DNA from: Candidatus Lustribacter sp.
GTDB taxonomy: Bacteria > Vulcanimicrobiota > Vulcanimicrobiia > Vulcanimicrobiales > Vulcanimicrobiaceae
Assembly: GCA_965277805.1 (NCBI GenBank)
Contig: OZ255842.1
Span: 2,240,001-2,304,000, forward strand
DNA length: 64,000 nt
Direction of reading: 5' to 3'
Every line of letters starts with the position of its first letter. Within the stretch, counting starts at the first letter, position 1. This document shows positions 1 to 64,000 of this stretch, piece by piece. Made by a program: the position numbers and the translations under genes. Under the pieces are notes generated by a model. It was not told the DNA's origin. It saw only the letters and a list, made by a program, of their open reading frames with translations, and searched no databases.

Positions 1-1156
1 CCCGAAATCGAACGTCAAGAGCGATCTCGCTTCGGTGAGCTCGATCGCGGTCACCGGTCCGTATCAGCTCACCCTGAAACTCAACCGGCCCAATTCCGCC
101 CTGCCGTCGATCCTCGCCGAGCGGTCGGGCTTGATGGCCTCGCCGGCGGCGATTCAAAAGTTCGGCGCCGATTTCGCGCGTAATCCGGTCGGGACCGGCC
201 CCTGGAAGTTTTCGCTGTGGCGCGACAACGACATCCTCTCGGTTCGGCGAAACGACGCCTACTGGCAGCCGGGCAAGCCGTACCTCGACGGCATCGACTT
301 TCACATCATTGCCGACATCAACATCGGCCTGCGCTCGGTGATCGCCGGCGAGAACGATCTCGTCACATCGATGTCGTCGGCGCAAAAAGCGGTGGTCGAT
401 CGATCGGACCTGGCCTCGAGTTTTGCCACGTCGCAAGCGATGTTCCCGATCTGGCTGAACTATGCGCGCAAACCGTTCGACGACGTGCGCGTGCGTCAAG
501 CTCTCAACTACGCCGTCGACCGCAACGCCTTCAACAAGGCGACCGAAGCCGGCCTGAATGAAGTCGCCAACGGCATCCTGCCGAAGTCGCACTGGGCCTA
601 CGATCCGACGATCCAGAACCGCTATTCCTACGATCCGGCCCGAGCGAAACAGCTGCTCGGCGCCGCCGGGCTCGGTTCCGGATTCGACATGTCGCTGATC
701 GGCCCGACCGACGAGCTGTCGCGCCAACGCCAGCAAGTCGTCATCGAACAGCTAAAACAAGTCGGCATCCGCGTCACGCTAATGGGCTTTTCCGTCAACG
801 ACGCCATCAAGTCGTTCTTCACCGATAAGAAAGGCGACGCGCTCCTCATCCTATGGGGCGGCCGTCCCGATCCGACGATGACGTTCCGCGACCTCTTCAG
901 CAAAGATTCGTTTTACAACCCGGCGCGCACCGAACCCGACGGCTATGGCGAGGCACTGGCCACGACCGAAGCCAGCCAAGATATCGACGTTCGTGCCAAG
1001 CTCCTCTCGAAAGTCCAGCATATCGCTTCCGATAGCGCGCTGATGGTTCCGCTGGTCTTCGATTCGCAATACGCGGCGTATTCGAAGAAAGTGAAGGGCT
1101 ATCGGCCCAACCTCTTCGGCCGGCCGCGTTACGACAACGTCTCGATCGAAAGCTAA
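1..1156 (+). CDS. Dpp/Opp/Nik-family ABC transporter substrate-binding protein (5' truncated by window edge)
   Basis: Frame is open back to base 2. Family-5 SBP motifs PVGTGPW, PYLDGIDF, VRQALNYAVDR. Followed by two permeases. Confidence 0.92.
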   Translation, partial: PKSNVKSDLASVSSIAVTGPYQLTLKLNRPNSALPSILAERSGLMASPAAIQKFGADFARNPVGTGPWKFSLWRDNDILSVRRNDAYWQPGKPYLDGIDFHIIADINIGLRSVIAGENDLVTSMSSAQKAVVDRSDLASSFATSQAMFPIWLNYARKPFDDVRVRQALNYAVDRNAFNKATEAGLNEVANGILPKSHWAYDPTIQNRYSYDPARAKQLLGAAGLGSGFDMSLIGPTDELSRQRQQVVIEQLKQVGIRVTLMGFSVNDAIKSFFTDKKGDALLILWGGRPDPTMTFRDLFSKDSFYNPARTEPDGYGEALATTEASQDIDVRAKLLSKVQHIASDSALMVPLVFDSQYAAYSKKVKGYRPNLFGRPRYDNVSIES

Positions 1157-1159
1157 AAC

Positions 1160-2104
1160 GTGGTGAAGCGGTGGCGATGGATCGGAAATCGCCTGCTGCA
1201 GATCGTCCCCGTGATCGTGCTGGCGACATTCATCGTCTTCGGCTTGTTGCAACTCGTGCCGGGCGATCCCGCCGTCACGCTGGCCGGCGATTCGGCCTCA
1301 CCGCAACGGATTGCGGAAATCCGCCGGATCTACGGGCTCGACAAACCGTTTCTCGTGCAATACGGAATCTGGCTCGGCCACGCAGCGCAAGGCGACCTCT
1401 CGAAGTCGCTCCTCTCCGGCGAGCCGGTGCGCGATTCGATCGTGCACCGTCTTCCGAACACGCTCCTCATCGTCGCCGGATCGCTTCTGCTATCACTGCT
1501 GGCCGGCATACCGCTGGGCGTGGCGGCGGCGATACGGCCGGGATCGCGCATCGACCGTTTCATCATGTCCTTGTCCTCACTCGGCGTCGCGGTGCCGAGC
1601 TTCTGGCTCGCGATGATGCTCGTGTCGGTGTTTGCGTTGAGCCTGCGCTGGCTGCCGGCCACCGGCATCGGCGACGATCCGGCCGCCGCATTGAAGCACG
1701 CGATCCTGCCGTCGATTGCATTGAGCGCCGGCGGGATCGCCACCATCGCGCAACAACTGCGCAGCGCCCTTGCCGAGGTGCTCTCATCGCAATACGTCCG
1801 CACGCTGCGCGCGAAGGGACTCTCTTCGGCGGCGATCTTGTGGAAGCACGGGCTCAAAAACGCGAGCGTGCCGCTGCTGACGGTCACCGGTCTCTTGATC
1901 AACCGGCTGCTCGGCGCGACGGTCGTGATCGAGGCGGTGTTTGCGATTCCGGGCACCGGTAGCCTCGTCGTCAACGCGGCGATCGGCAAGGACTTTCCGG
2001 TCGTGCAAGGCGTCGTGCTGACGATGGTCGTGCTCGTGATCCTCGTCAATCTGGTCGTCGACGGGTTGTACACGTTCCTCGATCCGCGAGTATCGCAAGG
2101 ATGA
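1160..2104 (+). CDS. DppB/OppB-type ABC permease
   Basis: LVPGDPA, GLDKP, GDLS-S, YVRTLRAKGL, VIEAVFAIPG, DFPVVQG, LDPR motifs. Confidence 0.95.
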   Translation: MVKRWRWIGNRLLQIVPVIVLATFIVFGLLQLVPGDPAVTLAGDSASPQRIAEIRRIYGLDKPFLVQYGIWLGHAAQGDLSKSLLSGEPVRDSIVHRLPNTLLIVAGSLLLSLLAGIPLGVAAAIRPGSRIDRFIMSLSSLGVAVPSFWLAMMLVSVFALSLRWLPATGIGDDPAAALKHAILPSIALSAGGIATIAQQLRSALAEVLSSQYVRTLRAKGLSSAAILWKHGLKNASVPLLTVTGLLINRLLGATVVIEAVFAIPGTGSLVVNAAIGKDFPVVQGVVLTMVVLVILVNLVVDGLYTFLDPRVSQG

Positions 2105-2958
2105 AGCCGTGGTTCGCGCAGGTGCTGCTTTGGCTGCGCGGGGATCTCCGGGCCTCGCTTGCGCTCGGATTCCTCGTGTGCTTGGCACTGCTCAGCGTGT
2201 TCGCACCGCTCGTTGCGCCGTATTCCCCGACCGATCAAAATTACGACGTCATGCTGCAGGGTCCATCGGCGCACCATTTGCTCGGCACCGACGATCTCGG
2301 ACGCGACACGTTGAGCCGGCTGCTCTTCGGCGCGCCCGTGTCGCTATATGCGAGCATCATGTCGGTCGCGATCGGCCTTGCACTCGGGCTTCCGTTCGGG
2401 CTGTGCGCGGGATACTTCGGCGGCAAAGCCGATCTCGTGATCAGCCGGATCATCGACACCTTGCTCTCGTTTCCGGGAATCGTCTTGGCGATCGGCGTGA
2501 CCGGCGCGCTCGGAATCGGCATGGTGAACTCGATGATCGCGGTCGGCATCGTCTTTTCACCTGAGATCGCGCGCCTGATTCGCGGTCAGACGCTGGTGCT
2601 CAGAGGCGAACTCTTCGTCGATGCCGCGCGCGGCTTCGGCGCCGGTACCGCGCGCATTTTGGTCCGCCACATTTTGCCCAATGCCGTCGGCCCGGTGATC
2701 GTTCAGGTCACGCTGCTCCTCGCGGTCGCGCTGTTGATTCAAGCGAGCTTGAGTTTTCTCGGCCTTGGAGCGCAGCCGCCGTCACCGAGTTGGGGCGCGA
2801 TGTTGGCCGACGCCTACGCGCACATGGACGCTGCTCCCGGACAAATGTATCCGCCGGGCATCGCAATTCTGCTGACCGCGCTTGCTTTCAATGCGCTGGG
2901 TGATTCGCTGCGAACGGCGCTCGACCCGAAACTTCGCCGGCTCGAGGCGCAGCGGTGA
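2101..2958 (+). CDS. DppC/OppC-type ABC permease
   Basis: HLLGTDDLGRD, FVDAARGFGA (EAA loop), HILPN, LSFLGLG, PSWG; ATGA overlap with upstream gene. Confidence 0.95.
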   Translation: MKPWFAQVLLWLRGDLRASLALGFLVCLALLSVFAPLVAPYSPTDQNYDVMLQGPSAHHLLGTDDLGRDTLSRLLFGAPVSLYASIMSVAIGLALGLPFGLCAGYFGGKADLVISRIIDTLLSFPGIVLAIGVTGALGIGMVNSMIAVGIVFSPEIARLIRGQTLVLRGELFVDAARGFGAGTARILVRHILPNAVGPVIVQVTLLLAVALLIQASLSFLGLGAQPPSPSWGAMLADAYAHMDAAPGQMYPPGIAILLTALAFNALGDSLRTALDPKLRRLEAQR

Positions 2959-3913
2959 AATGGCACGCGTTCCAGTGATCGGGACTATACTGCACCCACG
3001 CCGGTTCTTCTTCGGCGCAGCGCTCCGCTGCAAGCGGGCAGCGGGTGCGAAAGCGGCAGCCCGACGGCGGCGAAATCGGACTTGGGATCTCGCCCTCGAG
3101 AACGATGCGCTTTTCCGGCCGCATGGCCTTGGGCAGCGGCACCGGCTCGGACGACAGCAAGGCTTCCGTGTACGGATGCAGCGGCCGACGCATGATGTCG
3201 TCGGCCGGCCCCAGCTCGACGACTTTGCCCAAATACATCACGCCGATCCGGTCGGCGATATGCGCCACGACGCCGAGGTCGTGAGTGATGAAGACGTACG
3301 CCAAGCCGAGCTCGGCTTGCAGACGCACGAACAGATTGAGAATGTCGGCCTGGATCGAGACGTCGAGCGCGGCAACGACTTCGTCGCAGACGAGCAGTTT
3401 CGGATCGAGCGCCAGCGCGCGCGCGATGTTTGCACGCTGCTTTTGGCCGCCGGAGATCTCGTGCGGATACCGCGCGGCGAATTCGGCCGCAAGACCGACG
3501 CGATCGAGCAGTTCTACAACGCGGTGCTCCCGCTCCGCTGCGGTTTCCACGTTGACGATGTCGAGCGGCTCGCGCACGCTTTGGCCGATCGTCATGCGGG
3601 GATCGAGCGCGGCATTCGGATCCTGGAACACGATTTGAAAGGCGCGCCGGTGCGCGGCAAATTCGCGCCGGCGCATCGTCGCCGGATCCGCACCCGACTG
3701 CAGCACGCGCCCGCTCGTGGGCCGCAGGAACCCGGCCATCGCCCGCCCCAGGGTCGATTTGCCCGAACCCGACTCGCCGATGATGCCCAACGTTTCGCCG
3801 GGTGCGACCGACAGCGTCACGCCGTCAACGGCCTTGACGGTTTCGCCGCGATGTCCCGACGGAAAGTGCACGGCCACGTTCTCGATCTCGAGCAGCGGCG
3901 CGAGCGCGTTCAC
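2888..3913 (-). CDS. DppF/OppF-type ABC ATPase
   Basis: Walker A GESGSGKST, ISGGQKQR, VCDE, HPYT, SGCRFRTRC. GTG start at 3913 overlaps the stop of the upstream ATPase; the ORF-track extension to 4231 is rejected. Confidence 0.93.
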   Translation of the reverse strand: MNALAPLLEIENVAVHFPSGHRGETVKAVDGVTLSVAPGETLGIIGESGSGKSTLGRAMAGFLRPTSGRVLQSGADPATMRRREFAAHRRAFQIVFQDPNAALDPRMTIGQSVREPLDIVNVETAAEREHRVVELLDRVGLAAEFAARYPHEISGGQKQRANIARALALDPKLLVCDEVVAALDVSIQADILNLFVRLQAELGLAYVFITHDLGVVAHIADRIGVMYLGKVVELGPADDIMRRPLHPYTEALLSSEPVPLPKAMRPEKRIVLEGEIPSPISPPSGCRFRTRCPLAAERCAEEEPAWVQYSPDHWNACHFTAAPRAGEVSGRAPFAANHPAH

Positions 3914-4890
3914 GAAACCGCTCCGGCTAAGGACAGCTCGGCGTGACGGCAACAACGCACGCGATGGCTCTCGGCGCCGCGCAGCGGCTGCGCTTGAGCG
4001 CATTCCGGCAGCGCATGCGTGCAGCGCGGCGCAAACCGGCAGCCGCCGGCGAGCTCGGCCAGCGCCGGCAGGCGGCCGGGAATCGCCGGCAGCAGCGTCT
4101 TGGGCGGGCTGAGGCGCGGGATCGAGCGCAGCAGGCCCGATGTGTACGGATGCTGCGGATGCACCAGCACGTCGTCGACCGCCGCATCCTCGACCACCTC
4201 GCCCGCATACATCGTGATGACGCGCGAACACGCCTCCGCGACGACCCCCAAATCGTGCGTGATGAACAGCAGCGCGGTCCCGTTCTTCTCCGTGAGGTTC
4301 AGCAGCAAGTCGAGGATTTGCGCCTGCACGGTCACGTCGAGCGCGGTCGTAGGCTCATCGGCGATCAGCAGCTTCGGCTCGCACGAGAGTGCGATCGCGA
4401 TCATGGCTCGCTGGCGCATGCCGCCCGAGAGCTGGTGCGGATACTCGTGGTAACGGCGCGCGGGCAGGGGGATGCCCACGTCCCCGAGCGCGGCGACGGC
4501 GCGTTCGCGCGCCTCTTTGGGGCTCACGCGGAAATGCGTCCGGATCGTTTCGGCAATTTGTTCGCCCACGGTGAACACGGGGTCGAGCGCGCTCATCGGC
4601 TCTTGAAAAATCATCGCGATGCTGCGGCCGCGAACCTCACGCATCCGGCGTTCGCCGAGCGACGTCAGGTCGGTACCTTCGAAGCCGATGCGCCCGGTCA
4701 CGCGCGCGATGTCCGGCGGCAGCAGCCCGAGGAGCGACAGCCCGGTGACCGTTTTGCCGCACCCGCTTTCGCCGACCAATCCGACGCTCTCGCCGTGCGC
4801 GACGGCGAACGCGAGATCCGAGATCACGCGCCGCTCGCCACCACGCGGCTGCCGAAAGAAAACGTTCAGTCCGGATACATCGAGCAGCAT
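3910..4890 (-). CDS. DppD/OppD-type ABC ATPase
   Basis: GESGCGKT, LSGGMRQR, IADEPTTALD, HPYT, GCRFAPRC. Confidence 0.95.
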   Translation of the reverse strand: MLLDVSGLNVFFRQPRGGERRVISDLAFAVAHGESVGLVGESGCGKTVTGLSLLGLLPPDIARVTGRIGFEGTDLTSLGERRMREVRGRSIAMIFQEPMSALDPVFTVGEQIAETIRTHFRVSPKEARERAVAALGDVGIPLPARRYHEYPHQLSGGMRQRAMIAIALSCEPKLLIADEPTTALDVTVQAQILDLLLNLTEKNGTALLFITHDLGVVAEACSRVITMYAGEVVEDAAVDDVLVHPQHPYTSGLLRSIPRLSPPKTLLPAIPGRLPALAELAGGCRFAPRCTHALPECAQAQPLRGAESHRVRCCRHAELSLAGAVS

Positions 4891-4893
4891 TCG

Positions 4894-5286
4894 CTAGTCG
4901 ATCACGGCGATGCCCTGGACCTCGACGACCATGCCCGGCCGCGCGAGCCCCGTGACGGTGATGAGGGCGCTTGCCGGGAAATTATCGCCGAAGATCTCGC
5001 GGCGCAGTTCCGTGAAGCGATCGCCATAGCGCGTGTCGGTGATGAAGACGGTCATCGTCACGATATCGGCCAGCTTACCACCGGCCTCTTCGAGGGTTTT
5101 CCCAAGCCGCGCAAAGATTTCGCGCACTTGTCCGTCAAAATTGCCCGTCAGCGACGTACCGTTCGCATCCTCGGTCACGGTCTGCCCCGCCAACCAAACG
5201 ATTCGCCCACCCTCAGTAATGACGGCCGGCGAAAAGGCACGCGCCTGGGCGAACTCGCGTTTAACATATCGTCGCGTATGACCCAT
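4894..5286 (-). CDS. RidA/YjgF/UK114-superfamily protein (lacks the catalytic Arg)
   Basis: WLAGQ, FPASALITV, VEVQGIAV. Confidence 0.88.
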   Translation of the reverse strand: MGHTRRYVKREFAQARAFSPAVITEGGRIVWLAGQTVTEDANGTSLTGNFDGQVREIFARLGKTLEEAGGKLADIVTMTVFITDTRYGDRFTELRREIFGDNFPASALITVTGLARPGMVVEVQGIAVID

Positions 5287-5314
5287 AGCATCATCTTCAA
5301 GTTCGCCCTTTCTT

Positions 5315-5339
5315 TGTCATCCCGAGCTTGTCGAGGGAC
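5315..5339 (+). repeat. REP-like palindromic repeat half (TGTCATCCCGAGCTTGTCGAGGGAC)
   Basis: Starts TGTCAT-CCGAGC like the element at 34031 and contains a short CCCGA..TCGAGGG stem; intergenic. Confidence 0.5.
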
Positions 5340-5408
5340 CGCCACAATCATCAACCTTGGTGACTGTTATTCCAGTGTGTTATCTTGCTATCAGATGGAG
5401 TATTCAAG

Positions 5409-5834
5409 ATGAGCGGACTCGTCCCCAACAAAGCAAAACCGCGCGGTCGCTTCCCGCACGTCCGGCGCGGCGGCGACTTTCTCTTCGTCTCCGGCACGAG
5501 TTCCCGCCGCCCCGACAACACCTTCGCCGGCGCATCGGCGGATGAATCCGGAACGACAAAGCTCGATATCGCCGTACAAACGAAAGCCGTGATCGAAAAC
5601 ATCCGCGATATCCTCGAATCGCAGGGCGCAACGCTCTCCGACCTCGTCGACGTCACCGCGTTTCTCGTGAACATGAACGATTTCGGTGAATACAACCGCG
5701 TCTACGGCGAATTCTTCGACTACGACGGCCCCGCGCGCACGACCGTCGCAGTGCATCAGTTGCCGCATCCGCATCTGCTGATCGAAATCAAAGCGACTGC
5801 ATATCTCCCCGCCGCCGGACCGCCGAAGGAATAG
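5409..5834 (+). CDS. RidA-family protein, probable 2-aminomuconate deaminase (NbaF/AmnD-like)
   Basis: [54 protein letters not shown]; directly upstream of nbaC. Confidence 0.85.
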
Positions 5835-7342
<1,508 letters not shown>

Positions 7343-7344
7343 CG

Positions 7345-7656
7345 ATGTTCTGGATCATCTACCAAGAGGACCGGGAAGGCGCGCAGCAGATACGCGATGC
7401 GACCCGCGAAGCGCATTTGGCCTACCTCGCCGAGCACGAAGACGTCGTCTTTCTCGGCGGTGCGCTCCTGGCCGACGACGCGCGCCGCATCGGCAGTTGT
7501 CTGATCGTCAACCTTCCAACCCGCGAGAGTGCCGAACGCTGGTCGGCAAACGAGCCGTTTCGGAAAGCCGGACTGTTTTCAAGCGTCAAGATCACGCGGA
7601 TGCGCAAGGGACAATACAACCCCGACGCCGCACCGAAGACGGCCGAAGGGGACTAG
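7345..7656 (+). CDS. YciI-family protein
   Basis: R..TREAHLAYL, GGALL, GSCLI, EPFRKAGLF. Confidence 0.88.
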   Translation: MFWIIYQEDREGAQQIRDATREAHLAYLAEHEDVVFLGGALLADDARRIGSCLIVNLPTRESAERWSANEPFRKAGLFSSVKITRMRKGQYNPDAAPKTAEGD

Positions 7657-7662
7657 CTCGAC

Positions 7663-8328
7663 GTGCCGTCGCATGCGCGCGAGCGAAGTCTGACCGCGCT
7701 GGTCGTCATCGAGGCCGTTGAGCTCTTTGTGCTCGCACCCCTCTCCGCGACGGCGGGCGCACCGTTCGTCATCGTCGCTTCGATCGTCGTCGCAAACGTC
7801 GCCGCCGTGCTCGCGATCGTGTGGCATATCCGGCCGGCGGTCATAGCCGTACTGCTCGCCGCCGCGACCGAACTCGCCGCGGTCGTGCTGCGTTTCGTGC
7901 GGCCGTCCGAACGAACCGAGGTCCTCGATTTTGCGGCCGCTCTAATCCTGCTGGTTGCGCTCACCGTGGTGCTCGGGATCGCGGTGTTCGGCCCGGGCCG
8001 CGTGACCATCCATCGCATCTTGGGGGCGATCGCGATCTATTTCAACGTCGCGGCGACCTGGGCGCTCGCATACCGCATGATCGATGCGTTTTCTCCGGGA
8101 GCGTTCTCGTCGAACCACGTGGGATCGAGCCCCGGACACGGCATTGCCGGTCTCATTTACTTCAGCTTCGCCACCCTGACAACGTCCGGCTACGGCGACA
8201 TCGTCCCGGTCCAGCCATTCGCGCGTTCCTTAGCGAACGTGGAAGCGGTGATCGGCCAGCTCTTCCCCGCCACGCTGCTGGCACGTCTCATCACACTCGA
8301 ACTCGAACATCGGCGGGAGGCCCGCTAA
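7663..8328 (+). CDS. potassium-channel-family (Ion_trans_2) membrane protein
   Basis: Multiple TM segments; YFSFATLTTSGYGDIVP pore/selectivity-filter motif. Confidence 0.88.
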   Translation: MPSHARERSLTALVVIEAVELFVLAPLSATAGAPFVIVASIVVANVAAVLAIVWHIRPAVIAVLLAAATELAAVVLRFVRPSERTEVLDFAAALILLVALTVVLGIAVFGPGRVTIHRILGAIAIYFNVAATWALAYRMIDAFSPGAFSSNHVGSSPGHGIAGLIYFSFATLTTSGYGDIVPVQPFARSLANVEAVIGQLFPATLLARLITLELEHRREAR

Positions 8329-8329
8329 A

Positions 8330-9208
8330 TCACGCGAGGCCGGCTCGCTGACGGCAACAGCCGAGCGCGAAATCCAGCTGTTCGTCCTGGAATCGCGCTC
8401 CGGCCTTATGAAAGTCGATGCAATGACCCGCGTCCGCGACGATTGCAGCGGAACTGCCCGTTACTCCGGACAGCAAACCTGAAAGCTCTTGGATTTCCGC
8501 ATCGTTCACGACCCACAAGCCGTCTTGCTCGGCGAGTCGAAATTGCACGGGAACGGCGAGCGACGTGAGCAGCGTCCGCGCGTTTTGCGGCCAGACGGTA
8601 TTGATCTCGAGCAGTTCTCGCGTTGCGATCGGAACATACGCGGGACGTACGAGTTCCGAGATCCCGCTGTTCACGGTTTCCGCGGTGCCGAACATCAGCC
8701 GGTCTTTGTTTTCGGCCGAGGTCGCAACCCACGTGTCGGCTGGGAACTTCTCGAAGTAACTGTTGAGCGCCGGGTTCGGGGTAAGGCCGGCGCCGGATAC
8801 GGCGACACCGGCTAGCGGCCAGCTATGCGCTTGCGCTGCGAGCATCACCGCCAGAGCCGCGCCGATCGAGTGACCGATCAGCACAACACTGCCGCACGCG
8901 CTCTCGAATTGCGGCCACAAGCGATCGAGCGCCTGAGAGAGCCATTCAGCGTTTGCCGCAAGCGATTGCAACTCGTGGCCGTCGGCGCGCGAATGGCCGT
9001 ATCCAAGCCGATCGAGAGCCACGATGCCATAGCCGCGCGCGGCGGCGCGCTCGATCAGCGAATAGCCCGGGATGTCGAAATATTCCGACGTGAAGCCGCC
9101 GCCGTGAATGGCGACGATCAACGGCAATCGATCCGAGCCTTGTGCGGCCGGCCGGACGCGGCCCGACGCCGTGAACGCCGGCTCGTCGATCAAGAGTTCG
9201 GCATTCAT
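8330..9208 (-). CDS. alpha/beta hydrolase
   Basis: IHGGG oxyanion motif, DRLGYG, GHSIG nucleophile, AGHCID His. Confidence 0.9.
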   Translation of the reverse strand: MNAELLIDEPAFTASGRVRPAAQGSDRLPLIVAIHGGGFTSEYFDIPGYSLIERAAARGYGIVALDRLGYGHSRADGHELQSLAANAEWLSQALDRLWPQFESACGSVVLIGHSIGAALAVMLAAQAHSWPLAGVAVSGAGLTPNPALNSYFEKFPADTWVATSAENKDRLMFGTAETVNSGISELVRPAYVPIATRELLEINTVWPQNARTLLTSLAVPVQFRLAEQDGLWVVNDAEIQELSGLLSGVTGSSAAIVADAGHCIDFHKAGARFQDEQLDFALGCCRQRAGLA

Positions 9209-10152
9209 CCCTTGAAGATCATATCGGACGCGGGGAACGTCGGGAATTTCTGATACTTTGCCACGATGTCGATGAGCGGCTGAATCTGCGCATTGACGAG
9301 CTTGTCGGTATAGGTCGCACGGTGACCGATCGTCAGCATCGCCGGATCGGCCTTCAGTTTATCGATGAGAATCGGAACGACTTTGTCGGGATTGGCATTG
9401 GCCCACACGCCGGCCTGGTTCATCGAGCGGACGAAGCGGGAGACGAGATCCGCATGCGACTTTGCCCAGGCGGCCGTTGCGAACCAGGCCGTGGCAAGAT
9501 ACACGGGCGGCATCACGTCATCAGCGGTGGTCAAGAGCTTCACTTGGCCCTTGCGGGTGGCGATCGTGAAGAATGGTTCGTTCAACCAGCCGGCGTCGGC
9601 CCGGCCGGCGGCGATGGCGTCGCCGATTGCGGGAAACGGCACCTCGCTGAACTTCATCGACGCCGAATCGCCGCCGTTTTTATCGACCCAGGCCTTGGGC
9701 ACAAACTCCGCAATCGTTCCGAGACCGGAAATGGCGAACGTCTTGCCGGTCAGGTCTTGTGCGCCTTTGATCGTCGAGTTCGCAGCCACGACGATCCCGC
9801 CCTGAACGACACCGCGCTCGACGACGGCCTGCGGCCCGACGATGACGATCGGCAATCCCTTGATGTGGGCGAGAGCGAGCGTGGTGACCGTCGCGCTTCC
9901 GATGTCGTACGTTCCCGACAACAGCGCTTGTAGGATGACCGGACTGGTTGTAACCGTGGTCACGTCGACGCCGATGCCGGCCTTATCGAGGTAACCGTTG
10001 GCCTGCGCGTAGTAGGGCTGGCATGAGGGCTCGATCGGCTGGATGGCAACCTTCAGCGTTGGAAGATCGGCGGCGCGCGCGGCTTGCGCAAAGCTCGGAA
10101 GAGCCAGCGCGCCGGCGATCGCCTGTGCCGCGCGGAGTCGGGTCATGGGCAT
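9205..10152 (-). CDS. SsuA/NMT1/THI5-type ABC substrate-binding protein
   Basis: Signal-like N-terminus (AQAARA), DLTGKTFA, WVDKNGGD, EVPFP, EPF. Confidence 0.85.
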   Translation of the reverse strand: MPMTRLRAAQAIAGALALPSFAQAARAADLPTLKVAIQPIEPSCQPYYAQANGYLDKAGIGVDVTTVTTSPVILQALLSGTYDIGSATVTTLALAHIKGLPIVIVGPQAVVERGVVQGGIVVAANSTIKGAQDLTGKTFAISGLGTIAEFVPKAWVDKNGGDSASMKFSEVPFPAIGDAIAAGRADAGWLNEPFFTIATRKGQVKLLTTADDVMPPVYLATAWFATAAWAKSHADLVSRFVRSMNQAGVWANANPDKVVPILIDKLKADPAMLTIGHRATYTDKLVNAQIQPLIDIVAKYQKFPTFPASDMIFKG

Positions 10153-10156
10153 GGGT

Positions 10157-10609
10157 TCACTCCAATCCAAGAGAGAGGTTGCGATAGATCTTTCCGAGAG
10201 CGCTTCGAAGCGCCGCGCGTTCCGCAGCGGTAACGCCCTGGAGATACTTCTTCTCGTTGCTGATTGCCATCGGCATGAGGGTCTCGATCAGCGCCCGGCC
10301 CTTCGCCGTGATCGTGAGGTTTAAGGTCCGGGTGTCTTCCGGAACGCGCGTGCGAACGATGAGCCGTTCGCGTTCCAGCGTTGCAGTAAGACGGGAAAAC
10401 GTCGGGGCTCCGATGCTCGCGAGTTCCATGCACGTCGCGAACGAGCAGCTGCCGCGTTCCCACAAAAGAAACAAGACGCGCCATTTCGGAACCGTCAGGC
10501 CGTGCGGTTCGAATTCGGACGCCGCATACGTGAGCATCGCCGTCGCCGCACGGTTCACGAGGAACGGGATGTAGGTTTCAAACGAGAGCGCGCGCGACCG
10601 TTTAGCCAA
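10157..10609 (-). CDS. MarR-family transcriptional regulator
   Basis: IPFLVNR, GLTVPKWRVL, TFSRL..L, EDTR..LT.T.KG; TTG start overlapping the Rieske stop (start inferred). Confidence 0.85.
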   Translation of the reverse strand: MAKRSRALSFETYIPFLVNRAATAMLTYAASEFEPHGLTVPKWRVLFLLWERGSCSFATCMELASIGAPTFSRLTATLERERLIVRTRVPEDTRTLNLTITAKGRALIETLMPMAISNEKKYLQGVTAAERAALRSALGKIYRNLSLGLE

Positions 10610-11924
10610 GCTTCGACCGGTAGTCTTCCATCGGCGAGCGCTGCTGATACTTCTTCCAGACCTCGAGCGAAAACGCACGCAACGCAGCCGGATCGTCGGC
10701 GTCGATGCCGGCCTCCGAGACGGGCACGATGTAGTCGTTGGCATAGGTCGGCGGCACGTCGGCCTGATTGAGATAGAACCCGTGCGGGGGATTCTCGCCG
10801 GCGGCCACCGCCTCGATCCCGCGGCGGATCATCTTGCGGAACATCGTCACACCGCGATCCAACGTCCCTAGCTGCTCCAGTGAATGCACGGAAATAGCGC
10901 CTTGGCTCTCCTGCGCGTCAACGTCGCCGGGGATCCACTGGCGCTCTTCGTAGGAGCGGTCGTTGTGAAATTGGCCGAATTTTTCCAACGGCTCCCGCTG
11001 TTCGGGAGACATGCCGCCGTCGAGGTAATGACTGAGGTAAAACTGGATGCTGTGCTCTGAGTCGACCGGTAAGGTCCAGAGCGTGAGGAACGGCGCACTC
11101 GAATATTTCGCCACGCGGCCGCTCTCGACGACCGAACTGATCGTGTGCACGTTCGGATAGACGATTTCCGCCGACCGCACCCACACCATGTCGTCCACTT
11201 TGCGCGTGCCGAGATAGATGCAGCCGTTCGGCGTTTCCACCCACGTCAATTCGGGCGACACGCCGAACTCGCCGGCGAAGGTATCCTTCGTGACGCCGCG
11301 CATCAGCGGGATCATGTGCAGCGTCGCCGTGTGATGCGGATCCACGGCGTTTTCTTTCATCTGCAGCCAGTTGCACTCGAGCGGAAATCGCATACCGGGA
11401 ACGTCGCGCACGTTCGAGAGCCCGAACCGATCGAGAATCGGGAACACGGGAATGTTATCGGGCGGCCCCATGTAGATGAAAACGATCCCGCAGTAGATCT
11501 CGACCGGATAGCCGCCTTGATTGACTTGTTGCATGATCCGCGCGGCATTCGGATCGCCCGGAACGTCGATGCACGCACCGTCAACCGCGTACTCCCGGCC
11601 GTGGTAGCAGCAACGGATGCCGTCGTCGGTCAGGATGCCGAATTCGAGCGAGCTATTGCGGTGGCAGCATTGCAAGTGCAGGCAGCCGGCCTCGCCTTTG
11701 AGATTCTTGAAAACGATGAGATCTTCGCCGAGCGCACGCACGCGCAAGGGCACCTTACCGAGTTCGCGCTCGTAAGCGACGGGCTGCCAGAAGCGGCGAT
11801 GGAAATCTCCGCCCGGCGTCCCGCGCTCGACCGCGGTCAAAAAGCGATCGGGTTCTCCGTTGAGATTCCGGTAAAACCCCTTGAAGGCGGCACGCTTGGC
11901 CGGACGCTCGTTGGTAATCGACAT
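10602..11924 (-). CDS. Rieske non-heme iron oxygenase (LigXa/phthalate 4,5-dioxygenase-like) #1
   Basis: GTPGG..HRRFWQP, CCHR...CCYHG, ENAVDPHHTATLH, LGTLDRGV; start at MSITNER inferred. Confidence 0.9.
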   Translation of the reverse strand: MSITNERPAKRAAFKGFYRNLNGEPDRFLTAVERGTPGGDFHRRFWQPVAYERELGKVPLRVRALGEDLIVFKNLKGEAGCLHLQCCHRNSSLEFGILTDDGIRCCYHGREYAVDGACIDVPGDPNAARIMQQVNQGGYPVEIYCGIVFIYMGPPDNIPVFPILDRFGLSNVRDVPGMRFPLECNWLQMKENAVDPHHTATLHMIPLMRGVTKDTFAGEFGVSPELTWVETPNGCIYLGTRKVDDMVWVRSAEIVYPNVHTISSVVESGRVAKYSSAPFLTLWTLPVDSEHSIQFYLSHYLDGGMSPEQREPLEKFGQFHNDRSYEERQWIPGDVDAQESQGAISVHSLEQLGTLDRGVTMFRKMIRRGIEAVAAGENPPHGFYLNQADVPPTYANDYIVPVSEAGIDADDPAALRAFSLEVWKKYQQRSPMEDYRSKLG

Positions 11925-12126
11925 CTCAGGCTCCCCAGCCACGGGCAGATCGTTGCAGCTGAAATGAATTCGCTTGCAACGATTTCTCCGTCCCGAATGC
12001 AGGACCTCCGAGGGCTTGCTTCTCCAGGTTTGCTTCGAGCGATCCGCCGATCGCACCGGCAATCACCTGGGCGAAACTGCGGGCGCTCTCCGAAGGCGCA
12101 GCGCTCGCCTCACATCGCCTCTGGCA

Positions 12127-13137
12127 CTAGCGCACGTGGGCATCGATCCAGTGCTGGATCAGGTCGGCGATCGCTTCGTTATTCTTTTCGATGGCCATCG
12201 TGTGGCCGTTGCCGTGCAGGCCGACATCGGGTAGGAACACCGACGTCGCATCGCCGCCGAGCGCGGTGAGGCTTTGCGTGAATTTGCGGCCGTCGCCCGG
12301 ATCGAGATTGTCACCCATGATGCCGAGGAACGGCACTTTGGCCATCTCGGCGAGCACCGGATTGTTGCCGTCGGCGCCGGGGAAAACTTCCAACCCGATC
12401 ACGCCCTTCACCACGCCCGGACGTTTGCTCGCGGCGACCATCACGTTCCCGGTTCCCGTCGACCAGCCGAGCAAAATGCACGCGCCGAGTTTGTCGACGA
12501 GCGCCTCGAGCGCGCGATGGATCAGCGGGTTTTGCGCGGCGTCGCGATACGCCGCCTGAATTTGTTTGAGGTAGTCATCGAGGTGGTCGAACGGAAACTG
12601 CGCGTTCGGATAGGGCGTGCCGTACGTTGGTCCCCAGCGAAACGCAAGCCATGCCGACTGCGCGGAGTAAATGTTGGCCGCCTCGAGTTTTGAAGGCGGC
12701 TCCAGACCCGCAGTCACGGCGAGGCGGTTCGTCGGATCCCACCCGGCGCGCCCGCGATTGGGTGCATCGACCGCGTACACGGCAAAGCCGCGGCGCGTGA
12801 AACTGGTGAACCAGCCTTCGCGGCCGTCGGGCGTGGTGCGATAGAAATTCCCCGTATGCCCGCCGCCGTGCAAAAAAACCAACGGATATTTGTACTTCCG
12901 CGCAACGGGAATCTGGTACTCGACGTACATCTGACCGGTTTCGATGTCGCCCGGCAGCGAGCGGACATCGCCCGGTCCGAGACTGGAACCCGGCGTGCGA
13001 AATTGCCGATCGCCGCTCACGTAGAACGTTCCCTGCTCTTGCAGTTCGAGCGTGCCACGTGCGGGTGCGGCTGCAACGCTGGATGTTGCCGCAACCGTCG
13101 CGGCGATACCCGACCCGATGAGCGAACGTCTTTTCAT
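12127..13137 (-). CDS. secreted (Tat-like signal) alpha/beta hydrolase/esterase
   Basis: KRRSLI signal, QMYVEY, HGGG, TTPDGREGW, GWSTG, GNGHTM. Confidence 0.85.
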   Translation of the reverse strand: MKRRSLIGSGIAATVAATSSVAAAPARGTLELQEQGTFYVSGDRQFRTPGSSLGPGDVRSLPGDIETGQMYVEYQIPVARKYKYPLVFLHGGGHTGNFYRTTPDGREGWFTSFTRRGFAVYAVDAPNRGRAGWDPTNRLAVTAGLEPPSKLEAANIYSAQSAWLAFRWGPTYGTPYPNAQFPFDHLDDYLKQIQAAYRDAAQNPLIHRALEALVDKLGACILLGWSTGTGNVMVAASKRPGVVKGVIGLEVFPGADGNNPVLAEMAKVPFLGIMGDNLDPGDGRKFTQSLTALGGDATSVFLPDVGLHGNGHTMAIEKNNEAIADLIQHWIDAHVR

Positions 13138-13174
13138 AATGCGACCTTTCCAGTGCCGATCCGGGGCCCCTCGC

Positions 13175-14014
13175 TTACGACGGATGACGGATCTTCGGAT
13201 AATGTTTAAGCGATAGGTCGATGCATTTGGAAGCCGGCGTTCGGCCCGTAAACCGCGCTCCGTTTATCGGCGCGAGGGTGCCCTCACCGGCGAACGTGCC
13301 CGGGGTCGTCTCAACCCATTGCAACCCCCGCCCGCGGTACATGCATGTAAAGACGTACGACTTGGGCCGCGCGTCGTCATCGCTCTTAACCATCACGTGA
13401 CTCAGCGTCCCACTGATGCGGTCGCCATATCGCTGGACCTCGTCGCCGAGCTGAAAATAGAGCGGGAGACGAAAATCAAAGAAATCGCTCGTTTTCGCGA
13501 CGCAGACGGTCCGATGATCGACGGACATCGTTAGGCTCGGACCGCTGACCGCAATCCCGAATGTGTGGGGGAGCCGATCGTCGAGAAAGATCGATGAATC
13601 AGCGTAGATCAGCTTGCCATCACGCCCGGCCCACGTAAACGCCACCTCCTGCCGGTAATTAAAGCGGGACCACCGCAATAGATTGATTTGCACGAAAGGG
13701 AGCAGAAACTGTTGTGACGCTTTGCCGCGCGGAATGAGGATGATCCAGTCAGCGTAAAAGACGCCCCGGTTCCGGGCGATTTTCGGCAGCGTTAGGGCGG
13801 CGGAAATTGAAAAGTTGCGCCGAAAATTGCCGTACGCATAGAGGACGCTTGCTCCGTTGACGTCGGCCGAGTCGTGAGCATGCGGTGCCGCCGGCGGCAA
13901 TTCTGCACTGCAATGCATGATACTCGCATAGGATCTTGCCGCAGCGTTTGCCTGACAGCCGGCAACGAGCATAAAGAGTACACATACTCGAACGAAGTTT
14001 ATTCGCGCGCTCAT
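13175..14014 (-). CDS. hypothetical protein, probable lipoprotein
   Basis: ATG overlaps the GNAT stop (ATGA); hydrophobic stretch ending in lipobox LVAGC; fills the intergenic gap; no family recognised. Confidence 0.6.
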   Translation of the reverse strand: MSARINFVRVCVLFMLVAGCQANAAARSYASIMHCSAELPPAAPHAHDSADVNGASVLYAYGNFRRNFSISAALTLPKIARNRGVFYADWIILIPRGKASQQFLLPFVQINLLRWSRFNYRQEVAFTWAGRDGKLIYADSSIFLDDRLPHTFGIAVSGPSLTMSVDHRTVCVAKTSDFFDFRLPLYFQLGDEVQRYGDRISGTLSHVMVKSDDDARPKSYVFTCMYRGRGLQWVETTPGTFAGEGTLAPINGARFTGRTPASKCIDLSLKHYPKIRHPS

Positions 14015-14613
14015 TCGGGGTGGTGCCATCGGCGTCCGGCGTCCGGTGAGTCGAGCGAAGAAAATGGGATCGGCTCGCTCGGTGCATCGGCGGCGCCTTC
14101 GCCGCCCAGTTGAAGACCGTACCACGCGACGTCGTGCCACGCTCCGAGCTTCCAGCCGACGCGCTGATAGGTGCCGACCAGCTCGAAGCCGGCGGCGCGA
14201 TGGAGCGCTATGCTCGCATCATTCGGAAGCGCGATGCCGGCGTAGGCGTTGCGAAAGCCCTGCTCGCGAAGTATCTGAAAGAGACGTTCGTACAACCGCC
14301 GGCCCACGCCCCGTCCGCGAAAGCGCTCGTGCACGTATGCGGAGACGTCGACCGACCAACGGTAGGCAGCCCGGTCACGATGTTTCGACGCATACGCGTA
14401 GCCGGCGACCTCTCCGCCGCTCGCCGCCGTCAGCCACGGCGTCGACAGCAAGGTCCGAACGATGCGCTCGCGCATTTCCTCAACGGTCGGCGCTTCTTCT
14501 TCGAACGAGACGGCGGTTCGCTCCGCAAACGGGCCGTAGATTTCCGCGCATGCGGCAGCATCGTCGGGGCGAGCGATCCGGATGTCGAATTCAGACGATG
14601 CCGAGCTGCCCAA
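14011..14613 (-). CDS. GNAT N-acetyltransferase, phosphinothricin/ArsN1-like
   Basis: SFEEEAPT..EM..RI, R.AYRWSV, RGRGVGRRLY, PNDASIALH, VGWKLGAWHDV. Confidence 0.9.
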   Translation of the reverse strand: MGSSASSEFDIRIARPDDAAACAEIYGPFAERTAVSFEEEAPTVEEMRERIVRTLLSTPWLTAASGGEVAGYAYASKHRDRAAYRWSVDVSAYVHERFRGRGVGRRLYERLFQILREQGFRNAYAGIALPNDASIALHRAAGFELVGTYQRVGWKLGAWHDVAWYGLQLGGEGAADAPSEPIPFSSLDSPDAGRRWHHPE

Positions 14614-14622
14614 CCGGATCTC

Positions 14623-15321
14623 CTACGGCACGCTCATCAACGCGCCGAGATGCTGGGGCCGCGGAGCTTCTGCGGCGCGCAGCAACGCCCACAGCACGGA
14701 TTGATTGCTCGTGACGAGCGGCTTCGTCAACCCCGCTTCGATGCGATCGATCACCGAAAAGCACGAGACGTTGGCGCAGCTCAGCAGATAGCCGTCAGCG
14801 TCGGGGCGCTTTCCGGCCAAGAGCGTCTCTTCCCACACCGCCGGCGGGGTCGTGCAGTACGCATCGCTACCGGCCAAGTCCAGCGCCGTCAAGCCCGTCA
14901 CGCGATACCCCGCATCGGTGAAATACACGGCTTCATGTTCGGTTACGGCCTGTGAGTACGGGGTCACCAGCGCAAAGCTGCGCACGGAGAGGATGTCGAG
15001 CGCCTGCCGGATCGCAGTGGCCGTTGTCGTCACCGGCGCCGTCGTTACGCTCGCCATAGCCGCCAGCAGGCGCTGCTCGCCGTCATTGCCTTCGGACGTC
15101 GAGTTGGCCGTGCAGTGAAACGCGATGGCATCACAGCGGGCATCGTGGAGCGTGGCCGCGGCGCCGGCAACGGCAGGCAGCAGATCCTCGATCGGGCGTT
15201 CGAACTGTCCGGTCATTCGTAGCCGCGCGATGTGCGCGGTTACGCCGGCCGGAAGGGCACGCACCATCTCCTGTTCGACCATCCTGTTCGACGACGGGAT
15301 GATCAGCCCAATCCGTTTCAC
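14623..15321 (-). CDS. maleate cis-trans isomerase / Asp-Glu racemase family
   Basis: IGLIIPSSN, AFHCT, VTPY, LSCAN, KPLVTSNQ; two catalytic-position Cys. Confidence 0.88.
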   Translation of the reverse strand: MKRIGLIIPSSNRMVEQEMVRALPAGVTAHIARLRMTGQFERPIEDLLPAVAGAAATLHDARCDAIAFHCTANSTSEGNDGEQRLLAAMASVTTAPVTTTATAIRQALDILSVRSFALVTPYSQAVTEHEAVYFTDAGYRVTGLTALDLAGSDAYCTTPPAVWEETLLAGKRPDADGYLLSCANVSCFSVIDRIEAGLTKPLVTSNQSVLWALLRAAEAPRPQHLGALMSVP

Positions 15322-15333
15322 GCGTCGATATGC

Positions 15334-16308
15334 CTACGTTCGGGCGATCAGCGTCCGCGCATCGACCGGCTTCGTGAACATCTTGTTCTGCATCGCGATG
15401 TCTAACACGGGTTGAATGATTTCCGGCGTCATCGAGGTTGCGTACAGCGTTCGCTGCATACCGGCCGCCTTCACGGGATCGAGCTTGCCGTCGCGAACCA
15501 GAATGTTGAACGTTTCGTCGTGGTGCGTATTAGCCCAGCGCGCGTTATCGTAGATCGCGTTCACCGCGCGCCGCGCGCGGACCGGGTCGGCTTCCATCCA
15601 TGCTTGTGACGCGTACCAGACCGAAACGCAGAACTGTTTGCCTTTTGCGAGGTCGGCTGCCGCATCATATGGCGCACCGAGTGAGCGGACCTCGCCCTTC
15701 CCAAACGTGACAAACGGTTCGCTGATCAGCGCCGCGTCGACCGTCCCGCGCTGCAGCGCCGGGATGGCGAGCGTCGGCGGCATCTCGACGAAACGCACGG
15801 CGGATTCCGGCACTCCGTGGGAGGTGAGCCACGATTTCGTGCACGCCGTCGTCATCCCGACGAGCGTCGGCACGCCGATCGTCTTACCGACCAAATCCTT
15901 CACGTTGTGAAGCGGCGAATCCACAGCGACCGCCAGAAAGGCGGTGTTCGAGTCCATGGGCTCGCGGTAGAGTCCACCGCCGGCCACGAGGACGATCGGC
16001 ACGCCGGCATTGATGGCGTTGACGCCGGAAACTAAGTCGCCGGTTCCCATTTCGAGCGAGCCCCCGCCGATCGCCGCAGCGACGGCGCCGGCGTTGTATT
16101 GGCTGGTCGGTTGAACGTCGAAGCCCGCTTTTGCGAACGCACCGGAATCTTTCGCATAGAACGGTTCCGCAAAGAGGTCCGAAAAGACCCCGGCGACGCG
16201 AATAACGGTCGCCGATTGCGCCGATCCGACGCGCGGGATCGCGGTCGCGGCGAGGCCGCCTCCGATGGCCTTGAGGGCGGACGAGCGTGAGAGCACATTC
16301 TTCTGCAT
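15334..16308 (-). CDS. SsuA/NMT1-type ABC substrate-binding protein (Tat-like signal)
   Basis: LSRSSALK signal, DLVGKTIGV, FVEMP, VDAALISEPF. Confidence 0.85.
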   Translation of the reverse strand: MQKNVLSRSSALKAIGGGLAATAIPRVGSAQSATVIRVAGVFSDLFAEPFYAKDSGAFAKAGFDVQPTSQYNAGAVAAAIGGGSLEMGTGDLVSGVNAINAGVPIVLVAGGGLYREPMDSNTAFLAVAVDSPLHNVKDLVGKTIGVPTLVGMTTACTKSWLTSHGVPESAVRFVEMPPTLAIPALQRGTVDAALISEPFVTFGKGEVRSLGAPYDAAADLAKGKQFCVSVWYASQAWMEADPVRARRAVNAIYDNARWANTHHDETFNILVRDGKLDPVKAAGMQRTLYATSMTPEIIQPVLDIAMQNKMFTKPVDARTLIART

Positions 16309-16339
16309 ACTCACGCCTTGGAGAAAATCTCCAAACGTC

Positions 16340-17227
16340 CTACGTAGCCACGCCGACCGCCTCTGCGGCAATGCCGTCGAGTTCGGCCTTGATCCAGGGC
16401 GGCAACTCGATTTCCGCGACCGCGAGATTTTCGCGCAAATGCTCGAGCGACGACGTGCCCGGGATCAGTAGGATGTTCGGCGAGCGCTGCAAGAGCCACG
16501 CCAGCGCCGTTTGCATGACCGTCGCGCCGAGCTGCGCGGCAGCGTTTGAAAGCGTGGCCGACTGCAGCGGCGTGAATCCGCCAAGCGGAAAGAACGGAAC
16601 GTAGGGAATCCCGTCGGCTGCTAGCGCGTCGATCAAGGCGTCGTCTTCACGGTGCGCGACGTTATAGTGATTCTGCACGCAGACGATTTCGGTAATGCGG
16701 CGACCCTCCGCAACCTGCGTGGGGGTTACGTTGCTCAAACCGATGTGCTTGATCAAGCCCGCTTGCTGCAACTCGGCGAGGATGGTGAGTCCCGCCTCGA
16801 TCGAACCCTCGCTCGGGCCGTGTCCGTCACCCATGATGCGCAGGTTGGCAATTTCGATCGCGTCGAGACCCAGATTGCGCATGTTGTCGAGAGTCGCTTG
16901 CTTGAGCTCGGCCGGCGACATCGCCGGATTCCACGACGCATTCGCACCGCGCAATGCGCCGAGCTTCGTCACGATCACGAGATCGTCGGGGTACGGATGC
17001 AGCGCCTCGCGGATAATTTGGTTGGTAATGTGCGGGCCGTAGTAGTCGCTGGTGTCGATATGGTTGACGCCGTTTGCGACCGCCTCGCGTAACACATCGA
17101 TTGCGGCCTTGCGATCGTTCGGCGGTCCGAACACGCCGGGACCGGCAAGCTGCATCGCGCCGTAGCCCAATCGTGTGACCGATCGGTCGCCGAGCTTGTA
17201 TGACCCGGCGTTCTGGAGATTACTCAT
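16340..17227 (-). CDS. aldo/keto reductase (YdbC-like)
   Basis: RLGYGAMQL, IDTSDYYG, IGLSNV, VQNHYN, IPGTSS..HLREN. Confidence 0.93.
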   Translation of the reverse strand: MSNLQNAGSYKLGDRSVTRLGYGAMQLAGPGVFGPPNDRKAAIDVLREAVANGVNHIDTSDYYGPHITNQIIREALHPYPDDLVIVTKLGALRGANASWNPAMSPAELKQATLDNMRNLGLDAIEIANLRIMGDGHGPSEGSIEAGLTILAELQQAGLIKHIGLSNVTPTQVAEGRRITEIVCVQNHYNVAHREDDALIDALAADGIPYVPFFPLGGFTPLQSATLSNAAAQLGATVMQTALAWLLQRSPNILLIPGTSSLEHLRENLAVAEIELPPWIKAELDGIAAEAVGVAT

Positions 17228-17233
17228 GCCTAC

Positions 17234-17239
17234 AGTATA
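17234..17239 (-). promoter_or_regulatory. -10 box TATACT 6 nt upstream of the AKR ATG (probable leaderless transcript)
   Basis: Minus strand reads TATACT-GTAGGC-ATG; no SD sequence. Confidence 0.5.
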
Positions 17240-17300
17240 CCCGGGTCGCATCCATCGCTGGAACGGGTTTTCCGGCTCGGGCTAGCCAATCTGGAATTTC

Positions 17301-18110
17301 ATGCCGGCTAAGATCAACCACCTCGCCATCGTGAGCGAAAAGTACGCGATCGCTGGGAAGTTCTACGAGGCGATGTTCGGGATGCGCACCTCGCCGAACG
17401 CCCGCCCTGCCCGCGCGGTGACGGTCGGCGACGGCTACGTCGGATTGAACATCAACCCGCGCTTCATCGGCCGCCCGGCGCGCTTCGATCACTTCGGCGT
17501 GGAAGTCGACGACGCGGAAGGCACGTTCGATCACATCGGCCGCACCTATCCGACCGTAAAATGGCTCAAGCGTCCGACAAATCGGCCGTTCGCCGGCGTG
17601 ACCACCCACGATCCAGACGGCAACGTGTTCGATATTTCGCAGAAGGCGATGGAAAACCGCACCGATATTTACGCCGACAATAACGCGTTGAACGAGCGGC
17701 ACGTGCGGCACTTCGGCTTCCGCACGCTCAACCCCGAAGCGATGGCCGGCTTCTACACCGACGTTTTCAAGTTCAAGCGCATCGACGCGGCGCTCGGCGA
17801 TGCGAACCGGTATCTCACCGATGGGCACATCACGATGGTCGTGATGCCGTGGGCAATCACCGATTACGACGGCACCGGTATCGTGTCGCCGTCCATGGAC
17901 CACATCGGCTTCCGCGTTGAGAATCTCGAAACGTTCAAAGCGGACGTCGACCGCGTCGGCGGCTCGAATCCGTATCTCGCACCCTCGCTGTTGCAAGGCG
18001 GCCCCGAAGACCGGGCGCGCATGGAGTTGGCGCGGCGCAGCTGCCCGCTCTGCGAGCACTACTTGGTCGACGTCGACGGCGTGCTGATCTCGGCGTCGGA
18101 GAGCGCCTAA
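17301..18110 (+). CDS. two-domain VOC/glyoxalase-superfamily protein
   Basis: INHLAI, FYEAMFGM, DHFGVEV, DPDGN.FD, RHFGF, DHIGF. Confidence 0.85.
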   Translation: MPAKINHLAIVSEKYAIAGKFYEAMFGMRTSPNARPARAVTVGDGYVGLNINPRFIGRPARFDHFGVEVDDAEGTFDHIGRTYPTVKWLKRPTNRPFAGVTTHDPDGNVFDISQKAMENRTDIYADNNALNERHVRHFGFRTLNPEAMAGFYTDVFKFKRIDAALGDANRYLTDGHITMVVMPWAITDYDGTGIVSPSMDHIGFRVENLETFKADVDRVGGSNPYLAPSLLQGGPEDRARMELARRSCPLCEHYLVDVDGVLISASESA

Positions 18111-18113
18111 AGC

Positions 18114-19055
18114 ATGCGCGGCCCATCGCGTGCCGCATTGATCCGCGACCTCGCGGGACTTGCGGCCGTAGCCGCGGCAGGCGCTCCACGCCTTGCGCAA
18201 GCCGCCGGCCCGATTCGCTTTCTCACGGTCGGCAGCGAGTCGGGCGCTGCGGCCGTGTACGCATCCGAGGAGAATTTCTTCAAGGGCGCCGGTGCCGATG
18301 TCAACGTGTCGATCATGGCGAGCGGCGGCAGCGTGATCCCGGCCGTCATCGGCGGCAGCGCGGAGTTCGGCGTGTCGAATCCGATTTCGCTCGCGACCGC
18401 CTTTTCGCACGGCGCTCCGATCGTCTGCTTCGCTGCCACCGTGTACTATCGCACGAGCGCGCCGAACTCGCTGCTGATGGTTGCCAAAGACTCGCCGGTG
18501 CAAAATGCCCGCGACCTAAACGGGAAGACGATCGCCGTCAACGGGTTGCGCAATACGCCGGAATTATCGACGCAAGTGTGGCTCGACAAAAACGGGGCCG
18601 ACTCGAAGAGCGTCAAGTTCACCGAAGTGCCCTTTCCGGAGATGGGCCTGGCGCTGACGAGCGGCCGCGTCGATGCGGCCTTCTTCTCCGAGCCGGCGCT
18701 CAGCCTCGTGCGGAGCAATCTGCGCGTGCTCGGCGACCCCTACGGCGCGATCGCCTCGCAATTCATCACCGGATCGTATTTCACCACGCGCGCGTATGCT
18801 GCCGCGCAACCAAGCGTGGTGGCGAACGTGGGGCGCGCGCTGCGGCAAGCGGCGACCTGGGCGAACGGACATCCGAACGATACCGCCGCGATCCTGGCCC
18901 GCATCCAAAAGCTCGACATCGATCGCGTCAAAACGATGGCTCGCTCGATCTATGCAGAGCAGCTGAGCCCCAACGACTTGCAGCCGGTGTTCGACGTCGC
19001 ATTCAAGTACGGTTACCTGCCCGCGGAAATCAACGCAAAAGCGCTGATTCTCTAG
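18114..19055 (+). CDS. SsuA/NMT1-type ABC substrate-binding protein
   Basis: PSRAALI signal, DLNGKTIAV, WLDKNGAD, EVPFPEM, RVDAA..EP. Confidence 0.87.
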   Translation: MRGPSRAALIRDLAGLAAVAAAGAPRLAQAAGPIRFLTVGSESGAAAVYASEENFFKGAGADVNVSIMASGGSVIPAVIGGSAEFGVSNPISLATAFSHGAPIVCFAATVYYRTSAPNSLLMVAKDSPVQNARDLNGKTIAVNGLRNTPELSTQVWLDKNGADSKSVKFTEVPFPEMGLALTSGRVDAAFFSEPALSLVRSNLRVLGDPYGAIASQFITGSYFTTRAYAAAQPSVVANVGRALRQAATWANGHPNDTAAILARIQKLDIDRVKTMARSIYAEQLSPNDLQPVFDVAFKYGYLPAEINAKALIL

Positions 19056-19100
19056 ACGAAAGAGGGTGGAGTCCGTGCGGCCTGCAAGACCACGGGCGCG

Positions 19101-20066
19101 ATGGAAAACGCCAGTCTAGACGTTGTTGGAATCGGTAACGCGATCGTCGATGTGATCGCGACGGCCGAGGAGGCCTTTCTCGAATATCATGGGATGACCA
19201 AAGGCTCGATGACGCTCATCGACGAGGAACGGGCCGAGCTCATCTATGGTGCGATGGGGCCGGGCGCCGTCTCCTCCGGCGGATCGGCCGGCAACACCGT
19301 CGCATGGATCGCCGAAATGGGCGGTGCCGCCGGTTACATCGGCAAAGTTCGCGATGACGAATTGGGACGTGCGTTCCGCAGCGACATCACGCAGACGGGC
19401 GCCGTTTTCCGCAGCGCTCCCGCGACGGACGGTCCGTCCACCGCACGGTGTTTGATCCTGGTCACGCCCGACTCGCAACGCACCATGAATACGTTCCTCG
19501 GCGCCTGCGTCAATCTCACGATCGCCGACATCGACGCCGACCTGATTCAAAACGCCCATGTCACGCATCTCGAGGGCTACCTCTACGATGAGCCGCATTG
19601 TAAGGAAGCGTTTCATGCCGCCGCCGAGATCGCTCACGCAGCCGGCCGCAAAGTCAGCCTTTCGCTATCCGACCAGTTCTGCGTCGACCGGCACCATTCG
19701 GACTTCTTCCGCCTCGTCGATCACCACGTCGACATCCTCATTGCGAACCGCGCGGAAATCCAAGCTCTCTTCAAAACGTCGACCGTCGACGATGCCGTGC
19801 AGAAAGTGCGCTCGATGACGGAGCTCGCTGCCATAACGCTCGATAAGGACGGCTCTCTCATCGTGACGCGCGATGCCGTGATCGAAATCAAGCCCGTACC
19901 GGCGAACGTCATCGATACGACCGGCGCCGGCGATGCATATGCTGCCGGATTCCTGTATGGCTTAACCCACGGCCGTCCGTTACAAGAGTGCGGCGATATC
20001 GCTAGCGCCGCTGCCGGCGAGGTGATCAGCCACGTCGGCGCCCGCCGGCAGAAGACGCAAAAGTAA
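19101..20066 (+). CDS. PfkB-family sugar/nucleoside kinase (adenosine kinase-like)
   Basis: GNAIVD, SGGSAGNT, RTMNTFLGA, DTTGAGDAYAAGFL. Confidence 0.93.
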   Translation: MENASLDVVGIGNAIVDVIATAEEAFLEYHGMTKGSMTLIDEERAELIYGAMGPGAVSSGGSAGNTVAWIAEMGGAAGYIGKVRDDELGRAFRSDITQTGAVFRSAPATDGPSTARCLILVTPDSQRTMNTFLGACVNLTIADIDADLIQNAHVTHLEGYLYDEPHCKEAFHAAAEIAHAAGRKVSLSLSDQFCVDRHHSDFFRLVDHHVDILIANRAEIQALFKTSTVDDAVQKVRSMTELAAITLDKDGSLIVTRDAVIEIKPVPANVIDTTGAGDAYAAGFLYGLTHGRPLQECGDIASAAAGEVISHVGARRQKTQK

Positions 20067-20084
20067 CCCTCGAAGGGATCTCAC

Positions 20085-21332
20085 GTGGCTAGAATCGTCG
20101 GATCCATCGCAGCATCGCACACGCCGACCATCGGCTTTGCGTTCGATCAGAACAAACAGTCCGACCCGTCCTGGGCACCGATATTCGAAGCGTTCGCGCC
20201 CGTCCAGAAGTGGCTACTCGAGCAGCGCCCCGACGTCATCTTCTATATCTTCAACGATCACGGCACGTCGTTTTTCTTCGACCACTACTCCGCGTTCGCG
20301 CTCGGCATCGGCAACACGTACGCGCCGGCCGACGAAGGCGGCGGGCCCCGCAAGCTGCCGCCGCTGACCGGCCATCCGAAGCTCGCCGCGCACATCGGCA
20401 ACGCGCTGATGTCGGAGGAGTTCGATCTCTCGTTCTTTCAGGACAAGCCGCTCGACCACGGCGCCTTCTCGCCGCTCTCCGTGCTGTGCCCGCACGAGCC
20501 GGCTTGGCCCGCGCCGATCGTACCGCTGCAGATCGGGGTCATCCAGTTTCCGATTCCCTCGGCGAAGCGCTGCTACAAGCTCGGCGCGGCGCTGCGGCGC
20601 GCGATCGAGAGCTATCCCGACGACCTGCGCGTCGTCATCATCTCGACCGGCGGCCTCTCGCACCAGGTTCACGGCGAACGCGCCGGCTTCAACAACACCG
20701 AGTGGGACAAGCAGTTTCTCGAGATGCTGGAAAACGATCCGGCAGCGCTCGCCGAGATGACGCACGCGCAACTCGCCACGCTCGGCGGCTTCGAAGGCGC
20801 CGAGGTGATCATGCACCTCGTGATGCGCGGCGCGATGTCGGCGAACGTTCGCAAGATCCACCAAGGCTACTACCTGCCGTCCATGACCGGCATCGGCGTC
20901 GCGGTGTACGAGAACGAAGCGCTCGATCCGCCGGCGGGCGTGCACGATGCGTACCGCGCGCAGATCGCCCATCAGTTGGACGGGATTGAAAAGCTCAGCG
21001 GCACGTACCCGTTTACGCTCGAACGCAGCGTGGCCGCGTACCGCATCAACAAGTTCGTGCACGAGCTGATCGTGCCGGCCAATCGCGCCGCCTTTCTCGA
21101 AGATCCCGAAGCCGCGTTCGCTCGTGCCACCCTCAGCGACGAGGAGCGCCGCATGATTCGCGACCGCGCGTGGCGCGACATGATCCACTACGGCGTGAGC
21201 TTCTTCATGCTCGAAAAGCTCGGCGCCGTGGTCGGCGTCTCAAATCTTCATATCTACGCCGCGATGCGGGGCGAATCGCTCGAAGAGTTTCAGAAGAGCC
21301 GCAACGCGCAGATCCTCTACTCGACCAGCTGA
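20085..21332 (+). CDS. desB: gallate dioxygenase (LigB-LigA fusion, DesB/GalA type)
   Basis: SHTPTIGFA, FNDH, DHG, TGGLSHQVHGERAGFNN, EGAE, C-terminal GTYPFT...IHYGVSFFMLEK domain. Confidence 0.9.
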   Translation: MARIVGSIAASHTPTIGFAFDQNKQSDPSWAPIFEAFAPVQKWLLEQRPDVIFYIFNDHGTSFFFDHYSAFALGIGNTYAPADEGGGPRKLPPLTGHPKLAAHIGNALMSEEFDLSFFQDKPLDHGAFSPLSVLCPHEPAWPAPIVPLQIGVIQFPIPSAKRCYKLGAALRRAIESYPDDLRVVIISTGGLSHQVHGERAGFNNTEWDKQFLEMLENDPAALAEMTHAQLATLGGFEGAEVIMHLVMRGAMSANVRKIHQGYYLPSMTGIGVAVYENEALDPPAGVHDAYRAQIAHQLDGIEKLSGTYPFTLERSVAAYRINKFVHELIVPANRAAFLEDPEAAFARATLSDEERRMIRDRAWRDMIHYGVSFFMLEKLGAVVGVSNLHIYAAMRGESLEEFQKSRNAQILYSTS

Positions 21333-22066
21333 ACCGGCTTACGGCCCCAGAACATCTCGATGCCGTGCCATTCCATCGACTGCGCGCCCTCGACGAACGA
21401 GCCGCACAACTCCATCAGTTCTTCATTCGAATACTGCGAGGCATCTTCGTAGCCCATCTGCGGCGGGAACAGCTTAGCAAACCACTGGCGCATGTGTACG
21501 TCGGCCTCGATGCGCTGGCGGAAACGGTCGCCGCCGAGCGTCGCCTCCGCCATAACGATGCGTCGGCCCGGTTTCATCACGCGTAGCAGTTCCGGGCATG
21601 TTTCGCGCCAGTCGTCGCAATGCTGCGTCGACTGCATGATCGCGACGATGTCGTAGGCCTCATCGGGCTTGCCGTGGGTGTAGGTCCACTGCCAGCAGCC
21701 CGTGCGGCCGTTGCGTCCGCGCACCCCGGCCAGCACGGCGTCCCGCCCTTCTTTGATGATTTCGACGATATCGACCGTGCCGGCCGGTCCGACCAATGCC
21801 CGCAAGCCGTCGCCCCACCCATTCACTTCGACAGCTTCGCCGATCACGAGCACCTTGTCGCCGGCGCGCACCTCGAGCAGGCCGTACAGCACGTCGGTCA
21901 ACGGACGCGCGACCACATTCCAGATGTACGGCAGCCCGCCGGCAAACGCGAACGCCAATTGCCATCGCTTACGCACATCATAATCTGCGATATCGGCGCC
22001 GAACATGTCGACGTCCCACGGCTGGACGAAGTCGAAGGGTTGCGCGTCGCTTTTGGGATCGCTCAT
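21317..22066 (-). CDS. class I SAM-methyltransferase-fold protein with degenerate motif I
   Basis: GDKVLVIG, VGPAGTV, DEAYDIV, ELLRVMKPGRRIV. Confidence 0.65.
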   Translation of the reverse strand: MSDPKSDAQPFDFVQPWDVDMFGADIADYDVRKRWQLAFAFAGGLPYIWNVVARPLTDVLYGLLEVRAGDKVLVIGEAVEVNGWGDGLRALVGPAGTVDIVEIIKEGRDAVLAGVRGRNGRTGCWQWTYTHGKPDEAYDIVAIMQSTQHCDDWRETCPELLRVMKPGRRIVMAEATLGGDRFRQRIEADVHMRQWFAKLFPPQMGYEDASQYSNEELMELCGSFVEGAQSMEWHGIEMFWGRKPVQLVE

Positions 22067-22645
22067 CTATGCGTGCTCACTTGCCGCCGTTTGGCCGCGC
22101 ATGTCGGGTAGCGGTCGCGCGTTGCCTGGGACCGGGGCGTCGAAGGTGTTGATCATCATCGCCGCCGTCGTATAAAACCCCGCTACCGTGATCATCTCGA
22201 TGAACAGGTCGAGCCCAAAGGCGCCGAGCACGAGACCGTACGTCTCTTCGGAAACGGTGCGCGTCCGCATGAGTTCGCTCGTCAACGCGACCACGATGCG
22301 TTCATCCTCGCGCTGGAATGCCGGTTCGCGGCCCTCACGGATCGCCGCCGCGATGCCGGGGTCAAGACCGGCCTTCATGGCCGCCGGCTCGTGCACGAAC
22401 CATTCGTACTGCGCGTTCCAATAGCGCGCGATCACGAGCACCATTAACTCGAACAACCGCCGGTCGAGCTTCCCGTCCAAACGCAGCGCGTTGCCGAAGC
22501 GGTTCGCCACGTCGGCGATCTGCGGTAGCCGAATCCAAAGCGCGAACGGCCCGCCGACGTTGCCGCGCGGACCTTTGATCTCTTCATACAGCCGTTGCTG
22601 GTCGACGCTCATCGCCTGCGGATCGAGGTCGGGAACCCGGCTCAT
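22067..22645 (-). CDS. carboxymuconolactone decarboxylase/AhpD-like family protein
   Basis: RG.VGGPF, ELMVLVIAR.W...YEW..H, AG.D, GFY. Confidence 0.87.
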   Translation of the reverse strand: MSRVPDLDPQAMSVDQQRLYEEIKGPRGNVGGPFALWIRLPQIADVANRFGNALRLDGKLDRRLFELMVLVIARYWNAQYEWFVHEPAAMKAGLDPGIAAAIREGREPAFQREDERIVVALTSELMRTRTVSEETYGLVLGAFGLDLFIEMITVAGFYTTAAMMINTFDAPVPGNARPLPDMRGQTAASEHA

Positions 22646-22664
22646 AGCGGCACACCGCCGGGCA

Positions 22665-23843
22665 TCATGAGCGAGCCTCTTGGCCCGGGGTGTCGACCAT
22701 GTCGTACCAGTGTTCGGACGCCTCGAAGCGGATGCACTCGTTCTGCGCCGGATCGCGAACCACGGCGACCGTCGGTGCCTCGCCGCGTTCGACGCGCCCT
22801 ATTTGCTCGGCCAGCATGCGCCGGAACATCACGATTCCGCGGTCGGTCGCGCCGAGATTCTCGAGGCTCCGGTCCGCGATCGCGCCCTGCGTTTCCCAAA
22901 CCACACGATCTTGGCCGTAAAACGTGTCGATACCGATGTCCTCGATCGTCAACCCGGGCGGGTCGAAGTCCTCGGTGTAGGGCGTCTCGGCGTCGGGAAC
23001 GATCGGGCCGGCCCCGGCAGGGAGCAATCCGACCCACACGATGCGCGTCGTCTCGTCGTCGATCGGGATACGAAAGTGCATCGCTTCCACCGGGCCCTCA
23101 GGCGTCCGCAAGATGTTCGGAAAAATGAACGGCGGCCAGGTCGCGAGCTCCGGATGGTCGCCGCCGTACTGCATGGATTTCTCGATTCCCCACTCGCAAA
23201 CACGCCAGTCATACCCCGTGATGGGCCGGCAAAAATAATCGGATACCGCGTCCGCCGTGCCGCCGTTGAGCATGCGCATACGGTGTCCGTGGAGCCAGTA
23301 CAGATGGGTCGTGTCGGCGGTGTTCTCCTGAATCTGCAACCAGTTGCAGCGATGCGGCGGAAGCACCGCAATTTTTCGGGGCCGATCGTTTCGCGCAAGC
23401 ACATCCCAGCGCGGGAGAAGCGGAATGGTTTCTGGCGGTCCCATGTAGATGAAGAGCAGCCCGCCCAGTTGCCGGACGGGATAGGTGCGAATGCCGAGCC
23501 CGGCATGCGGGGTCGCGGTCTCGAACGGTCGCTCGACACACGTTCCGGCCGTGCAGTCGAATTTCCAGCCGTGATAGCAACAGCGAATTCCGTCCGGCTC
23601 GAGAAATCCGAAAAACAACGAGGCGCTTCGGTGGGGGCAACGCTCCTGCACGCACGCATAGGTTTCGTCAGCGCGGCGAAAGACGACGAGATCCTCGCCC
23701 AGCACACGCACGCGCTTGCGGTCGACGGCGTCATTAAGCGCCTTGGCCGGACACAACACCTGCCAGTACCGGCGCAATAGCTCGCCTGCCGGTGTACCCT
23801 GGGCGACTCGGGCGAGCCGGTCGTTCTCGTCACTCGTTAGCAT
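22665..23843 (-). CDS. Rieske oxygenase (LigXa/phthalate dioxygenase-like) #2
   Basis: END.L.RV..GTPAGELLRRYWQ, CPHR...CCYHGW, ENTADTTHLYWLH, QD...ETQG. Confidence 0.92.
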   Translation of the reverse strand: MLTSDENDRLARVAQGTPAGELLRRYWQVLCPAKALNDAVDRKRVRVLGEDLVVFRRADETYACVQERCPHRSASLFFGFLEPDGIRCCYHGWKFDCTAGTCVERPFETATPHAGLGIRTYPVRQLGGLLFIYMGPPETIPLLPRWDVLARNDRPRKIAVLPPHRCNWLQIQENTADTTHLYWLHGHRMRMLNGGTADAVSDYFCRPITGYDWRVCEWGIEKSMQYGGDHPELATWPPFIFPNILRTPEGPVEAMHFRIPIDDETTRIVWVGLLPAGAGPIVPDAETPYTEDFDPPGLTIEDIGIDTFYGQDRVVWETQGAIADRSLENLGATDRGIVMFRRMLAEQIGRVERGEAPTVAVVRDPAQNECIRFEASEHWYDMVDTPGQEARS

Positions 23844-23882
23844 CGATCGATCCTTTCCGAATTGGAGGTTCCCAGTGCTGCC

Positions 23883-23922
23883 TTGCCGCACCATCGCAGC
23901 AGACGTTAAAATTCAATCTCAT
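23883..23922 (+). promoter_or_regulatory. sigma70-like promoter TTGCCG-N18-TAAAAT overlapped by operator-like TTAAAATTCAATCTCAT (23906-23922)
   Basis: Read directly; lies in a Rieske/SBP divergent gap. Confidence 0.6.
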
Positions 23923-23933
23923 TGGAGGCTTCT

Positions 23934-24974
23934 ATGCGGCATAGTCGTTTCACTGCGAGCTCGCTGCGCACGTTGGCAACAGTCGTCTGCGCACTCGCGA
24001 TGCCACTCAATGCCGGCGTTCCGGCGCTCGCCCAAGGAGCGCCGAACGGCGTTGAGACGATCAATGTGGGTACGTTCGGCCAAGGCATCGGGCCTTGGTG
24101 CATCGACGTCGCACGGGACCGCGGATTCTTCGATCAGGCCGGCGTCAAGATCGCGAGCACCATCGTGTTGTACGGCGACGCACCGATCATCAGCGCGCTC
24201 ATCAGCCGCCAAGTCGATATCGTTTTCGCCGGAACGGGTACGCTCGTGCCGCAAGCCAACGGCCAAACCGATCAAATCGCGGTCGTCGGCGGCGGCGAAG
24301 GCTATCCCGTTTCGCTCGTCGCTCCGGATTCGATCACGTCTGCCGCGCAGCTCGTCGGCAAGACGATCGATATGCCGGACAAATCGTCCTCGCTCACGAT
24401 CATCGGCACGAAGCAAGTCGACGCGCTCGTCGGCAAGGGCAAGTGGAACGCGATCTATAGCGGCGGAGCCAATGCCGCGCACTTCGCACTGCTGGCCGGC
24501 GGCCAAGTCCAGGCCGTGCTCGTCAACGATCCGGTCACTTTACCGCCGGATCAGCACTTGCACATCTTGGCGCGCCTCAATGCCGGGCAAGCCTACAACA
24601 ACGGACCGATTCTCACCACTAAAGCGTTCCTTCAATCGAAGCCGCAAGCCGCGATCCGCTTCCTGGCCGGCGTGGCCGCCGGTTGCAACTTCATCCTCAA
24701 TCCAAAAAACCGTACCGCATCGATCGACATTTTATCGAAGGATTCGGAAGTCGATCGCGACGCGTGCGCACAGGCCTACGATTTCTACGTCGCGGGACCG
24801 CAGCGCGGCCGCACGCCGCCGTTCGATGCGCGGCTAGACCGTAAGGCCTACGTCGCCGCCGTGAATTTGCTCAAAGAAGCCGGCACGATTACCGATAAAA
24901 CTTGGGACCCGCTGAGCGTCGTCGATGAATCGTACTTGGATAAAGCGCTGAAGATCGCCGGCAAACTGCACTAA
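23934..24974 (+). CDS. ABC substrate-binding protein (NMT1-like), paralog of 42370-43398
   Basis: GGAGG RBS, signal peptide ..PALAQ, VLYGD, QLVGKTI, GRTPPFDARLD. Confidence 0.85.
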   Translation: MRHSRFTASSLRTLATVVCALAMPLNAGVPALAQGAPNGVETINVGTFGQGIGPWCIDVARDRGFFDQAGVKIASTIVLYGDAPIISALISRQVDIVFAGTGTLVPQANGQTDQIAVVGGGEGYPVSLVAPDSITSAAQLVGKTIDMPDKSSSLTIIGTKQVDALVGKGKWNAIYSGGANAAHFALLAGGQVQAVLVNDPVTLPPDQHLHILARLNAGQAYNNGPILTTKAFLQSKPQAAIRFLAGVAAGCNFILNPKNRTASIDILSKDSEVDRDACAQAYDFYVAGPQRGRTPPFDARLDRKAYVAAVNLLKEAGTITDKTWDPLSVVDESYLDKALKIAGKLH

Positions 24975-24988
24975 GGAGCCCTTTTCCG

Positions 24989-25924
24989 ATGAGCGCCCGC
25001 CGCATCAGCCTGCTCTACCGGGACGTCGATCGGCTCCCGTACCTTCACGCGCTCGCCCGCTGCGCGCGCGCGTACGATCTCGAAATCGAACTCGTGCGCC
25101 ATCGCCAAACCGGTCCCGAGGACTGGAGCGAAAAACTCAAGCGCGGCGAGGTCGATGCGATCTCCGAGAACTACTGGGCCCTGCAGCGCTTTCGCGCGGC
25201 CGGGGAACCATTCGTCACGGTCGCATCCTCGGCGCACGAATGGCTCGAGTGGTTGCTGGTTCGTCCGGGGATCGCATCGCTGGAAGACCTGCGCGGCAAG
25301 CGCATTGCCGTGCGCGACGTCGGGCCGCAACGCTCGTACCCCGGCGTCGTCCTGCGGCGGCTCGGCCTTGCCGGCGATGTCGAACAAGTTCTGGTCACGG
25401 AAAAAGAAAACGGCCGTTGGGGCATGTGGAAAGCCGTCGTCGACGGGCGCTGCGATGCGTTCTTCATGCAGCCCGCTTACGGCGACGCCGCGCTCGCGGC
25501 CGGCTTGCGCCCGATCGCCGTTCCGCCGTTCGCGTTCGAGGGCGGCTACATCATCCCGACGCTCACCGAAGCCTACGTTGCGGCGAATCCCGAAACGGTG
25601 CGCGGCCTGGTGTTCGCCATGTTCGATGCGTGCCGCCGGGCGAAGCACGAATCCGGCTGGCTGCTGGAAGTCACGAAAGCCGACTCGCTCGGCGATCTGG
25701 CCGAGCACTTCGACTTTCAGGACGATGCCGAGGTCGAGCGCTTCGTTGCGCACCAAATCGACGAGATCGCCGAGATTCCGATTCCGGCGCCCGCCGGGTT
25801 GGTCAACGCGCTCGAGATCGCGAAGGCCCAATACGAGATTCCCGACGGCTTCAATCCGCTGGTGATGTGGGATCTCTCGTTCGTCCGCGAAGCCTTGGCT
25901 TCAACCGCCATTAAAGGACGCTGA
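24989..25924 (+). CDS. periplasmic-binding-protein-fold protein without signal peptide, paralog of 36354-37286
   Basis: GEVDAI, IASLEDLRGKRIAV, DGRCDA, YVAANPETVRGLV; no hydrophobic N-terminus. Confidence 0.75.
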   Translation: MSARRISLLYRDVDRLPYLHALARCARAYDLEIELVRHRQTGPEDWSEKLKRGEVDAISENYWALQRFRAAGEPFVTVASSAHEWLEWLLVRPGIASLEDLRGKRIAVRDVGPQRSYPGVVLRRLGLAGDVEQVLVTEKENGRWGMWKAVVDGRCDAFFMQPAYGDAALAAGLRPIAVPPFAFEGGYIIPTLTEAYVAANPETVRGLVFAMFDACRRAKHESGWLLEVTKADSLGDLAEHFDFQDDAEVERFVAHQIDEIAEIPIPAPAGLVNALEIAKAQYEIPDGFNPLVMWDLSFVREALASTAIKGR

Positions 25925-25925
25925 C

Positions 25926-28115
25926 ATGAGTACGGTAGCCGAACCCGCGCGCGTCACGCGCAAGGTCGACCCGGTGACCTTCGAGGTCATCCGGCACCGG
26001 CTCGTGGGAATTACCGAAGAACAAGCGGCGCGCTTGATGACGGTGTCGGGCTCGAAACACGTCACCGAAATGTCCGACTACAATGTGGGCCTCTATCTGC
26101 ACGACGGCTCGGTCGCGGCGATGGGACGCACGATCCTCTACCACTCGTCGTCGATGGCCGCGCTCGTGCGCAGCGTGATCGCCGACTGCAGCGACGAACC
26201 CGGCATCGCACCTGGCGACGTCTTCATCGTCAACGATCCCTGGAAGGGTTCGGTGCACGCGCCCGACATGGCGCTCATTACGCCGATTCACATCGGCGAA
26301 CAGCTGATCTTCTGGTCGGGCGCGATGATGCACATGTCCGACATCGGCGGCATGCATGAGGGCAGCGTGATGTTACCGGCGAGCGAAGCGTATCAGGAAG
26401 GGCTCCTTCTTCCACCGCTCAAGCTCGTTTCCAAAGGCGTGATCCGCCAAGACGTGTGGCGCATGGTGCTCGGCAACTGCCGTCATGCCTCGACGATGGG
26501 GCTCGATCTCAAGGGACTGATGGCAGCCAACAACGCGGCCGTGACCGGGCTGCAGCAACTCGGCGAGCGCTACGGCGTCGAAACGCTGCTAGACGTCATG
26601 GCGTCGTTGATCGAACTCTCCGAAACGCGTCTGCGCGCGCGTTTGCGCGAACTTCCCGAAGCGACGGTCGAAGCGAGCGGGTACCTCGAATTCGATCCGG
26701 GGCTGGGCGACTGTCCGGTCGTGCATCTCGAACTCACCAAGCGCGGCGACGGCCTCACGCTCGATTTTTCCAAATCGTCGCCGCAAGTGCAGAGCTCGGT
26801 GAACTGCACGATCGGCGGCCTCATGGCGGGTGTCTCAGCCGGTCTCTTGCCGACGCTGGCCTACGACATTCCGTGGAACGAAGGCCTCTACCGTCCGCTC
26901 AACGTCATCTGCCCCGAAGGCAGGATCTGCAACGCTCGCCGGCCCGCAGCGCTCAGCGGCAACATCGCCGGTGCAGTGTGGGAAGCCGAAATGGCGACGA
27001 CGGTTGCGCTCTCGCGCCTGGCGGCGTGTTCCGAAGACTACCGGCACGAGGCGCAAGCCTCATCGACGGCGCGTCCGGGTTCGCTCTTCTTCTTCGGCAC
27101 CAATCAGCTCGGCGAACGTTTCGCCGGACGCACCTACGACGTGCTCGGTTCGGGCGGCGGCGCATACGCCGATCACGACGGGGTATCTTCGCACGGCCAC
27201 CACAGCATCGAGCGCCCGCTGATCAGCAACGTCGAATCACTTGAACTGGATCTGCCCATCCTTTATCTCCAGCGCCGCTGGGCGGCCGATAGCGGCGGCG
27301 CCGGAAAGCGGCGCGGCGGCTCGAGCATTCTCTCGATTTACAAACCGCATGGCGCGACGCCGACGTTCCAACGGCTCGGCTTCCGCTGGGAAGTGCCGGA
27401 CGCGATGGGACTGTTCGGCGGCTATCCGGGTTCACAGATGGGCAGTGTGCTGATGCGTCGCACGAACGTCGCCCAAACGATGGCCGGCGGCCACGTGCCG
27501 AACTTTGACGAGGTCGACGGAGAGCGATACGTCCTGCCGCCGCAGCGGCCGATGGCGATCGTGCTCGACACCGACGATGTCGTGCGCGCCGATCCGCCGG
27601 GGCCGGCCGGTTGGGGCGATCCGCTCGAACGCAGCCTCGACGATCTCGACGTCGACGTCCAATTTCACGACGTCTCGCGCGCGGCCGCCGAACGGCTCTA
27701 CGGCTGCGTCTTCGATGCGACCGGAACGATCGATCGCACCGCCACCGCGCAGCGTCGCGCGGAGTTGCGTGATGAACGCAAGGCTTGGGTGAAGCGTAAA
27801 ACGGGCAGTCGCGATGCGCACGGCAAGCTCGCGCGCCGCTTTCACCTAGGGGACGCGCTCGAGATCGCGCGCGACGAAGCGGGCGCCGACTGGACCGTGT
27901 GCACGTGCGGTTTCGTGATCGCGCCGGCGGCAGAGAATTGGCGCGAGTATGCCGCCGCACGCGTCGCCCAACCCGATGACGTCGCCGTCAACATGTTGGT
28001 GCACGCGCCGCTCGAACTGCGTCAGTATGCGTGCCCGGGTTGCGGCCGCCTCCATGCGGCCGATCTTTGCCGAGCCGGCGCCCCCGATCCGTACGACATC
28101 CGGCTGGTGCTCTAG
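25926..28115 (+). CDS. hydantoinase B/oxoprolinase-family subunit fused to acetone-carboxylase-gamma-like Zn domain (#1)
   Basis: DPVTFEVIRH, NDPWKGSVHAPD, HMSDIGG, YQEGL.LPP.K, DSGGAGK.RGG, GWGDPLER; C-terminal CTCG..ENWR..CPGCG. Confidence 0.9.
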   Translation: MSTVAEPARVTRKVDPVTFEVIRHRLVGITEEQAARLMTVSGSKHVTEMSDYNVGLYLHDGSVAAMGRTILYHSSSMAALVRSVIADCSDEPGIAPGDVFIVNDPWKGSVHAPDMALITPIHIGEQLIFWSGAMMHMSDIGGMHEGSVMLPASEAYQEGLLLPPLKLVSKGVIRQDVWRMVLGNCRHASTMGLDLKGLMAANNAAVTGLQQLGERYGVETLLDVMASLIELSETRLRARLRELPEATVEASGYLEFDPGLGDCPVVHLELTKRGDGLTLDFSKSSPQVQSSVNCTIGGLMAGVSAGLLPTLAYDIPWNEGLYRPLNVICPEGRICNARRPAALSGNIAGAVWEAEMATTVALSRLAACSEDYRHEAQASSTARPGSLFFFGTNQLGERFAGRTYDVLGSGGGAYADHDGVSSHGHHSIERPLISNVESLELDLPILYLQRRWAADSGGAGKRRGGSSILSIYKPHGATPTFQRLGFRWEVPDAMGLFGGYPGSQMGSVLMRRTNVAQTMAGGHVPNFDEVDGERYVLPPQRPMAIVLDTDDVVRADPPGPAGWGDPLERSLDDLDVDVQFHDVSRAAAERLYGCVFDATGTIDRTATAQRRAELRDERKAWVKRKTGSRDAHGKLARRFHLGDALEIARDEAGADWTVCTCGFVIAPAAENWREYAAARVAQPDDVAVNMLVHAPLELRQYACPGCGRLHAADLCRAGAPDPYDIRLVL

Positions 28116-28117
28116 GC

Positions 28118-28825
28118 GTGTCCGACATCGCCGATTTGATCGCACGCGCTGTGCGCGTGTGCAACGCCGAGCACGTCATGGACTGGAACGGCCACGTCAG
28201 CGGCCGCGACGAACGCGACCCCAACGTCATGTGGATCAACAACCGGCACTCGAGCCGTTCGACCTTGACGGCAACTGACATCGTGCCGTTCGACATCGCC
28301 GCCGGCAAACGCATCGGCGAGGGCATCGAACCGCCGAGCGAATGGTACATCCACACCTGGATCTACCAGCTGCGGCCCGACGTGTCCGGCATCGTCCACT
28401 CGCATCCCGAGTCGATCGTTACGCTGTCCGCGCTCGGCCGTCTCCTCAAGCCGATCACTCAAACCGGCGTGCAAGCCGGCATCCCGGAAGACGGCGCGCC
28501 CGTGTTCGATAAGGTCGAGACCGTGCACACGCATGCGGACGGCGAAGCGCTCGCGCGCACCCTCGGCAACGCACCGATCGTCGTGCTGCGCCAGCATGGA
28601 GCGGTGACGGTCGGCAGCATGGTCGAGGAAGCCGTTAACCGCATGATCACGAGCGAAGGGAACGCGCGCCAGCTGCTGGCCGCACTGCAGATCGGCGAGC
28701 CAACGTACATTCGCGGCGAAGAATGGCAGCGCATCGGCGGCGGTGGACGCGATTCGAAGCACGGCGTGCTCAAACAGTGGACGTATTTCGAGGAGTCGGC
28801 ACGCAAGAACGGCGCGCTGGATTAG
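28118..28825 (+). CDS. class II aldolase/adducin-family protein
   Basis: GHVSGR, PSEWYIH, IVHSHP, LRQHG. Confidence 0.9.
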   Translation: MSDIADLIARAVRVCNAEHVMDWNGHVSGRDERDPNVMWINNRHSSRSTLTATDIVPFDIAAGKRIGEGIEPPSEWYIHTWIYQLRPDVSGIVHSHPESIVTLSALGRLLKPITQTGVQAGIPEDGAPVFDKVETVHTHADGEALARTLGNAPIVVLRQHGAVTVGSMVEEAVNRMITSEGNARQLLAALQIGEPTYIRGEEWQRIGGGGRDSKHGVLKQWTYFEESARKNGALD

Positions 28826-28829
28826 CCCC

Positions 28830-29828
28830 ATGAGCACGCTCGAACTGAGTTGCGCGCTCACCGAAAACACGCACACCCAGGCGATCATCGCCGGTGAGAT
28901 CGCCCCGGAAGCCATCACGTTTCATACGAGCGCGCTGTACCCGACGGAAGTGTTCTGGCGCCAGCTGCATCACGCCGAATTCGACGTCTCCGAAATTTCC
29001 ATCGCCTCGCTCTTGATCGCACTCTCAAAAGGCCTCGACGACTGGGTCACGCTGCCGGTCTTCACCGTCCGCCGCTTTTTCCACACCGGGGTGATGGTGC
29101 GCACCGATCGCGGCATCGACGCTCCCGCCGATCTCGCGGGCAAACGCGTCGGCGTGCCGGAATTTCAGCAGACCTCGGCGGTTTGGAGCCGAGGTATCCT
29201 GCGCGATGAGTTCGGGGTCGATCCCGCCTCGATGGAATGGTTCATGGAGCGCAACCCGGGACAGAGTCACGGCAGCGCCACCGGCTTCACGCCACCGCCG
29301 GGCGTTCGCCTAACCTACATTCCGCGCGAAAAAAGCATCGGGCGAATGCTCGTCGACGGGGAACTCGACGCGCTGATCCATTTCAGCCCGGGCAACAACA
29401 TCATCGACCGCACGACGGTCAATCCGCTCGCCCACCCGCAGGTCCGGCGCCTATTTCCGTCGCCGGAAGCCGAAGCAATCCGCTACTACCGCAAGAGCGG
29501 GATCTATCCGATCAACCACTTCGTCATCGTCCGGCGCTCGCTCACCGAACGATACCCGTGGATCGTGCTCAACATCTACAACGCGTTCTGCGCGGCGCAA
29601 CAACGGCTTGCAACCCAACTCGCTGCGTTGATCGAACCCTACGCCGCCGTCGGTACCGTACCGGCGGAAACGATCGCGGCCATGAAGGCGGCGGACGTCA
29701 TGCCGTACGGCGTCAAGGCCGGCCGCAAGGCGGTCGAGAGCATCGTGCGCTTCTTACACGCCGACGGTCTCATCGATCGTCCGCTCGCGCCGGCTGACAT
29801 TTTCGCCCCGCAAACTCTTGATCTCTAG
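28830..29828 (+). CDS. 4,5-dihydroxyphthalate decarboxylase-like protein
   Basis: FWRQL..EFDVSE.S, LPVF..R.F.H, GVPEFQQTSAVW.RG.L, YYRK.GIYPINH, PYG. Confidence 0.88.
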   Translation: MSTLELSCALTENTHTQAIIAGEIAPEAITFHTSALYPTEVFWRQLHHAEFDVSEISIASLLIALSKGLDDWVTLPVFTVRRFFHTGVMVRTDRGIDAPADLAGKRVGVPEFQQTSAVWSRGILRDEFGVDPASMEWFMERNPGQSHGSATGFTPPPGVRLTYIPREKSIGRMLVDGELDALIHFSPGNNIIDRTTVNPLAHPQVRRLFPSPEAEAIRYYRKSGIYPINHFVIVRRSLTERYPWIVLNIYNAFCAAQQRLATQLAALIEPYAAVGTVPAETIAAMKAADVMPYGVKAGRKAVESIVRFLHADGLIDRPLAPADIFAPQTLDL

Positions 29829-29837
29829 AGGATACAC

Positions 29838-30830
29838 ATGCCCGATTCACTCGATCACGCGGCCACCCAACGGCGCAAGTTTCGCGAGTTGCTCGCCCGG
29901 CCGAAGCTCACGGTAATGCCGGGCGGTTTCAGCCCGCTCTATGCGCGCATGGCCGAGGAGATAGGTTTCGAAGCGTTCTTCATCGCCGGTTCGCAGACGG
30001 CCGCGTTTTTGTACGGCGTACCCGATAACGGCATCATCGGTCTGCGCGAGATCGCCGATCACGTTCGCCAAGTCGCAGCGCGCGCGGGAATTCCGATTCT
30101 GGTTGATTGCGATACCGGCTACGGCAATGCGGTCAACGTGACTTACGCCGTCGAGGAGATTATCCGTACCGGGGCGGCTGCGCTGCAAATCGAGGATCAA
30201 GAGGCACCCAAGAAATCGGGCACGGTCGCCGGCCGGCGCTGCATTCCGATGGCCGAGGCCGTCGGCAAGATCGCGGCCGCGACCGCCGCGCGCGACGCGA
30301 TGGAGCCGTCCTTCGTGATCTGCGCGCGCTGCGATGTGCTCGGCGCCGAAGGCGGTACGTTCGAAGATGCCGTGAAGCGTTCGGTCGCCTATGCGAAGGA
30401 AGGCCGAGCCGACCTCATCTGGCTCAACTCCGTTCAGAGCATCGAAGACGTGCATCGCGCGTGTAGCGAAATTCCGGTACCCGTACTGGTGGTATGGGGC
30501 GGACCGCTGCCCGCGCCCACGCCCGCCGAATACGAACGCGCCGGGGCAAAGATAGCGCTCTATCCGGCCATTGCGGCAACGTCCGGCATGAACGCCGCGT
30601 GGCGCGTGCTCAACGATCTGCACGAACGCGGTCCGCAAGCGATTTATGATTACTCGGCCGAAATTCGGGCCTCGAAGTGGGGGCCGGCCGACCAAAACGC
30701 GCTGGTAAAACTTGAACGCGTGCGTGCGATCGAAGATCAGTTCTTGCCCACCGAAGTGAAGCGCGATTACGATAAAACCTGGGGTCATGTCAGCATCCTG
30801 GCACCCGACGCCGGCGGCCCGGCACACTAA
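29838..30830 (+). CDS. isocitrate lyase/PEP mutase-superfamily enzyme
   Basis: GFEA..IAGS, PDNG, DCDTGYGN, QIEDQ..PKKSG, ICARCD. Confidence 0.9.
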   Translation: MPDSLDHAATQRRKFRELLARPKLTVMPGGFSPLYARMAEEIGFEAFFIAGSQTAAFLYGVPDNGIIGLREIADHVRQVAARAGIPILVDCDTGYGNAVNVTYAVEEIIRTGAAALQIEDQEAPKKSGTVAGRRCIPMAEAVGKIAAATAARDAMEPSFVICARCDVLGAEGGTFEDAVKRSVAYAKEGRADLIWLNSVQSIEDVHRACSEIPVPVLVVWGGPLPAPTPAEYERAGAKIALYPAIAATSGMNAAWRVLNDLHERGPQAIYDYSAEIRASKWGPADQNALVKLERVRAIEDQFLPTEVKRDYDKTWGHVSILAPDAGGPAH

Positions 30831-30845
30831 GTGAGGAAGAGCCCG

Positions 30846-31805
30846 ATGCAATCTTCATTCCACCTGCACCGCGGAGCGTTCCTGAGCGGGCTCGCTGCCG
30901 CTGCACTTCCGTCCGTGCTCGGAGCGCAAGAGCTCACCAAGCTGCGCATCGCCGGTACTCCGGATCAGGATATCGTCGGCAGCTTCTGGGCGCAACAGAG
31001 CGGCATTTTCCAGCGCTACGGTATTGACGCCGACGTCACCACGATCAGCAGCGGCGCGGCGATTTCGGCGGCCGTGATCGGCGGCTCGCTCGACATCGGC
31101 AAATCGAGCCTGCTGGCGTTGATTCAAGCGCACGCCAAGGGCATTCCGCTCGTCATCATCGCGGCCTCGCTGCTGTACAATGCCGCGAAACCGATCACGG
31201 CCCTCGTCGTCGCGAAGGATTCACCCATTCACACCGGCCGCGATCTCAACGGCGCAACCGTGGCCGTGACCGCGCTCGGAGACTTCTACTCGATGATGAA
31301 CGCCGCGTGGATCGATACGCACGACGGCGATTCCAAATCCGTCCACTTCGTCGAGCTGCCGTCGCGCGCGGCCGCCGATGGAATCACCGCCGGCCGCGTC
31401 GCCGCAACCACGCTTACCGCACCGCTGCTCGATCAAGAACTGCAGAGCGGCAACTTCCGCGTGCTCGGCTACCCGTTCAGCGCCGCGGCGAACGTGTTTC
31501 TGCTGACCGCCTACTTCTGCACGGCCGACTTCGCTGCTAGAAATCGCGCCGTTTTACCGCGCTTCCGGCGCGCGCTGGCCGAATCGGCCACCTATGCCAA
31601 TGCGCACCGCTCCGCCATGATTCCGGTCATCTCGAAGTATAGCGGCGTCGATCCGGCAACGCTGGCGGCGATGCCGGACGTGCCGTTGGCGCAACCCAAT
31701 CAGCTGCAGGCTCCGCTGATCCAGCCGCTGATCGACGTCGCCGTAAAATACAAGTCGATTCCCCAGGGCTTCAGCGCCAAGGAGCTGCTTGACCCATCGA
31801 TCTAG
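30846..31805 (+). CDS. SsuA/NMT1-type ABC substrate-binding protein
   Basis: HRGAFL signal, GAAISAAVIGGSLDIG, DLNGATVAV, WIDTHDGD. Confidence 0.87.
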   Translation: MQSSFHLHRGAFLSGLAAAALPSVLGAQELTKLRIAGTPDQDIVGSFWAQQSGIFQRYGIDADVTTISSGAAISAAVIGGSLDIGKSSLLALIQAHAKGIPLVIIAASLLYNAAKPITALVVAKDSPIHTGRDLNGATVAVTALGDFYSMMNAAWIDTHDGDSKSVHFVELPSRAAADGITAGRVAATTLTAPLLDQELQSGNFRVLGYPFSAAANVFLLTAYFCTADFAARNRAVLPRFRRALAESATYANAHRSAMIPVISKYSGVDPATLAAMPDVPLAQPNQLQAPLIQPLIDVAVKYKSIPQGFSAKELLDPSI

Positions 31806-32737
31806 CGCAGGACCGCCGGATCGATCAAGTCGCGCGCTGGAAAGCTCGCGAAGTCGTTATATCGCGCGGTGATGTCGATCTGCGGTTGCACGAGCGCGGT
31901 AGTGAGGTCCACGCCATACGCTGCCCGAATCACGGACGTGATGGTGGCCGGATCGATCTGCGCGTATTTCACGAGGATCTCAGCGCTCCTGGCCTGATCG
32001 CGTTTGTCGTTGGCCCAGAGCGCCGTCTCGCGCATCGCCGCCGCGAACCGCGTCACCAGATCCGGATGCGCGGCGGCCCACTCAGGGGCAGCGAACCACA
32101 CGGTGCGCAGGTTGACTTTTGCGATCGCATCATCGGCATACGCGAGCAGACGGCCGTCCTTTTTCGCCGGCGCGAGGAACGGTTCGGCGACATACGCTGC
32201 ATCGACCCGGCCGGCTTCGAGCGCGGGGGCCATCGCGGGATAGGGAAGCTCGATGAACTTCACGGTGCTCGAGTCGCCACCGTTCTTGTCGATCCACGCA
32301 CGCGACGCGTACTCGGAGCCGGTCGCAAGACCGGGAACGGCAAAGACCTTTCCATTGAGATCCTTGGCGGTGTGAATAGGTGAGTTCTTCGCAACGATCA
32401 CTTGATTGACCGGCGCAGCGTCGGTCCACAACGCGGCCGGCGCAATCACCGTCAGCTTGATGCCTTTCGAATAGGCTTTCGAAAGCGCGCCGACGTCGGA
32501 GTAGCCGATGTCGGCGGCGTTGCCGGCAACGGCCGCGACCATCGCACTACCGTTCTTACCCGGAATGAGCTCGACATTGAGGCCGTGCTTCTGAAATATT
32601 CCGAGGTCGAGTGCGTAGAACGGCTCGGCGCCCGAGTCGATGTACGTCGTCGTCAGCCGCACGACGGCTGGTGCTTGCGCTGCGCCGGCAACCGGCAGCA
32701 GCGCAAGGATCGTGCAGAGCAGTGCGCTCCTTCTCAT
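31802..32737 (-). CDS. SsuA/NMT1-type ABC substrate-binding protein
   Basis: MRRSALL signal, DLNGKVFAV, WIDKNGGD, RVDAAYVAEPF. Confidence 0.87.
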   Translation of the reverse strand: MRRSALLCTILALLPVAGAAQAPAVVRLTTTYIDSGAEPFYALDLGIFQKHGLNVELIPGKNGSAMVAAVAGNAADIGYSDVGALSKAYSKGIKLTVIAPAALWTDAAPVNQVIVAKNSPIHTAKDLNGKVFAVPGLATGSEYASRAWIDKNGGDSSTVKFIELPYPAMAPALEAGRVDAAYVAEPFLAPAKKDGRLLAYADDAIAKVNLRTVWFAAPEWAAAHPDLVTRFAAAMRETALWANDKRDQARSAEILVKYAQIDPATITSVIRAAYGVDLTTALVQPQIDITARYNDFASFPARDLIDPAVLR

Positions 32738-32775
32738 TGTTGAGACCGACGTTCGCGGTGCTGGGGTCAGATTAC

Positions 32776-32815
32776 TTGACTGGCCGGCGCCAATGGCCTT
32801 AAAATTAAATTCCAT
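32776..32815 (+). promoter_or_regulatory. promoter TTGACT-N18-TAAAAT with operator-like TTAAAATTAAATTCCAT (32799-32815) running into the ATG
   Basis: Read directly; lies in an SBP/Rieske divergent gap. Confidence 0.65.
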
Positions 32816-34007
32816 GTCGCTATCGCGCGAGCTGAACGAGCTCTTGACACAGGTCGGGCCGGGCACGCCGGGCGGAAACCTGCTGCGTTACTATTGGATG
32901 CCCATCGCCCCGGCCGCCGAGATCACACCGGAACGGCCGAAAAAACGCGTCCGCGTTCTGGGCGAGAATCTCGTGCTCTTCCGCGACGGCGCCGGCCGTT
33001 TCGGCTTGGTTCCCGAGCAATGTCCGCATCGCAAGTGTTCGTTGTTTTTCGGGTTCGCGGAAGACGATGGGCTGCGCTGTCCCTATCATGGCTGGAAGTT
33101 TTCGACCGAGGGCGAGTGCATCGATCAGCCCTTCGAACCGCCCGGCTCCAATCTCAAAAAGCTCGCGCAGCGTCCGCCCTACAAGGTCGAGCAGCTCGCG
33201 GGCATCCTGTTTGCGTATCTGGGGCCCGAACCGGCGCCGCTGCTGCCGCGCTGGGATCTGATGGTTCGGAAGGACGGCTTGCGCTCGATCGTCGTGATGT
33301 CGCAGCACAGCCATAACTGGCTGCAGGCGCAAGAGAACTCGCACGATCCCGTGCATCCGTTCTACCTCCACGCCGGCCTGATGAAGGCCCACGGTGTCGA
33401 AGAGAAGTTCAAGGCCGAGGTCGCGTACTTCAGCCGGCCATTGGAAGGCTTCGATTTCGAACTGCGGCGCGAGCCGGGCTGGATCGGCTTGATGAAAAAG
33501 CGCATTTTCGCAGACGAAAGCGTCGAGCAAGAGTCGGGCAATCCGGCCATCTTTCCCAACGTGCTCTTCGCACCTCACGGAAAACAAGTCGTGATCCACT
33601 GGCGTACGCCGGTCGACGATGCGCATACGAACATCACCTGGCTGGAATTCACGCCGAATGCCGGCGGCATCGAGCTCGAGCAGCCCGATGACGAGATCCC
33701 GGTGCGATACGTCGCACACCCCAAACGCCCCGACGGCGAATATGATCTCACGACCTTCGAAACGCAAGACCAAATGGCGTGGGAAACGCAAGGCCCGATC
33801 GTCGACCGCGAAACCGAACTACTCGGCGCATCCGACCGCGGCATCACGATGTTCCGCAAGCTTCTGCGCGAACAAATCGAACGCGTTCAACGCGGGGAGG
33901 AACCCGAAGGACTCATCCGCGACCCGGCAATCAACACATCCATCTCATTCAAGGTCTCATCCGGCCAACGCACCATGCGCGAACGCCTAGAATCCACCGC
34001 CGGCTAA
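32814..34007 (+). CDS. Rieske oxygenase (LigXa/phthalate dioxygenase-like) #3
   Basis: NELLTQVGPGTPGGNLLRYYW, CPHR...CPYHGW, ENSHDPVHPFYLH, QD..WETQG, LGASDRGI. Confidence 0.93.
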   Translation: MSLSRELNELLTQVGPGTPGGNLLRYYWMPIAPAAEITPERPKKRVRVLGENLVLFRDGAGRFGLVPEQCPHRKCSLFFGFAEDDGLRCPYHGWKFSTEGECIDQPFEPPGSNLKKLAQRPPYKVEQLAGILFAYLGPEPAPLLPRWDLMVRKDGLRSIVVMSQHSHNWLQAQENSHDPVHPFYLHAGLMKAHGVEEKFKAEVAYFSRPLEGFDFELRREPGWIGLMKKRIFADESVEQESGNPAIFPNVLFAPHGKQVVIHWRTPVDDAHTNITWLEFTPNAGGIELEQPDDEIPVRYVAHPKRPDGEYDLTTFETQDQMAWETQGPIVDRETELLGASDRGITMFRKLLREQIERVQRGEEPEGLIRDPAINTSISFKVSSGQRTMRERLESTAG

Positions 34008-34030
34008 CGACGCGGAGTGCAATTTTTTCT

Positions 34031-34160
34031 TGTCATGCCGAGCGGAGCGCCAAAGGGCGCGTAGTCGATGTACGCGCGAAAATTGCGCCTGGAGCCAGGG
34101 CAATGCCACGACGTTGTCCTTCAACCGACCACGCGCACTCCGCGCGCTTCCCTCAGGATC
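34031..34160. repeat. degenerate REP/MITE-like inverted doublet between convergent genes
   Basis: Left arm TGTCATGCCGAGCGGAGCGC..GCGCGTAGTCGA; imperfect inverted right arm ..CGACCACGCGC..GCGCTTCCCTCAGGAT. Confidence 0.55.
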
Positions 34161-36357
34161 CCGCGGGGGCGAGCGCTGCAAGGTCTAGGCGGATGTCATG
34201 AGGATCGCCTTCGTCTTTTCGGCAGATGTCTACGGAGTGCAGTAGACCGCAGGCCGGGCAGGCGTAGCGACGGGCCTCGAGTTTTGCATGCACGATGAGG
34301 CCCATACCGAGTTCTTCGGCGTTTGCCGTCGCGTACGCGGCAGACGCACGCCAGTTTTCGCTTGCAGGCGCAAAGGCATGACCGCAGCGGCAGACGGTCC
34401 AGAACGCGCCCGCATCGTCGCGGCGCACTTCAAGCCGGTCACCGATCCGGCAAGACCGTACGAGCGCACCTTTCGGTTCGGCCGTTCGCGGCATGCGCAC
34501 CGGCCAGGCGGTGCGTTCCGCGCGTAGCGCCGCGCGGCGTTGATCGCTTGCCGCAACGTCGATGTGCCCGTCCGCATCGAAGATGCAGCCGAAGAAACGC
34601 GATGCGGCTTCGCGCGTGATTGCGGCCTCGTCGAGATCGTGTGCGAGATCTTCGAAAGTGCGTTCGAGCGGATCGCCCCAGCCCGCACCGGCGGGCGGAT
34701 CGGCACGGACGACGTCGCCCGCGCGGAGCACGAGCGTTTGCGGCGGCGGTTGCGGCGAAACATACGTTTCGCCGTCGATCTCATCGAAGAGCGGGATGTG
34801 TCCGCCCGCAAACGTAGCTTCGACGTCCGTATTCCGCAGCAGCACGCTGCCCATTTCCGATCCCGGGTAGCCGCCGAACACGCCGGTTGAATCGGGCACG
34901 TGCCAGGTGCGGCCGATGCGCTGGAAGGTCGGTTCCGAGCCGTGCGGCGTGTAGACGCCGACCACGCTCGAACCGCCGCGCCGCCGCCCGGCGCCGCCGC
35001 CGTCGGAGGCCCAACCGCGCCGCAGGTAAAGGATCGGCAGGTCTAGCTCGAGCGCTTCCACGTTGCTGATCTGCGCGCGCACGATGCCGTGATGGCCGTG
35101 CGCGGACACGCCGTCGTGATCGGAATACGCGCCCGCGCCCGACGCCAACACGTCGAATGTGCGGCCGGCAAAACGTTCGCCGTTTTGATTCGTGCCGTAA
35201 AAGAACAGCGACCCGGGACGCCCGCACGATGCCGCCGCGGCTTCCGGCAAGTAGAGATCGGAGCAAGCCGCGAGGCGCGAGATCGCGAGCGTCGTCGCGA
35301 GGTCGACTTCCCAGACCGCACCGCTGATGTTCCCGCTGACCGCCGCCGGGCGCCGCGCGTTGCAGATGCGCCCTTCGGGGCACGTTACCTCCAGCACGCG
35401 ATAGATGCCCGCGTTCCACGGAATGTCGTAAGCCAGCGTGGGCAGCAGCGCGCCGGAAATTCCCGCCATCAAACCGCCGAAGGTGCAGTTCGTCGAATTG
35501 GCAACTTGCGGCGAAGATTTCGAGTAATCGAGCAGCAGCCGGTCACCCGTTTTGGTCATTTCAACGTGCACGACCGGCACGTCTCCGAACGACGGATCGT
35601 ATTCGAGAAAACCCGCCGCCGTAACGGTCGCATCGGGCAGCTCGCGCAGACGCGCACGCAAACGTATTTCGGACGCGTCGCACAGCGCCGCCATCACGCG
35701 GCGCAGCATCGGGACCCCATAGCGCCGCGCCAGTTGGCTCAACCCGTCGACTGCAGCCATGTTGGCAGCGAGCAGGCCTTTGAGATCGAGGCTCATCGTC
35801 GCCGGATGGCGGCAGTTACCGAGAATGAAGCGCCACAAATCGGTGCGCAGCGCTCCCCCTTCGACGAGCTTGAGCGGCGGCAGCAGCAGCCCTTCCTGAA
35901 ACGCTTCGGTCGCCGGCAGCATGACGCTGCCTTCGTACAAGCCGCCGATGTCCGACATGTGCATCATCGCGCCGGCCCAGAAAAGCAGCTCGCCATCGAT
36001 AAACACCGGCGTCATCAGTGCCATGTCCGGTGCGTGCACGGAGCCCGCCCAGGGATCGTTGACGACAAACGTATCGCCGGGCCCGATGTCCGGCGCGCAG
36101 TCGGCGATGACGCTCCGGCACAGTGCCGCCATGGTTGCGGCGTGGTGCAACACGGTCCGTCCCATCGCGGCGACCGAACCGTCGGCAAGGTAGAGACCGA
36201 CGTTGTAATCCGACATCTCGGTGACGTGCTTCGAGCCGGAGATCGTCGTCAGGCGCGCCGCCGACTCATCCGTGATACCGAGAAGGCGGTGCCGGATCAC
36301 CTCGAACGTGACCGCATCGGTCGCATCCGGGAGCGGCGGTTGTTGGAGCGTACTCAT
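34153..36357 (-). CDS. hydantoinase B/oxoprolinase subunit + acetone-carboxylase-gamma-like domain (#2)
   Basis: Same motifs as #1 (NDPWAGSVHAPD, HMSDIGG, CRCG..ENWR..CPACG); ATGA-coupled to upstream gene. Confidence 0.9.
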   Translation of the reverse strand: MSTLQQPPLPDATDAVTFEVIRHRLLGITDESAARLTTISGSKHVTEMSDYNVGLYLADGSVAAMGRTVLHHAATMAALCRSVIADCAPDIGPGDTFVVNDPWAGSVHAPDMALMTPVFIDGELLFWAGAMMHMSDIGGLYEGSVMLPATEAFQEGLLLPPLKLVEGGALRTDLWRFILGNCRHPATMSLDLKGLLAANMAAVDGLSQLARRYGVPMLRRVMAALCDASEIRLRARLRELPDATVTAAGFLEYDPSFGDVPVVHVEMTKTGDRLLLDYSKSSPQVANSTNCTFGGLMAGISGALLPTLAYDIPWNAGIYRVLEVTCPEGRICNARRPAAVSGNISGAVWEVDLATTLAISRLAACSDLYLPEAAAASCGRPGSLFFYGTNQNGERFAGRTFDVLASGAGAYSDHDGVSAHGHHGIVRAQISNVEALELDLPILYLRRGWASDGGGAGRRRGGSSVVGVYTPHGSEPTFQRIGRTWHVPDSTGVFGGYPGSEMGSVLLRNTDVEATFAGGHIPLFDEIDGETYVSPQPPPQTLVLRAGDVVRADPPAGAGWGDPLERTFEDLAHDLDEAAITREAASRFFGCIFDADGHIDVAASDQRRAALRAERTAWPVRMPRTAEPKGALVRSCRIGDRLEVRRDDAGAFWTVCRCGHAFAPASENWRASAAYATANAEELGMGLIVHAKLEARRYACPACGLLHSVDICRKDEGDPHDIRLDLAALAPAGS

Positions 36358-37286
36358 GCGGTCAGCGTCTCGCGCGCGAACGACAGATCCCACATCTCGA
36401 GCGGATTGAAGCCGTCGAGGCCGGCGTACTGCGCGCGCGCGATCTCGAGCGCGTTCGCCAAGCCCGCGATCGTCGGGAGTGGCGAGCCGCCAACCTCAGC
36501 GACGAGATGCCCCACGATGCGCGCGATATCATCATCGCCGTTCATGGTGAAGTGTTCGCGCAAATCTGCGAGACACTCCGCGGTCACGAGGTCGAGCGTC
36601 CATCCCGGTTCGCTGCTTACGCGATGGTTGGCATCGTGCATCGCGTGCGCGAGCGCGCGAATCGCTTGCGGTGCTCGTGTTACCAAGGCTTCTGTCGTGG
36701 TCGGAATGACGTGGCCCCCTTCGAATGGGAACGGCGGCGTGGGAATCTGGTGCAGTCCGGCCGCGAGCGCGGCATCGGCGTAGGCCGGCGACATAAAACA
36801 GGCATCACAGCGGCCATCGGCTACGGCTTTCCAAACGCCCCAACGACCGAGTTCCTTCTCCTCGACGACGACCTGTTCGATCTCGTGGAGCAGACCGAGA
36901 TGGCCGAAGGCGACCGTGGGCAGCGAACGTTGCGGGCCGTGATCGCGCACGGCGATGCGCTTTCCGCGCAGATCGTTCATCGACTCAATCGATCCGCGCA
37001 CGAGCAGCCATTCGGTCCACACGTGCGCAGCCGAAGCGACCGTGACAAACGGTGCGCCGGCTGCCCGCAGGCGTTGCAAGCCCCAGTAGTTCTCGGCCAG
37101 CACATCGACCTCACCGCGGCGGAGCTTTTCACTCCAATCCTCGCTGCCGGCTTGACGATGACGCACGAGTTCGACCTCGAGGCCGTACGGCGCGGCGCAA
37201 CGCCGAAGCGCACACAGATAGGGCAACCGGTCGACATCGCGATAGAGCAGCGTCAGCCGCAACTCAGCGGGCGCGGATGACGACAT
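36354..37286 (-). CDS. signal-less binding-protein-fold protein, paralog of 24989-25924
   Basis: LLYRDVDRLPYL, ENYW.LQR, DLRGKRIAVRD.GPQRS, FNPL.MWDLSF shared with the paralog. Confidence 0.78.
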   Translation of the reverse strand: MSSSAPAELRLTLLYRDVDRLPYLCALRRCAAPYGLEVELVRHRQAGSEDWSEKLRRGEVDVLAENYWGLQRLRAAGAPFVTVASAAHVWTEWLLVRGSIESMNDLRGKRIAVRDHGPQRSLPTVAFGHLGLLHEIEQVVVEEKELGRWGVWKAVADGRCDACFMSPAYADAALAAGLHQIPTPPFPFEGGHVIPTTTEALVTRAPQAIRALAHAMHDANHRVSSEPGWTLDLVTAECLADLREHFTMNGDDDIARIVGHLVAEVGGSPLPTIAGLANALEIARAQYAGLDGFNPLEMWDLSFARETLTA

Positions 37287-39375
37287 TCCCACCATGGTCT
37301 TTGACCGCGCGCTGGTTCGGCCCCAGCACGACGGTCGTCCCGAAGAATTCGAGAATCGCCGGCCCGTCGATGTCCGTATCCGCGGGGACGCGTTCGCCGC
37401 GATAGATCGCGGTCGGAACCATCTCTTTCTCGAACATCACGTTGCGATCGCCGAGCTTGGCACCGGCCAGCGATTGTTCGGCCGCTCCGTTCTCGGACGG
37501 CGACACGCTCGGTGAGGGCACGCGCCCTTCCACGCGGAACGTGTTGATCTCGATTCCGGCCTCGGCGAGACTCGTTCCCGGACCGTAGATCCGCTCGTAG
37601 CGCAGGTAGAAGTCGCGTATCAGCGCGTCGAGCGCCACGCGATCGAGCGGGTCGTTCGCGACCGGAACTGCCAACTCGTGCACTTGCTTGCGGAAACGGA
37701 AGTACAGGGTTCGCTTGAGCTGCAGCTGCGGATGCTCGTGCATGGCGGCGCGGCAGCGTTCTTCCAATTGCGCGAAGGTCCCGTTGATGCGCTCGAGGTC
37801 AAAGTGCTCGGCGGGATTCGGCGTTCCGGGCGGCGTGTGCTGAGGATCGCTGCGCTGAAAGCTGCGAAAACGATCGGACGATACCGCGCCGTAGCCGGAG
37901 TGTACGGTCGCCGTGTGCGGTACGACCACGGTGGAAATACCGGCCTCTTGCGCGATCGCGTAGCCGTGCGTCGGTCCAGCGCCGCCGTAGGCGAACATCA
38001 CGAAGTCGCGCGGATCGTACCCCTGCTGAACGGTCAGCGTACGCACGAGATCCGCCATTTGGTTTTCCGCGACCGAACGGATTCCCGATGCGGCTTCCGT
38101 TACCGATAGGCCGAGCGGCTCGGCAATGTGCAGCCGGATCGCTTCTTCGGCCAGCTCGCGATAGAGCGGGATGGCCCCGCCGAGGAAATACTTCGGATCG
38201 ATGATGCCGAGCACGACATCGGCGTCGGTAACCGTCGGCCGCGTTCCACCTGCACCGTAGCAGGCCGGCCCGGGCACGGCGCCCGCGCTTTCGGGACCGA
38301 CCAGCAGCACGCCGTGCTCGATCGACGCGATGCTCCCGCCACCGGCGCCGATTGCGGTCACGCGAATCCGGGGCGAAGCGATATGGTAACTTCCGGTGAT
38401 ACTCTGCGTTGCGACCAGCGGTTCGCCGTCGACGATCAGACCGGCATCGAAGCTCGTGCCGCCCATGTCGCCGGTGATGACGTTGGGAAAACCGAGGCGG
38501 CGCGCGAGCGCGGCCGACGCGAGGACGCCGCCGGCCGGACCCGAGACCATGAGCTCGACCGCGCGACCGCCGGCCTCGCGCGCTTCGACCACGCCGCCGG
38601 CCGAATCCATTACGGTGAAGTCGCCGGTGAAACCGTTCTGCCGCAGACGATCCTCGAGCACTTGCACGTAACGGCGAATGATCGGTCCGAGGTATGAATT
38701 GACCACGGTCGTCGCGGTGCGCTCATATTCGCCGATGATCGGTGCGATCTCGCAAGAGAGGGTGATGAAAACGTCCGGGCACTCTTCGCGAATGATGCGC
38801 GCCGCTTCGATCTCGTGATCCGCACGAACGAACGACCAGAGAAAGCAGATCGCGACGGCATTCACGCCCGCCTCGCGAATCCGCTGCGCGGCCGCTTGCA
38901 CTTGATCGAGCTGCAACGGAACGATCTCGGCGCCGGCGGAGTCGAGCCGCTCGTCGATTTCGATGATGTCTGCCCGCGGCACGAGCGGCACCGGATTGCG
39001 GCGTTCGCTGTAGTGGCTCGAGCGCTCGCCGATGCCCGTCCACGACCCCATCGCGCGCTGAATGAACATGGTATCGGCGAAGCCGCGCGTCGTAAGCAGT
39101 ACGGTACGTTCGCCCTTGCGCTCGATGTAGGCGTTCGTTGCGGCGGTCGTCCCGTGCGCGAAGTAACTCACGCTGCGCGTGAACTGCTCGAGCGTCAAAT
39201 CGTGATCGGCGGCCGCGAGCTTGAACCCTTCGAGCACCGCTTGACTGCGGTCGCTCGGCGTCGTCGGCACCTTGAATTGACGCAATGCGCCGGCTTCGTC
39301 GATCACCACCATGTCGGTAAACGTCCCGCCGATATCGGTCCCAACCAGGAACCGCCGCCCGTCAGTCGTTGGCAT
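37264..39375 (-). CDS. hydantoinase A/oxoprolinase-family ATP-binding subunit (#1)
   Basis: GTDIGGTFTD, HGTTAATN, EYERT.T, SGPAGG, DMGGTSFD, IGAGGGSI, SAGAVPGPACYG, TVTDAD, YGGAGP. Confidence 0.94.
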   Translation of the reverse strand: MPTTDGRRFLVGTDIGGTFTDMVVIDEAGALRQFKVPTTPSDRSQAVLEGFKLAAADHDLTLEQFTRSVSYFAHGTTAATNAYIERKGERTVLLTTRGFADTMFIQRAMGSWTGIGERSSHYSERRNPVPLVPRADIIEIDERLDSAGAEIVPLQLDQVQAAAQRIREAGVNAVAICFLWSFVRADHEIEAARIIREECPDVFITLSCEIAPIIGEYERTATTVVNSYLGPIIRRYVQVLEDRLRQNGFTGDFTVMDSAGGVVEAREAGGRAVELMVSGPAGGVLASAALARRLGFPNVITGDMGGTSFDAGLIVDGEPLVATQSITGSYHIASPRIRVTAIGAGGGSIASIEHGVLLVGPESAGAVPGPACYGAGGTRPTVTDADVVLGIIDPKYFLGGAIPLYRELAEEAIRLHIAEPLGLSVTEAASGIRSVAENQMADLVRTLTVQQGYDPRDFVMFAYGGAGPTHGYAIAQEAGISTVVVPHTATVHSGYGAVSSDRFRSFQRSDPQHTPPGTPNPAEHFDLERINGTFAQLEERCRAAMHEHPQLQLKRTLYFRFRKQVHELAVPVANDPLDRVALDALIRDFYLRYERIYGPGTSLAEAGIEINTFRVEGRVPSPSVSPSENGAAEQSLAGAKLGDRNVMFEKEMVPTAIYRGERVPADTDIDGPAILEFFGTTVVLGPNQRAVKDHGGNVVIRAR

Positions 39376-40159
39376 AGTCGTGATCCGGATGGTTGACGGC
39401 GCCGACACGCCAGTAACCACGGGTGACGATGCGCTCCTTATCGAGGCCCGAGCGTTCGACGATCGTTCCGCGCAAACGCCGCATCGCGATCGCTTCACAG
39501 CCCACGTAGACGCGGCCGGCGCCCGCCGGCCACGCGAACTTCTCGAGCTCGGCGAACAGTGCCGAGCCCGGCCCGCTGTCATCGCGCACGACCCAACGGA
39601 TGTCGTTGCCGGGTGCGCCCGGCAGCGGCCGCTCCTCATCGGCAGTGAGCATCTCGATGAACGCGGTGACCTTGACGCTCGCCGGTAATACCTCAAGCAG
39701 CGTCTCGAGCGCCGGCAGCGCCGTCTCGTCGACCGCGAACACATACCAGGCGGCGGTTTCGTCGACTTCATAGCCGCGCGCGGGCCCGAGCAACACGAGT
39801 TCCTGACCCCGTTGCGCCTGCATCGCCCAGGTCGAACCCGGACCGTCTCCGTGCAGTACGAAATCGACCTCGAGGCGTTGCGTTTGCGGATCGAAACGGC
39901 GCGGCGTATACGTGCGCGTGGTCGTCCGCCGCGGACCGTCCGGATCGTACGGCGGCACATTAGTTTGCCCCGGCTCCGGGAAGATCAGCTTCAAATGCGC
40001 GGCGGGACCGGACCACACGAAGCCCGCCAATTCTTGGCCTTCAAACGTAATGCGCCGAACCCGCGGGCTCAGGCGCTGCACGCCCGCAACGCTGATCCGG
40101 CGCGGCGTGCGCGGTTTGCGCTTGCGGGGCGAAGGCGCGGTTGATGTCGTTGTTTCCAA
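39362..40159 (-). CDS. siderophore-interacting protein (ViuB/FNR-like FAD-binding reductase)
   Basis: HLKLIFP, RTYTPR, DFVLHG.GP.S.WA, DETALPA, GYWR. Confidence 0.9.
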   Translation of the reverse strand: METTTSTAPSPRKRKPRTPRRISVAGVQRLSPRVRRITFEGQELAGFVWSGPAAHLKLIFPEPGQTNVPPYDPDGPRRTTTRTYTPRRFDPQTQRLEVDFVLHGDGPGSTWAMQAQRGQELVLLGPARGYEVDETAAWYVFAVDETALPALETLLEVLPASVKVTAFIEMLTADEERPLPGAPGNDIRWVVRDDSGPGSALFAELEKFAWPAGAGRVYVGCEAIAMRRLRGTIVERSGLDKERIVTRGYWRVGAVNHPDHDYAND

Positions 40160-40168
40160 GAAAGTCTC

Positions 40169-42355
40169 CTAAGCCAAGACGAGCCGGATGTCGTGTAAAT
40201 CCGGACTTTCCTTGCGGGACACGTCGACCGCATGCAGACGTCCGCAGGCGGGGCACGCGTAGGCACGTCCCTCCATCGCCTCGTTGATCTTCAAGCCCAT
40301 GCCGAGCTGATCGGCCGGAATGATCTTCCGTCCTGCGAACTCGCGCCAATTGTCCCGTGCGTGTGCGAGCGTATGCCCGCAGTTGCAGCGCGTCCAATAG
40401 TCGCCGGCCGCATCGCGGTCGACCTGCATGCGATCCCCGAGCGGCGCCACGCGTACGAGGTCGCCGGCCGGCTTCGCATCGAGCGTCTTCTTCCGCGGCC
40501 AAGCCTTGCGCTCGGCATGGATCTTCGCGCGCGATTCATCCGAACGCGCTGTATCGAGCGTTCCGTCGGCGCTCAGCACGCAGCCGTACAGCCGTTCCGC
40601 AGCCGCCGCTGAAATCGCGCCCGCGAGCAGGTCACGCTGCACTTCGGCGACAGGCCGGTCGAGCGGATCGCCCCAACCCGCACCGGTCGGCGGATTCGCG
40701 CGGACGACGTCGGTGGCATCCAGCAGCATATTCATCGAGCGATCTGCGGGATCAATCCACTCGCCCTTCAGATCGCCGAAATCCGGAACCTGACCCGATT
40801 TGAGCCGCTCGAGCACGTCGGTGTGCCGAATGAGATCGTGCCCGGTTTCCGAGCCCGGATAGCCGCCGAAGAGACCCAGCGAGTCGGGCGTCTTCCACTC
40901 CTGATTGATGTACTGAAACGTCGCTTGGGCTTTGTGCGGTGCGTAGACGCCAAGCAAGCTCAGGCCGCCGCGATGGCTGCCGGCGCCGCCGCTGTCCGTC
41001 GCCCAGCCGCGCCGCAGATACAAGATCGGGTAGTCGAGTTCGAGCACCTCGGCGTTGCTGATCAGCGTGCGCTCCATGCCGTGGTGACCTTGCGTCGAGA
41101 CACCGTCGTGATCGGCATACGCACCGCCGCCCGACGCGATGACGTCGTACGTGCGCCCGCGGTAGCGTTCGCCGTGCTGGTTCATTCCGAAGAAGGCCAG
41201 CGTGCGCGGGCGTCCGCACGGCGCGGCCTGCGCCTCGCCCAGTAACGTGTCCGAGCACGCGACGATCCGCGATACGGCGATGAGCGTCGCGACTTCTGAT
41301 TCCCACACGGCGCCCGCGATGTTGCCGCTGACGGCGGCCGGACGCTTCGCGTTGCAAATACGGCCTTCGGGGCAAATGATCTCGAGCGGACGGAACAAGC
41401 CTTCGTTCCATGGGATGCCGAAGGCGAGCGTCGGCAAGAGCGCCGCCGCAACGCCGGCCTTGAGACCGCCCAGCGTACAGTTGATCGCGCTGCCGACTTG
41501 GGCCGTCGACCCGGAGAAATCCAAGTGCAAACGGTCGCCCTCTTTGCGCAGCGCGACGTGAACCTCGGGAACCTCCCCGCGCTGGGGATCGAATTCCATA
41601 TATCCGGAACCGGTCACGAGACCGTCGGGTAGTTCCATGATCCGGCGCCGAAAGCGCGCTTCGGATGACGAGATCAACCGCGCCATCGCGATCTGCAGCA
41701 GATCGGCGCCGTAACGTCGGACCAGGTTCTGAAGCCCGTCGCGCGCGGCGAGGTTGGAGGCGATCAAGCCGCGCAAATCGAGGCTCATCGTCGCCGGGTG
41801 GCGGCTGTTGTTGGTGATGAAATGCAGCAGATCGTTGCGAACGCGGCCGCCTTCCACGATCTTGATGGGCGGGATCTGCATGCCTTCCTGATAGCACTCG
41901 ACGGCCGCTTGCACGAGGCTGCCCTCCGCCATTCCGCCGATGTCCGACATGTGCATGATCGCGCCGGCCCACAACACCAGCCGGCCGTCGATGTGCAAGG
42001 GCGCGAGCATGGCGACGTCGGGTGCGTGCAGCGAGCCCTTCCAAGGGTCGTTGACGATGAACATGTCGCCTTCGTTGATCCCGGGATCGACCGCGCAGTC
42101 TGCGATCACCGCGCGCACCATCTCAGCCATACAGGCGGAGTGGTGCAGCGAGGTGTGCCCCATAGCCGCGACCGATCCGTCGGCGAGATACAAACCGACG
42201 TTGAAGTCGGACATTTCGGTCACTTGCTTCGAGCCCGAGATCGTCATCAAACGCGCGGCTTGTTCGCTCGTGATGCCGTGCAGCCGATGCCGGATGACCT
42301 CGAAGGCAACCGGGTCGATGACCTCGTCTTCGCGGACCTTCTCAAATGTCGTCAC
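40169..42355 (-). CDS. hydantoinase B/oxoprolinase subunit + acetone-carboxylase-gamma-like domain (#3)
   Basis: NDPWKGSLHAPD, HMSDIGG, CNCGH..DNWR..CPACG. Confidence 0.9.
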   Translation of the reverse strand: MTTFEKVREDEVIDPVAFEVIRHRLHGITSEQAARLMTISGSKQVTEMSDFNVGLYLADGSVAAMGHTSLHHSACMAEMVRAVIADCAVDPGINEGDMFIVNDPWKGSLHAPDVAMLAPLHIDGRLVLWAGAIMHMSDIGGMAEGSLVQAAVECYQEGMQIPPIKIVEGGRVRNDLLHFITNNSRHPATMSLDLRGLIASNLAARDGLQNLVRRYGADLLQIAMARLISSSEARFRRRIMELPDGLVTGSGYMEFDPQRGEVPEVHVALRKEGDRLHLDFSGSTAQVGSAINCTLGGLKAGVAAALLPTLAFGIPWNEGLFRPLEIICPEGRICNAKRPAAVSGNIAGAVWESEVATLIAVSRIVACSDTLLGEAQAAPCGRPRTLAFFGMNQHGERYRGRTYDVIASGGGAYADHDGVSTQGHHGMERTLISNAEVLELDYPILYLRRGWATDSGGAGSHRGGLSLLGVYAPHKAQATFQYINQEWKTPDSLGLFGGYPGSETGHDLIRHTDVLERLKSGQVPDFGDLKGEWIDPADRSMNMLLDATDVVRANPPTGAGWGDPLDRPVAEVQRDLLAGAISAAAAERLYGCVLSADGTLDTARSDESRAKIHAERKAWPRKKTLDAKPAGDLVRVAPLGDRMQVDRDAAGDYWTRCNCGHTLAHARDNWREFAGRKIIPADQLGMGLKINEAMEGRAYACPACGRLHAVDVSRKESPDLHDIRLVLA

Positions 42356-42369
42356 GTTGGATTCCTATG

Positions 42370-43398
42370 CTAGTGCGAGAACAGCGACGGGGTCTTGATC
42401 GCTTTGTCCAGATATGAGAAATCGATCACGCTGTGATAGTCCCAGGCTGGATTGGAGATGATTTGCTCGTCCTTGAGCACTTGAATGGCATTGGCAAACG
42501 CTTTCGGATCGAGCCTGGCATCGACCGGTGGCGTATTGCCGCGGAACGGTCCGGCGGCATAATACTCATACGCATCGGTGGCTGCGGCGACGCTGAGCGG
42601 ACCGCCCTTCGCCAGCAGGTCGATCGCTTGCGCACGATTCTTTGGATCGAGGATGTAGTCACAACCCTTGGCCAGCGCGCCCATGAAGCGCACGGCGGTA
42701 TCAGGATTCGCCTTGAGCCAATTGCGGGTCGACATCACCAAGCCGTTGTTATACAGCTTCTGGCTCGCGCCGAAATGGGTCAGGGTGTGCATGCCGTTGA
42801 AATCGCCGCGATCGACGGGGTCGTTGATGTACGCGGCTGCAGCTTGGCCGCTCACGACCGCCGCGAGCCGGCCGGTGCTGGCACCGCCGATGTAGAGCGG
42901 CTTCCATTTGTCCTTGCCGACGTACCCGTTGATGAGCGCCGTACCGATCGCCTCGTTCGACGTGTTGTGCGCGGGCAGTGCGATCGTCTTCCCCACCAGC
43001 TGAGCGGGCGAGGTTATCGACGGCGGCGAGATTAGCGAAACCGGCGAACCTTCGCTGCTGCCCAACACGACGAGCTGGTCGCTCTGACCGTTCGCCGCCG
43101 GAATGACCGAGGCCGCGCCGGCCGTGACGATGTCGGCTTGCCCGCTGGTCAGTGCGCTGACGATCGCCGGATCGCCGTAAAGCACGACCGAGTTCCCGAT
43201 GCGGATCCCGGCCTTCGCGAAATAGTTCCCTTGCTGCGCGCCGTAGATGCACCACGAGCCCAGTGTCGAGCCGTAGGTCGCGATGTTGACGGTCTTCAAA
43301 TCGGGAGCTGCGTTCGTCTGCGCGACCGTCGCGGAATCCATGGAACCGAGTAACGTCAACGACACGGCGCCGCACAGCAACATCCGGGCAGTAATCAT
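42370..43398 (-). CDS. ABC substrate-binding protein, paralog of 23934-24974
   Basis: Signal peptide, VLYGD, QLVGKTI, GNTPPVDARLD. Confidence 0.85.
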   Translation of the reverse strand: MITARMLLCGAVSLTLLGSMDSATVAQTNAAPDLKTVNIATYGSTLGSWCIYGAQQGNYFAKAGIRIGNSVVLYGDPAIVSALTSGQADIVTAGAASVIPAANGQSDQLVVLGSSEGSPVSLISPPSITSPAQLVGKTIALPAHNTSNEAIGTALINGYVGKDKWKPLYIGGASTGRLAAVVSGQAAAAYINDPVDRGDFNGMHTLTHFGASQKLYNNGLVMSTRNWLKANPDTAVRFMGALAKGCDYILDPKNRAQAIDLLAKGGPLSVAAATDAYEYYAAGPFRGNTPPVDARLDPKAFANAIQVLKDEQIISNPAWDYHSVIDFSYLDKAIKTPSLFSH

Positions 43399-43434
43399 GT
43401 CTTCGCCCCTTCACCAGGAGAGTATGCGTTTCCA

Positions 43435-43451
43435 TTAAAACTGAATTTCGT
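43435..43451 (+). promoter_or_regulatory. operator-like motif TTAAAACTGAATTTCGT
   Basis: In the SBP/RidA divergent gap; matches four other copies. Confidence 0.55.
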
Positions 43452-43486
43452 TATTCCTCCGAATTACCGTGACTGGAGAACGCGCG

Positions 43487-43891
43487 ATGTCAACTACCAG
43501 CGCAAAAACGCTGATTCCCGGACCCGAGGGCAAAACGATCCGCGGCGGCAACTGCTACGGCGTCAAGGCCGGCGGCTTTCTCTTTCTGTCGGCCGTGCGC
43601 GGCACGTTGCCGAACGACGGCGGCGTGCCGTCCGATCTCGAGGAACAAGCGCGTCAGCTCTTCCGCAACATCCAAGACACGCTCAAGCAATCCGGTGCGA
43701 CGATGGATCAGGTCGTCAAGATGGCTGTCTACATGATCGATCTTGAAAACGACCGTCCGGTCTTCAACAAGGCCTGGAAAGAGTTTTTCGGCGATCAGCC
43801 GCCGGCGCGCTTCGCGGTCCAGGTGACGGGCATCGGCAATCCCGGCGACGGCAGCCGTTTCCTCTGTGACGTTACGGCGCTGGCTCCGTAG
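43487..43891 (+). CDS. RidA-family protein
   Basis: GFLFLS, EQARQ..RN, FNKAW..FF...PPARFAVQV; GGAG RBS. Confidence 0.87.
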   Translation: MSTTSAKTLIPGPEGKTIRGGNCYGVKAGGFLFLSAVRGTLPNDGGVPSDLEEQARQLFRNIQDTLKQSGATMDQVVKMAVYMIDLENDRPVFNKAWKEFFGDQPPARFAVQVTGIGNPGDGSRFLCDVTALAP

Positions 43892-43903
43892 CAACGCGCA
43901 GGG

Positions 43904-44998
43904 CTAGAGCGTGAGCTGTGGCGTGACGCCGTGCTTCTTCATCTCCTCGAGCCAGAGCGCGTGGATACGCGGATCCTGATCCGCGTATTCGATTTGCCCA
44001 CCACCGTCGCGCACGCTGGTGGCGAGGGCGCCCTGCCCCTCGGCGTCACCTTGCGAGGAGAGCTGCGAATCAGTTAGCGGGTAGCGCACGTTGCTGACGC
44101 CCGCTGCAATGTAGCGCGAGGGGTAGTTGCTCGTTACGAAGTGCTGGTGGAACTGGCCCTCGATGGGCGGAAAGACGACCCCGGGCTTCCAATCGACGCG
44201 CGTGAATTCGGTTTCGCCCGCGAACCACAGCAGCGAATACCCCGTACCCGTCACTGTGAAGACGTGCCGGCCGGCGCCGTGCCGGTGCGCTTTCTTGTAC
44301 GTTCCCGCTTGGATTTCCGAACAGTGAACGTGCATGTTTCCGTCGGCCAGAATGAAAACGATATTGGACGATCCCGTGCCGCGCTCGTTCCAAGCGTGCA
44401 ACTCGATCGACGCCAGATCAGGGATGAAATTCGTTTCCCAGAAATTCCAACCGGGGCGGCCGGTGAAGAGTTCGCCGCCGCCGTCGTAGTCTTTGTCCTC
44501 GCCGATGCGTGCGCGGAAAAAATGCGGGTTGTCGAAGATGAAGGCATCGTCGTGAAAGAGCTTCATCATCAGCGGCAGCGACGTCGTCGAGGCGATGACG
44601 GCCCGGTTCCTGCCGTCGCCGTTGTGCAGCCGGTACGTCGCGTTCAGCGGAATCGCAAACATGCTGTTGTGTTGCCATTCGAAGCTGTGTTTGCGCCCAT
44701 TGGGAAACTCCACCTGAGCGCTGCCGCGGCCTGCCACGACGTACATCACCTCTTCGTAGAGATGGCGCTGCGGTTCGGTCGACGCCCCGGGCGGCAAATC
44801 GATCAGGAAAAGATTGCAGAAATCGCCGCGCCCGCGCAAATGCACCGCCGCCGCGTTGGCACCCAAACGCGGCCAGTGTTTGGTTTCCACGTCCAGCAAC
44901 TCGCACGAGATGCCTTCGTGAACGATGAGACCCTCGCGCGCCACCCACTCATTGTACGGGTTGATCCCGACCCGCACGCTCTTGCCGTCCGTTGCCAT
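43904..44998 (-). CDS. bicupin protein (gentisate 1,2-dioxygenase-like fold)
   Basis: QRHLYEEV.YV..GRG and KKAHRH..G.G.S..FHQHF cupin motifs. Confidence 0.8.
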   Translation of the reverse strand: MATDGKSVRVGINPYNEWVAREGLIVHEGISCELLDVETKHWPRLGANAAAVHLRGRGDFCNLFLIDLPPGASTEPQRHLYEEVMYVVAGRGSAQVEFPNGRKHSFEWQHNSMFAIPLNATYRLHNGDGRNRAVIASTTSLPLMMKLFHDDAFIFDNPHFFRARIGEDKDYDGGGELFTGRPGWNFWETNFIPDLASIELHAWNERGTGSSNIVFILADGNMHVHCSEIQAGTYKKAHRHGAGRHVFTVTGTGYSLLWFAGETEFTRVDWKPGVVFPPIEGQFHQHFVTSNYPSRYIAAGVSNVRYPLTDSQLSSQGDAEGQGALATSVRDGGGQIEYADQDPRIHALWLEEMKKHGVTPQLTL

Positions 44999-47103
44999 CA
45001 GCGTTCGCGGATGATGACGTTGCCGCCGTCATCTCCGAGCGCCGTCTGATTCGGACCGATGACCACGGTGGTGCCGAAGAACTCGAGAATCGCCGGACCC
45101 TCGATCGGCACGCGGGCGGGCACAGCTTCACCGCGATAGATGGCCGTTGCGACCATCTCTTTCTCGAACATCACGTCGCGCGATCCGAGCAGCGCTTTCT
45201 GCAGCGTCGCGCCGGCCTCGCGATTCGAACCGGACGGCGCATGCAGCGATGGGATGCGGCCTTCGACGCGGAACGTGTTGACCTCGATGCCGGCCTCGGC
45301 GAGGCTCGTTCCTTGACCGTAGATCCGTTCGTAGCGCGCATAGAATTCCGGCACCAGGGCATCGAGGTCGCTGCGTTCGAGTATGCCGCCCGGAACGGGC
45401 ACGGCAAGCTCGTGTACTTGGCGCCGGAAACGGAAGTACAGCGTGCGCTTGAGCACGAGGTGCGGGCTGTCGTGCATCGCTTCGCGGCAGCGCTGCTCGA
45501 GCGCTTCGAACGTGGCGTTGATGCGCGCCAGGTCGAGGTGCTCGGCGGCGTTGCGCGAGCCCGGCGGCGTGTGCTGCGGATCGCTGCGCTGGAAACTTCG
45601 AAAACGATCCGACGACACGGCTCCGAAACCCGAATGCACCGTTGCCGTGTGCGGCACGACGACGGTCCGGATGCCGGCCTCGCGCGCTATGGCATAGCCG
45701 TGCGTCGGTCCCGCTCCGCCATAGGCGAACATCACGAAATCGCGCGGGTCGTAGCCCTGTTGAATCGTCACGGCGCGCACGAGGTCGGCCATCTGGTTTT
45801 CGGCCACGGCGCGAATACCTGACGCCGCTTCCAGCAACGAGAGGCCCAGCGGTTCGGCGATGTACTCGCGGATCGCTTGCTCGGCGAGCTCGCGATAGAG
45901 TGGAATGCGCCCGCCGAGAAAATATTTCGGATCGATGATGCCGAGCACGACGTCGGCGTCGGTCACGGTCGGCCGACTTCCGCCCGCGCCGTAGCACGCG
46001 GGTCCCGGCACGGCGCCGGCGCTTTCCGGTCCCACAATCAGCACGCCGTCGTCGTCGACCGAAGCGATGCTCCCGCCGCCTGCACCGATCGCGGTGATGC
46101 GAATGCGCGGCGAGGCGATGTGGTAATTGCCGGTGATGCTTTGCGTCGCGACGAGCGGTTCGCCGTCGACGATGAGCGCGGCATCGAAACTCGTGCCGCC
46201 CATGTCGCCGGTGATGACGTTGGGAAAGCCGAGCTTGCGGGCCAGCGCCGCCGATGCCAGCACGCCGCCGGCCGGACCGGAAACCATCAGCTCGACCGCC
46301 CGCGCTCCGGCCTCCGCCGCTTCGACCACGCCGCCGGCCGAGTCCATGACCGTGAAATCGCCATGAAAACCGTTCGCACGCAGCCGGTTTTCGAGCAACT
46401 CTACGTAGCGCCGAATGATCGGGCCTAGGTATGAGTTGACCACGGTCGTCACCGTGCGCTCGTACTCGCCGATCACCGGTGCGATTTCGCTCGAGAGCGT
46501 GATGAAGACGTCGGGGCACTCTTCGCGGATGATGCGCGCGGCCTGCTGCTCGTGATCGGGCCGCACGAACGCCCAGAGGAAGCAAATCGAGACCGCGCCG
46601 ATGCCTTCGTCGCGAATGCGCTTGGCCGCGGCACGAATCTGATCGGCCTGCAGCGGTACGATCTCATCACCTTCCCAATCGACGCGTTCATCGATCTCGA
46701 TGATGTCTTCGCGCGGCACGATCGGCAGCGGATTGCGGCGCTCGCTGTAGTGGTCGGAGCGATTACCGATTCCGGTCCACGAACCCATCGCCCGCTGGAC
46801 GAAGATCGTTTCCCCAAAACCGCGCGTGGTAAGCAACAGCGTACGCTCGCCCTTGCGTTCGATGTAGGCGTTCGTCGCCGCGGTCGTCCCATGGGCGAAG
46901 TAGTCGACGCTGCCCGTAAATTCTTCGAGCGTCATTCCGAACTCGGCCGCCGCCAATTTGAAGCCTTCGATGACCGCGAGGCTGCGGTCTTGCGGCGTGG
47001 TCGGCACCTTGAAGAGGCGCAGCGCGCCGGCACCATCGAGCACCACCATATCGGTGAACGTGCCGCCGATATCGGTCCCGACGGCAAAACGAGAATCGGT
47101 CAT
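44998..47103 (-). CDS. hydantoinase A/oxoprolinase-family subunit (#2)
   Basis: Same motifs as #1, with long identical stretches. Confidence 0.94.
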   Translation of the reverse strand: MTDSRFAVGTDIGGTFTDMVVLDGAGALRLFKVPTTPQDRSLAVIEGFKLAAAEFGMTLEEFTGSVDYFAHGTTAATNAYIERKGERTLLLTTRGFGETIFVQRAMGSWTGIGNRSDHYSERRNPLPIVPREDIIEIDERVDWEGDEIVPLQADQIRAAAKRIRDEGIGAVSICFLWAFVRPDHEQQAARIIREECPDVFITLSSEIAPVIGEYERTVTTVVNSYLGPIIRRYVELLENRLRANGFHGDFTVMDSAGGVVEAAEAGARAVELMVSGPAGGVLASAALARKLGFPNVITGDMGGTSFDAALIVDGEPLVATQSITGNYHIASPRIRITAIGAGGGSIASVDDDGVLIVGPESAGAVPGPACYGAGGSRPTVTDADVVLGIIDPKYFLGGRIPLYRELAEQAIREYIAEPLGLSLLEAASGIRAVAENQMADLVRAVTIQQGYDPRDFVMFAYGGAGPTHGYAIAREAGIRTVVVPHTATVHSGFGAVSSDRFRSFQRSDPQHTPPGSRNAAEHLDLARINATFEALEQRCREAMHDSPHLVLKRTLYFRFRRQVHELAVPVPGGILERSDLDALVPEFYARYERIYGQGTSLAEAGIEVNTFRVEGRIPSLHAPSGSNREAGATLQKALLGSRDVMFEKEMVATAIYRGEAVPARVPIEGPAILEFFGTTVVIGPNQTALGDDGGNVIIRER

Positions 47104-48179
47104 CGCACCCCTGCCAAGGCCGGCGGGAACACCGCAAACGCCTTGGTCGAATTGAAGATATAGGATTCGCAGAAGTCGGTGAAGCTTGGCACCTGACCGA
47201 TTTCAGTCATCGCCCCGGCTAAGCAAATCCAGTTGAGCATCTCGTGCTGGCCCGAGCCTTCCAAATCGCTGATGCCGAGTTTGCCCCAATTCTCGATACG
47301 ATTCGTCTTGAGTTCGTCGTAGTGGATGCGATCCGAGGCGATGTCGGGATAGAGGCGCTGATGCTTCTTGGTCAACGAGCCGTGCGACCAGCTCGAGCTC
47401 GCCACGAGCGCGACCCGGTAGGGGCTTTCTTTGAAGAACCGTGCGGTAATTTGCCCCACTTCGAAACAGCGGCGCGGGCTCGGCGCAGGCGGGCTCAGTT
47501 CGCCCGTGCCTTCGCCGACGAGCGAAGCCGACGTCGTCATCAGCTCGTTGCCGTAGCAGTTGACGTGAAACGGCACCAGTGGAAACGGAAAGCCTTGCTG
47601 GTCGTAGTCGAGATACAAAACCGAATTGGCAAACGAATGCGGCAAGCCGCGCTCGTAGCGCATCTGCATCGAGTAGGCAATGTCGACGCCTTGGTCGAGC
47701 AGATGGCGGGCCAGTTGCGTGCCGGCTTTCTTATGCGAGCGCACCGGGATCGTGTAGTCGGCCGGCAGCCCCCAGGCATTGGTGGCCGTGCGAAATGCGC
47801 CGGTTTCCAAATCGGCCAGCGGCTGACACTTCATGTCGTCGACAAGAAAGATGCAGAACGCAGGGATGCAGTCTTTCTTAAAGTTTTCGTACTGGTCGTC
47901 GCCCCACATGACGATGAAATCCGGCGCGAACGCGTCGAGTTCGGCACGCAAGCGGCGGTAGCCGGCGATCAGTTTCTCGTGGTGCTTGCGCGCGGCCGTC
48001 TGCCCGTCGTCTTGACCCCACTCCGTGCGCATCTCCTCGGGCCAACGGCTGCGGTCGTCAAAGAGGTCGCGCGGAATGCGCCCCCGCTCGACCTGCGTTT
48101 GAAGATGACGCGGCCAAAACTCCGCCGGTACGGCCGGGCCGGGATAGTGACTCAGGCCGAGCCCCAGAATTTCGCCCAT
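47100..48179 (-). CDS. LigB-like (class III extradiol dioxygenase fold) protein
   Basis: GLGLSHYP, PDFIVMWGDDQYENF, PHSF, VASSSWSH, GQHEMLNW. Confidence 0.8.
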   Translation of the reverse strand: MGEILGLGLSHYPGPAVPAEFWPRHLQTQVERGRIPRDLFDDRSRWPEEMRTEWGQDDGQTAARKHHEKLIAGYRRLRAELDAFAPDFIVMWGDDQYENFKKDCIPAFCIFLVDDMKCQPLADLETGAFRTATNAWGLPADYTIPVRSHKKAGTQLARHLLDQGVDIAYSMQMRYERGLPHSFANSVLYLDYDQQGFPFPLVPFHVNCYGNELMTTSASLVGEGTGELSPPAPSPRRCFEVGQITARFFKESPYRVALVASSSWSHGSLTKKHQRLYPDIASDRIHYDELKTNRIENWGKLGISDLEGSGQHEMLNWICLAGAMTEIGQVPSFTDFCESYIFNSTKAFAVFPPALAGVR

Positions 48180-48200
48180 CGAAGACTCCTACGCTGAAAG

Positions 48201-48246
48201 ACAAAATTTGATTTTAATTGTAGAATCGACGCGGGCGCGGCGTCAA
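48201..48246 (-). promoter_or_regulatory. promoter TTGACG-N18-TACAAT followed by operator-like TTAAAATCAAATTTTGT (48217-48201)
   Basis: Near-consensus -35/-10 on the minus strand upstream of the LigB-like gene; AAAAT-N3-ATTTT palindrome. Confidence 0.72.
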
Positions 48247-48254
48247 CCTGTCGC

Positions 48255-49052
48255 CTAGGCCGTGCCGAGCTCCTCGCTCACGCGGGCGGCGGCTTCTTGC
48301 AGTGCGCGGCCGATCTCGTTGGCCCGGCTCAATGAAAGATCGGAAGCAAACGCGAGCGCCGTGATGCAGCCGATCGGGTAGCCGTCCGGGTTGATGATCG
48401 CCGCCGCGCTCGCGCGCATGCCCTCGACCCAGTCGCCGTCGTCGACGGCGTAGCCACGCTTACGAATCGCGGCTAGCTCCGCTATCAGCGCCTTCGGCTC
48501 AACGATGCTCTTGGATGTGCACGGTTCGAGACCGCGCGCAACGTAGCGCTCGACTTCCTTTGGATCGAGGCGCGCCAGGCTCGCACGTCCGGGTGCAACG
48601 CAGTGCGCCGGAATACGTGAGCCCGGGCGCAGCATCAGGATCAGCGGCCGCGTTCCCTCGACGCTGTCGAGGTACACGACGTTGCCGTCTTCGTAGCGCA
48701 TCAGCACCATCGTATGTTCGTAGTCGTAAGCGAGACGGCGCAGATATGGTCCGGCGATGCGCCGGATCGGATAGTGCGCCATCGCTCGCGTCGCGAGCAT
48801 CGGCAAAAGCGAGCCCAGCCGGTACGTTTCCGAGCCCGGCAGCCGGCTCAGCAAATCTTCTTCTTCCATCGTCTGAATGACGCGATGCGCCGTCGCCGGC
48901 GAGAGGTCCAAGCGATCGCTGATATCTTGAAGCGACAACGTCGGCTCGGCGAGACTGAACAGCTTGAGAATTTCCACCGCGCGCCGAACCGCCTGCGTGC
49001 GCCGATTGAAGCTCGGTTCGCGTACGCTTTTCTTCTTGGAGGGTGCGGCCAT
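48255..49052 (-). CDS. IclR-family transcriptional regulator
   Basis: RAVEIL, LS.ATAHR, YRLG, VVY, IRKRGYA.D, AAAI. Confidence 0.93.
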   Translation of the reverse strand: MAAPSKKKSVREPSFNRRTQAVRRAVEILKLFSLAEPTLSLQDISDRLDLSPATAHRVIQTMEEEDLLSRLPGSETYRLGSLLPMLATRAMAHYPIRRIAGPYLRRLAYDYEHTMVLMRYEDGNVVYLDSVEGTRPLILMLRPGSRIPAHCVAPGRASLARLDPKEVERYVARGLEPCTSKSIVEPKALIAELAAIRKRGYAVDDGDWVEGMRASAAAIINPDGYPIGCITALAFASDLSLSRANEIGRALQEAAARVSEELGTA

Positions 49053-49128
49053 TGCCGCCGTTCGTTCGCTATGCCGGGACGGGAACCTTGAGATTGGAGA
49101 AACCCTATTGCGTTTGCACGACGCCCAC

Positions 49129-49173
49129 TTGACGCAAGTTTGCAGCCGATGCTAGATTAAAATCGGCTTTTAT
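49129..49173 (+). promoter_or_regulatory. promoter TTGACG-N18-TAGATT followed by operator-like TTAAAATCGGCTTTTAT (49157-49173)
   Basis: In the IclR/SBP divergent gap. Confidence 0.65.
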
Positions 49174-49174
49174 A

Positions 49175-50110
49175 ATGAAACGCACCGACTTCGTCCGCGC
49201 TACATTGGCTTCGACCGCGGCCTTCAGTCCGGGCGCGCTGCGGGCGCAAACGATCGAGCACTTTCCGGCTGCCGCAACGGCAACCGAAGGCGATGCGATC
49301 ATCTGGCTCGGTCAGTCGCTCGGCTATTTCGCGCGCGCAGGCATCGCGCTCGATCTCGAAGCCATGAGTTCGGGCGAAGTGGCGGCGGCCGCGCTCGTCG
49401 CCGGCAAGATCGTGCTGTGCAGCATGAATTCGATGTCGCTCGCGGTCGCGCACCAGAACGGCATCGACATCAGGGTCATCGCGTGCGGCGGCCAATGGGT
49501 GCGCGGTCGCAATGGCACGCAGTTGATGGTGCTGAAAGATTCCCCGATCAATTCCGGCAGCGCGCTTAACGGAAAGACGTTCGCGATCAACGTTCTGCGT
49601 GGGTCAGCTCAAATCTCGACCCTGGCATGGATCGACGCTCACGGCGGCGACTCGAGAACGACGCACTGGATCGAGATCCCGTTCGCCGCGATGCAGGCCG
49701 CGCTGGAATCCGGGCGCATCGATGCGGCGCCGATTCCGCAGCCGTTTGCGACCACCGCACTCGCGACGTGCCGTTCGTTGGGTCTGCCGAACGATGCCGT
49801 GGGCCCTAATTATCTGATCGGCGTGTATACCGCAATGAGCGCGTGGATCGCAGGCCATGCCGATGTCGCGCGCCGGATGCAATCCGCACTCTTCGCGTGC
49901 GCGCATTGGTATAACAACAATCCGGCGGCTTCGGTCGACGCCGTCGCTGCCATCACTAAACAAGAGCCTGTCCAAGTTGCCAACTCGACCCGTTCGTTCT
50001 TCGGCGAACGCCTCGGCCCGGATCTGCTTCAGCCGGTTATCGACGTCGGCGCAAAGTACGGCATCCTCAAAAGGCGGTTCGCCGCATCGGAGATCATCGC
50101 CCAATTATGA
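49175..50110 (+). CDS. SsuA/NMT1-type ABC substrate-binding protein
   Basis: MKRTDFV Tat-like signal, LNGKTFA, WIDAHGGD, EIPF. Confidence 0.86.
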   Translation: MKRTDFVRATLASTAAFSPGALRAQTIEHFPAAATATEGDAIIWLGQSLGYFARAGIALDLEAMSSGEVAAAALVAGKIVLCSMNSMSLAVAHQNGIDIRVIACGGQWVRGRNGTQLMVLKDSPINSGSALNGKTFAINVLRGSAQISTLAWIDAHGGDSRTTHWIEIPFAAMQAALESGRIDAAPIPQPFATTALATCRSLGLPNDAVGPNYLIGVYTAMSAWIAGHADVARRMQSALFACAHWYNNNPAASVDAVAAITKQEPVQVANSTRSFFGERLGPDLLQPVIDVGAKYGILKRRFAASEIIAQL

Positions 50111-51069
50111 TCGGTAACGGCTGCATCGACGTCCATGCCCACGCGTTCAGCTCCGAGTATGTCCAACTGCTCGAGCAACTCGGTGCCCGGTCCGAGGTGA
50201 TGTCGACGACGCGTAACGTCTTCTCGGCCTCACAGCAGGACGATGTTGCGCTCCGGCTCGCCGCGATGGACTGGGGCGGCGTCGAGCGCCAGGTGCTCTC
50301 GATGTCGGCGGCCACGCCGTACTTTGAAGACCTCGCCGCCGCGCAGCGCGCCGCGCGCTTCATCAACGACGAGCACGCCGAACTGTGCCGTCGCCATCCC
50401 GACCGCTTCTCGTTCTTCTGCGTGCTGCCGATGCCGCACGTCGACGCCTCGCTCGAGGAGCTGCGCCGCTGCATCGAGGAACTCGGCGCTGCGGGCGTCA
50501 CGTTCACGACGCAGATCGGGGACCGCGCGCTCACGGATCCGGCGTTCACGGAGATCTTCGCCGAGCTCGACAGGCGCAGCGTGGTAACGTTCCTCCACCC
50601 ACCCGGCCTTGCATGCGCATCTCCGGTCATTAAAAATAGCGGCCTGAGCTGGTCGCTCGGAGCGCCCATCGAAGATGCGGTCTGCGCGATGCAGCTGATG
50701 AACGCCGATTTCCCGCGCCGCTACCCGCAACTCAAAGTGATCCTGCCGCACCTCGGCGGCTTCATCGCGTTCTTGCGTTATCGCCTCGGACGCAGCGCCG
50801 ATAAGACGATACCGTTGCCGGCCGACCAGATGCGCGCGTTTTGGTATGATACCGCCAACGGCGAGCCGGCGGCACTCCGCGCCTCGATCGAGTGCTATGG
50901 CCTCGAGCGGCTCGTTTTCGGCACGGACTATCCGTATTGGACGCCCGGCGCGGGCTACGAGCAGGCCGTGCACTACATCGAGCAAATCGGCCTGGGGCCC
51001 GCGGAGCTGGCCGCAATCCGTTACGGTAACGCGAAAAAGCTCTTCGGGCATGTGCTGGCAAGCAATTGA
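50107..51069 (+). CDS. amidohydrolase-2 family (decarboxylase/hydratase type)
   Basis: IDVHAH, FLHP, PHLGG, FGTDYP, GNAKKL. Confidence 0.88.
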   Translation: MIGNGCIDVHAHAFSSEYVQLLEQLGARSEVMSTTRNVFSASQQDDVALRLAAMDWGGVERQVLSMSAATPYFEDLAAAQRAARFINDEHAELCRRHPDRFSFFCVLPMPHVDASLEELRRCIEELGAAGVTFTTQIGDRALTDPAFTEIFAELDRRSVVTFLHPPGLACASPVIKNSGLSWSLGAPIEDAVCAMQLMNADFPRRYPQLKVILPHLGGFIAFLRYRLGRSADKTIPLPADQMRAFWYDTANGEPAALRASIECYGLERLVFGTDYPYWTPGAGYEQAVHYIEQIGLGPAELAAIRYGNAKKLFGHVLASN

Positions 51070-51094
51070 GAGCCCTCGAAGCAGTGTTGTCGTC

Positions 51095-51979
51095 GTGAGC
51101 CGCCGGTTCGACGTCCCGTTTCCGCCGGACCCCAATCCCCGCAAGCCACGATTTCGCGTTCCGCCGGGCAGTTGGGACACACATTTCCACCTCTACGGGC
51201 CGCCCGACCGGTTTCCATATGCAGAGAACCGCGTGCGCACGCCGCCGGCGGCGCCGATCGAGCACTGGTGGAGCATGAGCGCCGCAATTGGAATCTCCCG
51301 CGGAGTGACGGTCACGCCGGGCATTCATGGCTCGAACAACGACGCAACGCTCGACGCGATCGAGCGCTCGGACGGCCGCCTCGTCGGCATGATCCGTGCC
51401 GATAGCGCACTCACCGCGCAAGATATTGCCCGGCTTCATAAGCGCGGCATCCGAGGCATGCGTTTTGCATTCGCCACGCACCGCACGAACTCGTTCGACG
51501 AAGCGCAGCTGCGCTTGAATCTCGCTCATATCGAGCCCTCGAGTTGGGTCGTCGCGTTCTTACTCGATGGCGGTGCGCTGGAACGCCATGCCGACACGAT
51601 CGCGAGCGTACCGCTGCCGGTCGTCATCGATGGATTCGCGGGCATTTTGCCCCGGCTCGGCGTCGACCAACCGATCCTACGGACGCTGCTCGATCTGTTA
51701 CGGCGTCCGAACGTTCATCTGAAGATCATGTGCCCCGACCGGGAGCTGCATGCCGGCGAGCGGTATGAAGATGTCGTCGCGCTCGTGCGAACGATCGTGG
51801 CGAGCGCGCCGGACCGGATCATGTGGGGATCCGATTGGCCGCATTCGTATCTCTTCGAAGCCGGCAAGATTCCGAACGACGGTGATCTGCTGAGCATGCT
51901 GGCGGACTTTGCCCCCGACGAATCCGTACGCCGGAAGATCCTCGTCGACAATCCAACGCGGCTGTTCGACATCGGTTAG
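51095..51979 (+). CDS. amidohydrolase, 2-pyrone-4,6-dicarboxylate lactonase (LigI)-like
   Basis: P.GSWDTHFH, HG.NN...LDA, G.RG.RF, WGSDWPH, ILVDNP.RL; GTG start inferred. Confidence 0.82.
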   Translation: MSRRFDVPFPPDPNPRKPRFRVPPGSWDTHFHLYGPPDRFPYAENRVRTPPAAPIEHWWSMSAAIGISRGVTVTPGIHGSNNDATLDAIERSDGRLVGMIRADSALTAQDIARLHKRGIRGMRFAFATHRTNSFDEAQLRLNLAHIEPSSWVVAFLLDGGALERHADTIASVPLPVVIDGFAGILPRLGVDQPILRTLLDLLRRPNVHLKIMCPDRELHAGERYEDVVALVRTIVASAPDRIMWGSDWPHSYLFEAGKIPNDGDLLSMLADFAPDESVRRKILVDNPTRLFDIG

Positions 51980-52005
51980 CCGGCCGTATCCAAAAGGCAG
52001 ATAGC

Positions 52006-52950
52006 ATGCGTAGAGCTCGCTTTGCGGCCGCGGTCGCTGCAACAACACTTATGCCGGTGCCCGCGTTCGCACAGTCGCTTTCGCTGCCCGCCGTGCGGAT
52101 TGCGACCGTCCCAATCGACAGTGGCATGCAGGTCCGCTACGCACAAGACCTTGGCTCATTCGCAAAGGCGGGGCTGAGCGTCGAGGTTCAAGCGATCACG
52201 AACGGCTCGCAGATCACGGCGGCGGTCATCGCGGGTACCATCGACATCGGCTTTTCGAACCTGCTCTCGGTGATCCAGGCATACGAGCGCGGCATTCCGA
52301 TCGTCGCCCTCTTTCCAGCCGGACTTTATAGTTCAGAACGGCCCAACGGCGGTCTGGTCGTTGCCAAAGACTCGACAATCGCATCGGCCAAGGACTTGAA
52401 CGGCAAGACGATCGGGATTTCCACGCTCGGCAATATGACGCAGCTCGCCCCTATGGCCTGGATCGATCAGCACGGCGGCGATTACAAAAGCGTGCGCTGG
52501 ATTGAAATTCCGGCATTTCCGGCGCTGCAAGCCGCGGTCGAACAACACCGGATCGATGCCGCGTTCTTAAGCGATCCCATCTTCACGGCGGCCAAACAAA
52601 CGGATCGGCTCCTTGCGAACGCGCTCGACGCGATCGGACCGCGCTTCGTGACCGGAACCTGGTTCTCCACGAAGCAGTGGGCCGAGCAGCACCCTGACCT
52701 CGTTGCGCGATTCATTGCCGCGATGAAGGAGGCGTCGCATTGGGCGAATACCCATCCGCGAGACGCCGTGCCGCTGATCGCCAAATACACGAACGTACCG
52801 CTCGACGTCGTATCCAGCGAGCCGGTGACGGTTCTCGGCGAAGGGCTGATTTCGAGTGATTACAAGCCACTACTCGATGCCGCATCAAAATATGGTCTCG
52901 TGCCGAGACCGATCTCCGTTGGGGAACTCATCGTTCGCCCGCCTCGTTAG
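52006..52950 (+). CDS. SsuA/NMT1-type ABC substrate-binding protein
   Basis: MRRARF signal, DIGFSN, DLNGKTIG, WIDQHGGD. Confidence 0.87.
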   Translation: MRRARFAAAVAATTLMPVPAFAQSLSLPAVRIATVPIDSGMQVRYAQDLGSFAKAGLSVEVQAITNGSQITAAVIAGTIDIGFSNLLSVIQAYERGIPIVALFPAGLYSSERPNGGLVVAKDSTIASAKDLNGKTIGISTLGNMTQLAPMAWIDQHGGDYKSVRWIEIPAFPALQAAVEQHRIDAAFLSDPIFTAAKQTDRLLANALDAIGPRFVTGTWFSTKQWAEQHPDLVARFIAAMKEASHWANTHPRDAVPLIAKYTNVPLDVVSSEPVTVLGEGLISSDYKPLLDAASKYGLVPRPISVGELIVRPPR

Positions 52951-53986
52951 GGAATTGTAGGCGATGCGCAGTCCGTTCCGATATCCCCGGCTGCCCGGTC
53001 CGGCGCACGTTCTGAATGAGCCTGTTATTATATTCTTCCGCTTCGACTTCATCATAGCGCGGCGGATTCGACGCATCGTGACACGTCGGCAAGCAGCGGA
53101 TCAGTGAGCTTCCATGCGGATAGGTAAAAAACGGCAGCGACACCCGCGGCTTTCCGGCTAGATTCAGCGCCCGATGCAGCGTCGACATATAGAGATCGTT
53201 TGTCCACATCGCGAGCATGTCGCCGATGTTGACGACGAACGTGTTCGGAATAGGCGGAACATCGATCCACTGGCCCGCTGAATTTTTGGCTTGCAAACCA
53301 CCAACGGTATCCTGGAGCAAGATCGTAAACGCGCCGTAATCCGTATGTGGCGAGAAGCTCCACTGATTCTCTTGGAGCTGCGCTTGGTCGACCGGCGGAT
53401 AGTAGTTCAGGAGCAGGTTTGCTCCAAGATAGCGGAACATCTCGTCGAAAAACGCTTCGTCGAGCCCTAAACTCAGCGCGAGAGCACGCGCCAGCGTGCG
53501 TGCCAGGTTCGAGCACGTTCGCATATACGACTTCATGAAGTCCTCGAAACCCGGTGCGAGCTTCGGGTCGGGCCACTGACTGTTGCCCGCGTTATAGTTT
53601 CCGTTTGCCGGCTCGCCCGCAATGAGTTCGCGACTCATCGTAAAGCGCTCTTTGATGTCCGGCGCCGCCACCGTGCGCTCCACTCCGCCGACTTGCACGA
53701 AACCGCGGCCGGCCGGACTATTCACGCTCGAAACGCTGAGCTTGTCCTCAAGCGGCAGCGCAAAAAAGCGATGTGACAATTGGAGTGCGCGTTCCAGCTC
53801 CGCTTCGCTTAGCCCGTGCCCGACGAGGTAAAAGAAGCCGATGCTGATGCACGCCTCGCGCAGCTGCGCGGCCACTTCGGAACGCTCTGCTAATGTGCCG
53901 CCGTTCACGAACGGAGCGAGATCGATGACCGGCAAAGCGGTTACGGCTTGTCGCTCTACTCCGGAAGGAATCGCATGACCCTGCAT
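52928..53986 (-). CDS. isopenicillin-N-synthase-family 2OG/Fe(II) oxygenase
   Basis: LPVIDL, GFFYL.GHG, HTDYG..TIL.QD..GGLQ, NIGDML..WTN..Y.STLHR, RVS. Confidence 0.93.
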   Translation of the reverse strand: MQGHAIPSGVERQAVTALPVIDLAPFVNGGTLAERSEVAAQLREACISIGFFYLVGHGLSEAELERALQLSHRFFALPLEDKLSVSSVNSPAGRGFVQVGGVERTVAAPDIKERFTMSRELIAGEPANGNYNAGNSQWPDPKLAPGFEDFMKSYMRTCSNLARTLARALALSLGLDEAFFDEMFRYLGANLLLNYYPPVDQAQLQENQWSFSPHTDYGAFTILLQDTVGGLQAKNSAGQWIDVPPIPNTFVVNIGDMLAMWTNDLYMSTLHRALNLAGKPRVSLPFFTYPHGSSLIRCLPTCHDASNPPRYDEVEAEEYNNRLIQNVRRTGQPGISERTAHRLQFPNEAGER

Positions 53987-54004
53987 TCCGCCTACCTCTG
54001 ATCG

Positions 54005-54784
54005 TTAGTGATGGGTTAGGCCACCGTTGACCGCGATTGCTTGACCGGTGACGAAACCGCTCGCGGGGCTGGCAAGGAAGAGCACGAGCCCGACGATATC
54101 CTGGGGTGTTTCGGGACGCTGGATGCACTGATTCGCGGCGATCCTGGCGGCGACTTGATCGTCGAAGCCGGCCCGAGGAATCTCGGTCGTCGTGGCGCCG
54201 GGGATGATCGTATTGACCGTGATATTGAACTTGCCCAATTCGGTCGAAAGCGCATTCGTCATGCCCAGCAATGCCGATTTCGAGGTGACGTAGTGCAAGT
54301 AATTCGGGGTACCTTGCCAAATTGACGACGTCGCGATATTGATGATGCGGCCCCACTGTGCCGCGCGCATCACCGGGGCGACCGCCCGGCTGCAGTAATA
54401 CGGGCCGTTGACGTTAACGCGCAAGACGGTGTCCCAATCTTCGAGCGGGATCTCGTCGAACGGCCCCTTCTTCAGGGTCGAAAAGATCGCAGCATTGTTG
54501 ATCAGAATGTCGACACGACCGAAGGTGCTCGTAACGGTCTCGACCATCTTCGTGCACGCCTCGAGATCGGCGACGTCGACCTCTACGGCGAGAGCGCGTC
54601 CACCGGCATCGACAATCCCCTTTTCGACGCGCTTTGCATTTTCGAGATTGAGCTCGGCGATGACCGGTATAGCCCCCGCCGCAGCAAATGCCAGCGCGTA
54701 TTCGCGTCCGATCCCTTGGCCGGCTCCCGTAACGATTGCGACCCGGTCCGTGAGATCCCGAAGGTCGCCGGTCAGCATTGCCAC
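54005..54784 (-). CDS. SDR-family oxidoreductase
   Basis: TGAGQGIG, NNA, YVTSK, ITVN.I.PG, TGQ...VNGG. Confidence 0.94.
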   Translation of the reverse strand: MAMLTGDLRDLTDRVAIVTGAGQGIGREYALAFAAAGAIPVIAELNLENAKRVEKGIVDAGGRALAVEVDVADLEACTKMVETVTSTFGRVDILINNAAIFSTLKKGPFDEIPLEDWDTVLRVNVNGPYYCSRAVAPVMRAAQWGRIINIATSSIWQGTPNYLHYVTSKSALLGMTNALSTELGKFNITVNTIIPGATTTEIPRAGFDDQVAARIAANQCIQRPETPQDIVGLVLFLASPASGFVTGQAIAVNGGLTHH

Positions 54785-54842
54785 GCATTGACTCCTGAAG
54801 AGCGGGAAGGTATTTGGCTTTTGGGCAGTCGCGCTGCCGTTC

Positions 54843-55994
54843 CTATTGCTTAACGAGCACCCAGTCGCTCTTCGGCACGTCCCACCGCATCACGACGAGA
54901 TTATCGGCCGTCAGCCCGCGTTGGTTGCCGCCGCGAAAGTCATAAACACCCGCGATGCCGGCGAAGCCGTGTAAATTTTCGATGTACGAATGGACCTGAG
55001 CACTCGTGGCATCAGCACCTAACGTGCGGAGCGCTTGAACGAGAATCAACCCGGCGTCCCAAAGGAAGCCGCTTTGCAGACTTACCGGGTAATTTGATGC
55101 GCGCATCGCCTCATAAAATGCGCGCTGCGGTGCACCCAGTTTGCCGCCCGGCGCTGCCGACGGCAACATATACCTCAGCCCGGGGAAGTAGAGTTCCTTC
55201 GGCATGATCGACGCGAATTGCCGGATCTCACCGTAGGTCATGTTGCCCGAGGTCGTCACCATCGGCAGATCTAAGCCCGCGTCGCTCACGCCATGCAGCA
55301 GCGTGCCGAATGGTGCGTTCGGCGCCCAGAGGAACACCACTTGCGGTTGGGCCGCCTTGATATCAGCGATTTGTGCGCCGACCGAGAGATCCGTGGGATT
55401 GAAGTGTTCGCGCCGGACCAATTTCAACTGCTTGTTCTCGGGCATCGCCAACGCCACGTCCATGGCCGCGTCGGCTTCTTGCCCGGAGGCGTCGGTGAGC
55501 GTGATGCTGGCGATACGATTCCAGCCGCGATCGCGCGCATAACGAACGAGTGCGATCACTTGGTCGCTATTCGAAACGCTGCCGGAAAAAAGGTAGCTGT
55601 CTTTCGCCGGATGGACCGCCGGCGATTGGCAGTACTGCACAGGACCGTTCTTAAGCAACGGCTCAGTTGCGCGACAACTGCCGACGACGCCTGGCCCAAG
55701 CATCCACTGGACGTGTTTTGCGATCAACTGATTCGTGAGTTCGACGGCCGTCTTGGCATCCGACCCCTCATCGAGGAATTGGAACCTGATCGGCTGCCCT
55801 TTGATGCCGCCCTGCGCATTTACCATCGACTGCAACGCGAGAAGAGCGTTTTGATTGTCCTTCCCGGAAAAGGCCGCCGAGCCGGTCAACGGCAGGATCG
55901 CATAGATATCGATCGGCTCGTTGAGCGTAGCCGGGGAGGCTGCCGATGCGCCGGCGAGCACGAGGGTAATGGCAAGAGCCATGAATTGAGTCAC
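54843..55994 (-). CDS. LivJ/LivK-type (branched-chain amino acid family) substrate-binding protein
   Basis: ILPLTG..A..G, VNAQGGIKG, F.GIAG.YDF. Confidence 0.88.
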   Translation of the reverse strand: MTQFMALAITLVLAGASAASPATLNEPIDIYAILPLTGSAAFSGKDNQNALLALQSMVNAQGGIKGQPIRFQFLDEGSDAKTAVELTNQLIAKHVQWMLGPGVVGSCRATEPLLKNGPVQYCQSPAVHPAKDSYLFSGSVSNSDQVIALVRYARDRGWNRIASITLTDASGQEADAAMDVALAMPENKQLKLVRREHFNPTDLSVGAQIADIKAAQPQVVFLWAPNAPFGTLLHGVSDAGLDLPMVTTSGNMTYGEIRQFASIMPKELYFPGLRYMLPSAAPGGKLGAPQRAFYEAMRASNYPVSLQSGFLWDAGLILVQALRTLGADATSAQVHSYIENLHGFAGIAGVYDFRGGNQRGLTADNLVVMRWDVPKSDWVLVKQ

Positions 55995-56035
55995 GTGTTC
56001 ACTCCCTATCGTTCAAAACACGGCCGGCTTTTCAC

Positions 56036-57004
56036 CTAACGCAAAGATAACGGCGTCAAGAGATCGCGGGCTGGAAACGCGGCTTTGATTGCGCCGAAGC
56101 GTGCGGCAACATCGATAACAGGCTGCACTAATTCGGGCGTCGTCTGTGAGGCAAAATACGGCCTTTGCGCCGCGAGCATATCGGCGACGGACAGCGGCGT
56201 GTATTTCGCGAATAATTTGACCGCCTCGTCCGCGTGCGCATTAGCCCATGCCGACGCCTTGCTCAAGGCATCTGTAAGGCGCTTCGCAAGATCCGGATGC
56301 TGCTGCACCCAGCTCGTCGTGGTAAACCAACCGGCAGCGACGAACGTCGGCGCGATCGAGTTGTAGGTGTACGCAACTCGTCGTAACCCGGCTTGTGCTT
56401 TCGCGGTGGCCGCGTTGCCGGGATCGATTTCGATCGCATCGACGCGACCCAACAACGCGCTATCGACCAGCATCGGAATCGACGTCTCCACGAAATGGAC
56501 GGTCGTCGAGTCGCCGCCATTGTGGTCGATCCAGTTACGTAGCGCGTAGAACGATGTGTTACTCAGGCTCAAGACCGCGGTCGTCTTGCCGTCCAAGTCT
56601 TTTCCGGTGCGGATCGGCGAATTCTTCGCCACTTCGAGCAGGCCATCTGTGGGATCACTCGACCGGTAAAGCTCGGTTCCCAGGAGCATGCTTACCGGGA
56701 GGCCTTTGTCATGCGCGACGATCAACGAGATCACGTTCGAGAAGCCCACGTCGACCGAGCCCGACACGACGGCCGCGGTGATAGCGGCGCCGTTTTGCAA
56801 CGACGTGAATTCAGCCTTGATTCCGGCTTCTTGAAAATAGCCAAGGTCGCTAGCATAGTACGTAACGGCTGCAGTCTCCGTCGTAATGACCGCTATGCGC
56901 ACCGTCGCGAGATCGGCTTGTCCGCGTGCCCAAGCGCCGGTGTCTACAACGCCGCCGAGCAAAGGGGCTGTCGCGGCCAACGATATCCACGCCGCCCGTC
57001 TCAT
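56036..57004 (-). CDS. SsuA/NMT1-type ABC substrate-binding protein
   Basis: MRRAAW signal, NGAAITAAV.SGSVDVGFSN, WIDHNGGD. Confidence 0.86.
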   Translation of the reverse strand: MRRAAWISLAATAPLLGGVVDTGAWARGQADLATVRIAVITTETAAVTYYASDLGYFQEAGIKAEFTSLQNGAAITAAVVSGSVDVGFSNVISLIVAHDKGLPVSMLLGTELYRSSDPTDGLLEVAKNSPIRTGKDLDGKTTAVLSLSNTSFYALRNWIDHNGGDSTTVHFVETSIPMLVDSALLGRVDAIEIDPGNAATAKAQAGLRRVAYTYNSIAPTFVAAGWFTTTSWVQQHPDLAKRLTDALSKASAWANAHADEAVKLFAKYTPLSVADMLAAQRPYFASQTTPELVQPVIDVAARFGAIKAAFPARDLLTPLSLR

Positions 57005-57684
57005 TTGATCGTGATCGTCAAATCGGTGAGGCCGTCGACGTGTCCTTGAAGACGATCCCCGCGCACGACCGCGTTGACGCCGTCGGGCGTCCCGGTAAAG
57101 ATGATGTCACCCGGCGCGAGTTCCACCAACTCGGAGAGGAACGACAGCATTTCCGGCACGTTCCAGATCATGTCTCCAAGTGCGCCGTGCTGACGCACCG
57201 AATCGTTCACCTTGAGCCAAATCGCGGCGCCGGCCGGCAAATGGCCGACGGCGTCAACCGGCGAGAGCGGACCGCATGGCGCGGATTGATCGAAACCTTT
57301 GGACATGTCCCACGGACGGCGCAGCGCTTTGGCTTCGTCCTGAAGATCACGACGCGTCATGTCCAAGCCCACCGCATAGCCGAACACGAGATCGAGCGCA
57401 CGCTCCACCGGCACGTTGCTGCCGCCGGCCTTGAGCGCGACGACCAGCTCGATCTCGTGGTGGTAGTTGTTCGTTTTGGCCGGATACGGAACCGTGCTTT
57501 CGCACGTTACGGCGTCGGTCGGTTTCATGAAGAAAAAGGGTGGCTCGCGATCGGGATCGGCACCCATCTCGCGGGCGTGCGCGGCGTAATTACGGCCAAC
57601 GCAATAGATGCGGCGCACCGGAAAGCGATCGCCGCCGGCGACGGGAATCGTGGTCATCGCGGGGGCCGCAACGGTTGTGGTCAT
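57001..57684 (-). CDS. fumarylacetoacetate hydrolase family (fumarylpyruvate/acylpyruvate hydrolase-like)
   Basis: RRIYCVGRNYAAH, PFFFMKP, HHEIELV, DMTRRDLQ, GDIIFTGTP. Confidence 0.93.
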   Translation of the reverse strand: MTTTVAAPAMTTIPVAGGDRFPVRRIYCVGRNYAAHAREMGADPDREPPFFFMKPTDAVTCESTVPYPAKTNNYHHEIELVVALKAGGSNVPVERALDLVFGYAVGLDMTRRDLQDEAKALRRPWDMSKGFDQSAPCGPLSPVDAVGHLPAGAAIWLKVNDSVRQHGALGDMIWNVPEMLSFLSELVELAPGDIIFTGTPDGVNAVVRGDRLQGHVDGLTDLTITIK

Positions 57685-57721
57685 CGTATCTCCAGTCGGA
57701 ATAATAAGCATATTGACATGG

Positions 57722-58465
57722 TTAGAGGTGCTCCGCGATCCGGCACTTCCACGACTCCCACGGACGGTCGACGAAACGATCGGAATGCGCGCCCATGCGT
57801 TGCAGCTCGAAGGCGTTGAGGTAGTTCGGGCTTGGTCCCAGCTTGAGCGCATCGAGCACCAGACGTGCGTTGACTTCGGTGTAAATCGCGCGAAAGACCA
57901 GTTGCGGAAGATTGGCGGCGACGACCGTCTCGCCGTGCCCGCGCATCAGCACTACCGGTCCGTCGCCAAGCACCCGGGCGACGGCCGCGCCCAAAGCGTT
58001 GCTTTGGATCAACATGCCGTTGTCTTCGCCTGCCGTTGCGCGGATTTCGAACACCGGCACGGGGCCGCGCAAGAAGCCGGCCTGATGGCAGATCGCGCGC
58101 AACGGCACATCGCTGACACCGAACGGGATTACGCCGGGCGAGTGCGTGTGCACGACGCACTGCACGTCGGGCCGCGCGCGGTAGATCTCGCCGTGGATAA
58201 AGCGCTCGCCGTAAAGCCGTTGGCCGTCGGGCAGCTGTTCGAGGAGCTCGCTGTTCTCATGGAGTTCGCACACGTCGGCGGCGCTAACCAAGTCGGGAGC
58301 GCGCGAGACCGAGATGAAGAAATGCTTTGGGTTCGCCGCCGAACGCACGCTGACGTGACCGTAGCCGTCGAGCACGTCCTGATCGGCCAGGATGCGATTC
58401 GCGACCACGAGATCGGCGATGCGGTCCGCATCTTCGGCCGTCACGGCGGCACGGTTAGAGAGCAT
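57722..58465 (-). CDS. class II aldolase/adducin family, HMPD-decarboxylase-like subgroup
   Basis: LVVANRIL, DGYGHVSVR, ERFIHGEIY.ARPDV, VHTHS, LMRGHG. Confidence 0.88.
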   Translation of the reverse strand: MLSNRAAVTAEDADRIADLVVANRILADQDVLDGYGHVSVRSAANPKHFFISVSRAPDLVSAADVCELHENSELLEQLPDGQRLYGERFIHGEIYRARPDVQCVVHTHSPGVIPFGVSDVPLRAICHQAGFLRGPVPVFEIRATAGEDNGMLIQSNALGAAVARVLGDGPVVLMRGHGETVVAANLPQLVFRAIYTEVNARLVLDALKLGPSPNYLNAFELQRMGAHSDRFVDRPWESWKCRIAEHL

Positions 58466-59399
58466 TGGGCGCGATCAGGTCCTTGGCGGCAAACGCTTTC
58501 GGAATAGCGCCGTACCTCGCCGATGCGTCGATCAGCGGCTGAATCATCGCCCCATCGAGCTTCAACGCGAACACGGTGCGCGCCATCGTCGGGCTGACGG
58601 CGACCTTGGTATACTTCGTGATCAGCGCGCCCGATTCGCTCTGCTGCGTGTTCGCCCAGGCGGCCGTCTGCGCCATCGCTTTCTGAAAGCGCTTCACAAT
58701 GTCGGGATGGGCTTGCGCCCACGCGCCGGACGCAAACCAGCCGCCGATGAGGAAATCGTTCGCGATGCCGTTGAAGCAGGCGGCGAGCACGCGCACCGTG
58801 CCCGCCGACACGGCCGCGCTAAGCGAGGGTTCGGCGATCACCGCGGCGTCGATGCGCCCCACGTTGAGAGCGTCCGGCATCTGCGGAAACGGCATTTCCA
58901 CGAATTTGATCGACGCCGGATCGACACCGTTTTGCGCGAGCCAGGCATACGCGCCGACTTGGGTGATGTTCTTCACCCCGTTGCCGGCGACGATCCTCCC
59001 GGTCAAGTCCTTGGCGGCTTTGTACGGTGATTTCGCGCCCACCACGAGTTCCGCCGACGGCGCCTTGCTCGAGTACTGTCCGGCTCCGGCGATCAGCACC
59101 ACGTCAGTTCCGGCCGCATGCGCGGCGCAGAGCGACACCAGGTTCGATTGCGCAATGTCGATCGAGCCGGCGAGTACGGCGGCCACGATTGCGGCGCCGT
59201 TGGAAACAACCTGAATGTCGCCGTCGAGGCCATTAGCCTTGAGAAACCCTTTGTCTTCCGCCATGAAGATTTGCGCGTCGGACGGCGGCGTCGCGACCCT
59301 GATCGTTGTCAGGGCTTGCGCCTCCGCCTCACACGCCTTAACGGCGCCGTACGGCAGCAGCGCCGTCAGTGCCAGCCTCGCAAAGTGCCGCCGCTTCAC
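58455..59399 (-). CDS. SsuA/NMT1-type ABC substrate-binding protein
   Basis: VKRRHF Tat-like signal, NGAAIVAAV, FVEMPFP, RIDAAVIAEP. Confidence 0.87.
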   Translation of the reverse strand: MKRRHFARLALTALLPYGAVKACEAEAQALTTIRVATPPSDAQIFMAEDKGFLKANGLDGDIQVVSNGAAIVAAVLAGSIDIAQSNLVSLCAAHAAGTDVVLIAGAGQYSSKAPSAELVVGAKSPYKAAKDLTGRIVAGNGVKNITQVGAYAWLAQNGVDPASIKFVEMPFPQMPDALNVGRIDAAVIAEPSLSAAVSAGTVRVLAACFNGIANDFLIGGWFASGAWAQAHPDIVKRFQKAMAQTAAWANTQQSESGALITKYTKVAVSPTMARTVFALKLDGAMIQPLIDASARYGAIPKAFAAKDLIAPNAL

Positions 59400-60064
59400 G
59401 CGACGATCGCCTCGATGGTCTTGGTCAAAAACGCGCACGTGCGCTCGTCGGCTCGTTTCGCCGCCTCCGCGAAGTACTGCTCCTGGTGGGGGTTGGCAAA
59501 ACCGTGGTCGGCGCCGCTGTACACGTGCATCTCGAATTGGGGATACGGATCGAACGCCGTCGCGAATCGCTCGCGGATCTTGGGCGGCGTGAAGTGATCG
59601 CGTTCGCCGACGTGCAGCAGCGTCGGTGATGCCGAGGCCGAGACCTCGCCGAGGTAGCGGTCGATGCGCGTGCCGTAGTATGCGACGGCCGCGTCGACGA
59701 AGCCGTCGCACGCGCAGCGGTACGCGAGCGTGCCGCCGAGGCAGTAGCCGATGACGCCGGCGCGCCCATCCGACCACGGCAACGCGCGCAGTTCTGCGAC
59801 GCCGTCACGGATGTCGGCAAGCGCCGTGCCGTAATCGAGCTTCTCGTGCAGCGCGCGGGCTTGACGCTTCCCCGGATCGTCGTAGCCGAGCGCCGTTCCC
59901 GGCGCGTAGCGCCAGTACAAGTCGAACAGCAGCACGCCGTAGCCACGCGCGACGAACGTCTGAGCCAGCTCGCGCATCGCCTCGTTGACACCGAATACTT
60001 CCGGCAACATCACGAGCGCCGGGTGCGGCCCATCACGCTCGGGTGCGAACAGCAGGCCGTTCAT
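59396..60064 (-). CDS. dienelactone hydrolase family
   Basis: EVFGVN, GYCLGG, G..D, Y.GADHGF triad. Confidence 0.92.
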   Translation of the reverse strand: MNGLLFAPERDGPHPALVMLPEVFGVNEAMRELAQTFVARGYGVLLFDLYWRYAPGTALGYDDPGKRQARALHEKLDYGTALADIRDGVAELRALPWSDGRAGVIGYCLGGTLAYRCACDGFVDAAVAYYGTRIDRYLGEVSASASPTLLHVGERDHFTPPKIRERFATAFDPYPQFEMHVYSGADHGFANPHQEQYFAEAAKRADERTCAFLTKTIEAIVA

Positions 60065-61227
60065 CAGTGCGGCCGGCGTTCGAGCCATGTCTTGGCCTTC
60101 ACGTCCCACTGCGCGATGATCGCTTCGTTCGGGCCGAGCCCGCGCTGGGAGCCGTCGCTGAAATCGTAGATGCCGTCGATACCCGGGAAGCTCGTGAGGT
60201 GCACGATATAGTCGCGCACTTGCGCCGCGTTCGCCGTAGGCCCGAGCGCACGCACCGCCGCGATCACGATGCGGCCCGCATCCCACACGTTGCCGGCGCT
60301 CGAGTCGGCCTTGATCCCGGCCTTTTGCAGCGATTGCTGAAAGCCCGCGATCACCGGCCCGCTGGCGCCTTTCGTGGCCGCGCTCGCGCTGAAGTACTTG
60401 AAGCCGACGAAATACGGGCCTGGCATCCGCGGCGGCAGCGCCTCCATCTGCTGGAACGTCATGTTCGCGGTGGAGGAAAAGAGCGGAATCGTCAGCCCTG
60501 CGTCGTTATAGCCGCGCACGAGCGTGGTGAATGCAGCTCCCGAAGCCCAGCAGAAGCAGACTTGGGCGCCGGCCTGACGCAGGTGAGACATTTGCGCTGC
60601 GACGTTGAGGTCGGCCGCGTTGAAGTGATCGTTGACGACGACGTCGAGATCTTTGTTTTCGGGCAGCGCGATCGCCGCTTTGAACGCCTTCTCCGAATCC
60701 TGACCGGTCGAGTCGACCGACCAGATTGCACCGAAGTGTTTGAGCCCGATCGACCGGAAATAACGGATGGCGACGAGCTGGATGTCGCGCGCATCGATGC
60801 CCCCGGAGAACATATAACTTCCGTCCGGCGGGTGCGGGCCCGGAGACGTGCAGTACGCCACCGGACCTTGCGTGAGCACGGGCATAACCGCGAAGCAATT
60901 TTGCGTCAGGTCCGGGCCGATGAGGGCCGGCGCTTTTTCCGCCATCGCCTGGTTCACGAGTTGCAAGGCGACTTGCGGGTTGGACTGATCGTCGACAAAC
61001 GTGAAGTGCACCGTGTTCGCATTGGGTTCCGTGCTGTTGGAGATCTGCTCGAGCAGTTCCAACAACTGGCGCTGACCGTTCCCCTGGAACGCCAAGCTGC
61101 CGGTGAGCGAGAGGATCGCGGGAATCGTGATGACGGGTAGTTTGCCGAGCGCGCGCTGCGGCGGTGCCGCGGCGGTAGCGAAGACGACCAGCACGAAAAC
61201 GGCGAACGTTCGCAGCAGAGTTCTCAA
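60064..61227 (-). CDS. LivJ-type substrate-binding protein
   Basis: ILSLTG, DDQSNPQVA, F.GIDG.YDF..G.QRGL; paralog of 54843-55994. Confidence 0.87.
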   Translation of the reverse strand: MRTLLRTFAVFVLVVFATAAAPPQRALGKLPVITIPAILSLTGSLAFQGNGQRQLLELLEQISNSTEPNANTVHFTFVDDQSNPQVALQLVNQAMAEKAPALIGPDLTQNCFAVMPVLTQGPVAYCTSPGPHPPDGSYMFSGGIDARDIQLVAIRYFRSIGLKHFGAIWSVDSTGQDSEKAFKAAIALPENKDLDVVVNDHFNAADLNVAAQMSHLRQAGAQVCFCWASGAAFTTLVRGYNDAGLTIPLFSSTANMTFQQMEALPPRMPGPYFVGFKYFSASAATKGASGPVIAGFQQSLQKAGIKADSSAGNVWDAGRIVIAAVRALGPTANAAQVRDYIVHLTSFPGIDGIYDFSDGSQRGLGPNEAIIAQWDVKAKTWLERRPH

Positions 61228-61535
61228 GCCTTTACCTCCACGGTGTCATCGGTGACGCGTACGTCGTACACGCCCAGCGCGCAATCGGCCGGCGGCCCCG
61301 ACGCCTCACCCGTCCGCACATCGAAGCGGCCGGCATGCAAGGGGCACTCGATGTCGTTTCCGACCAGCAGACCGTTGGACAGCAGCGCTTGGCCGTGCGT
61401 GCAGATGTTATCGGTCGCATAGACGTTGCCGTCGACGTAGTAGACGGCGATCGATTTGTCACCGACCGTCGCCCCCACGATCCGCCGCTTGATCAGCGTC
61501 GGCAGCGAAGCGACGGTCGTCCACGCGGCGCTCAC
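61224..61535 (-). CDS. Rieske-type [2Fe-2S] ferredoxin (dioxygenase ferredoxin)
   Basis: YATDNICTHG...IECPLH.G.FD.RTG. Confidence 0.93.
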   Translation of the reverse strand: MSAAWTTVASLPTLIKRRIVGATVGDKSIAVYYVDGNVYATDNICTHGQALLSNGLLVGNDIECPLHAGRFDVRTGEASGPPADCALGVYDVRVTDDTVEVKA

Positions 61536-61545
61536 CGCGTGCGCT

Positions 61546-62820
61546 CTAGATTTCCGCTCCGGTCGGGCCTTCGCCGACGCGCGCATAGGCGGCTTGCAGG
61601 ATGCGGTTGCGATCGTCTTCGCCGATCCAGAGGTAGTCGCCGTTGCGCACGATCATGTCGTCGGCCGGGGCCGTGCGGATCACGCCCATCGGGTCCTCAC
61701 CGCGCTGCACCGCCGCAACTTGTTCGAGCAGCATCTTGCGCAGCAGCACGATGCCGTCGTCGATGATGGAGAGGTGCTCTTTGTCGCGATCGACGATCTC
61801 GCCGAGGCTCTCGAGGATCGTGCCGTCCTGTTCGGGCGCTTCGGCCGGAATCGTATAGCCGAGATCGTGCCGGCCCTCTTTGTATTCCTTGTACGGTTCG
61901 GCCTTGAGCGGCTGACCGAGACTCGTGCGCTGCTCAACCGGTGAGGCGTGCTCGCCGGTCGGACGGTAATGCACGCGAATGTGCATCGTGTGCGTGTCGT
62001 CGATCGGCACCGACCAGCGCGCGCTCGCGGCCGGCGGCCAATCCTCTTTCTGGCGGTCGTTGCCGTAGCTCACCGCCGCGTCACCGGCGAAGACGACACC
62101 CGGCATCGTGATCGGATGATCGCGGTAGTTCCACTCCCCGGCCTTGCGGCCGCCGCGCACCGCTTTGTAGATGCAGCCGTACTCGGTGCGCTCGAACCAC
62201 GCTTTCTCCGGCACGACCGTCATCGGACGCCATAAGTCGGCGTGCAAGAAGCTCACGTGGAACGGATCGATACCGTTCTCCACACCCTGCAGCCAATTGC
62301 AATCGTTGAAGTGCTGGATGATCGGATTGCGCCAGCCTTCTGCCGTGAGGATATGGAACCGCGGCAGCACCGGCACCGGCGCCGGGCCCATGTAGGCCCA
62401 CAGGCAGCCGCCGAGTTCTTCAACCGGATACGCTTTCTGCTTGATCGAATTGCGCAGTTCGTCATCGAGGTCGCCCGGCGTCTCGACCACGGTGCCTTCT
62501 TTATCGAAGAGCCAGCCGTGATAGCGACAGCGCAGCCCTTGTGCGTTCACGCGCCCGAAGCAGAGATTTGCGCGCCGATGCGCGCACAGCGAGTCGATCA
62601 AGCCCGGCTCCCCGCTTGCGGAGCGGAAGAGTACAAGGTCTTCGCCGAGCAAACGGATCAGCGTCGGTTTGTCCTTGAGATCGTCCGAGAGTGCGACGGG
62701 CCACCAGTAGCGGCGCAGCAGTTCGCCCATCGGCGTTCCCGGGCCGACGCGAGTGAGGATCTCGTTCTCTTCCGCCGTCGTGTGAAAGCGGCGCACGGCG
62801 GATTTGGTCGTCATCGTCAT
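61546..62820 (-). CDS. Rieske oxygenase (LigXa/phthalate dioxygenase-like) #4
   Basis: ENEILTRVGPGTPMGELLRRYW, CAHR...CRYHGW, ENGIDPFHVSFLH, EQD. Confidence 0.93.
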   Translation of the reverse strand: MTMTTKSAVRRFHTTAEENEILTRVGPGTPMGELLRRYWWPVALSDDLKDKPTLIRLLGEDLVLFRSASGEPGLIDSLCAHRRANLCFGRVNAQGLRCRYHGWLFDKEGTVVETPGDLDDELRNSIKQKAYPVEELGGCLWAYMGPAPVPVLPRFHILTAEGWRNPIIQHFNDCNWLQGVENGIDPFHVSFLHADLWRPMTVVPEKAWFERTEYGCIYKAVRGGRKAGEWNYRDHPITMPGVVFAGDAAVSYGNDRQKEDWPPAASARWSVPIDDTHTMHIRVHYRPTGEHASPVEQRTSLGQPLKAEPYKEYKEGRHDLGYTIPAEAPEQDGTILESLGEIVDRDKEHLSIIDDGIVLLRKMLLEQVAAVQRGEDPMGVIRTAPADDMIVRNGDYLWIGEDDRNRILQAAYARVGEGPTGAEI

Positions 62821-62849
62821 GTCGGTAGGTCGCCTTTTTGCAGGAGCGT

Positions 62850-62870
62850 GCGTTCTTCCTGATAGAACGC
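62850..62870. promoter_or_regulatory. inverted repeat GCGTTCT-N7-AGAACGC, candidate IclR operator
   Basis: Perfect 7-bp arms in the divergent gap between Rieske #4 and IclR #2. Confidence 0.6.
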
Positions 62871-62909
62871 TATTGCTGACAGTAGACCACTAAACGATAG
62901 GGCGCACGA

Positions 62910-63665
62910 GTGAGGATGTCAAGGAAGACCGAGGGCGACGAATCCGCGCCGGCCGGGGGCGTGGCCGCCGTCGACCGCGCGTTGACGATTCTGGCGGTGT
63001 TCGAGCACGCGGCCGGTCCGCTGACGCTCGGCGATATCGCGCGCGGCGCGGCGCTCTATAAGAGCACGACGCTGCGATTGCTGGCCTCGCTGTTGCGCCA
63101 TCGTCTCATCGTACGCATGGACGACGGCCGCTATCAGGTTGGGCCCGCGCTTTACCGCTTGGGCAGCCGCTTCGAACGCTCGCTGTGCATCGAAGAACAC
63201 GCAAGCCCGATCTTACAGGAACTCGCCGCGCTCACCGGCGAGAGCGTGGCATTGTATGCACGCCAGGGCGAACACCGCTTGTGTTTGCTGCGCGTGGAAT
63301 CCGCGCGCGCAATCCGGCACACGATCGACGTCGGCGAGTTGCGCCCCCTCGCGATCGGCGCCTCAGGTGCCGTGCTCCAACGCTTTGCGAACGGCTCGGC
63401 GGAAACGCCCGCGCCCGAATTTGTAACGCTCCCCGCAATGGTGCTCGGCACGCAGGACCCGGAACTCGCCGGCATGGCGATGCCGATCTTCGGCATCGGC
63501 GACACCCTCGTCTGCGCTCTCTCCATCTCCGGCCCCATGACGCGCTTCGACAGCGAATTTCTTGCAAACTCAACGCGGCTCATTATAAGCGCGGCCACCG
63601 AACTTACCGCTCGGTTAGGCGGCGACGCACAGGCCTTCTCCGCGCTTTCGTCTCGCCGCGACTAA
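62910..63665 (+). CDS. IclR-family transcriptional regulator
   Basis: GVAAVDRAL.IL, LYKST.LRLL, TGESV, GASG, ISGP..RF. Confidence 0.93.
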   Translation: MRMSRKTEGDESAPAGGVAAVDRALTILAVFEHAAGPLTLGDIARGAALYKSTTLRLLASLLRHRLIVRMDDGRYQVGPALYRLGSRFERSLCIEEHASPILQELAALTGESVALYARQGEHRLCLLRVESARAIRHTIDVGELRPLAIGASGAVLQRFANGSAETPAPEFVTLPAMVLGTQDPELAGMAMPIFGIGDTLVCALSISGPMTRFDSEFLANSTRLIISAATELTARLGGDAQAFSALSSRRD

Positions 63666-63679
63666 GTTTGTGTCATCCG

Positions 63680-64000
63680 CTACGCGCCGACGTCGACGAA
63701 GATGTCGTCGATGTTGACCATGCGCGTCGCGATGCTCTGCTCGAACAGGTATCTCGCGAGCGTTTCCAACGTCTTGCGATTCGGCTCGAGTCCGTAGACG
63801 AACGGATCTCCACCGAAGACGTCGTCGATCTCCTCGATATCCGGGATCATCCAAGGTAACATATAGCGCAGCGTGCCTTGGTAGCGCATCTTTTCGCGCG
63901 CCAGGTCCTTCGATCGCGTAAATGCGTCGAACAAGCTGCGGGCGATGAACGGATGTTCCTCATAGACCTCCCGGCGGATCACGGCAGTATGCATGATCGG
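63680..64000 (-). CDS. 4,5-dihydroxyphthalate decarboxylase-like protein, C-terminal part (truncated by window edge)
   Basis: PIMHTAVIRR...HP.IA.SL..AF, LPW, GDPF.YG.EPNR.TL. Confidence 0.85.
   Translation of the reverse strand, partial: PIMHTAVIRREVYEEHPFIARSLFDAFTRSKDLAREKMRYQGTLRYMLPWMIPDIEEIDDVFGGDPFVYGLEPNRKTLETLARYLFEQSIATRMVNIDDIFVDVGA

Follow-up and report, generated by a model that had tools for sequence, protein, structure and literature searches.

HyuB-type subunits fused to a gamma-like zinc ribbon, and their candidate ATP-binding partners, in Candidatus Lustribacter sp.

What reaction is catalysed by the products of an aromatic-degradation gene island with three HyuB-type and two HyuA-type genes? 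The island lies in a 64,000-nucleotide stretch of Candidatus Lustribacter sp. DNA (contig OZ255842.1), hereafter the window. A first-pass annotation described these subunits as interleaved with substrate-binding-protein (SBP) folds, an SIP flavoprotein, a LigB-like protein and a bicupin, and held that the set fits no characterised member of the superfamily. Pfam confirmed the three HyuB-type and two HyuA-type proteins, and the SIP, LigB-like and bicupin proteins are present as claimed (Table 1). All five subunit genes are intact. Both HyuA-type proteins contain the Hydant_A_N, Hydantoinase_A and Hydant_A_C domains, and each HyuB-type protein has a C-terminal Cys4 domain resembling acetone carboxylase gamma; we call this fusion Bγ. 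Our best reading, a tentative one, is that A·Bγ enzymes could activate an enolisable carbonyl with ATP and then carboxylate it in a LigB-type ring-cleavage pathway; ATP-dependent lactam hydrolysis is nearly as likely.

Table 1. Features of the island and its flank (positions in the window; scores are Pfam bit scores)
Feature	Position	Strand	Assignment
X1	23922-24974	+	NMT1/THI5-type substrate-binding protein, signal-peptide-like N-terminus; NMT1 32.8
Y1	24989-25924	+	Cytoplasmic SBP-fold protein, rare family; NMT1 24.8
B1	25926-28115	+	HyuB-type metal subunit fused to gamma-like Cys4 zinc ribbon; Hydantoinase_B 385, Acetone_carb_G 25.1
Class II aldolase-family protein	28118-28825	+	Resembles 3,4-dihydroxyphthalate decarboxylase; Aldolase_II 116
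Z	28830-29828 (listed ORF from 28743)	+	Signal-less SBP-fold protein, 4,5-dihydroxyphthalate decarboxylase homolog
PEP-mutase/isocitrate-lyase superfamily lyase	29838-30830	+	Resembles methylisocitrate lyase
NMT1-type substrate-binding protein	30831-31805	+	Signal-like N-terminus
B2	34153-36357 (listed ORF 34153-36393)	-	HyuB-gamma fusion; Hydantoinase_B 382, Acetone_carb_G 23.3
Y2	36354-37295	-	Cytoplasmic SBP-fold protein, Y1 paralog, between A1 and B2
A1	37264-39375 (listed ORF 37264-39960)	-	HyuA-type ATP-binding subunit; Hydantoinase_A 303
SIP	39362-40159	-	SIP/FAD_binding_9 flavin reductase-like protein
B3	40169-42355	-	HyuB-gamma fusion; Hydantoinase_B 400, Acetone_carb_G 26.8
X2	42370-43398	-	NMT1-type substrate-binding protein, signal-peptide-like N-terminus
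RidA	43469-43891	+	RidA/YjgF-family protein, opposite strand, between two minus-strand units; Ribonuc_L-PSP 65
Bicupin	43904-44998	-	Weak cupin matches; 7 paralogs in genome
A2	44998-47103	-	HyuA-type ATP-binding subunit; no B gene in its unit; Hydantoinase_A 293
LigB-like	47100-48179	-	Divergent LigB-superfamily protein; LigB 37, partial
IclR	48255-49052	-	IclR-family regulator, upstream of island; kept beside cassette in relatives

The plus-strand unit begins with X1 and ends with the NMT1-type gene at 30831-31805. One minus-strand unit has the order X2-B3-SIP-A1-Y2-B2, starting from X2; a second comprises the LigB-like gene, which comes first, A2 and the bicupin gene. A promoter-like site precedes X1 (23883-23912), in a region where such sites are no commoner than chance, and another precedes the second minus-strand unit (48246-48217). 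For B2 the most probable start is an ATG at 36357 that shares bases with the Y2 stop codon as ATGA; for A1 it is at about 39375 (MPTTDGRRFLVGTDIGGTFTD), giving 703 rather than 898 aa. The aldolase-like frame is listed from 28031; a GTG at 28118 comes directly after the B1 stop. The LigB-like protein scores up to 48 bits on MhpB-type NCBIfam models, below the cut-off.

The three Bγ are scored against Pfam cut-offs of 26.8 bits (Hydantoinase_B) and 21 bits (Acetone_carb_G), and share 66% (B1/B2), 58% (B1/B3) and 59% (B2/B3) identity. The metal tetrad of CapB, D41/H99/D102/H124, shown by mutagenesis to be essential (PMC8453981), aligns to D51/H111/D114/H136 of B1. It is invariant in 8 of 8 aligned Bγ and in 35 of 35 in a wider alignment, and B1, B2 and B3 all keep it together with the CxC...CPxC motif. 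A1 and A2 are 81% identical and both contain the ATP-binding motifs DxGGTxxD, DxGGT and GxxPGP (DIGGTFTD, DMGGT and GAVPGP in A1). Degenerate extra copies had been raised as an objection in the first-pass annotation; motif checks and full-length open frames revealed no degeneration in any Bγ or A copy. The genome is rich in paralogs, with 15 HyuB genes, and the extra copies might be redundant or decaying duplicates without separate function. We consider this very improbable, since every tested motif is kept and the copies have diverged (57-66% identity), yet each has 84-88% identical orthologs in other genomes or contigs. The 2A:3Bγ ratio is also kept in a related MAG (G205), with three Bγ (84, 59 and 59% identical to B1) and two close A (88 and 80%).

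Bγ proteins constitute a large unnamed clade present in Actinomycetota, Chloroflexota and Vulcanimicrobiota. A quick ML tree built from 51 HyuB proteins places the 34 Bγ rows on a branch 3.62 long (support 100%); B1 pairs with B2 (99), and these two plus the B3 group make up an eight-row clade (100). Identity to B1 is just 27-30% for the 12 HyuB proteins that the genome encodes outside the window trio, and identity to A2 just 34-42% for its 11 further HyuA proteins. The 2A:3Bγ set was not found in four other relatives searched. Judged by these sequence comparisons, the set arose via duplication inside this lineage: the copy numbers in the first-pass annotation are real, but they are lineage-specific.

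The A+Bγ architecture is unique neither to the island nor to the genome. A adjoins Bγ in all 19 Actinomycetota loci, as a plain pair of one A and one Bγ, and a LigB gene is directly downstream in 18 of them; a class II aldolase-like gene is found in 15, and the other four loci end short of that position. A metagenome cassette (L039) has the order IclR, A, LigB, alpha/beta hydrolase, RidA, Y, Bγ, DLH. The proposed check of neighbourhood conservation thus shows that the linkage of the Bγ clade to LigB-type dioxygenase genes is conserved. RidA occupies the matching position in a relative (L001), and the SIP gene is missing at the corresponding position there and is therefore not a core part. The B1 transcription unit contains no A gene, as had been pointed out, and the same is true of its orthologs (84% identity) on two metagenome contigs (L025, L026), where the PEP-mutase/isocitrate-lyase superfamily lyase gene directly follows B1. 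The orphan B1 would presumably borrow A1 or A2 expressed from a different transcription unit.

By analogy with CapAB, Acx and Apc, A would bind Bγ, and A1 and A2 would assemble with Bγ into A·Bγ enzymes. Such an enzyme would use ATP to phosphorylate a carbonyl intermediate in its enol form, the pathway setting being LigB-type aromatic ring cleavage, and carboxylation of the activated intermediate at the Bγ metal site would be the most likely outcome. We infer that the chemistry is carboxylation and not hydrolysis, and substrates may differ among the three Bγ. According to excerpts of PMC5214803 and PMC13677872, Acx and Apc have the small gamma subunit, and hydantoinases and oxoprolinases do not; a gamma zinc ribbon is missing from all family hydrolases known from these sources. 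The gamma domain of B1 matches Acx gamma (5m45_C) by sequence with E=7.5e-4. With the predicted model of B1 (pLDDT 83.8), Foldseek ranks Apc beta (5l9w_A, 9.5e-38) and Acx alpha (5m45_A, 6.8e-37) first, if marginally, and returns separate gamma matches to Acx gamma (5m45_C, 2.1e-5) and Apc gamma (5l9w_C, 1.1e-2). In an excerpt of PMC5214803, gamma is described as far from the Apc and Acx active sites and is thought to be structural, so it correlates with carboxylase function and does not prove it.

The sequence scores lean slightly towards the hydrolases. B1 gives 178 bits with CapB, 162 with N-methylhydantoinase, 148 with Apc beta and 98 with Acx alpha; A2 gives 393 bits with CapA; and the NCBIfam Cap models outscore the Apc models, with 206-212 bits for CapB against 161-171 for ApcD on the Bγ proteins. 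In its first metal ligand, an Asp, B1 resembles CapB and Apc beta; Acx alpha has Glu there (PMC8453981, excerpt). A·Bγ could be ATP-dependent lactam or cyclic-imide hydrolases like caprolactamase, N-methylhydantoinase or oxoprolinase that open a stable ring amide in an intermediate of N-heterocyclic or amino-aromatic type, with RidA handling the resulting enamine or imine. The simple A+B make-up would suit such enzymes: the set holds no second, divergent alpha'-type subunit and no recognised epsilon, X and Y matching no Apc-type model at E<=1e-3 in an NCBIfam library that may lack ApcE; both points count against carboxylation. The first-pass annotation had suggested that A and B might be used combinatorially, on ring-opened N-heterocycles, and both ideas are conjectural. 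RidA in the island gives a nitrogen-containing, lactam-type substrate some support; in 7 of 17 well-flanked Y loci, a RidA gene is found on the same strand no more than 150 nt from Y. A precedent may be SktIJ, a caprolactamase-like pair induced in a skatole cluster with a Rieske oxygenase, whose function is only proposed in the part of the preprint available (bioRxiv 10.1101/2024.12.29.630347). The Actinomycetota cassette, however, lacks RidA, and no obvious amidase or deaminase is seen among its annotated genes; like the gamma domain and the structural ranking, this speaks against hydrolysis, which we still consider nearly as probable as carboxylation. A·Bγ would be an enzyme type without prior study, in which ATP probably activates a stubborn carbonyl compound beside ring-cleavage enzymes. 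Literature searches found no published work on the B-gamma fusion.

The SBP-fold proteins had been described collectively as signal-less. This holds for Y1, Y2 and Z, the only ones without a signal peptide, but not for X1 and X2, and the set comprises three different things: signal-bearing X, decarboxylase-like Z and cytoplasmic Y. The signal-peptide-like calls on X1 and X2 (45% identical) were judged from hydrophobicity and an Ala-x-Ala-type end; the X1 N-terminus is hydrophobic and ends in ALAQG. Both are probably extracytoplasmic uptake receptors. Z aligns to 4,5-dihydroxyphthalate decarboxylase (9jp7_A) over residues 1-330 of 332 with E=1.1e-49, and this homology shows that a signal-less SBP-fold protein in an island of this kind can be an enzyme. 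Like the class II aldolase-like protein (83.5 bits on NCBIfam PhtC, cut-off 200), Z is probably an aromatic-acid decarboxylase.

Y1 and Y2 (64% identical) bear no relation to Z beyond fold (hhalign probability 5.7) and no detectable sequence relation to 9JP7. The Y1 model (pLDDT 94.5) matches the folds of SsuA, ThiY, NrtA and Thi5. Its closest structural neighbours, NrtA and the cytoplasmic CmpBCD regulatory domain among them, bind ligands (Z 19-22); the decarboxylase scores below these transport-type binders (Z 14.7). Such a confidently predicted fold would fit Y as a stoichiometric third subunit, a functional analog of Apc epsilon that brings substrate or bicarbonate to Bγ in a three-component enzyme, and so would the gene arrangement. 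Y1 stops 1 nt ahead of the B1 start, and the stop codon of Y2 shares bases with the start of B2. HyuB and RidA are the usual neighbours of the family, RidA being the commonest direct one elsewhere. Of 64 Y loci, 10 have a HyuB gene on the same strand no more than 150 nt away, as do 6 of the 17 loci flanked by 2.2 kb or more on each side; in four of these loci (L034, L052, L054, L057) the HyuB is a distant one with only 27-30% identity. We nevertheless regard a third subunit as unlikely. Y was not found in any of four searched Actinomycetota genomes with A-Bγ, where the best matches reach 30-41 bits compared with 499 and 444 bits in the related MAG, and Y is therefore not an obligate subunit. 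Moreover, 7 of the 17 well-flanked Y loci lack a Hyu gene and lie beside Rieske oxygenase genes instead, and the gene ahead of B3 encodes the secreted X2. Our proposal for Y1 and Y2 is a pathway-linked role in the cytoplasm, either as ligand-binding proteins or as enzymes.

None of the characterised members (CapAB, Hyu/Opl, Acx, Apc) shares the A+Bγ architecture, as the first-pass annotation had claimed; the CapA/CapB and ApcC/ApcD/ApcA equivalog cut-offs of NCBIfam are missed by wide margins. CapAB of Pseudomonas jessenii (PDB 6YRA) likewise joins an A-type ATP-binding to a B-type metal subunit, gives the highest sequence scores and shares the D-H-D-H tetrad and ATP-binding motifs. It differs in that CapB (581 aa) lacks the gamma zinc ribbon, the Cap cut-off of 1000 bits is far from reached (206-212 and 543-546 bits, with 543 for CapA on A1), and its genes do not sit in an aromatic ring-cleavage cassette. 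N-methylhydantoinase/5-oxoprolinase (PDB 7HK5, 9H03) belongs to the same superfamily (A2 375 bits) but fuses A to B and has no gamma, whereas the window proteins fuse B to gamma and keep A separate. For Z alone, the reference is the decarboxylase 9JP7, aligned at full length.

Apc (alpha, alpha', beta, gamma, epsilon; PDB 5L9W), whose make-up is shared by the Rhodococcus acetone carboxylase Acr, provides the top structural match of the B1 model, has the Cys4 gamma module and scores 390 bits with A2 (chain 5l9w_B). Apc beta holds gamma in its C-terminal arm (PMC5214803, excerpt), so a beta-gamma fusion, the form found in the window, is structurally plausible. A1 and A2 are so similar to each other, and both nearer ApcC than ApcA on NCBIfam models, that they do not form an alpha/alpha' pair, unlike Apc; the Apc-alpha fingerprint R/KERiDsxG was not found in either, a further point against carboxylation. 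Acx (alpha, beta, gamma; PDB 5M45, 5SVB) is the weakest sequence match to B1 among solved B-type subunits, has Glu where B1 has Asp51, and carries gamma as a separate, longer protein. Its gamma matches the B1 domain in both sequence and fold, and its module set, A, B and gamma zinc ribbon, is that of A+Bγ.

All three HyuB-type and both HyuA-type genes reported in the first-pass annotation were recovered with Pfam, as were the SIP flavoprotein, the divergent LigB-like protein and the bicupin; a RidA gene was also found. The HyuB-type metal subunits (B1, B2 and B3) are 66% (B1/B2), 58% (B1/B3) and 59% (B2/B3) identical to each other, and the HyuA-type ATP-binding subunits (A1 and A2) share 81% identity. 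Two gene starts were revised, that of A1 to near 39375 and that of B2 to an ATG at 36357, which overlaps the stop codon of the upstream gene as ATGA. The D51, H111, D114 and H136 residues of B1 line up with D41, H99, D102 and H124 of the caprolactamase subunit CapB, an Asp-His-Asp-His site whose metal ligands were reported to be essential by mutagenesis (PMC8453981). This tetrad and the four cysteines of a CxC...CPxC ribbon are retained in B1, B2 and B3, and are invariant in eight of eight and, in a larger alignment, 35 of 35 proteins of this type. The nucleotide motifs DxGGTxxD, DxGGT and GxxPGP are kept in both A1 and A2 as DIGGTFTD, DMGGT and GAVPGP. With all motifs intact, no B or A copy appears degenerate, which had been raised as a possible objection to a functional multi-copy set. 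By their Pfam domains and their metal and nucleotide motifs, the A and B proteins belong to the superfamily that unites hydantoinases and oxoprolinases with ketone carboxylases.

Genes and putative transcription units of the window. Coordinates are window positions; Pfam cut-offs are 26.8 bits for Hydantoinase_B and 21 bits for PF08882.
Feature	Position	Strand	Content or evidence
B1	25926-28115	+	Hydantoinase_B 385 bits; C-terminal Acetone_carb_G (PF08882) 25.1 bits (Pfam)
B2	34153-36393 (as listed)	-	Hydantoinase_B 382 bits; Acetone_carb_G (PF08882) 23.3 bits (Pfam)
B3	40169-42355	-	Hydantoinase_B 400 bits; Acetone_carb_G (PF08882) 26.8 bits (Pfam)
A1	37264-39960 (ORF)	-	Hydantoinase_A 303 bits, with Hydant_A_N and Hydant_A_C (Pfam)
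A2	44998-47103	-	Hydantoinase_A 293 bits, with Hydant_A_N and Hydant_A_C (Pfam)
Plus-strand unit	23922-31805	+	X1 - Y1 - B1 - class II aldolase-like - Z - isocitrate-lyase-family lyase - SBP
X2-led unit	43398-34153	-	X2 - B3 - SIP - A1 - Y2 - B2
LigB-like unit	48179-43904	-	LigB-like - A2 - bicupin
RidA	between the two minus-strand units	opposite strand	
IclR regulator	upstream of the island		
Class II aldolase fold	28118-28825		
Z, SBP fold	28830-29828		
SIP-type flavoprotein	39362-40159		
PF09084 genes (starts)	9205, 15334, 18114, 23922, 24989, 28743, 30831, 31802, 36354, 42370, 49175, 52006, 56036, 58455		Pfam
Opp-type ABC set	35-4890		
Rieske oxygenase	10602-12062	-	
Rieske oxygenase	22665-23894	-	
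Rieske oxygenase	32640-34007	+	
Rieske oxygenase	61546-62820	-	
Amdase family	14623-15321	-	Pfam Amdase, 86 bits
PfkB-family kinase	19101-20066		
LigB+LigA dioxygenase	20085-21332		single chain

The Cys4 zinc-ribbon gamma module of acetone and acetophenone carboxylases (Acx and Apc) is present in B1-B3, but it is fused to the B subunit, hence termed Bγ. The last 90 residues of B1 match the Acx gamma subunit by sequence (5m45_C, E=7.5e-4), and the B1 model separately matches the gamma folds of Acx (5m45_C, 2.1e-5) and Apc (5l9w_C, 1.1e-2). A small gamma subunit is described for Acx and Apc, and as absent from hydantoinases and oxoprolinases, in PMC5214803 and PMC13677872. Since the Apc gamma subunit is embraced by the C-terminal arm of beta, a beta-gamma fusion would be structurally sensible; gamma itself is seen as a structural element that lies far from the active sites (PMC5214803). 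The fusion carries a feature so far linked to carboxylases. No description of a Bγ fusion or of a similar cluster or cassette was found in the openly accessible literature; gamma homologs are listed in the supplements of PMC13677872.

The arrangement of genes leaves one unit with a B but no A gene, one with an A but no B gene, and one with two B genes and one A gene. The X2-led unit has gaps or overlaps of at most 14 nt, apart from A1 and Y2, which overlap by 32 nt. The units are drawn from gene spacing only, because scans for sigma-70-type promoters and terminators gave sites no more frequent than in shuffled sequence. As noted in the first-pass annotation, B1 has no A gene in its own unit. 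Its orthologs (84% identity) in two compared loci (L025 and L026) lie in X-Y-B-lyase units that also have no A gene, so the orphan status of B1 is conserved. In two further metagenome loci (L033 and L056), a 12.9-kb stretch without an A gene contains Y, RidA, a LigB-like gene and two Bγ genes, so other genomes, too, may have more B than A. At 37312-38482, one contig assembled in two runs of one sample has the region downstream of 38461 linked to a diverged A1 copy with many substitutions, which points either to a second strain or to collapsed A1 and A2 paralogs in that assembly; contigs from the four runs containing the stretch are low-depth and multi-organism.

The architecture is not confined to the island: a plain single A-Bγ pair was found in all 19 Actinomycetota loci. 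The pair is followed by a LigB(A) dioxygenase in 18 of them, and the cassette also includes a CUT2-type ABC transporter, IclR and two α/β hydrolases. A class II aldolase-like gene is present in 15 loci, the remaining four stopping short of that position. A metagenome cassette (L039) has the order IclR, A, LigB, α/β hydrolase, RidA, Y, Bγ, DLH. The association with LigB-type ring cleavage holds across phyla. An MBL-fold gene upstream of A (L006) was rejected as a conserved part, being found in only one of the 19 loci, and SIP was rejected as a core part, being missing between B3 and A1 in locus L001. Sequence searches gave no significant match to a solved structure for either the LigB-like protein or the bicupin.

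Bγ proteins are not rare (1622 matches at E<=1e-30 among 8000 scored candidates). The best 120 of these matches are at least 47% identical, nearly all 650-760 aa long and carry generic names only; their sources are Candidatus Lustribacter, Chloroflexota MAGs and a wide range of Actinomycetota genera. In a quick maximum-likelihood tree of 51 HyuB proteins with SH-aLRT support, where long-branch joins are a concern among the outgroup rows, the 34 Bγ rows make up a single clade with support of 100, set off by a very long branch. Within it, 19 rows group as Actinomycetota and 14 as metagenome/Vulcanimicrobiota. B1 pairs with B2 (99), and the two join the B3 group in an eight-row clade (100), which places the triplication within this lineage. 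A related MAG carries three Bγ genes too, along with two close A genes. No Bγ was found at E<=1e-60 in a genome of the same genus or in three other genomes of the family, and the island is therefore considered accessory. The window genome encodes 15 HyuB proteins. Those outside the window (12) share only 27-30% identity with B1, and the 11 HyuA proteins outside it share 34-42% with A2, which makes the A/B set of the window a class of its own. We conclude that A + Bγ is an undescribed version of a known enzyme kind, and that the multi-paralog set is a lineage-specific elaboration. Most of the 12 further HyuB genes have an adjoining HyuA gene, and a fused A-B gene of 1295 aa was also found; the related MAG likewise has 13 further HyuA genes. 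Paralogs in the window genome were also found for the bicupin (seven, 51-73% identity) and the LigB-like protein (two, 54% and 43%).

The SBP-fold proteins had been described as signal-less. This applies to Y1, Y2 and Z; X1 and X2, which are 45% identical, have signal-peptide-like N-termini and are probably uptake receptors. The set is thus three different things. By sequence homology over its full length, protein Z belongs to the 4,5-dihydroxyphthalate decarboxylase family (172.5 bits and E=1.1e-49 with 9jp7_A, covering residues 1-330 of 332), and no relation between Z and Y was found beyond the fold. For its class II aldolase-like neighbour, the 3,4-dihydroxyphthalate decarboxylase model gives the best score but one, under the cut-off. 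Two putative cofactor-independent decarboxylase types, of SBP and class II aldolase folds, lie side by side behind B1.

Y1 and Y2 (64% identical) are predicted to have the class II SBP fold of NMT1/THI5/SsuA type, with PF09084 scores (cut-off 20.5) of 24.8 and 23.5 bits. The Y model (pLDDT 94.5) matches 3qsl (3.3e-15) and Thi5 4esx (2.9e-14) in Foldseek, and 3qsl (Z-score 22.1) and SsuA 3uif (21.4) in VIA-align. Its nearest structures are transport-type binders, namely 3qsl, SsuA, ThiY, NrtA and the cytoplasmic CmpBCD regulatory domain (Z-scores 19-22); the enzymes Thi5 (18.7), DszB (16.8) and 9jp7 (14.7) rank next. A Y profile found nothing below E=0.09 among PDB sequences, and an ESM Atlas search returned generic NMT1 clusters only. 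The family is rare: a search of 5.8 billion proteins, with 8000 candidates scored, gave only 46 clusters at E<=1e-5, and no Y was found at E<=1e-10 in 200 other genomes sampled from the phylum. Y matches were found in 64 metagenome loci, 17 of which have at least 2.2 kb on both sides. Among these 17, a HyuA or HyuB gene is present in 10, a Rieske oxygenase gene in 10 and a LigB gene in six; on the same strand and within 150 nt of Y, HyuB is found in six and RidA in seven. The HyuB partners of Y include distant, gamma-less ones (four loci). Since Y is missing from four Actinomycetota genomes carrying A-Bγ, it appears to be tied to a pathway and not to be an obligate subunit. A third, partial Y-like frame (175 aa, 38% identical to Y1 173-303) lies about 60 kb past the window at G000:C1:2364096-2364620.

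Fourteen NMT1/THI5-type genes span 9205-59777 of the 64-kb window. Among 64 scanned ORFs there is no SsuBC-type permease or ATPase, and only an Opp-type ABC set is present; the fourteen look like an expanded family of "orphan" binding proteins. Three of the four Rieske oxygenase genes have a LigXa-type C-terminal domain, and no gene for a ferredoxin or a reductase was found adjoining them; their reductase might be the SIP-type flavoprotein. A single-chain LigB+LigA dioxygenase, an architecture known from gallate dioxygenases, adjoins the PfkB-family kinase gene. The window also encodes a member of the arylmalonate decarboxylase/maleate isomerase family, a type that acts late in pyridine-ring catabolism.

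Placement against characterised members rests on bit scores to PDB chains and NCBIfam models. B1 scores 178 bits with CapB, 162 with N-methylhydantoinase, 148 with Apc beta and 98 with Acx alpha; A2 scores 393 with CapA, 390 with Apc chain 5l9w_B, 375 with N-methylhydantoinase and 307 with Acx beta. These slightly higher scores to caprolactamase (CapAB) and N-methylhydantoinase, together with the plain A+B make-up and the RidA neighbours, speak for ATP-dependent hydrolases similar to those two enzymes, an alternative only a little less probable than our preferred reading below. By structure, the AlphaFold model of B1 (pLDDT 83.8) has Apc beta (9.5e-38) and Acx alpha (6.8e-37) as top Foldseek matches, followed by N-methylhydantoinase and CapB at about 1e-36 to 1e-35. 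Our preferred reading, tentative and held at somewhat less than even confidence, is carboxylation in two steps: a carbonyl intermediate would be phosphorylated in its enol form by the A subunit, perhaps along with bicarbonate, and Bγ would next carboxylate this activated species at its D-H-D-H metal site. The Bγ paralogs, three in number, would differ in substrate and share both A subunits.

Clues to the substrate come from other genes of the island: hydroxylated aromatic di-acids are suggested by the decarboxylase-like genes, amino-aromatics or N-heterocycles by RidA, and methoxylated, lignin-derived compounds by the LigXa-type Rieske genes. We speculate, giving the whole a low probability, that A·Bγ could be a third, undescribed architecture of ATP-dependent carboxylase, acting on phenolics or aryl ketones ahead of LigB-type cleavage in aerobic soil bacteria; in this lineage, interchangeable Bγ on shared A subunits would widen the substrate range, and Y would hand over substrate or bicarbonate as an analog of Apc epsilon.

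Few hydantoinase/ketone-carboxylase family members are characterised, and each brought new chemistry, such as lactam opening or the carboxylation of acetone and acetophenone without biotin. A large beta-gamma-fusion clade, so far under generic names only, is now defined, with a conserved A partner and a conserved ring-cleavage context in two phyla. The compact one-A/one-Bγ cassette of cultured Actinomycetota is tractable for substrate discovery, and the 2A:3Bγ island offers a natural test case for the sharing of A-type subunits among B-type ones. In protein Y, a transporter-receptor fold takes a rare cytoplasmic form.

A comparison with NCBIfam models bore out the view of the first-pass annotation that the set fits none of the characterised systems, as every equivalog cut-off for a Cap or Apc subunit was missed widely. 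The CapAB models (NF050156, NF050157; cut-off 1000 bits) gave 543 and 546 bits for CapA and 212, 207 and 206 bits for CapB. A1/A2 and B1-B3 likewise stayed below the cut-offs of ApcC (1500), ApcA (1250) and ApcD (1500), with scores of 366 and 393, 215 and 223, and 161, 168 and 171 bits, respectively. Apc has two divergent A-types, alpha and alpha', with separate roles. In contrast, A1 and A2 are 81% identical and both score higher on ApcC than on ApcA, and the Actinomycetota relatives have a single A. Apc and Acr, the Rhodococcus acetone carboxylase of Apc make-up, have an epsilon subunit of ~30-34 kDa that is required for activity. Neither X nor Y had an Apc-type match at E<=1e-3 in the NCBIfam library, in which the presence of an ApcE model is unconfirmed, and according to PMC13677872 epsilon subunits have diverged too far to be detected pairwise. 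In Acx, the first, gating metal ligand of the B-type subunit is Glu (Glu89 in XaAc alpha; PMC8453981), whereas B1 has Asp51 at this position, and the Asp is invariant across the Bγ clade.
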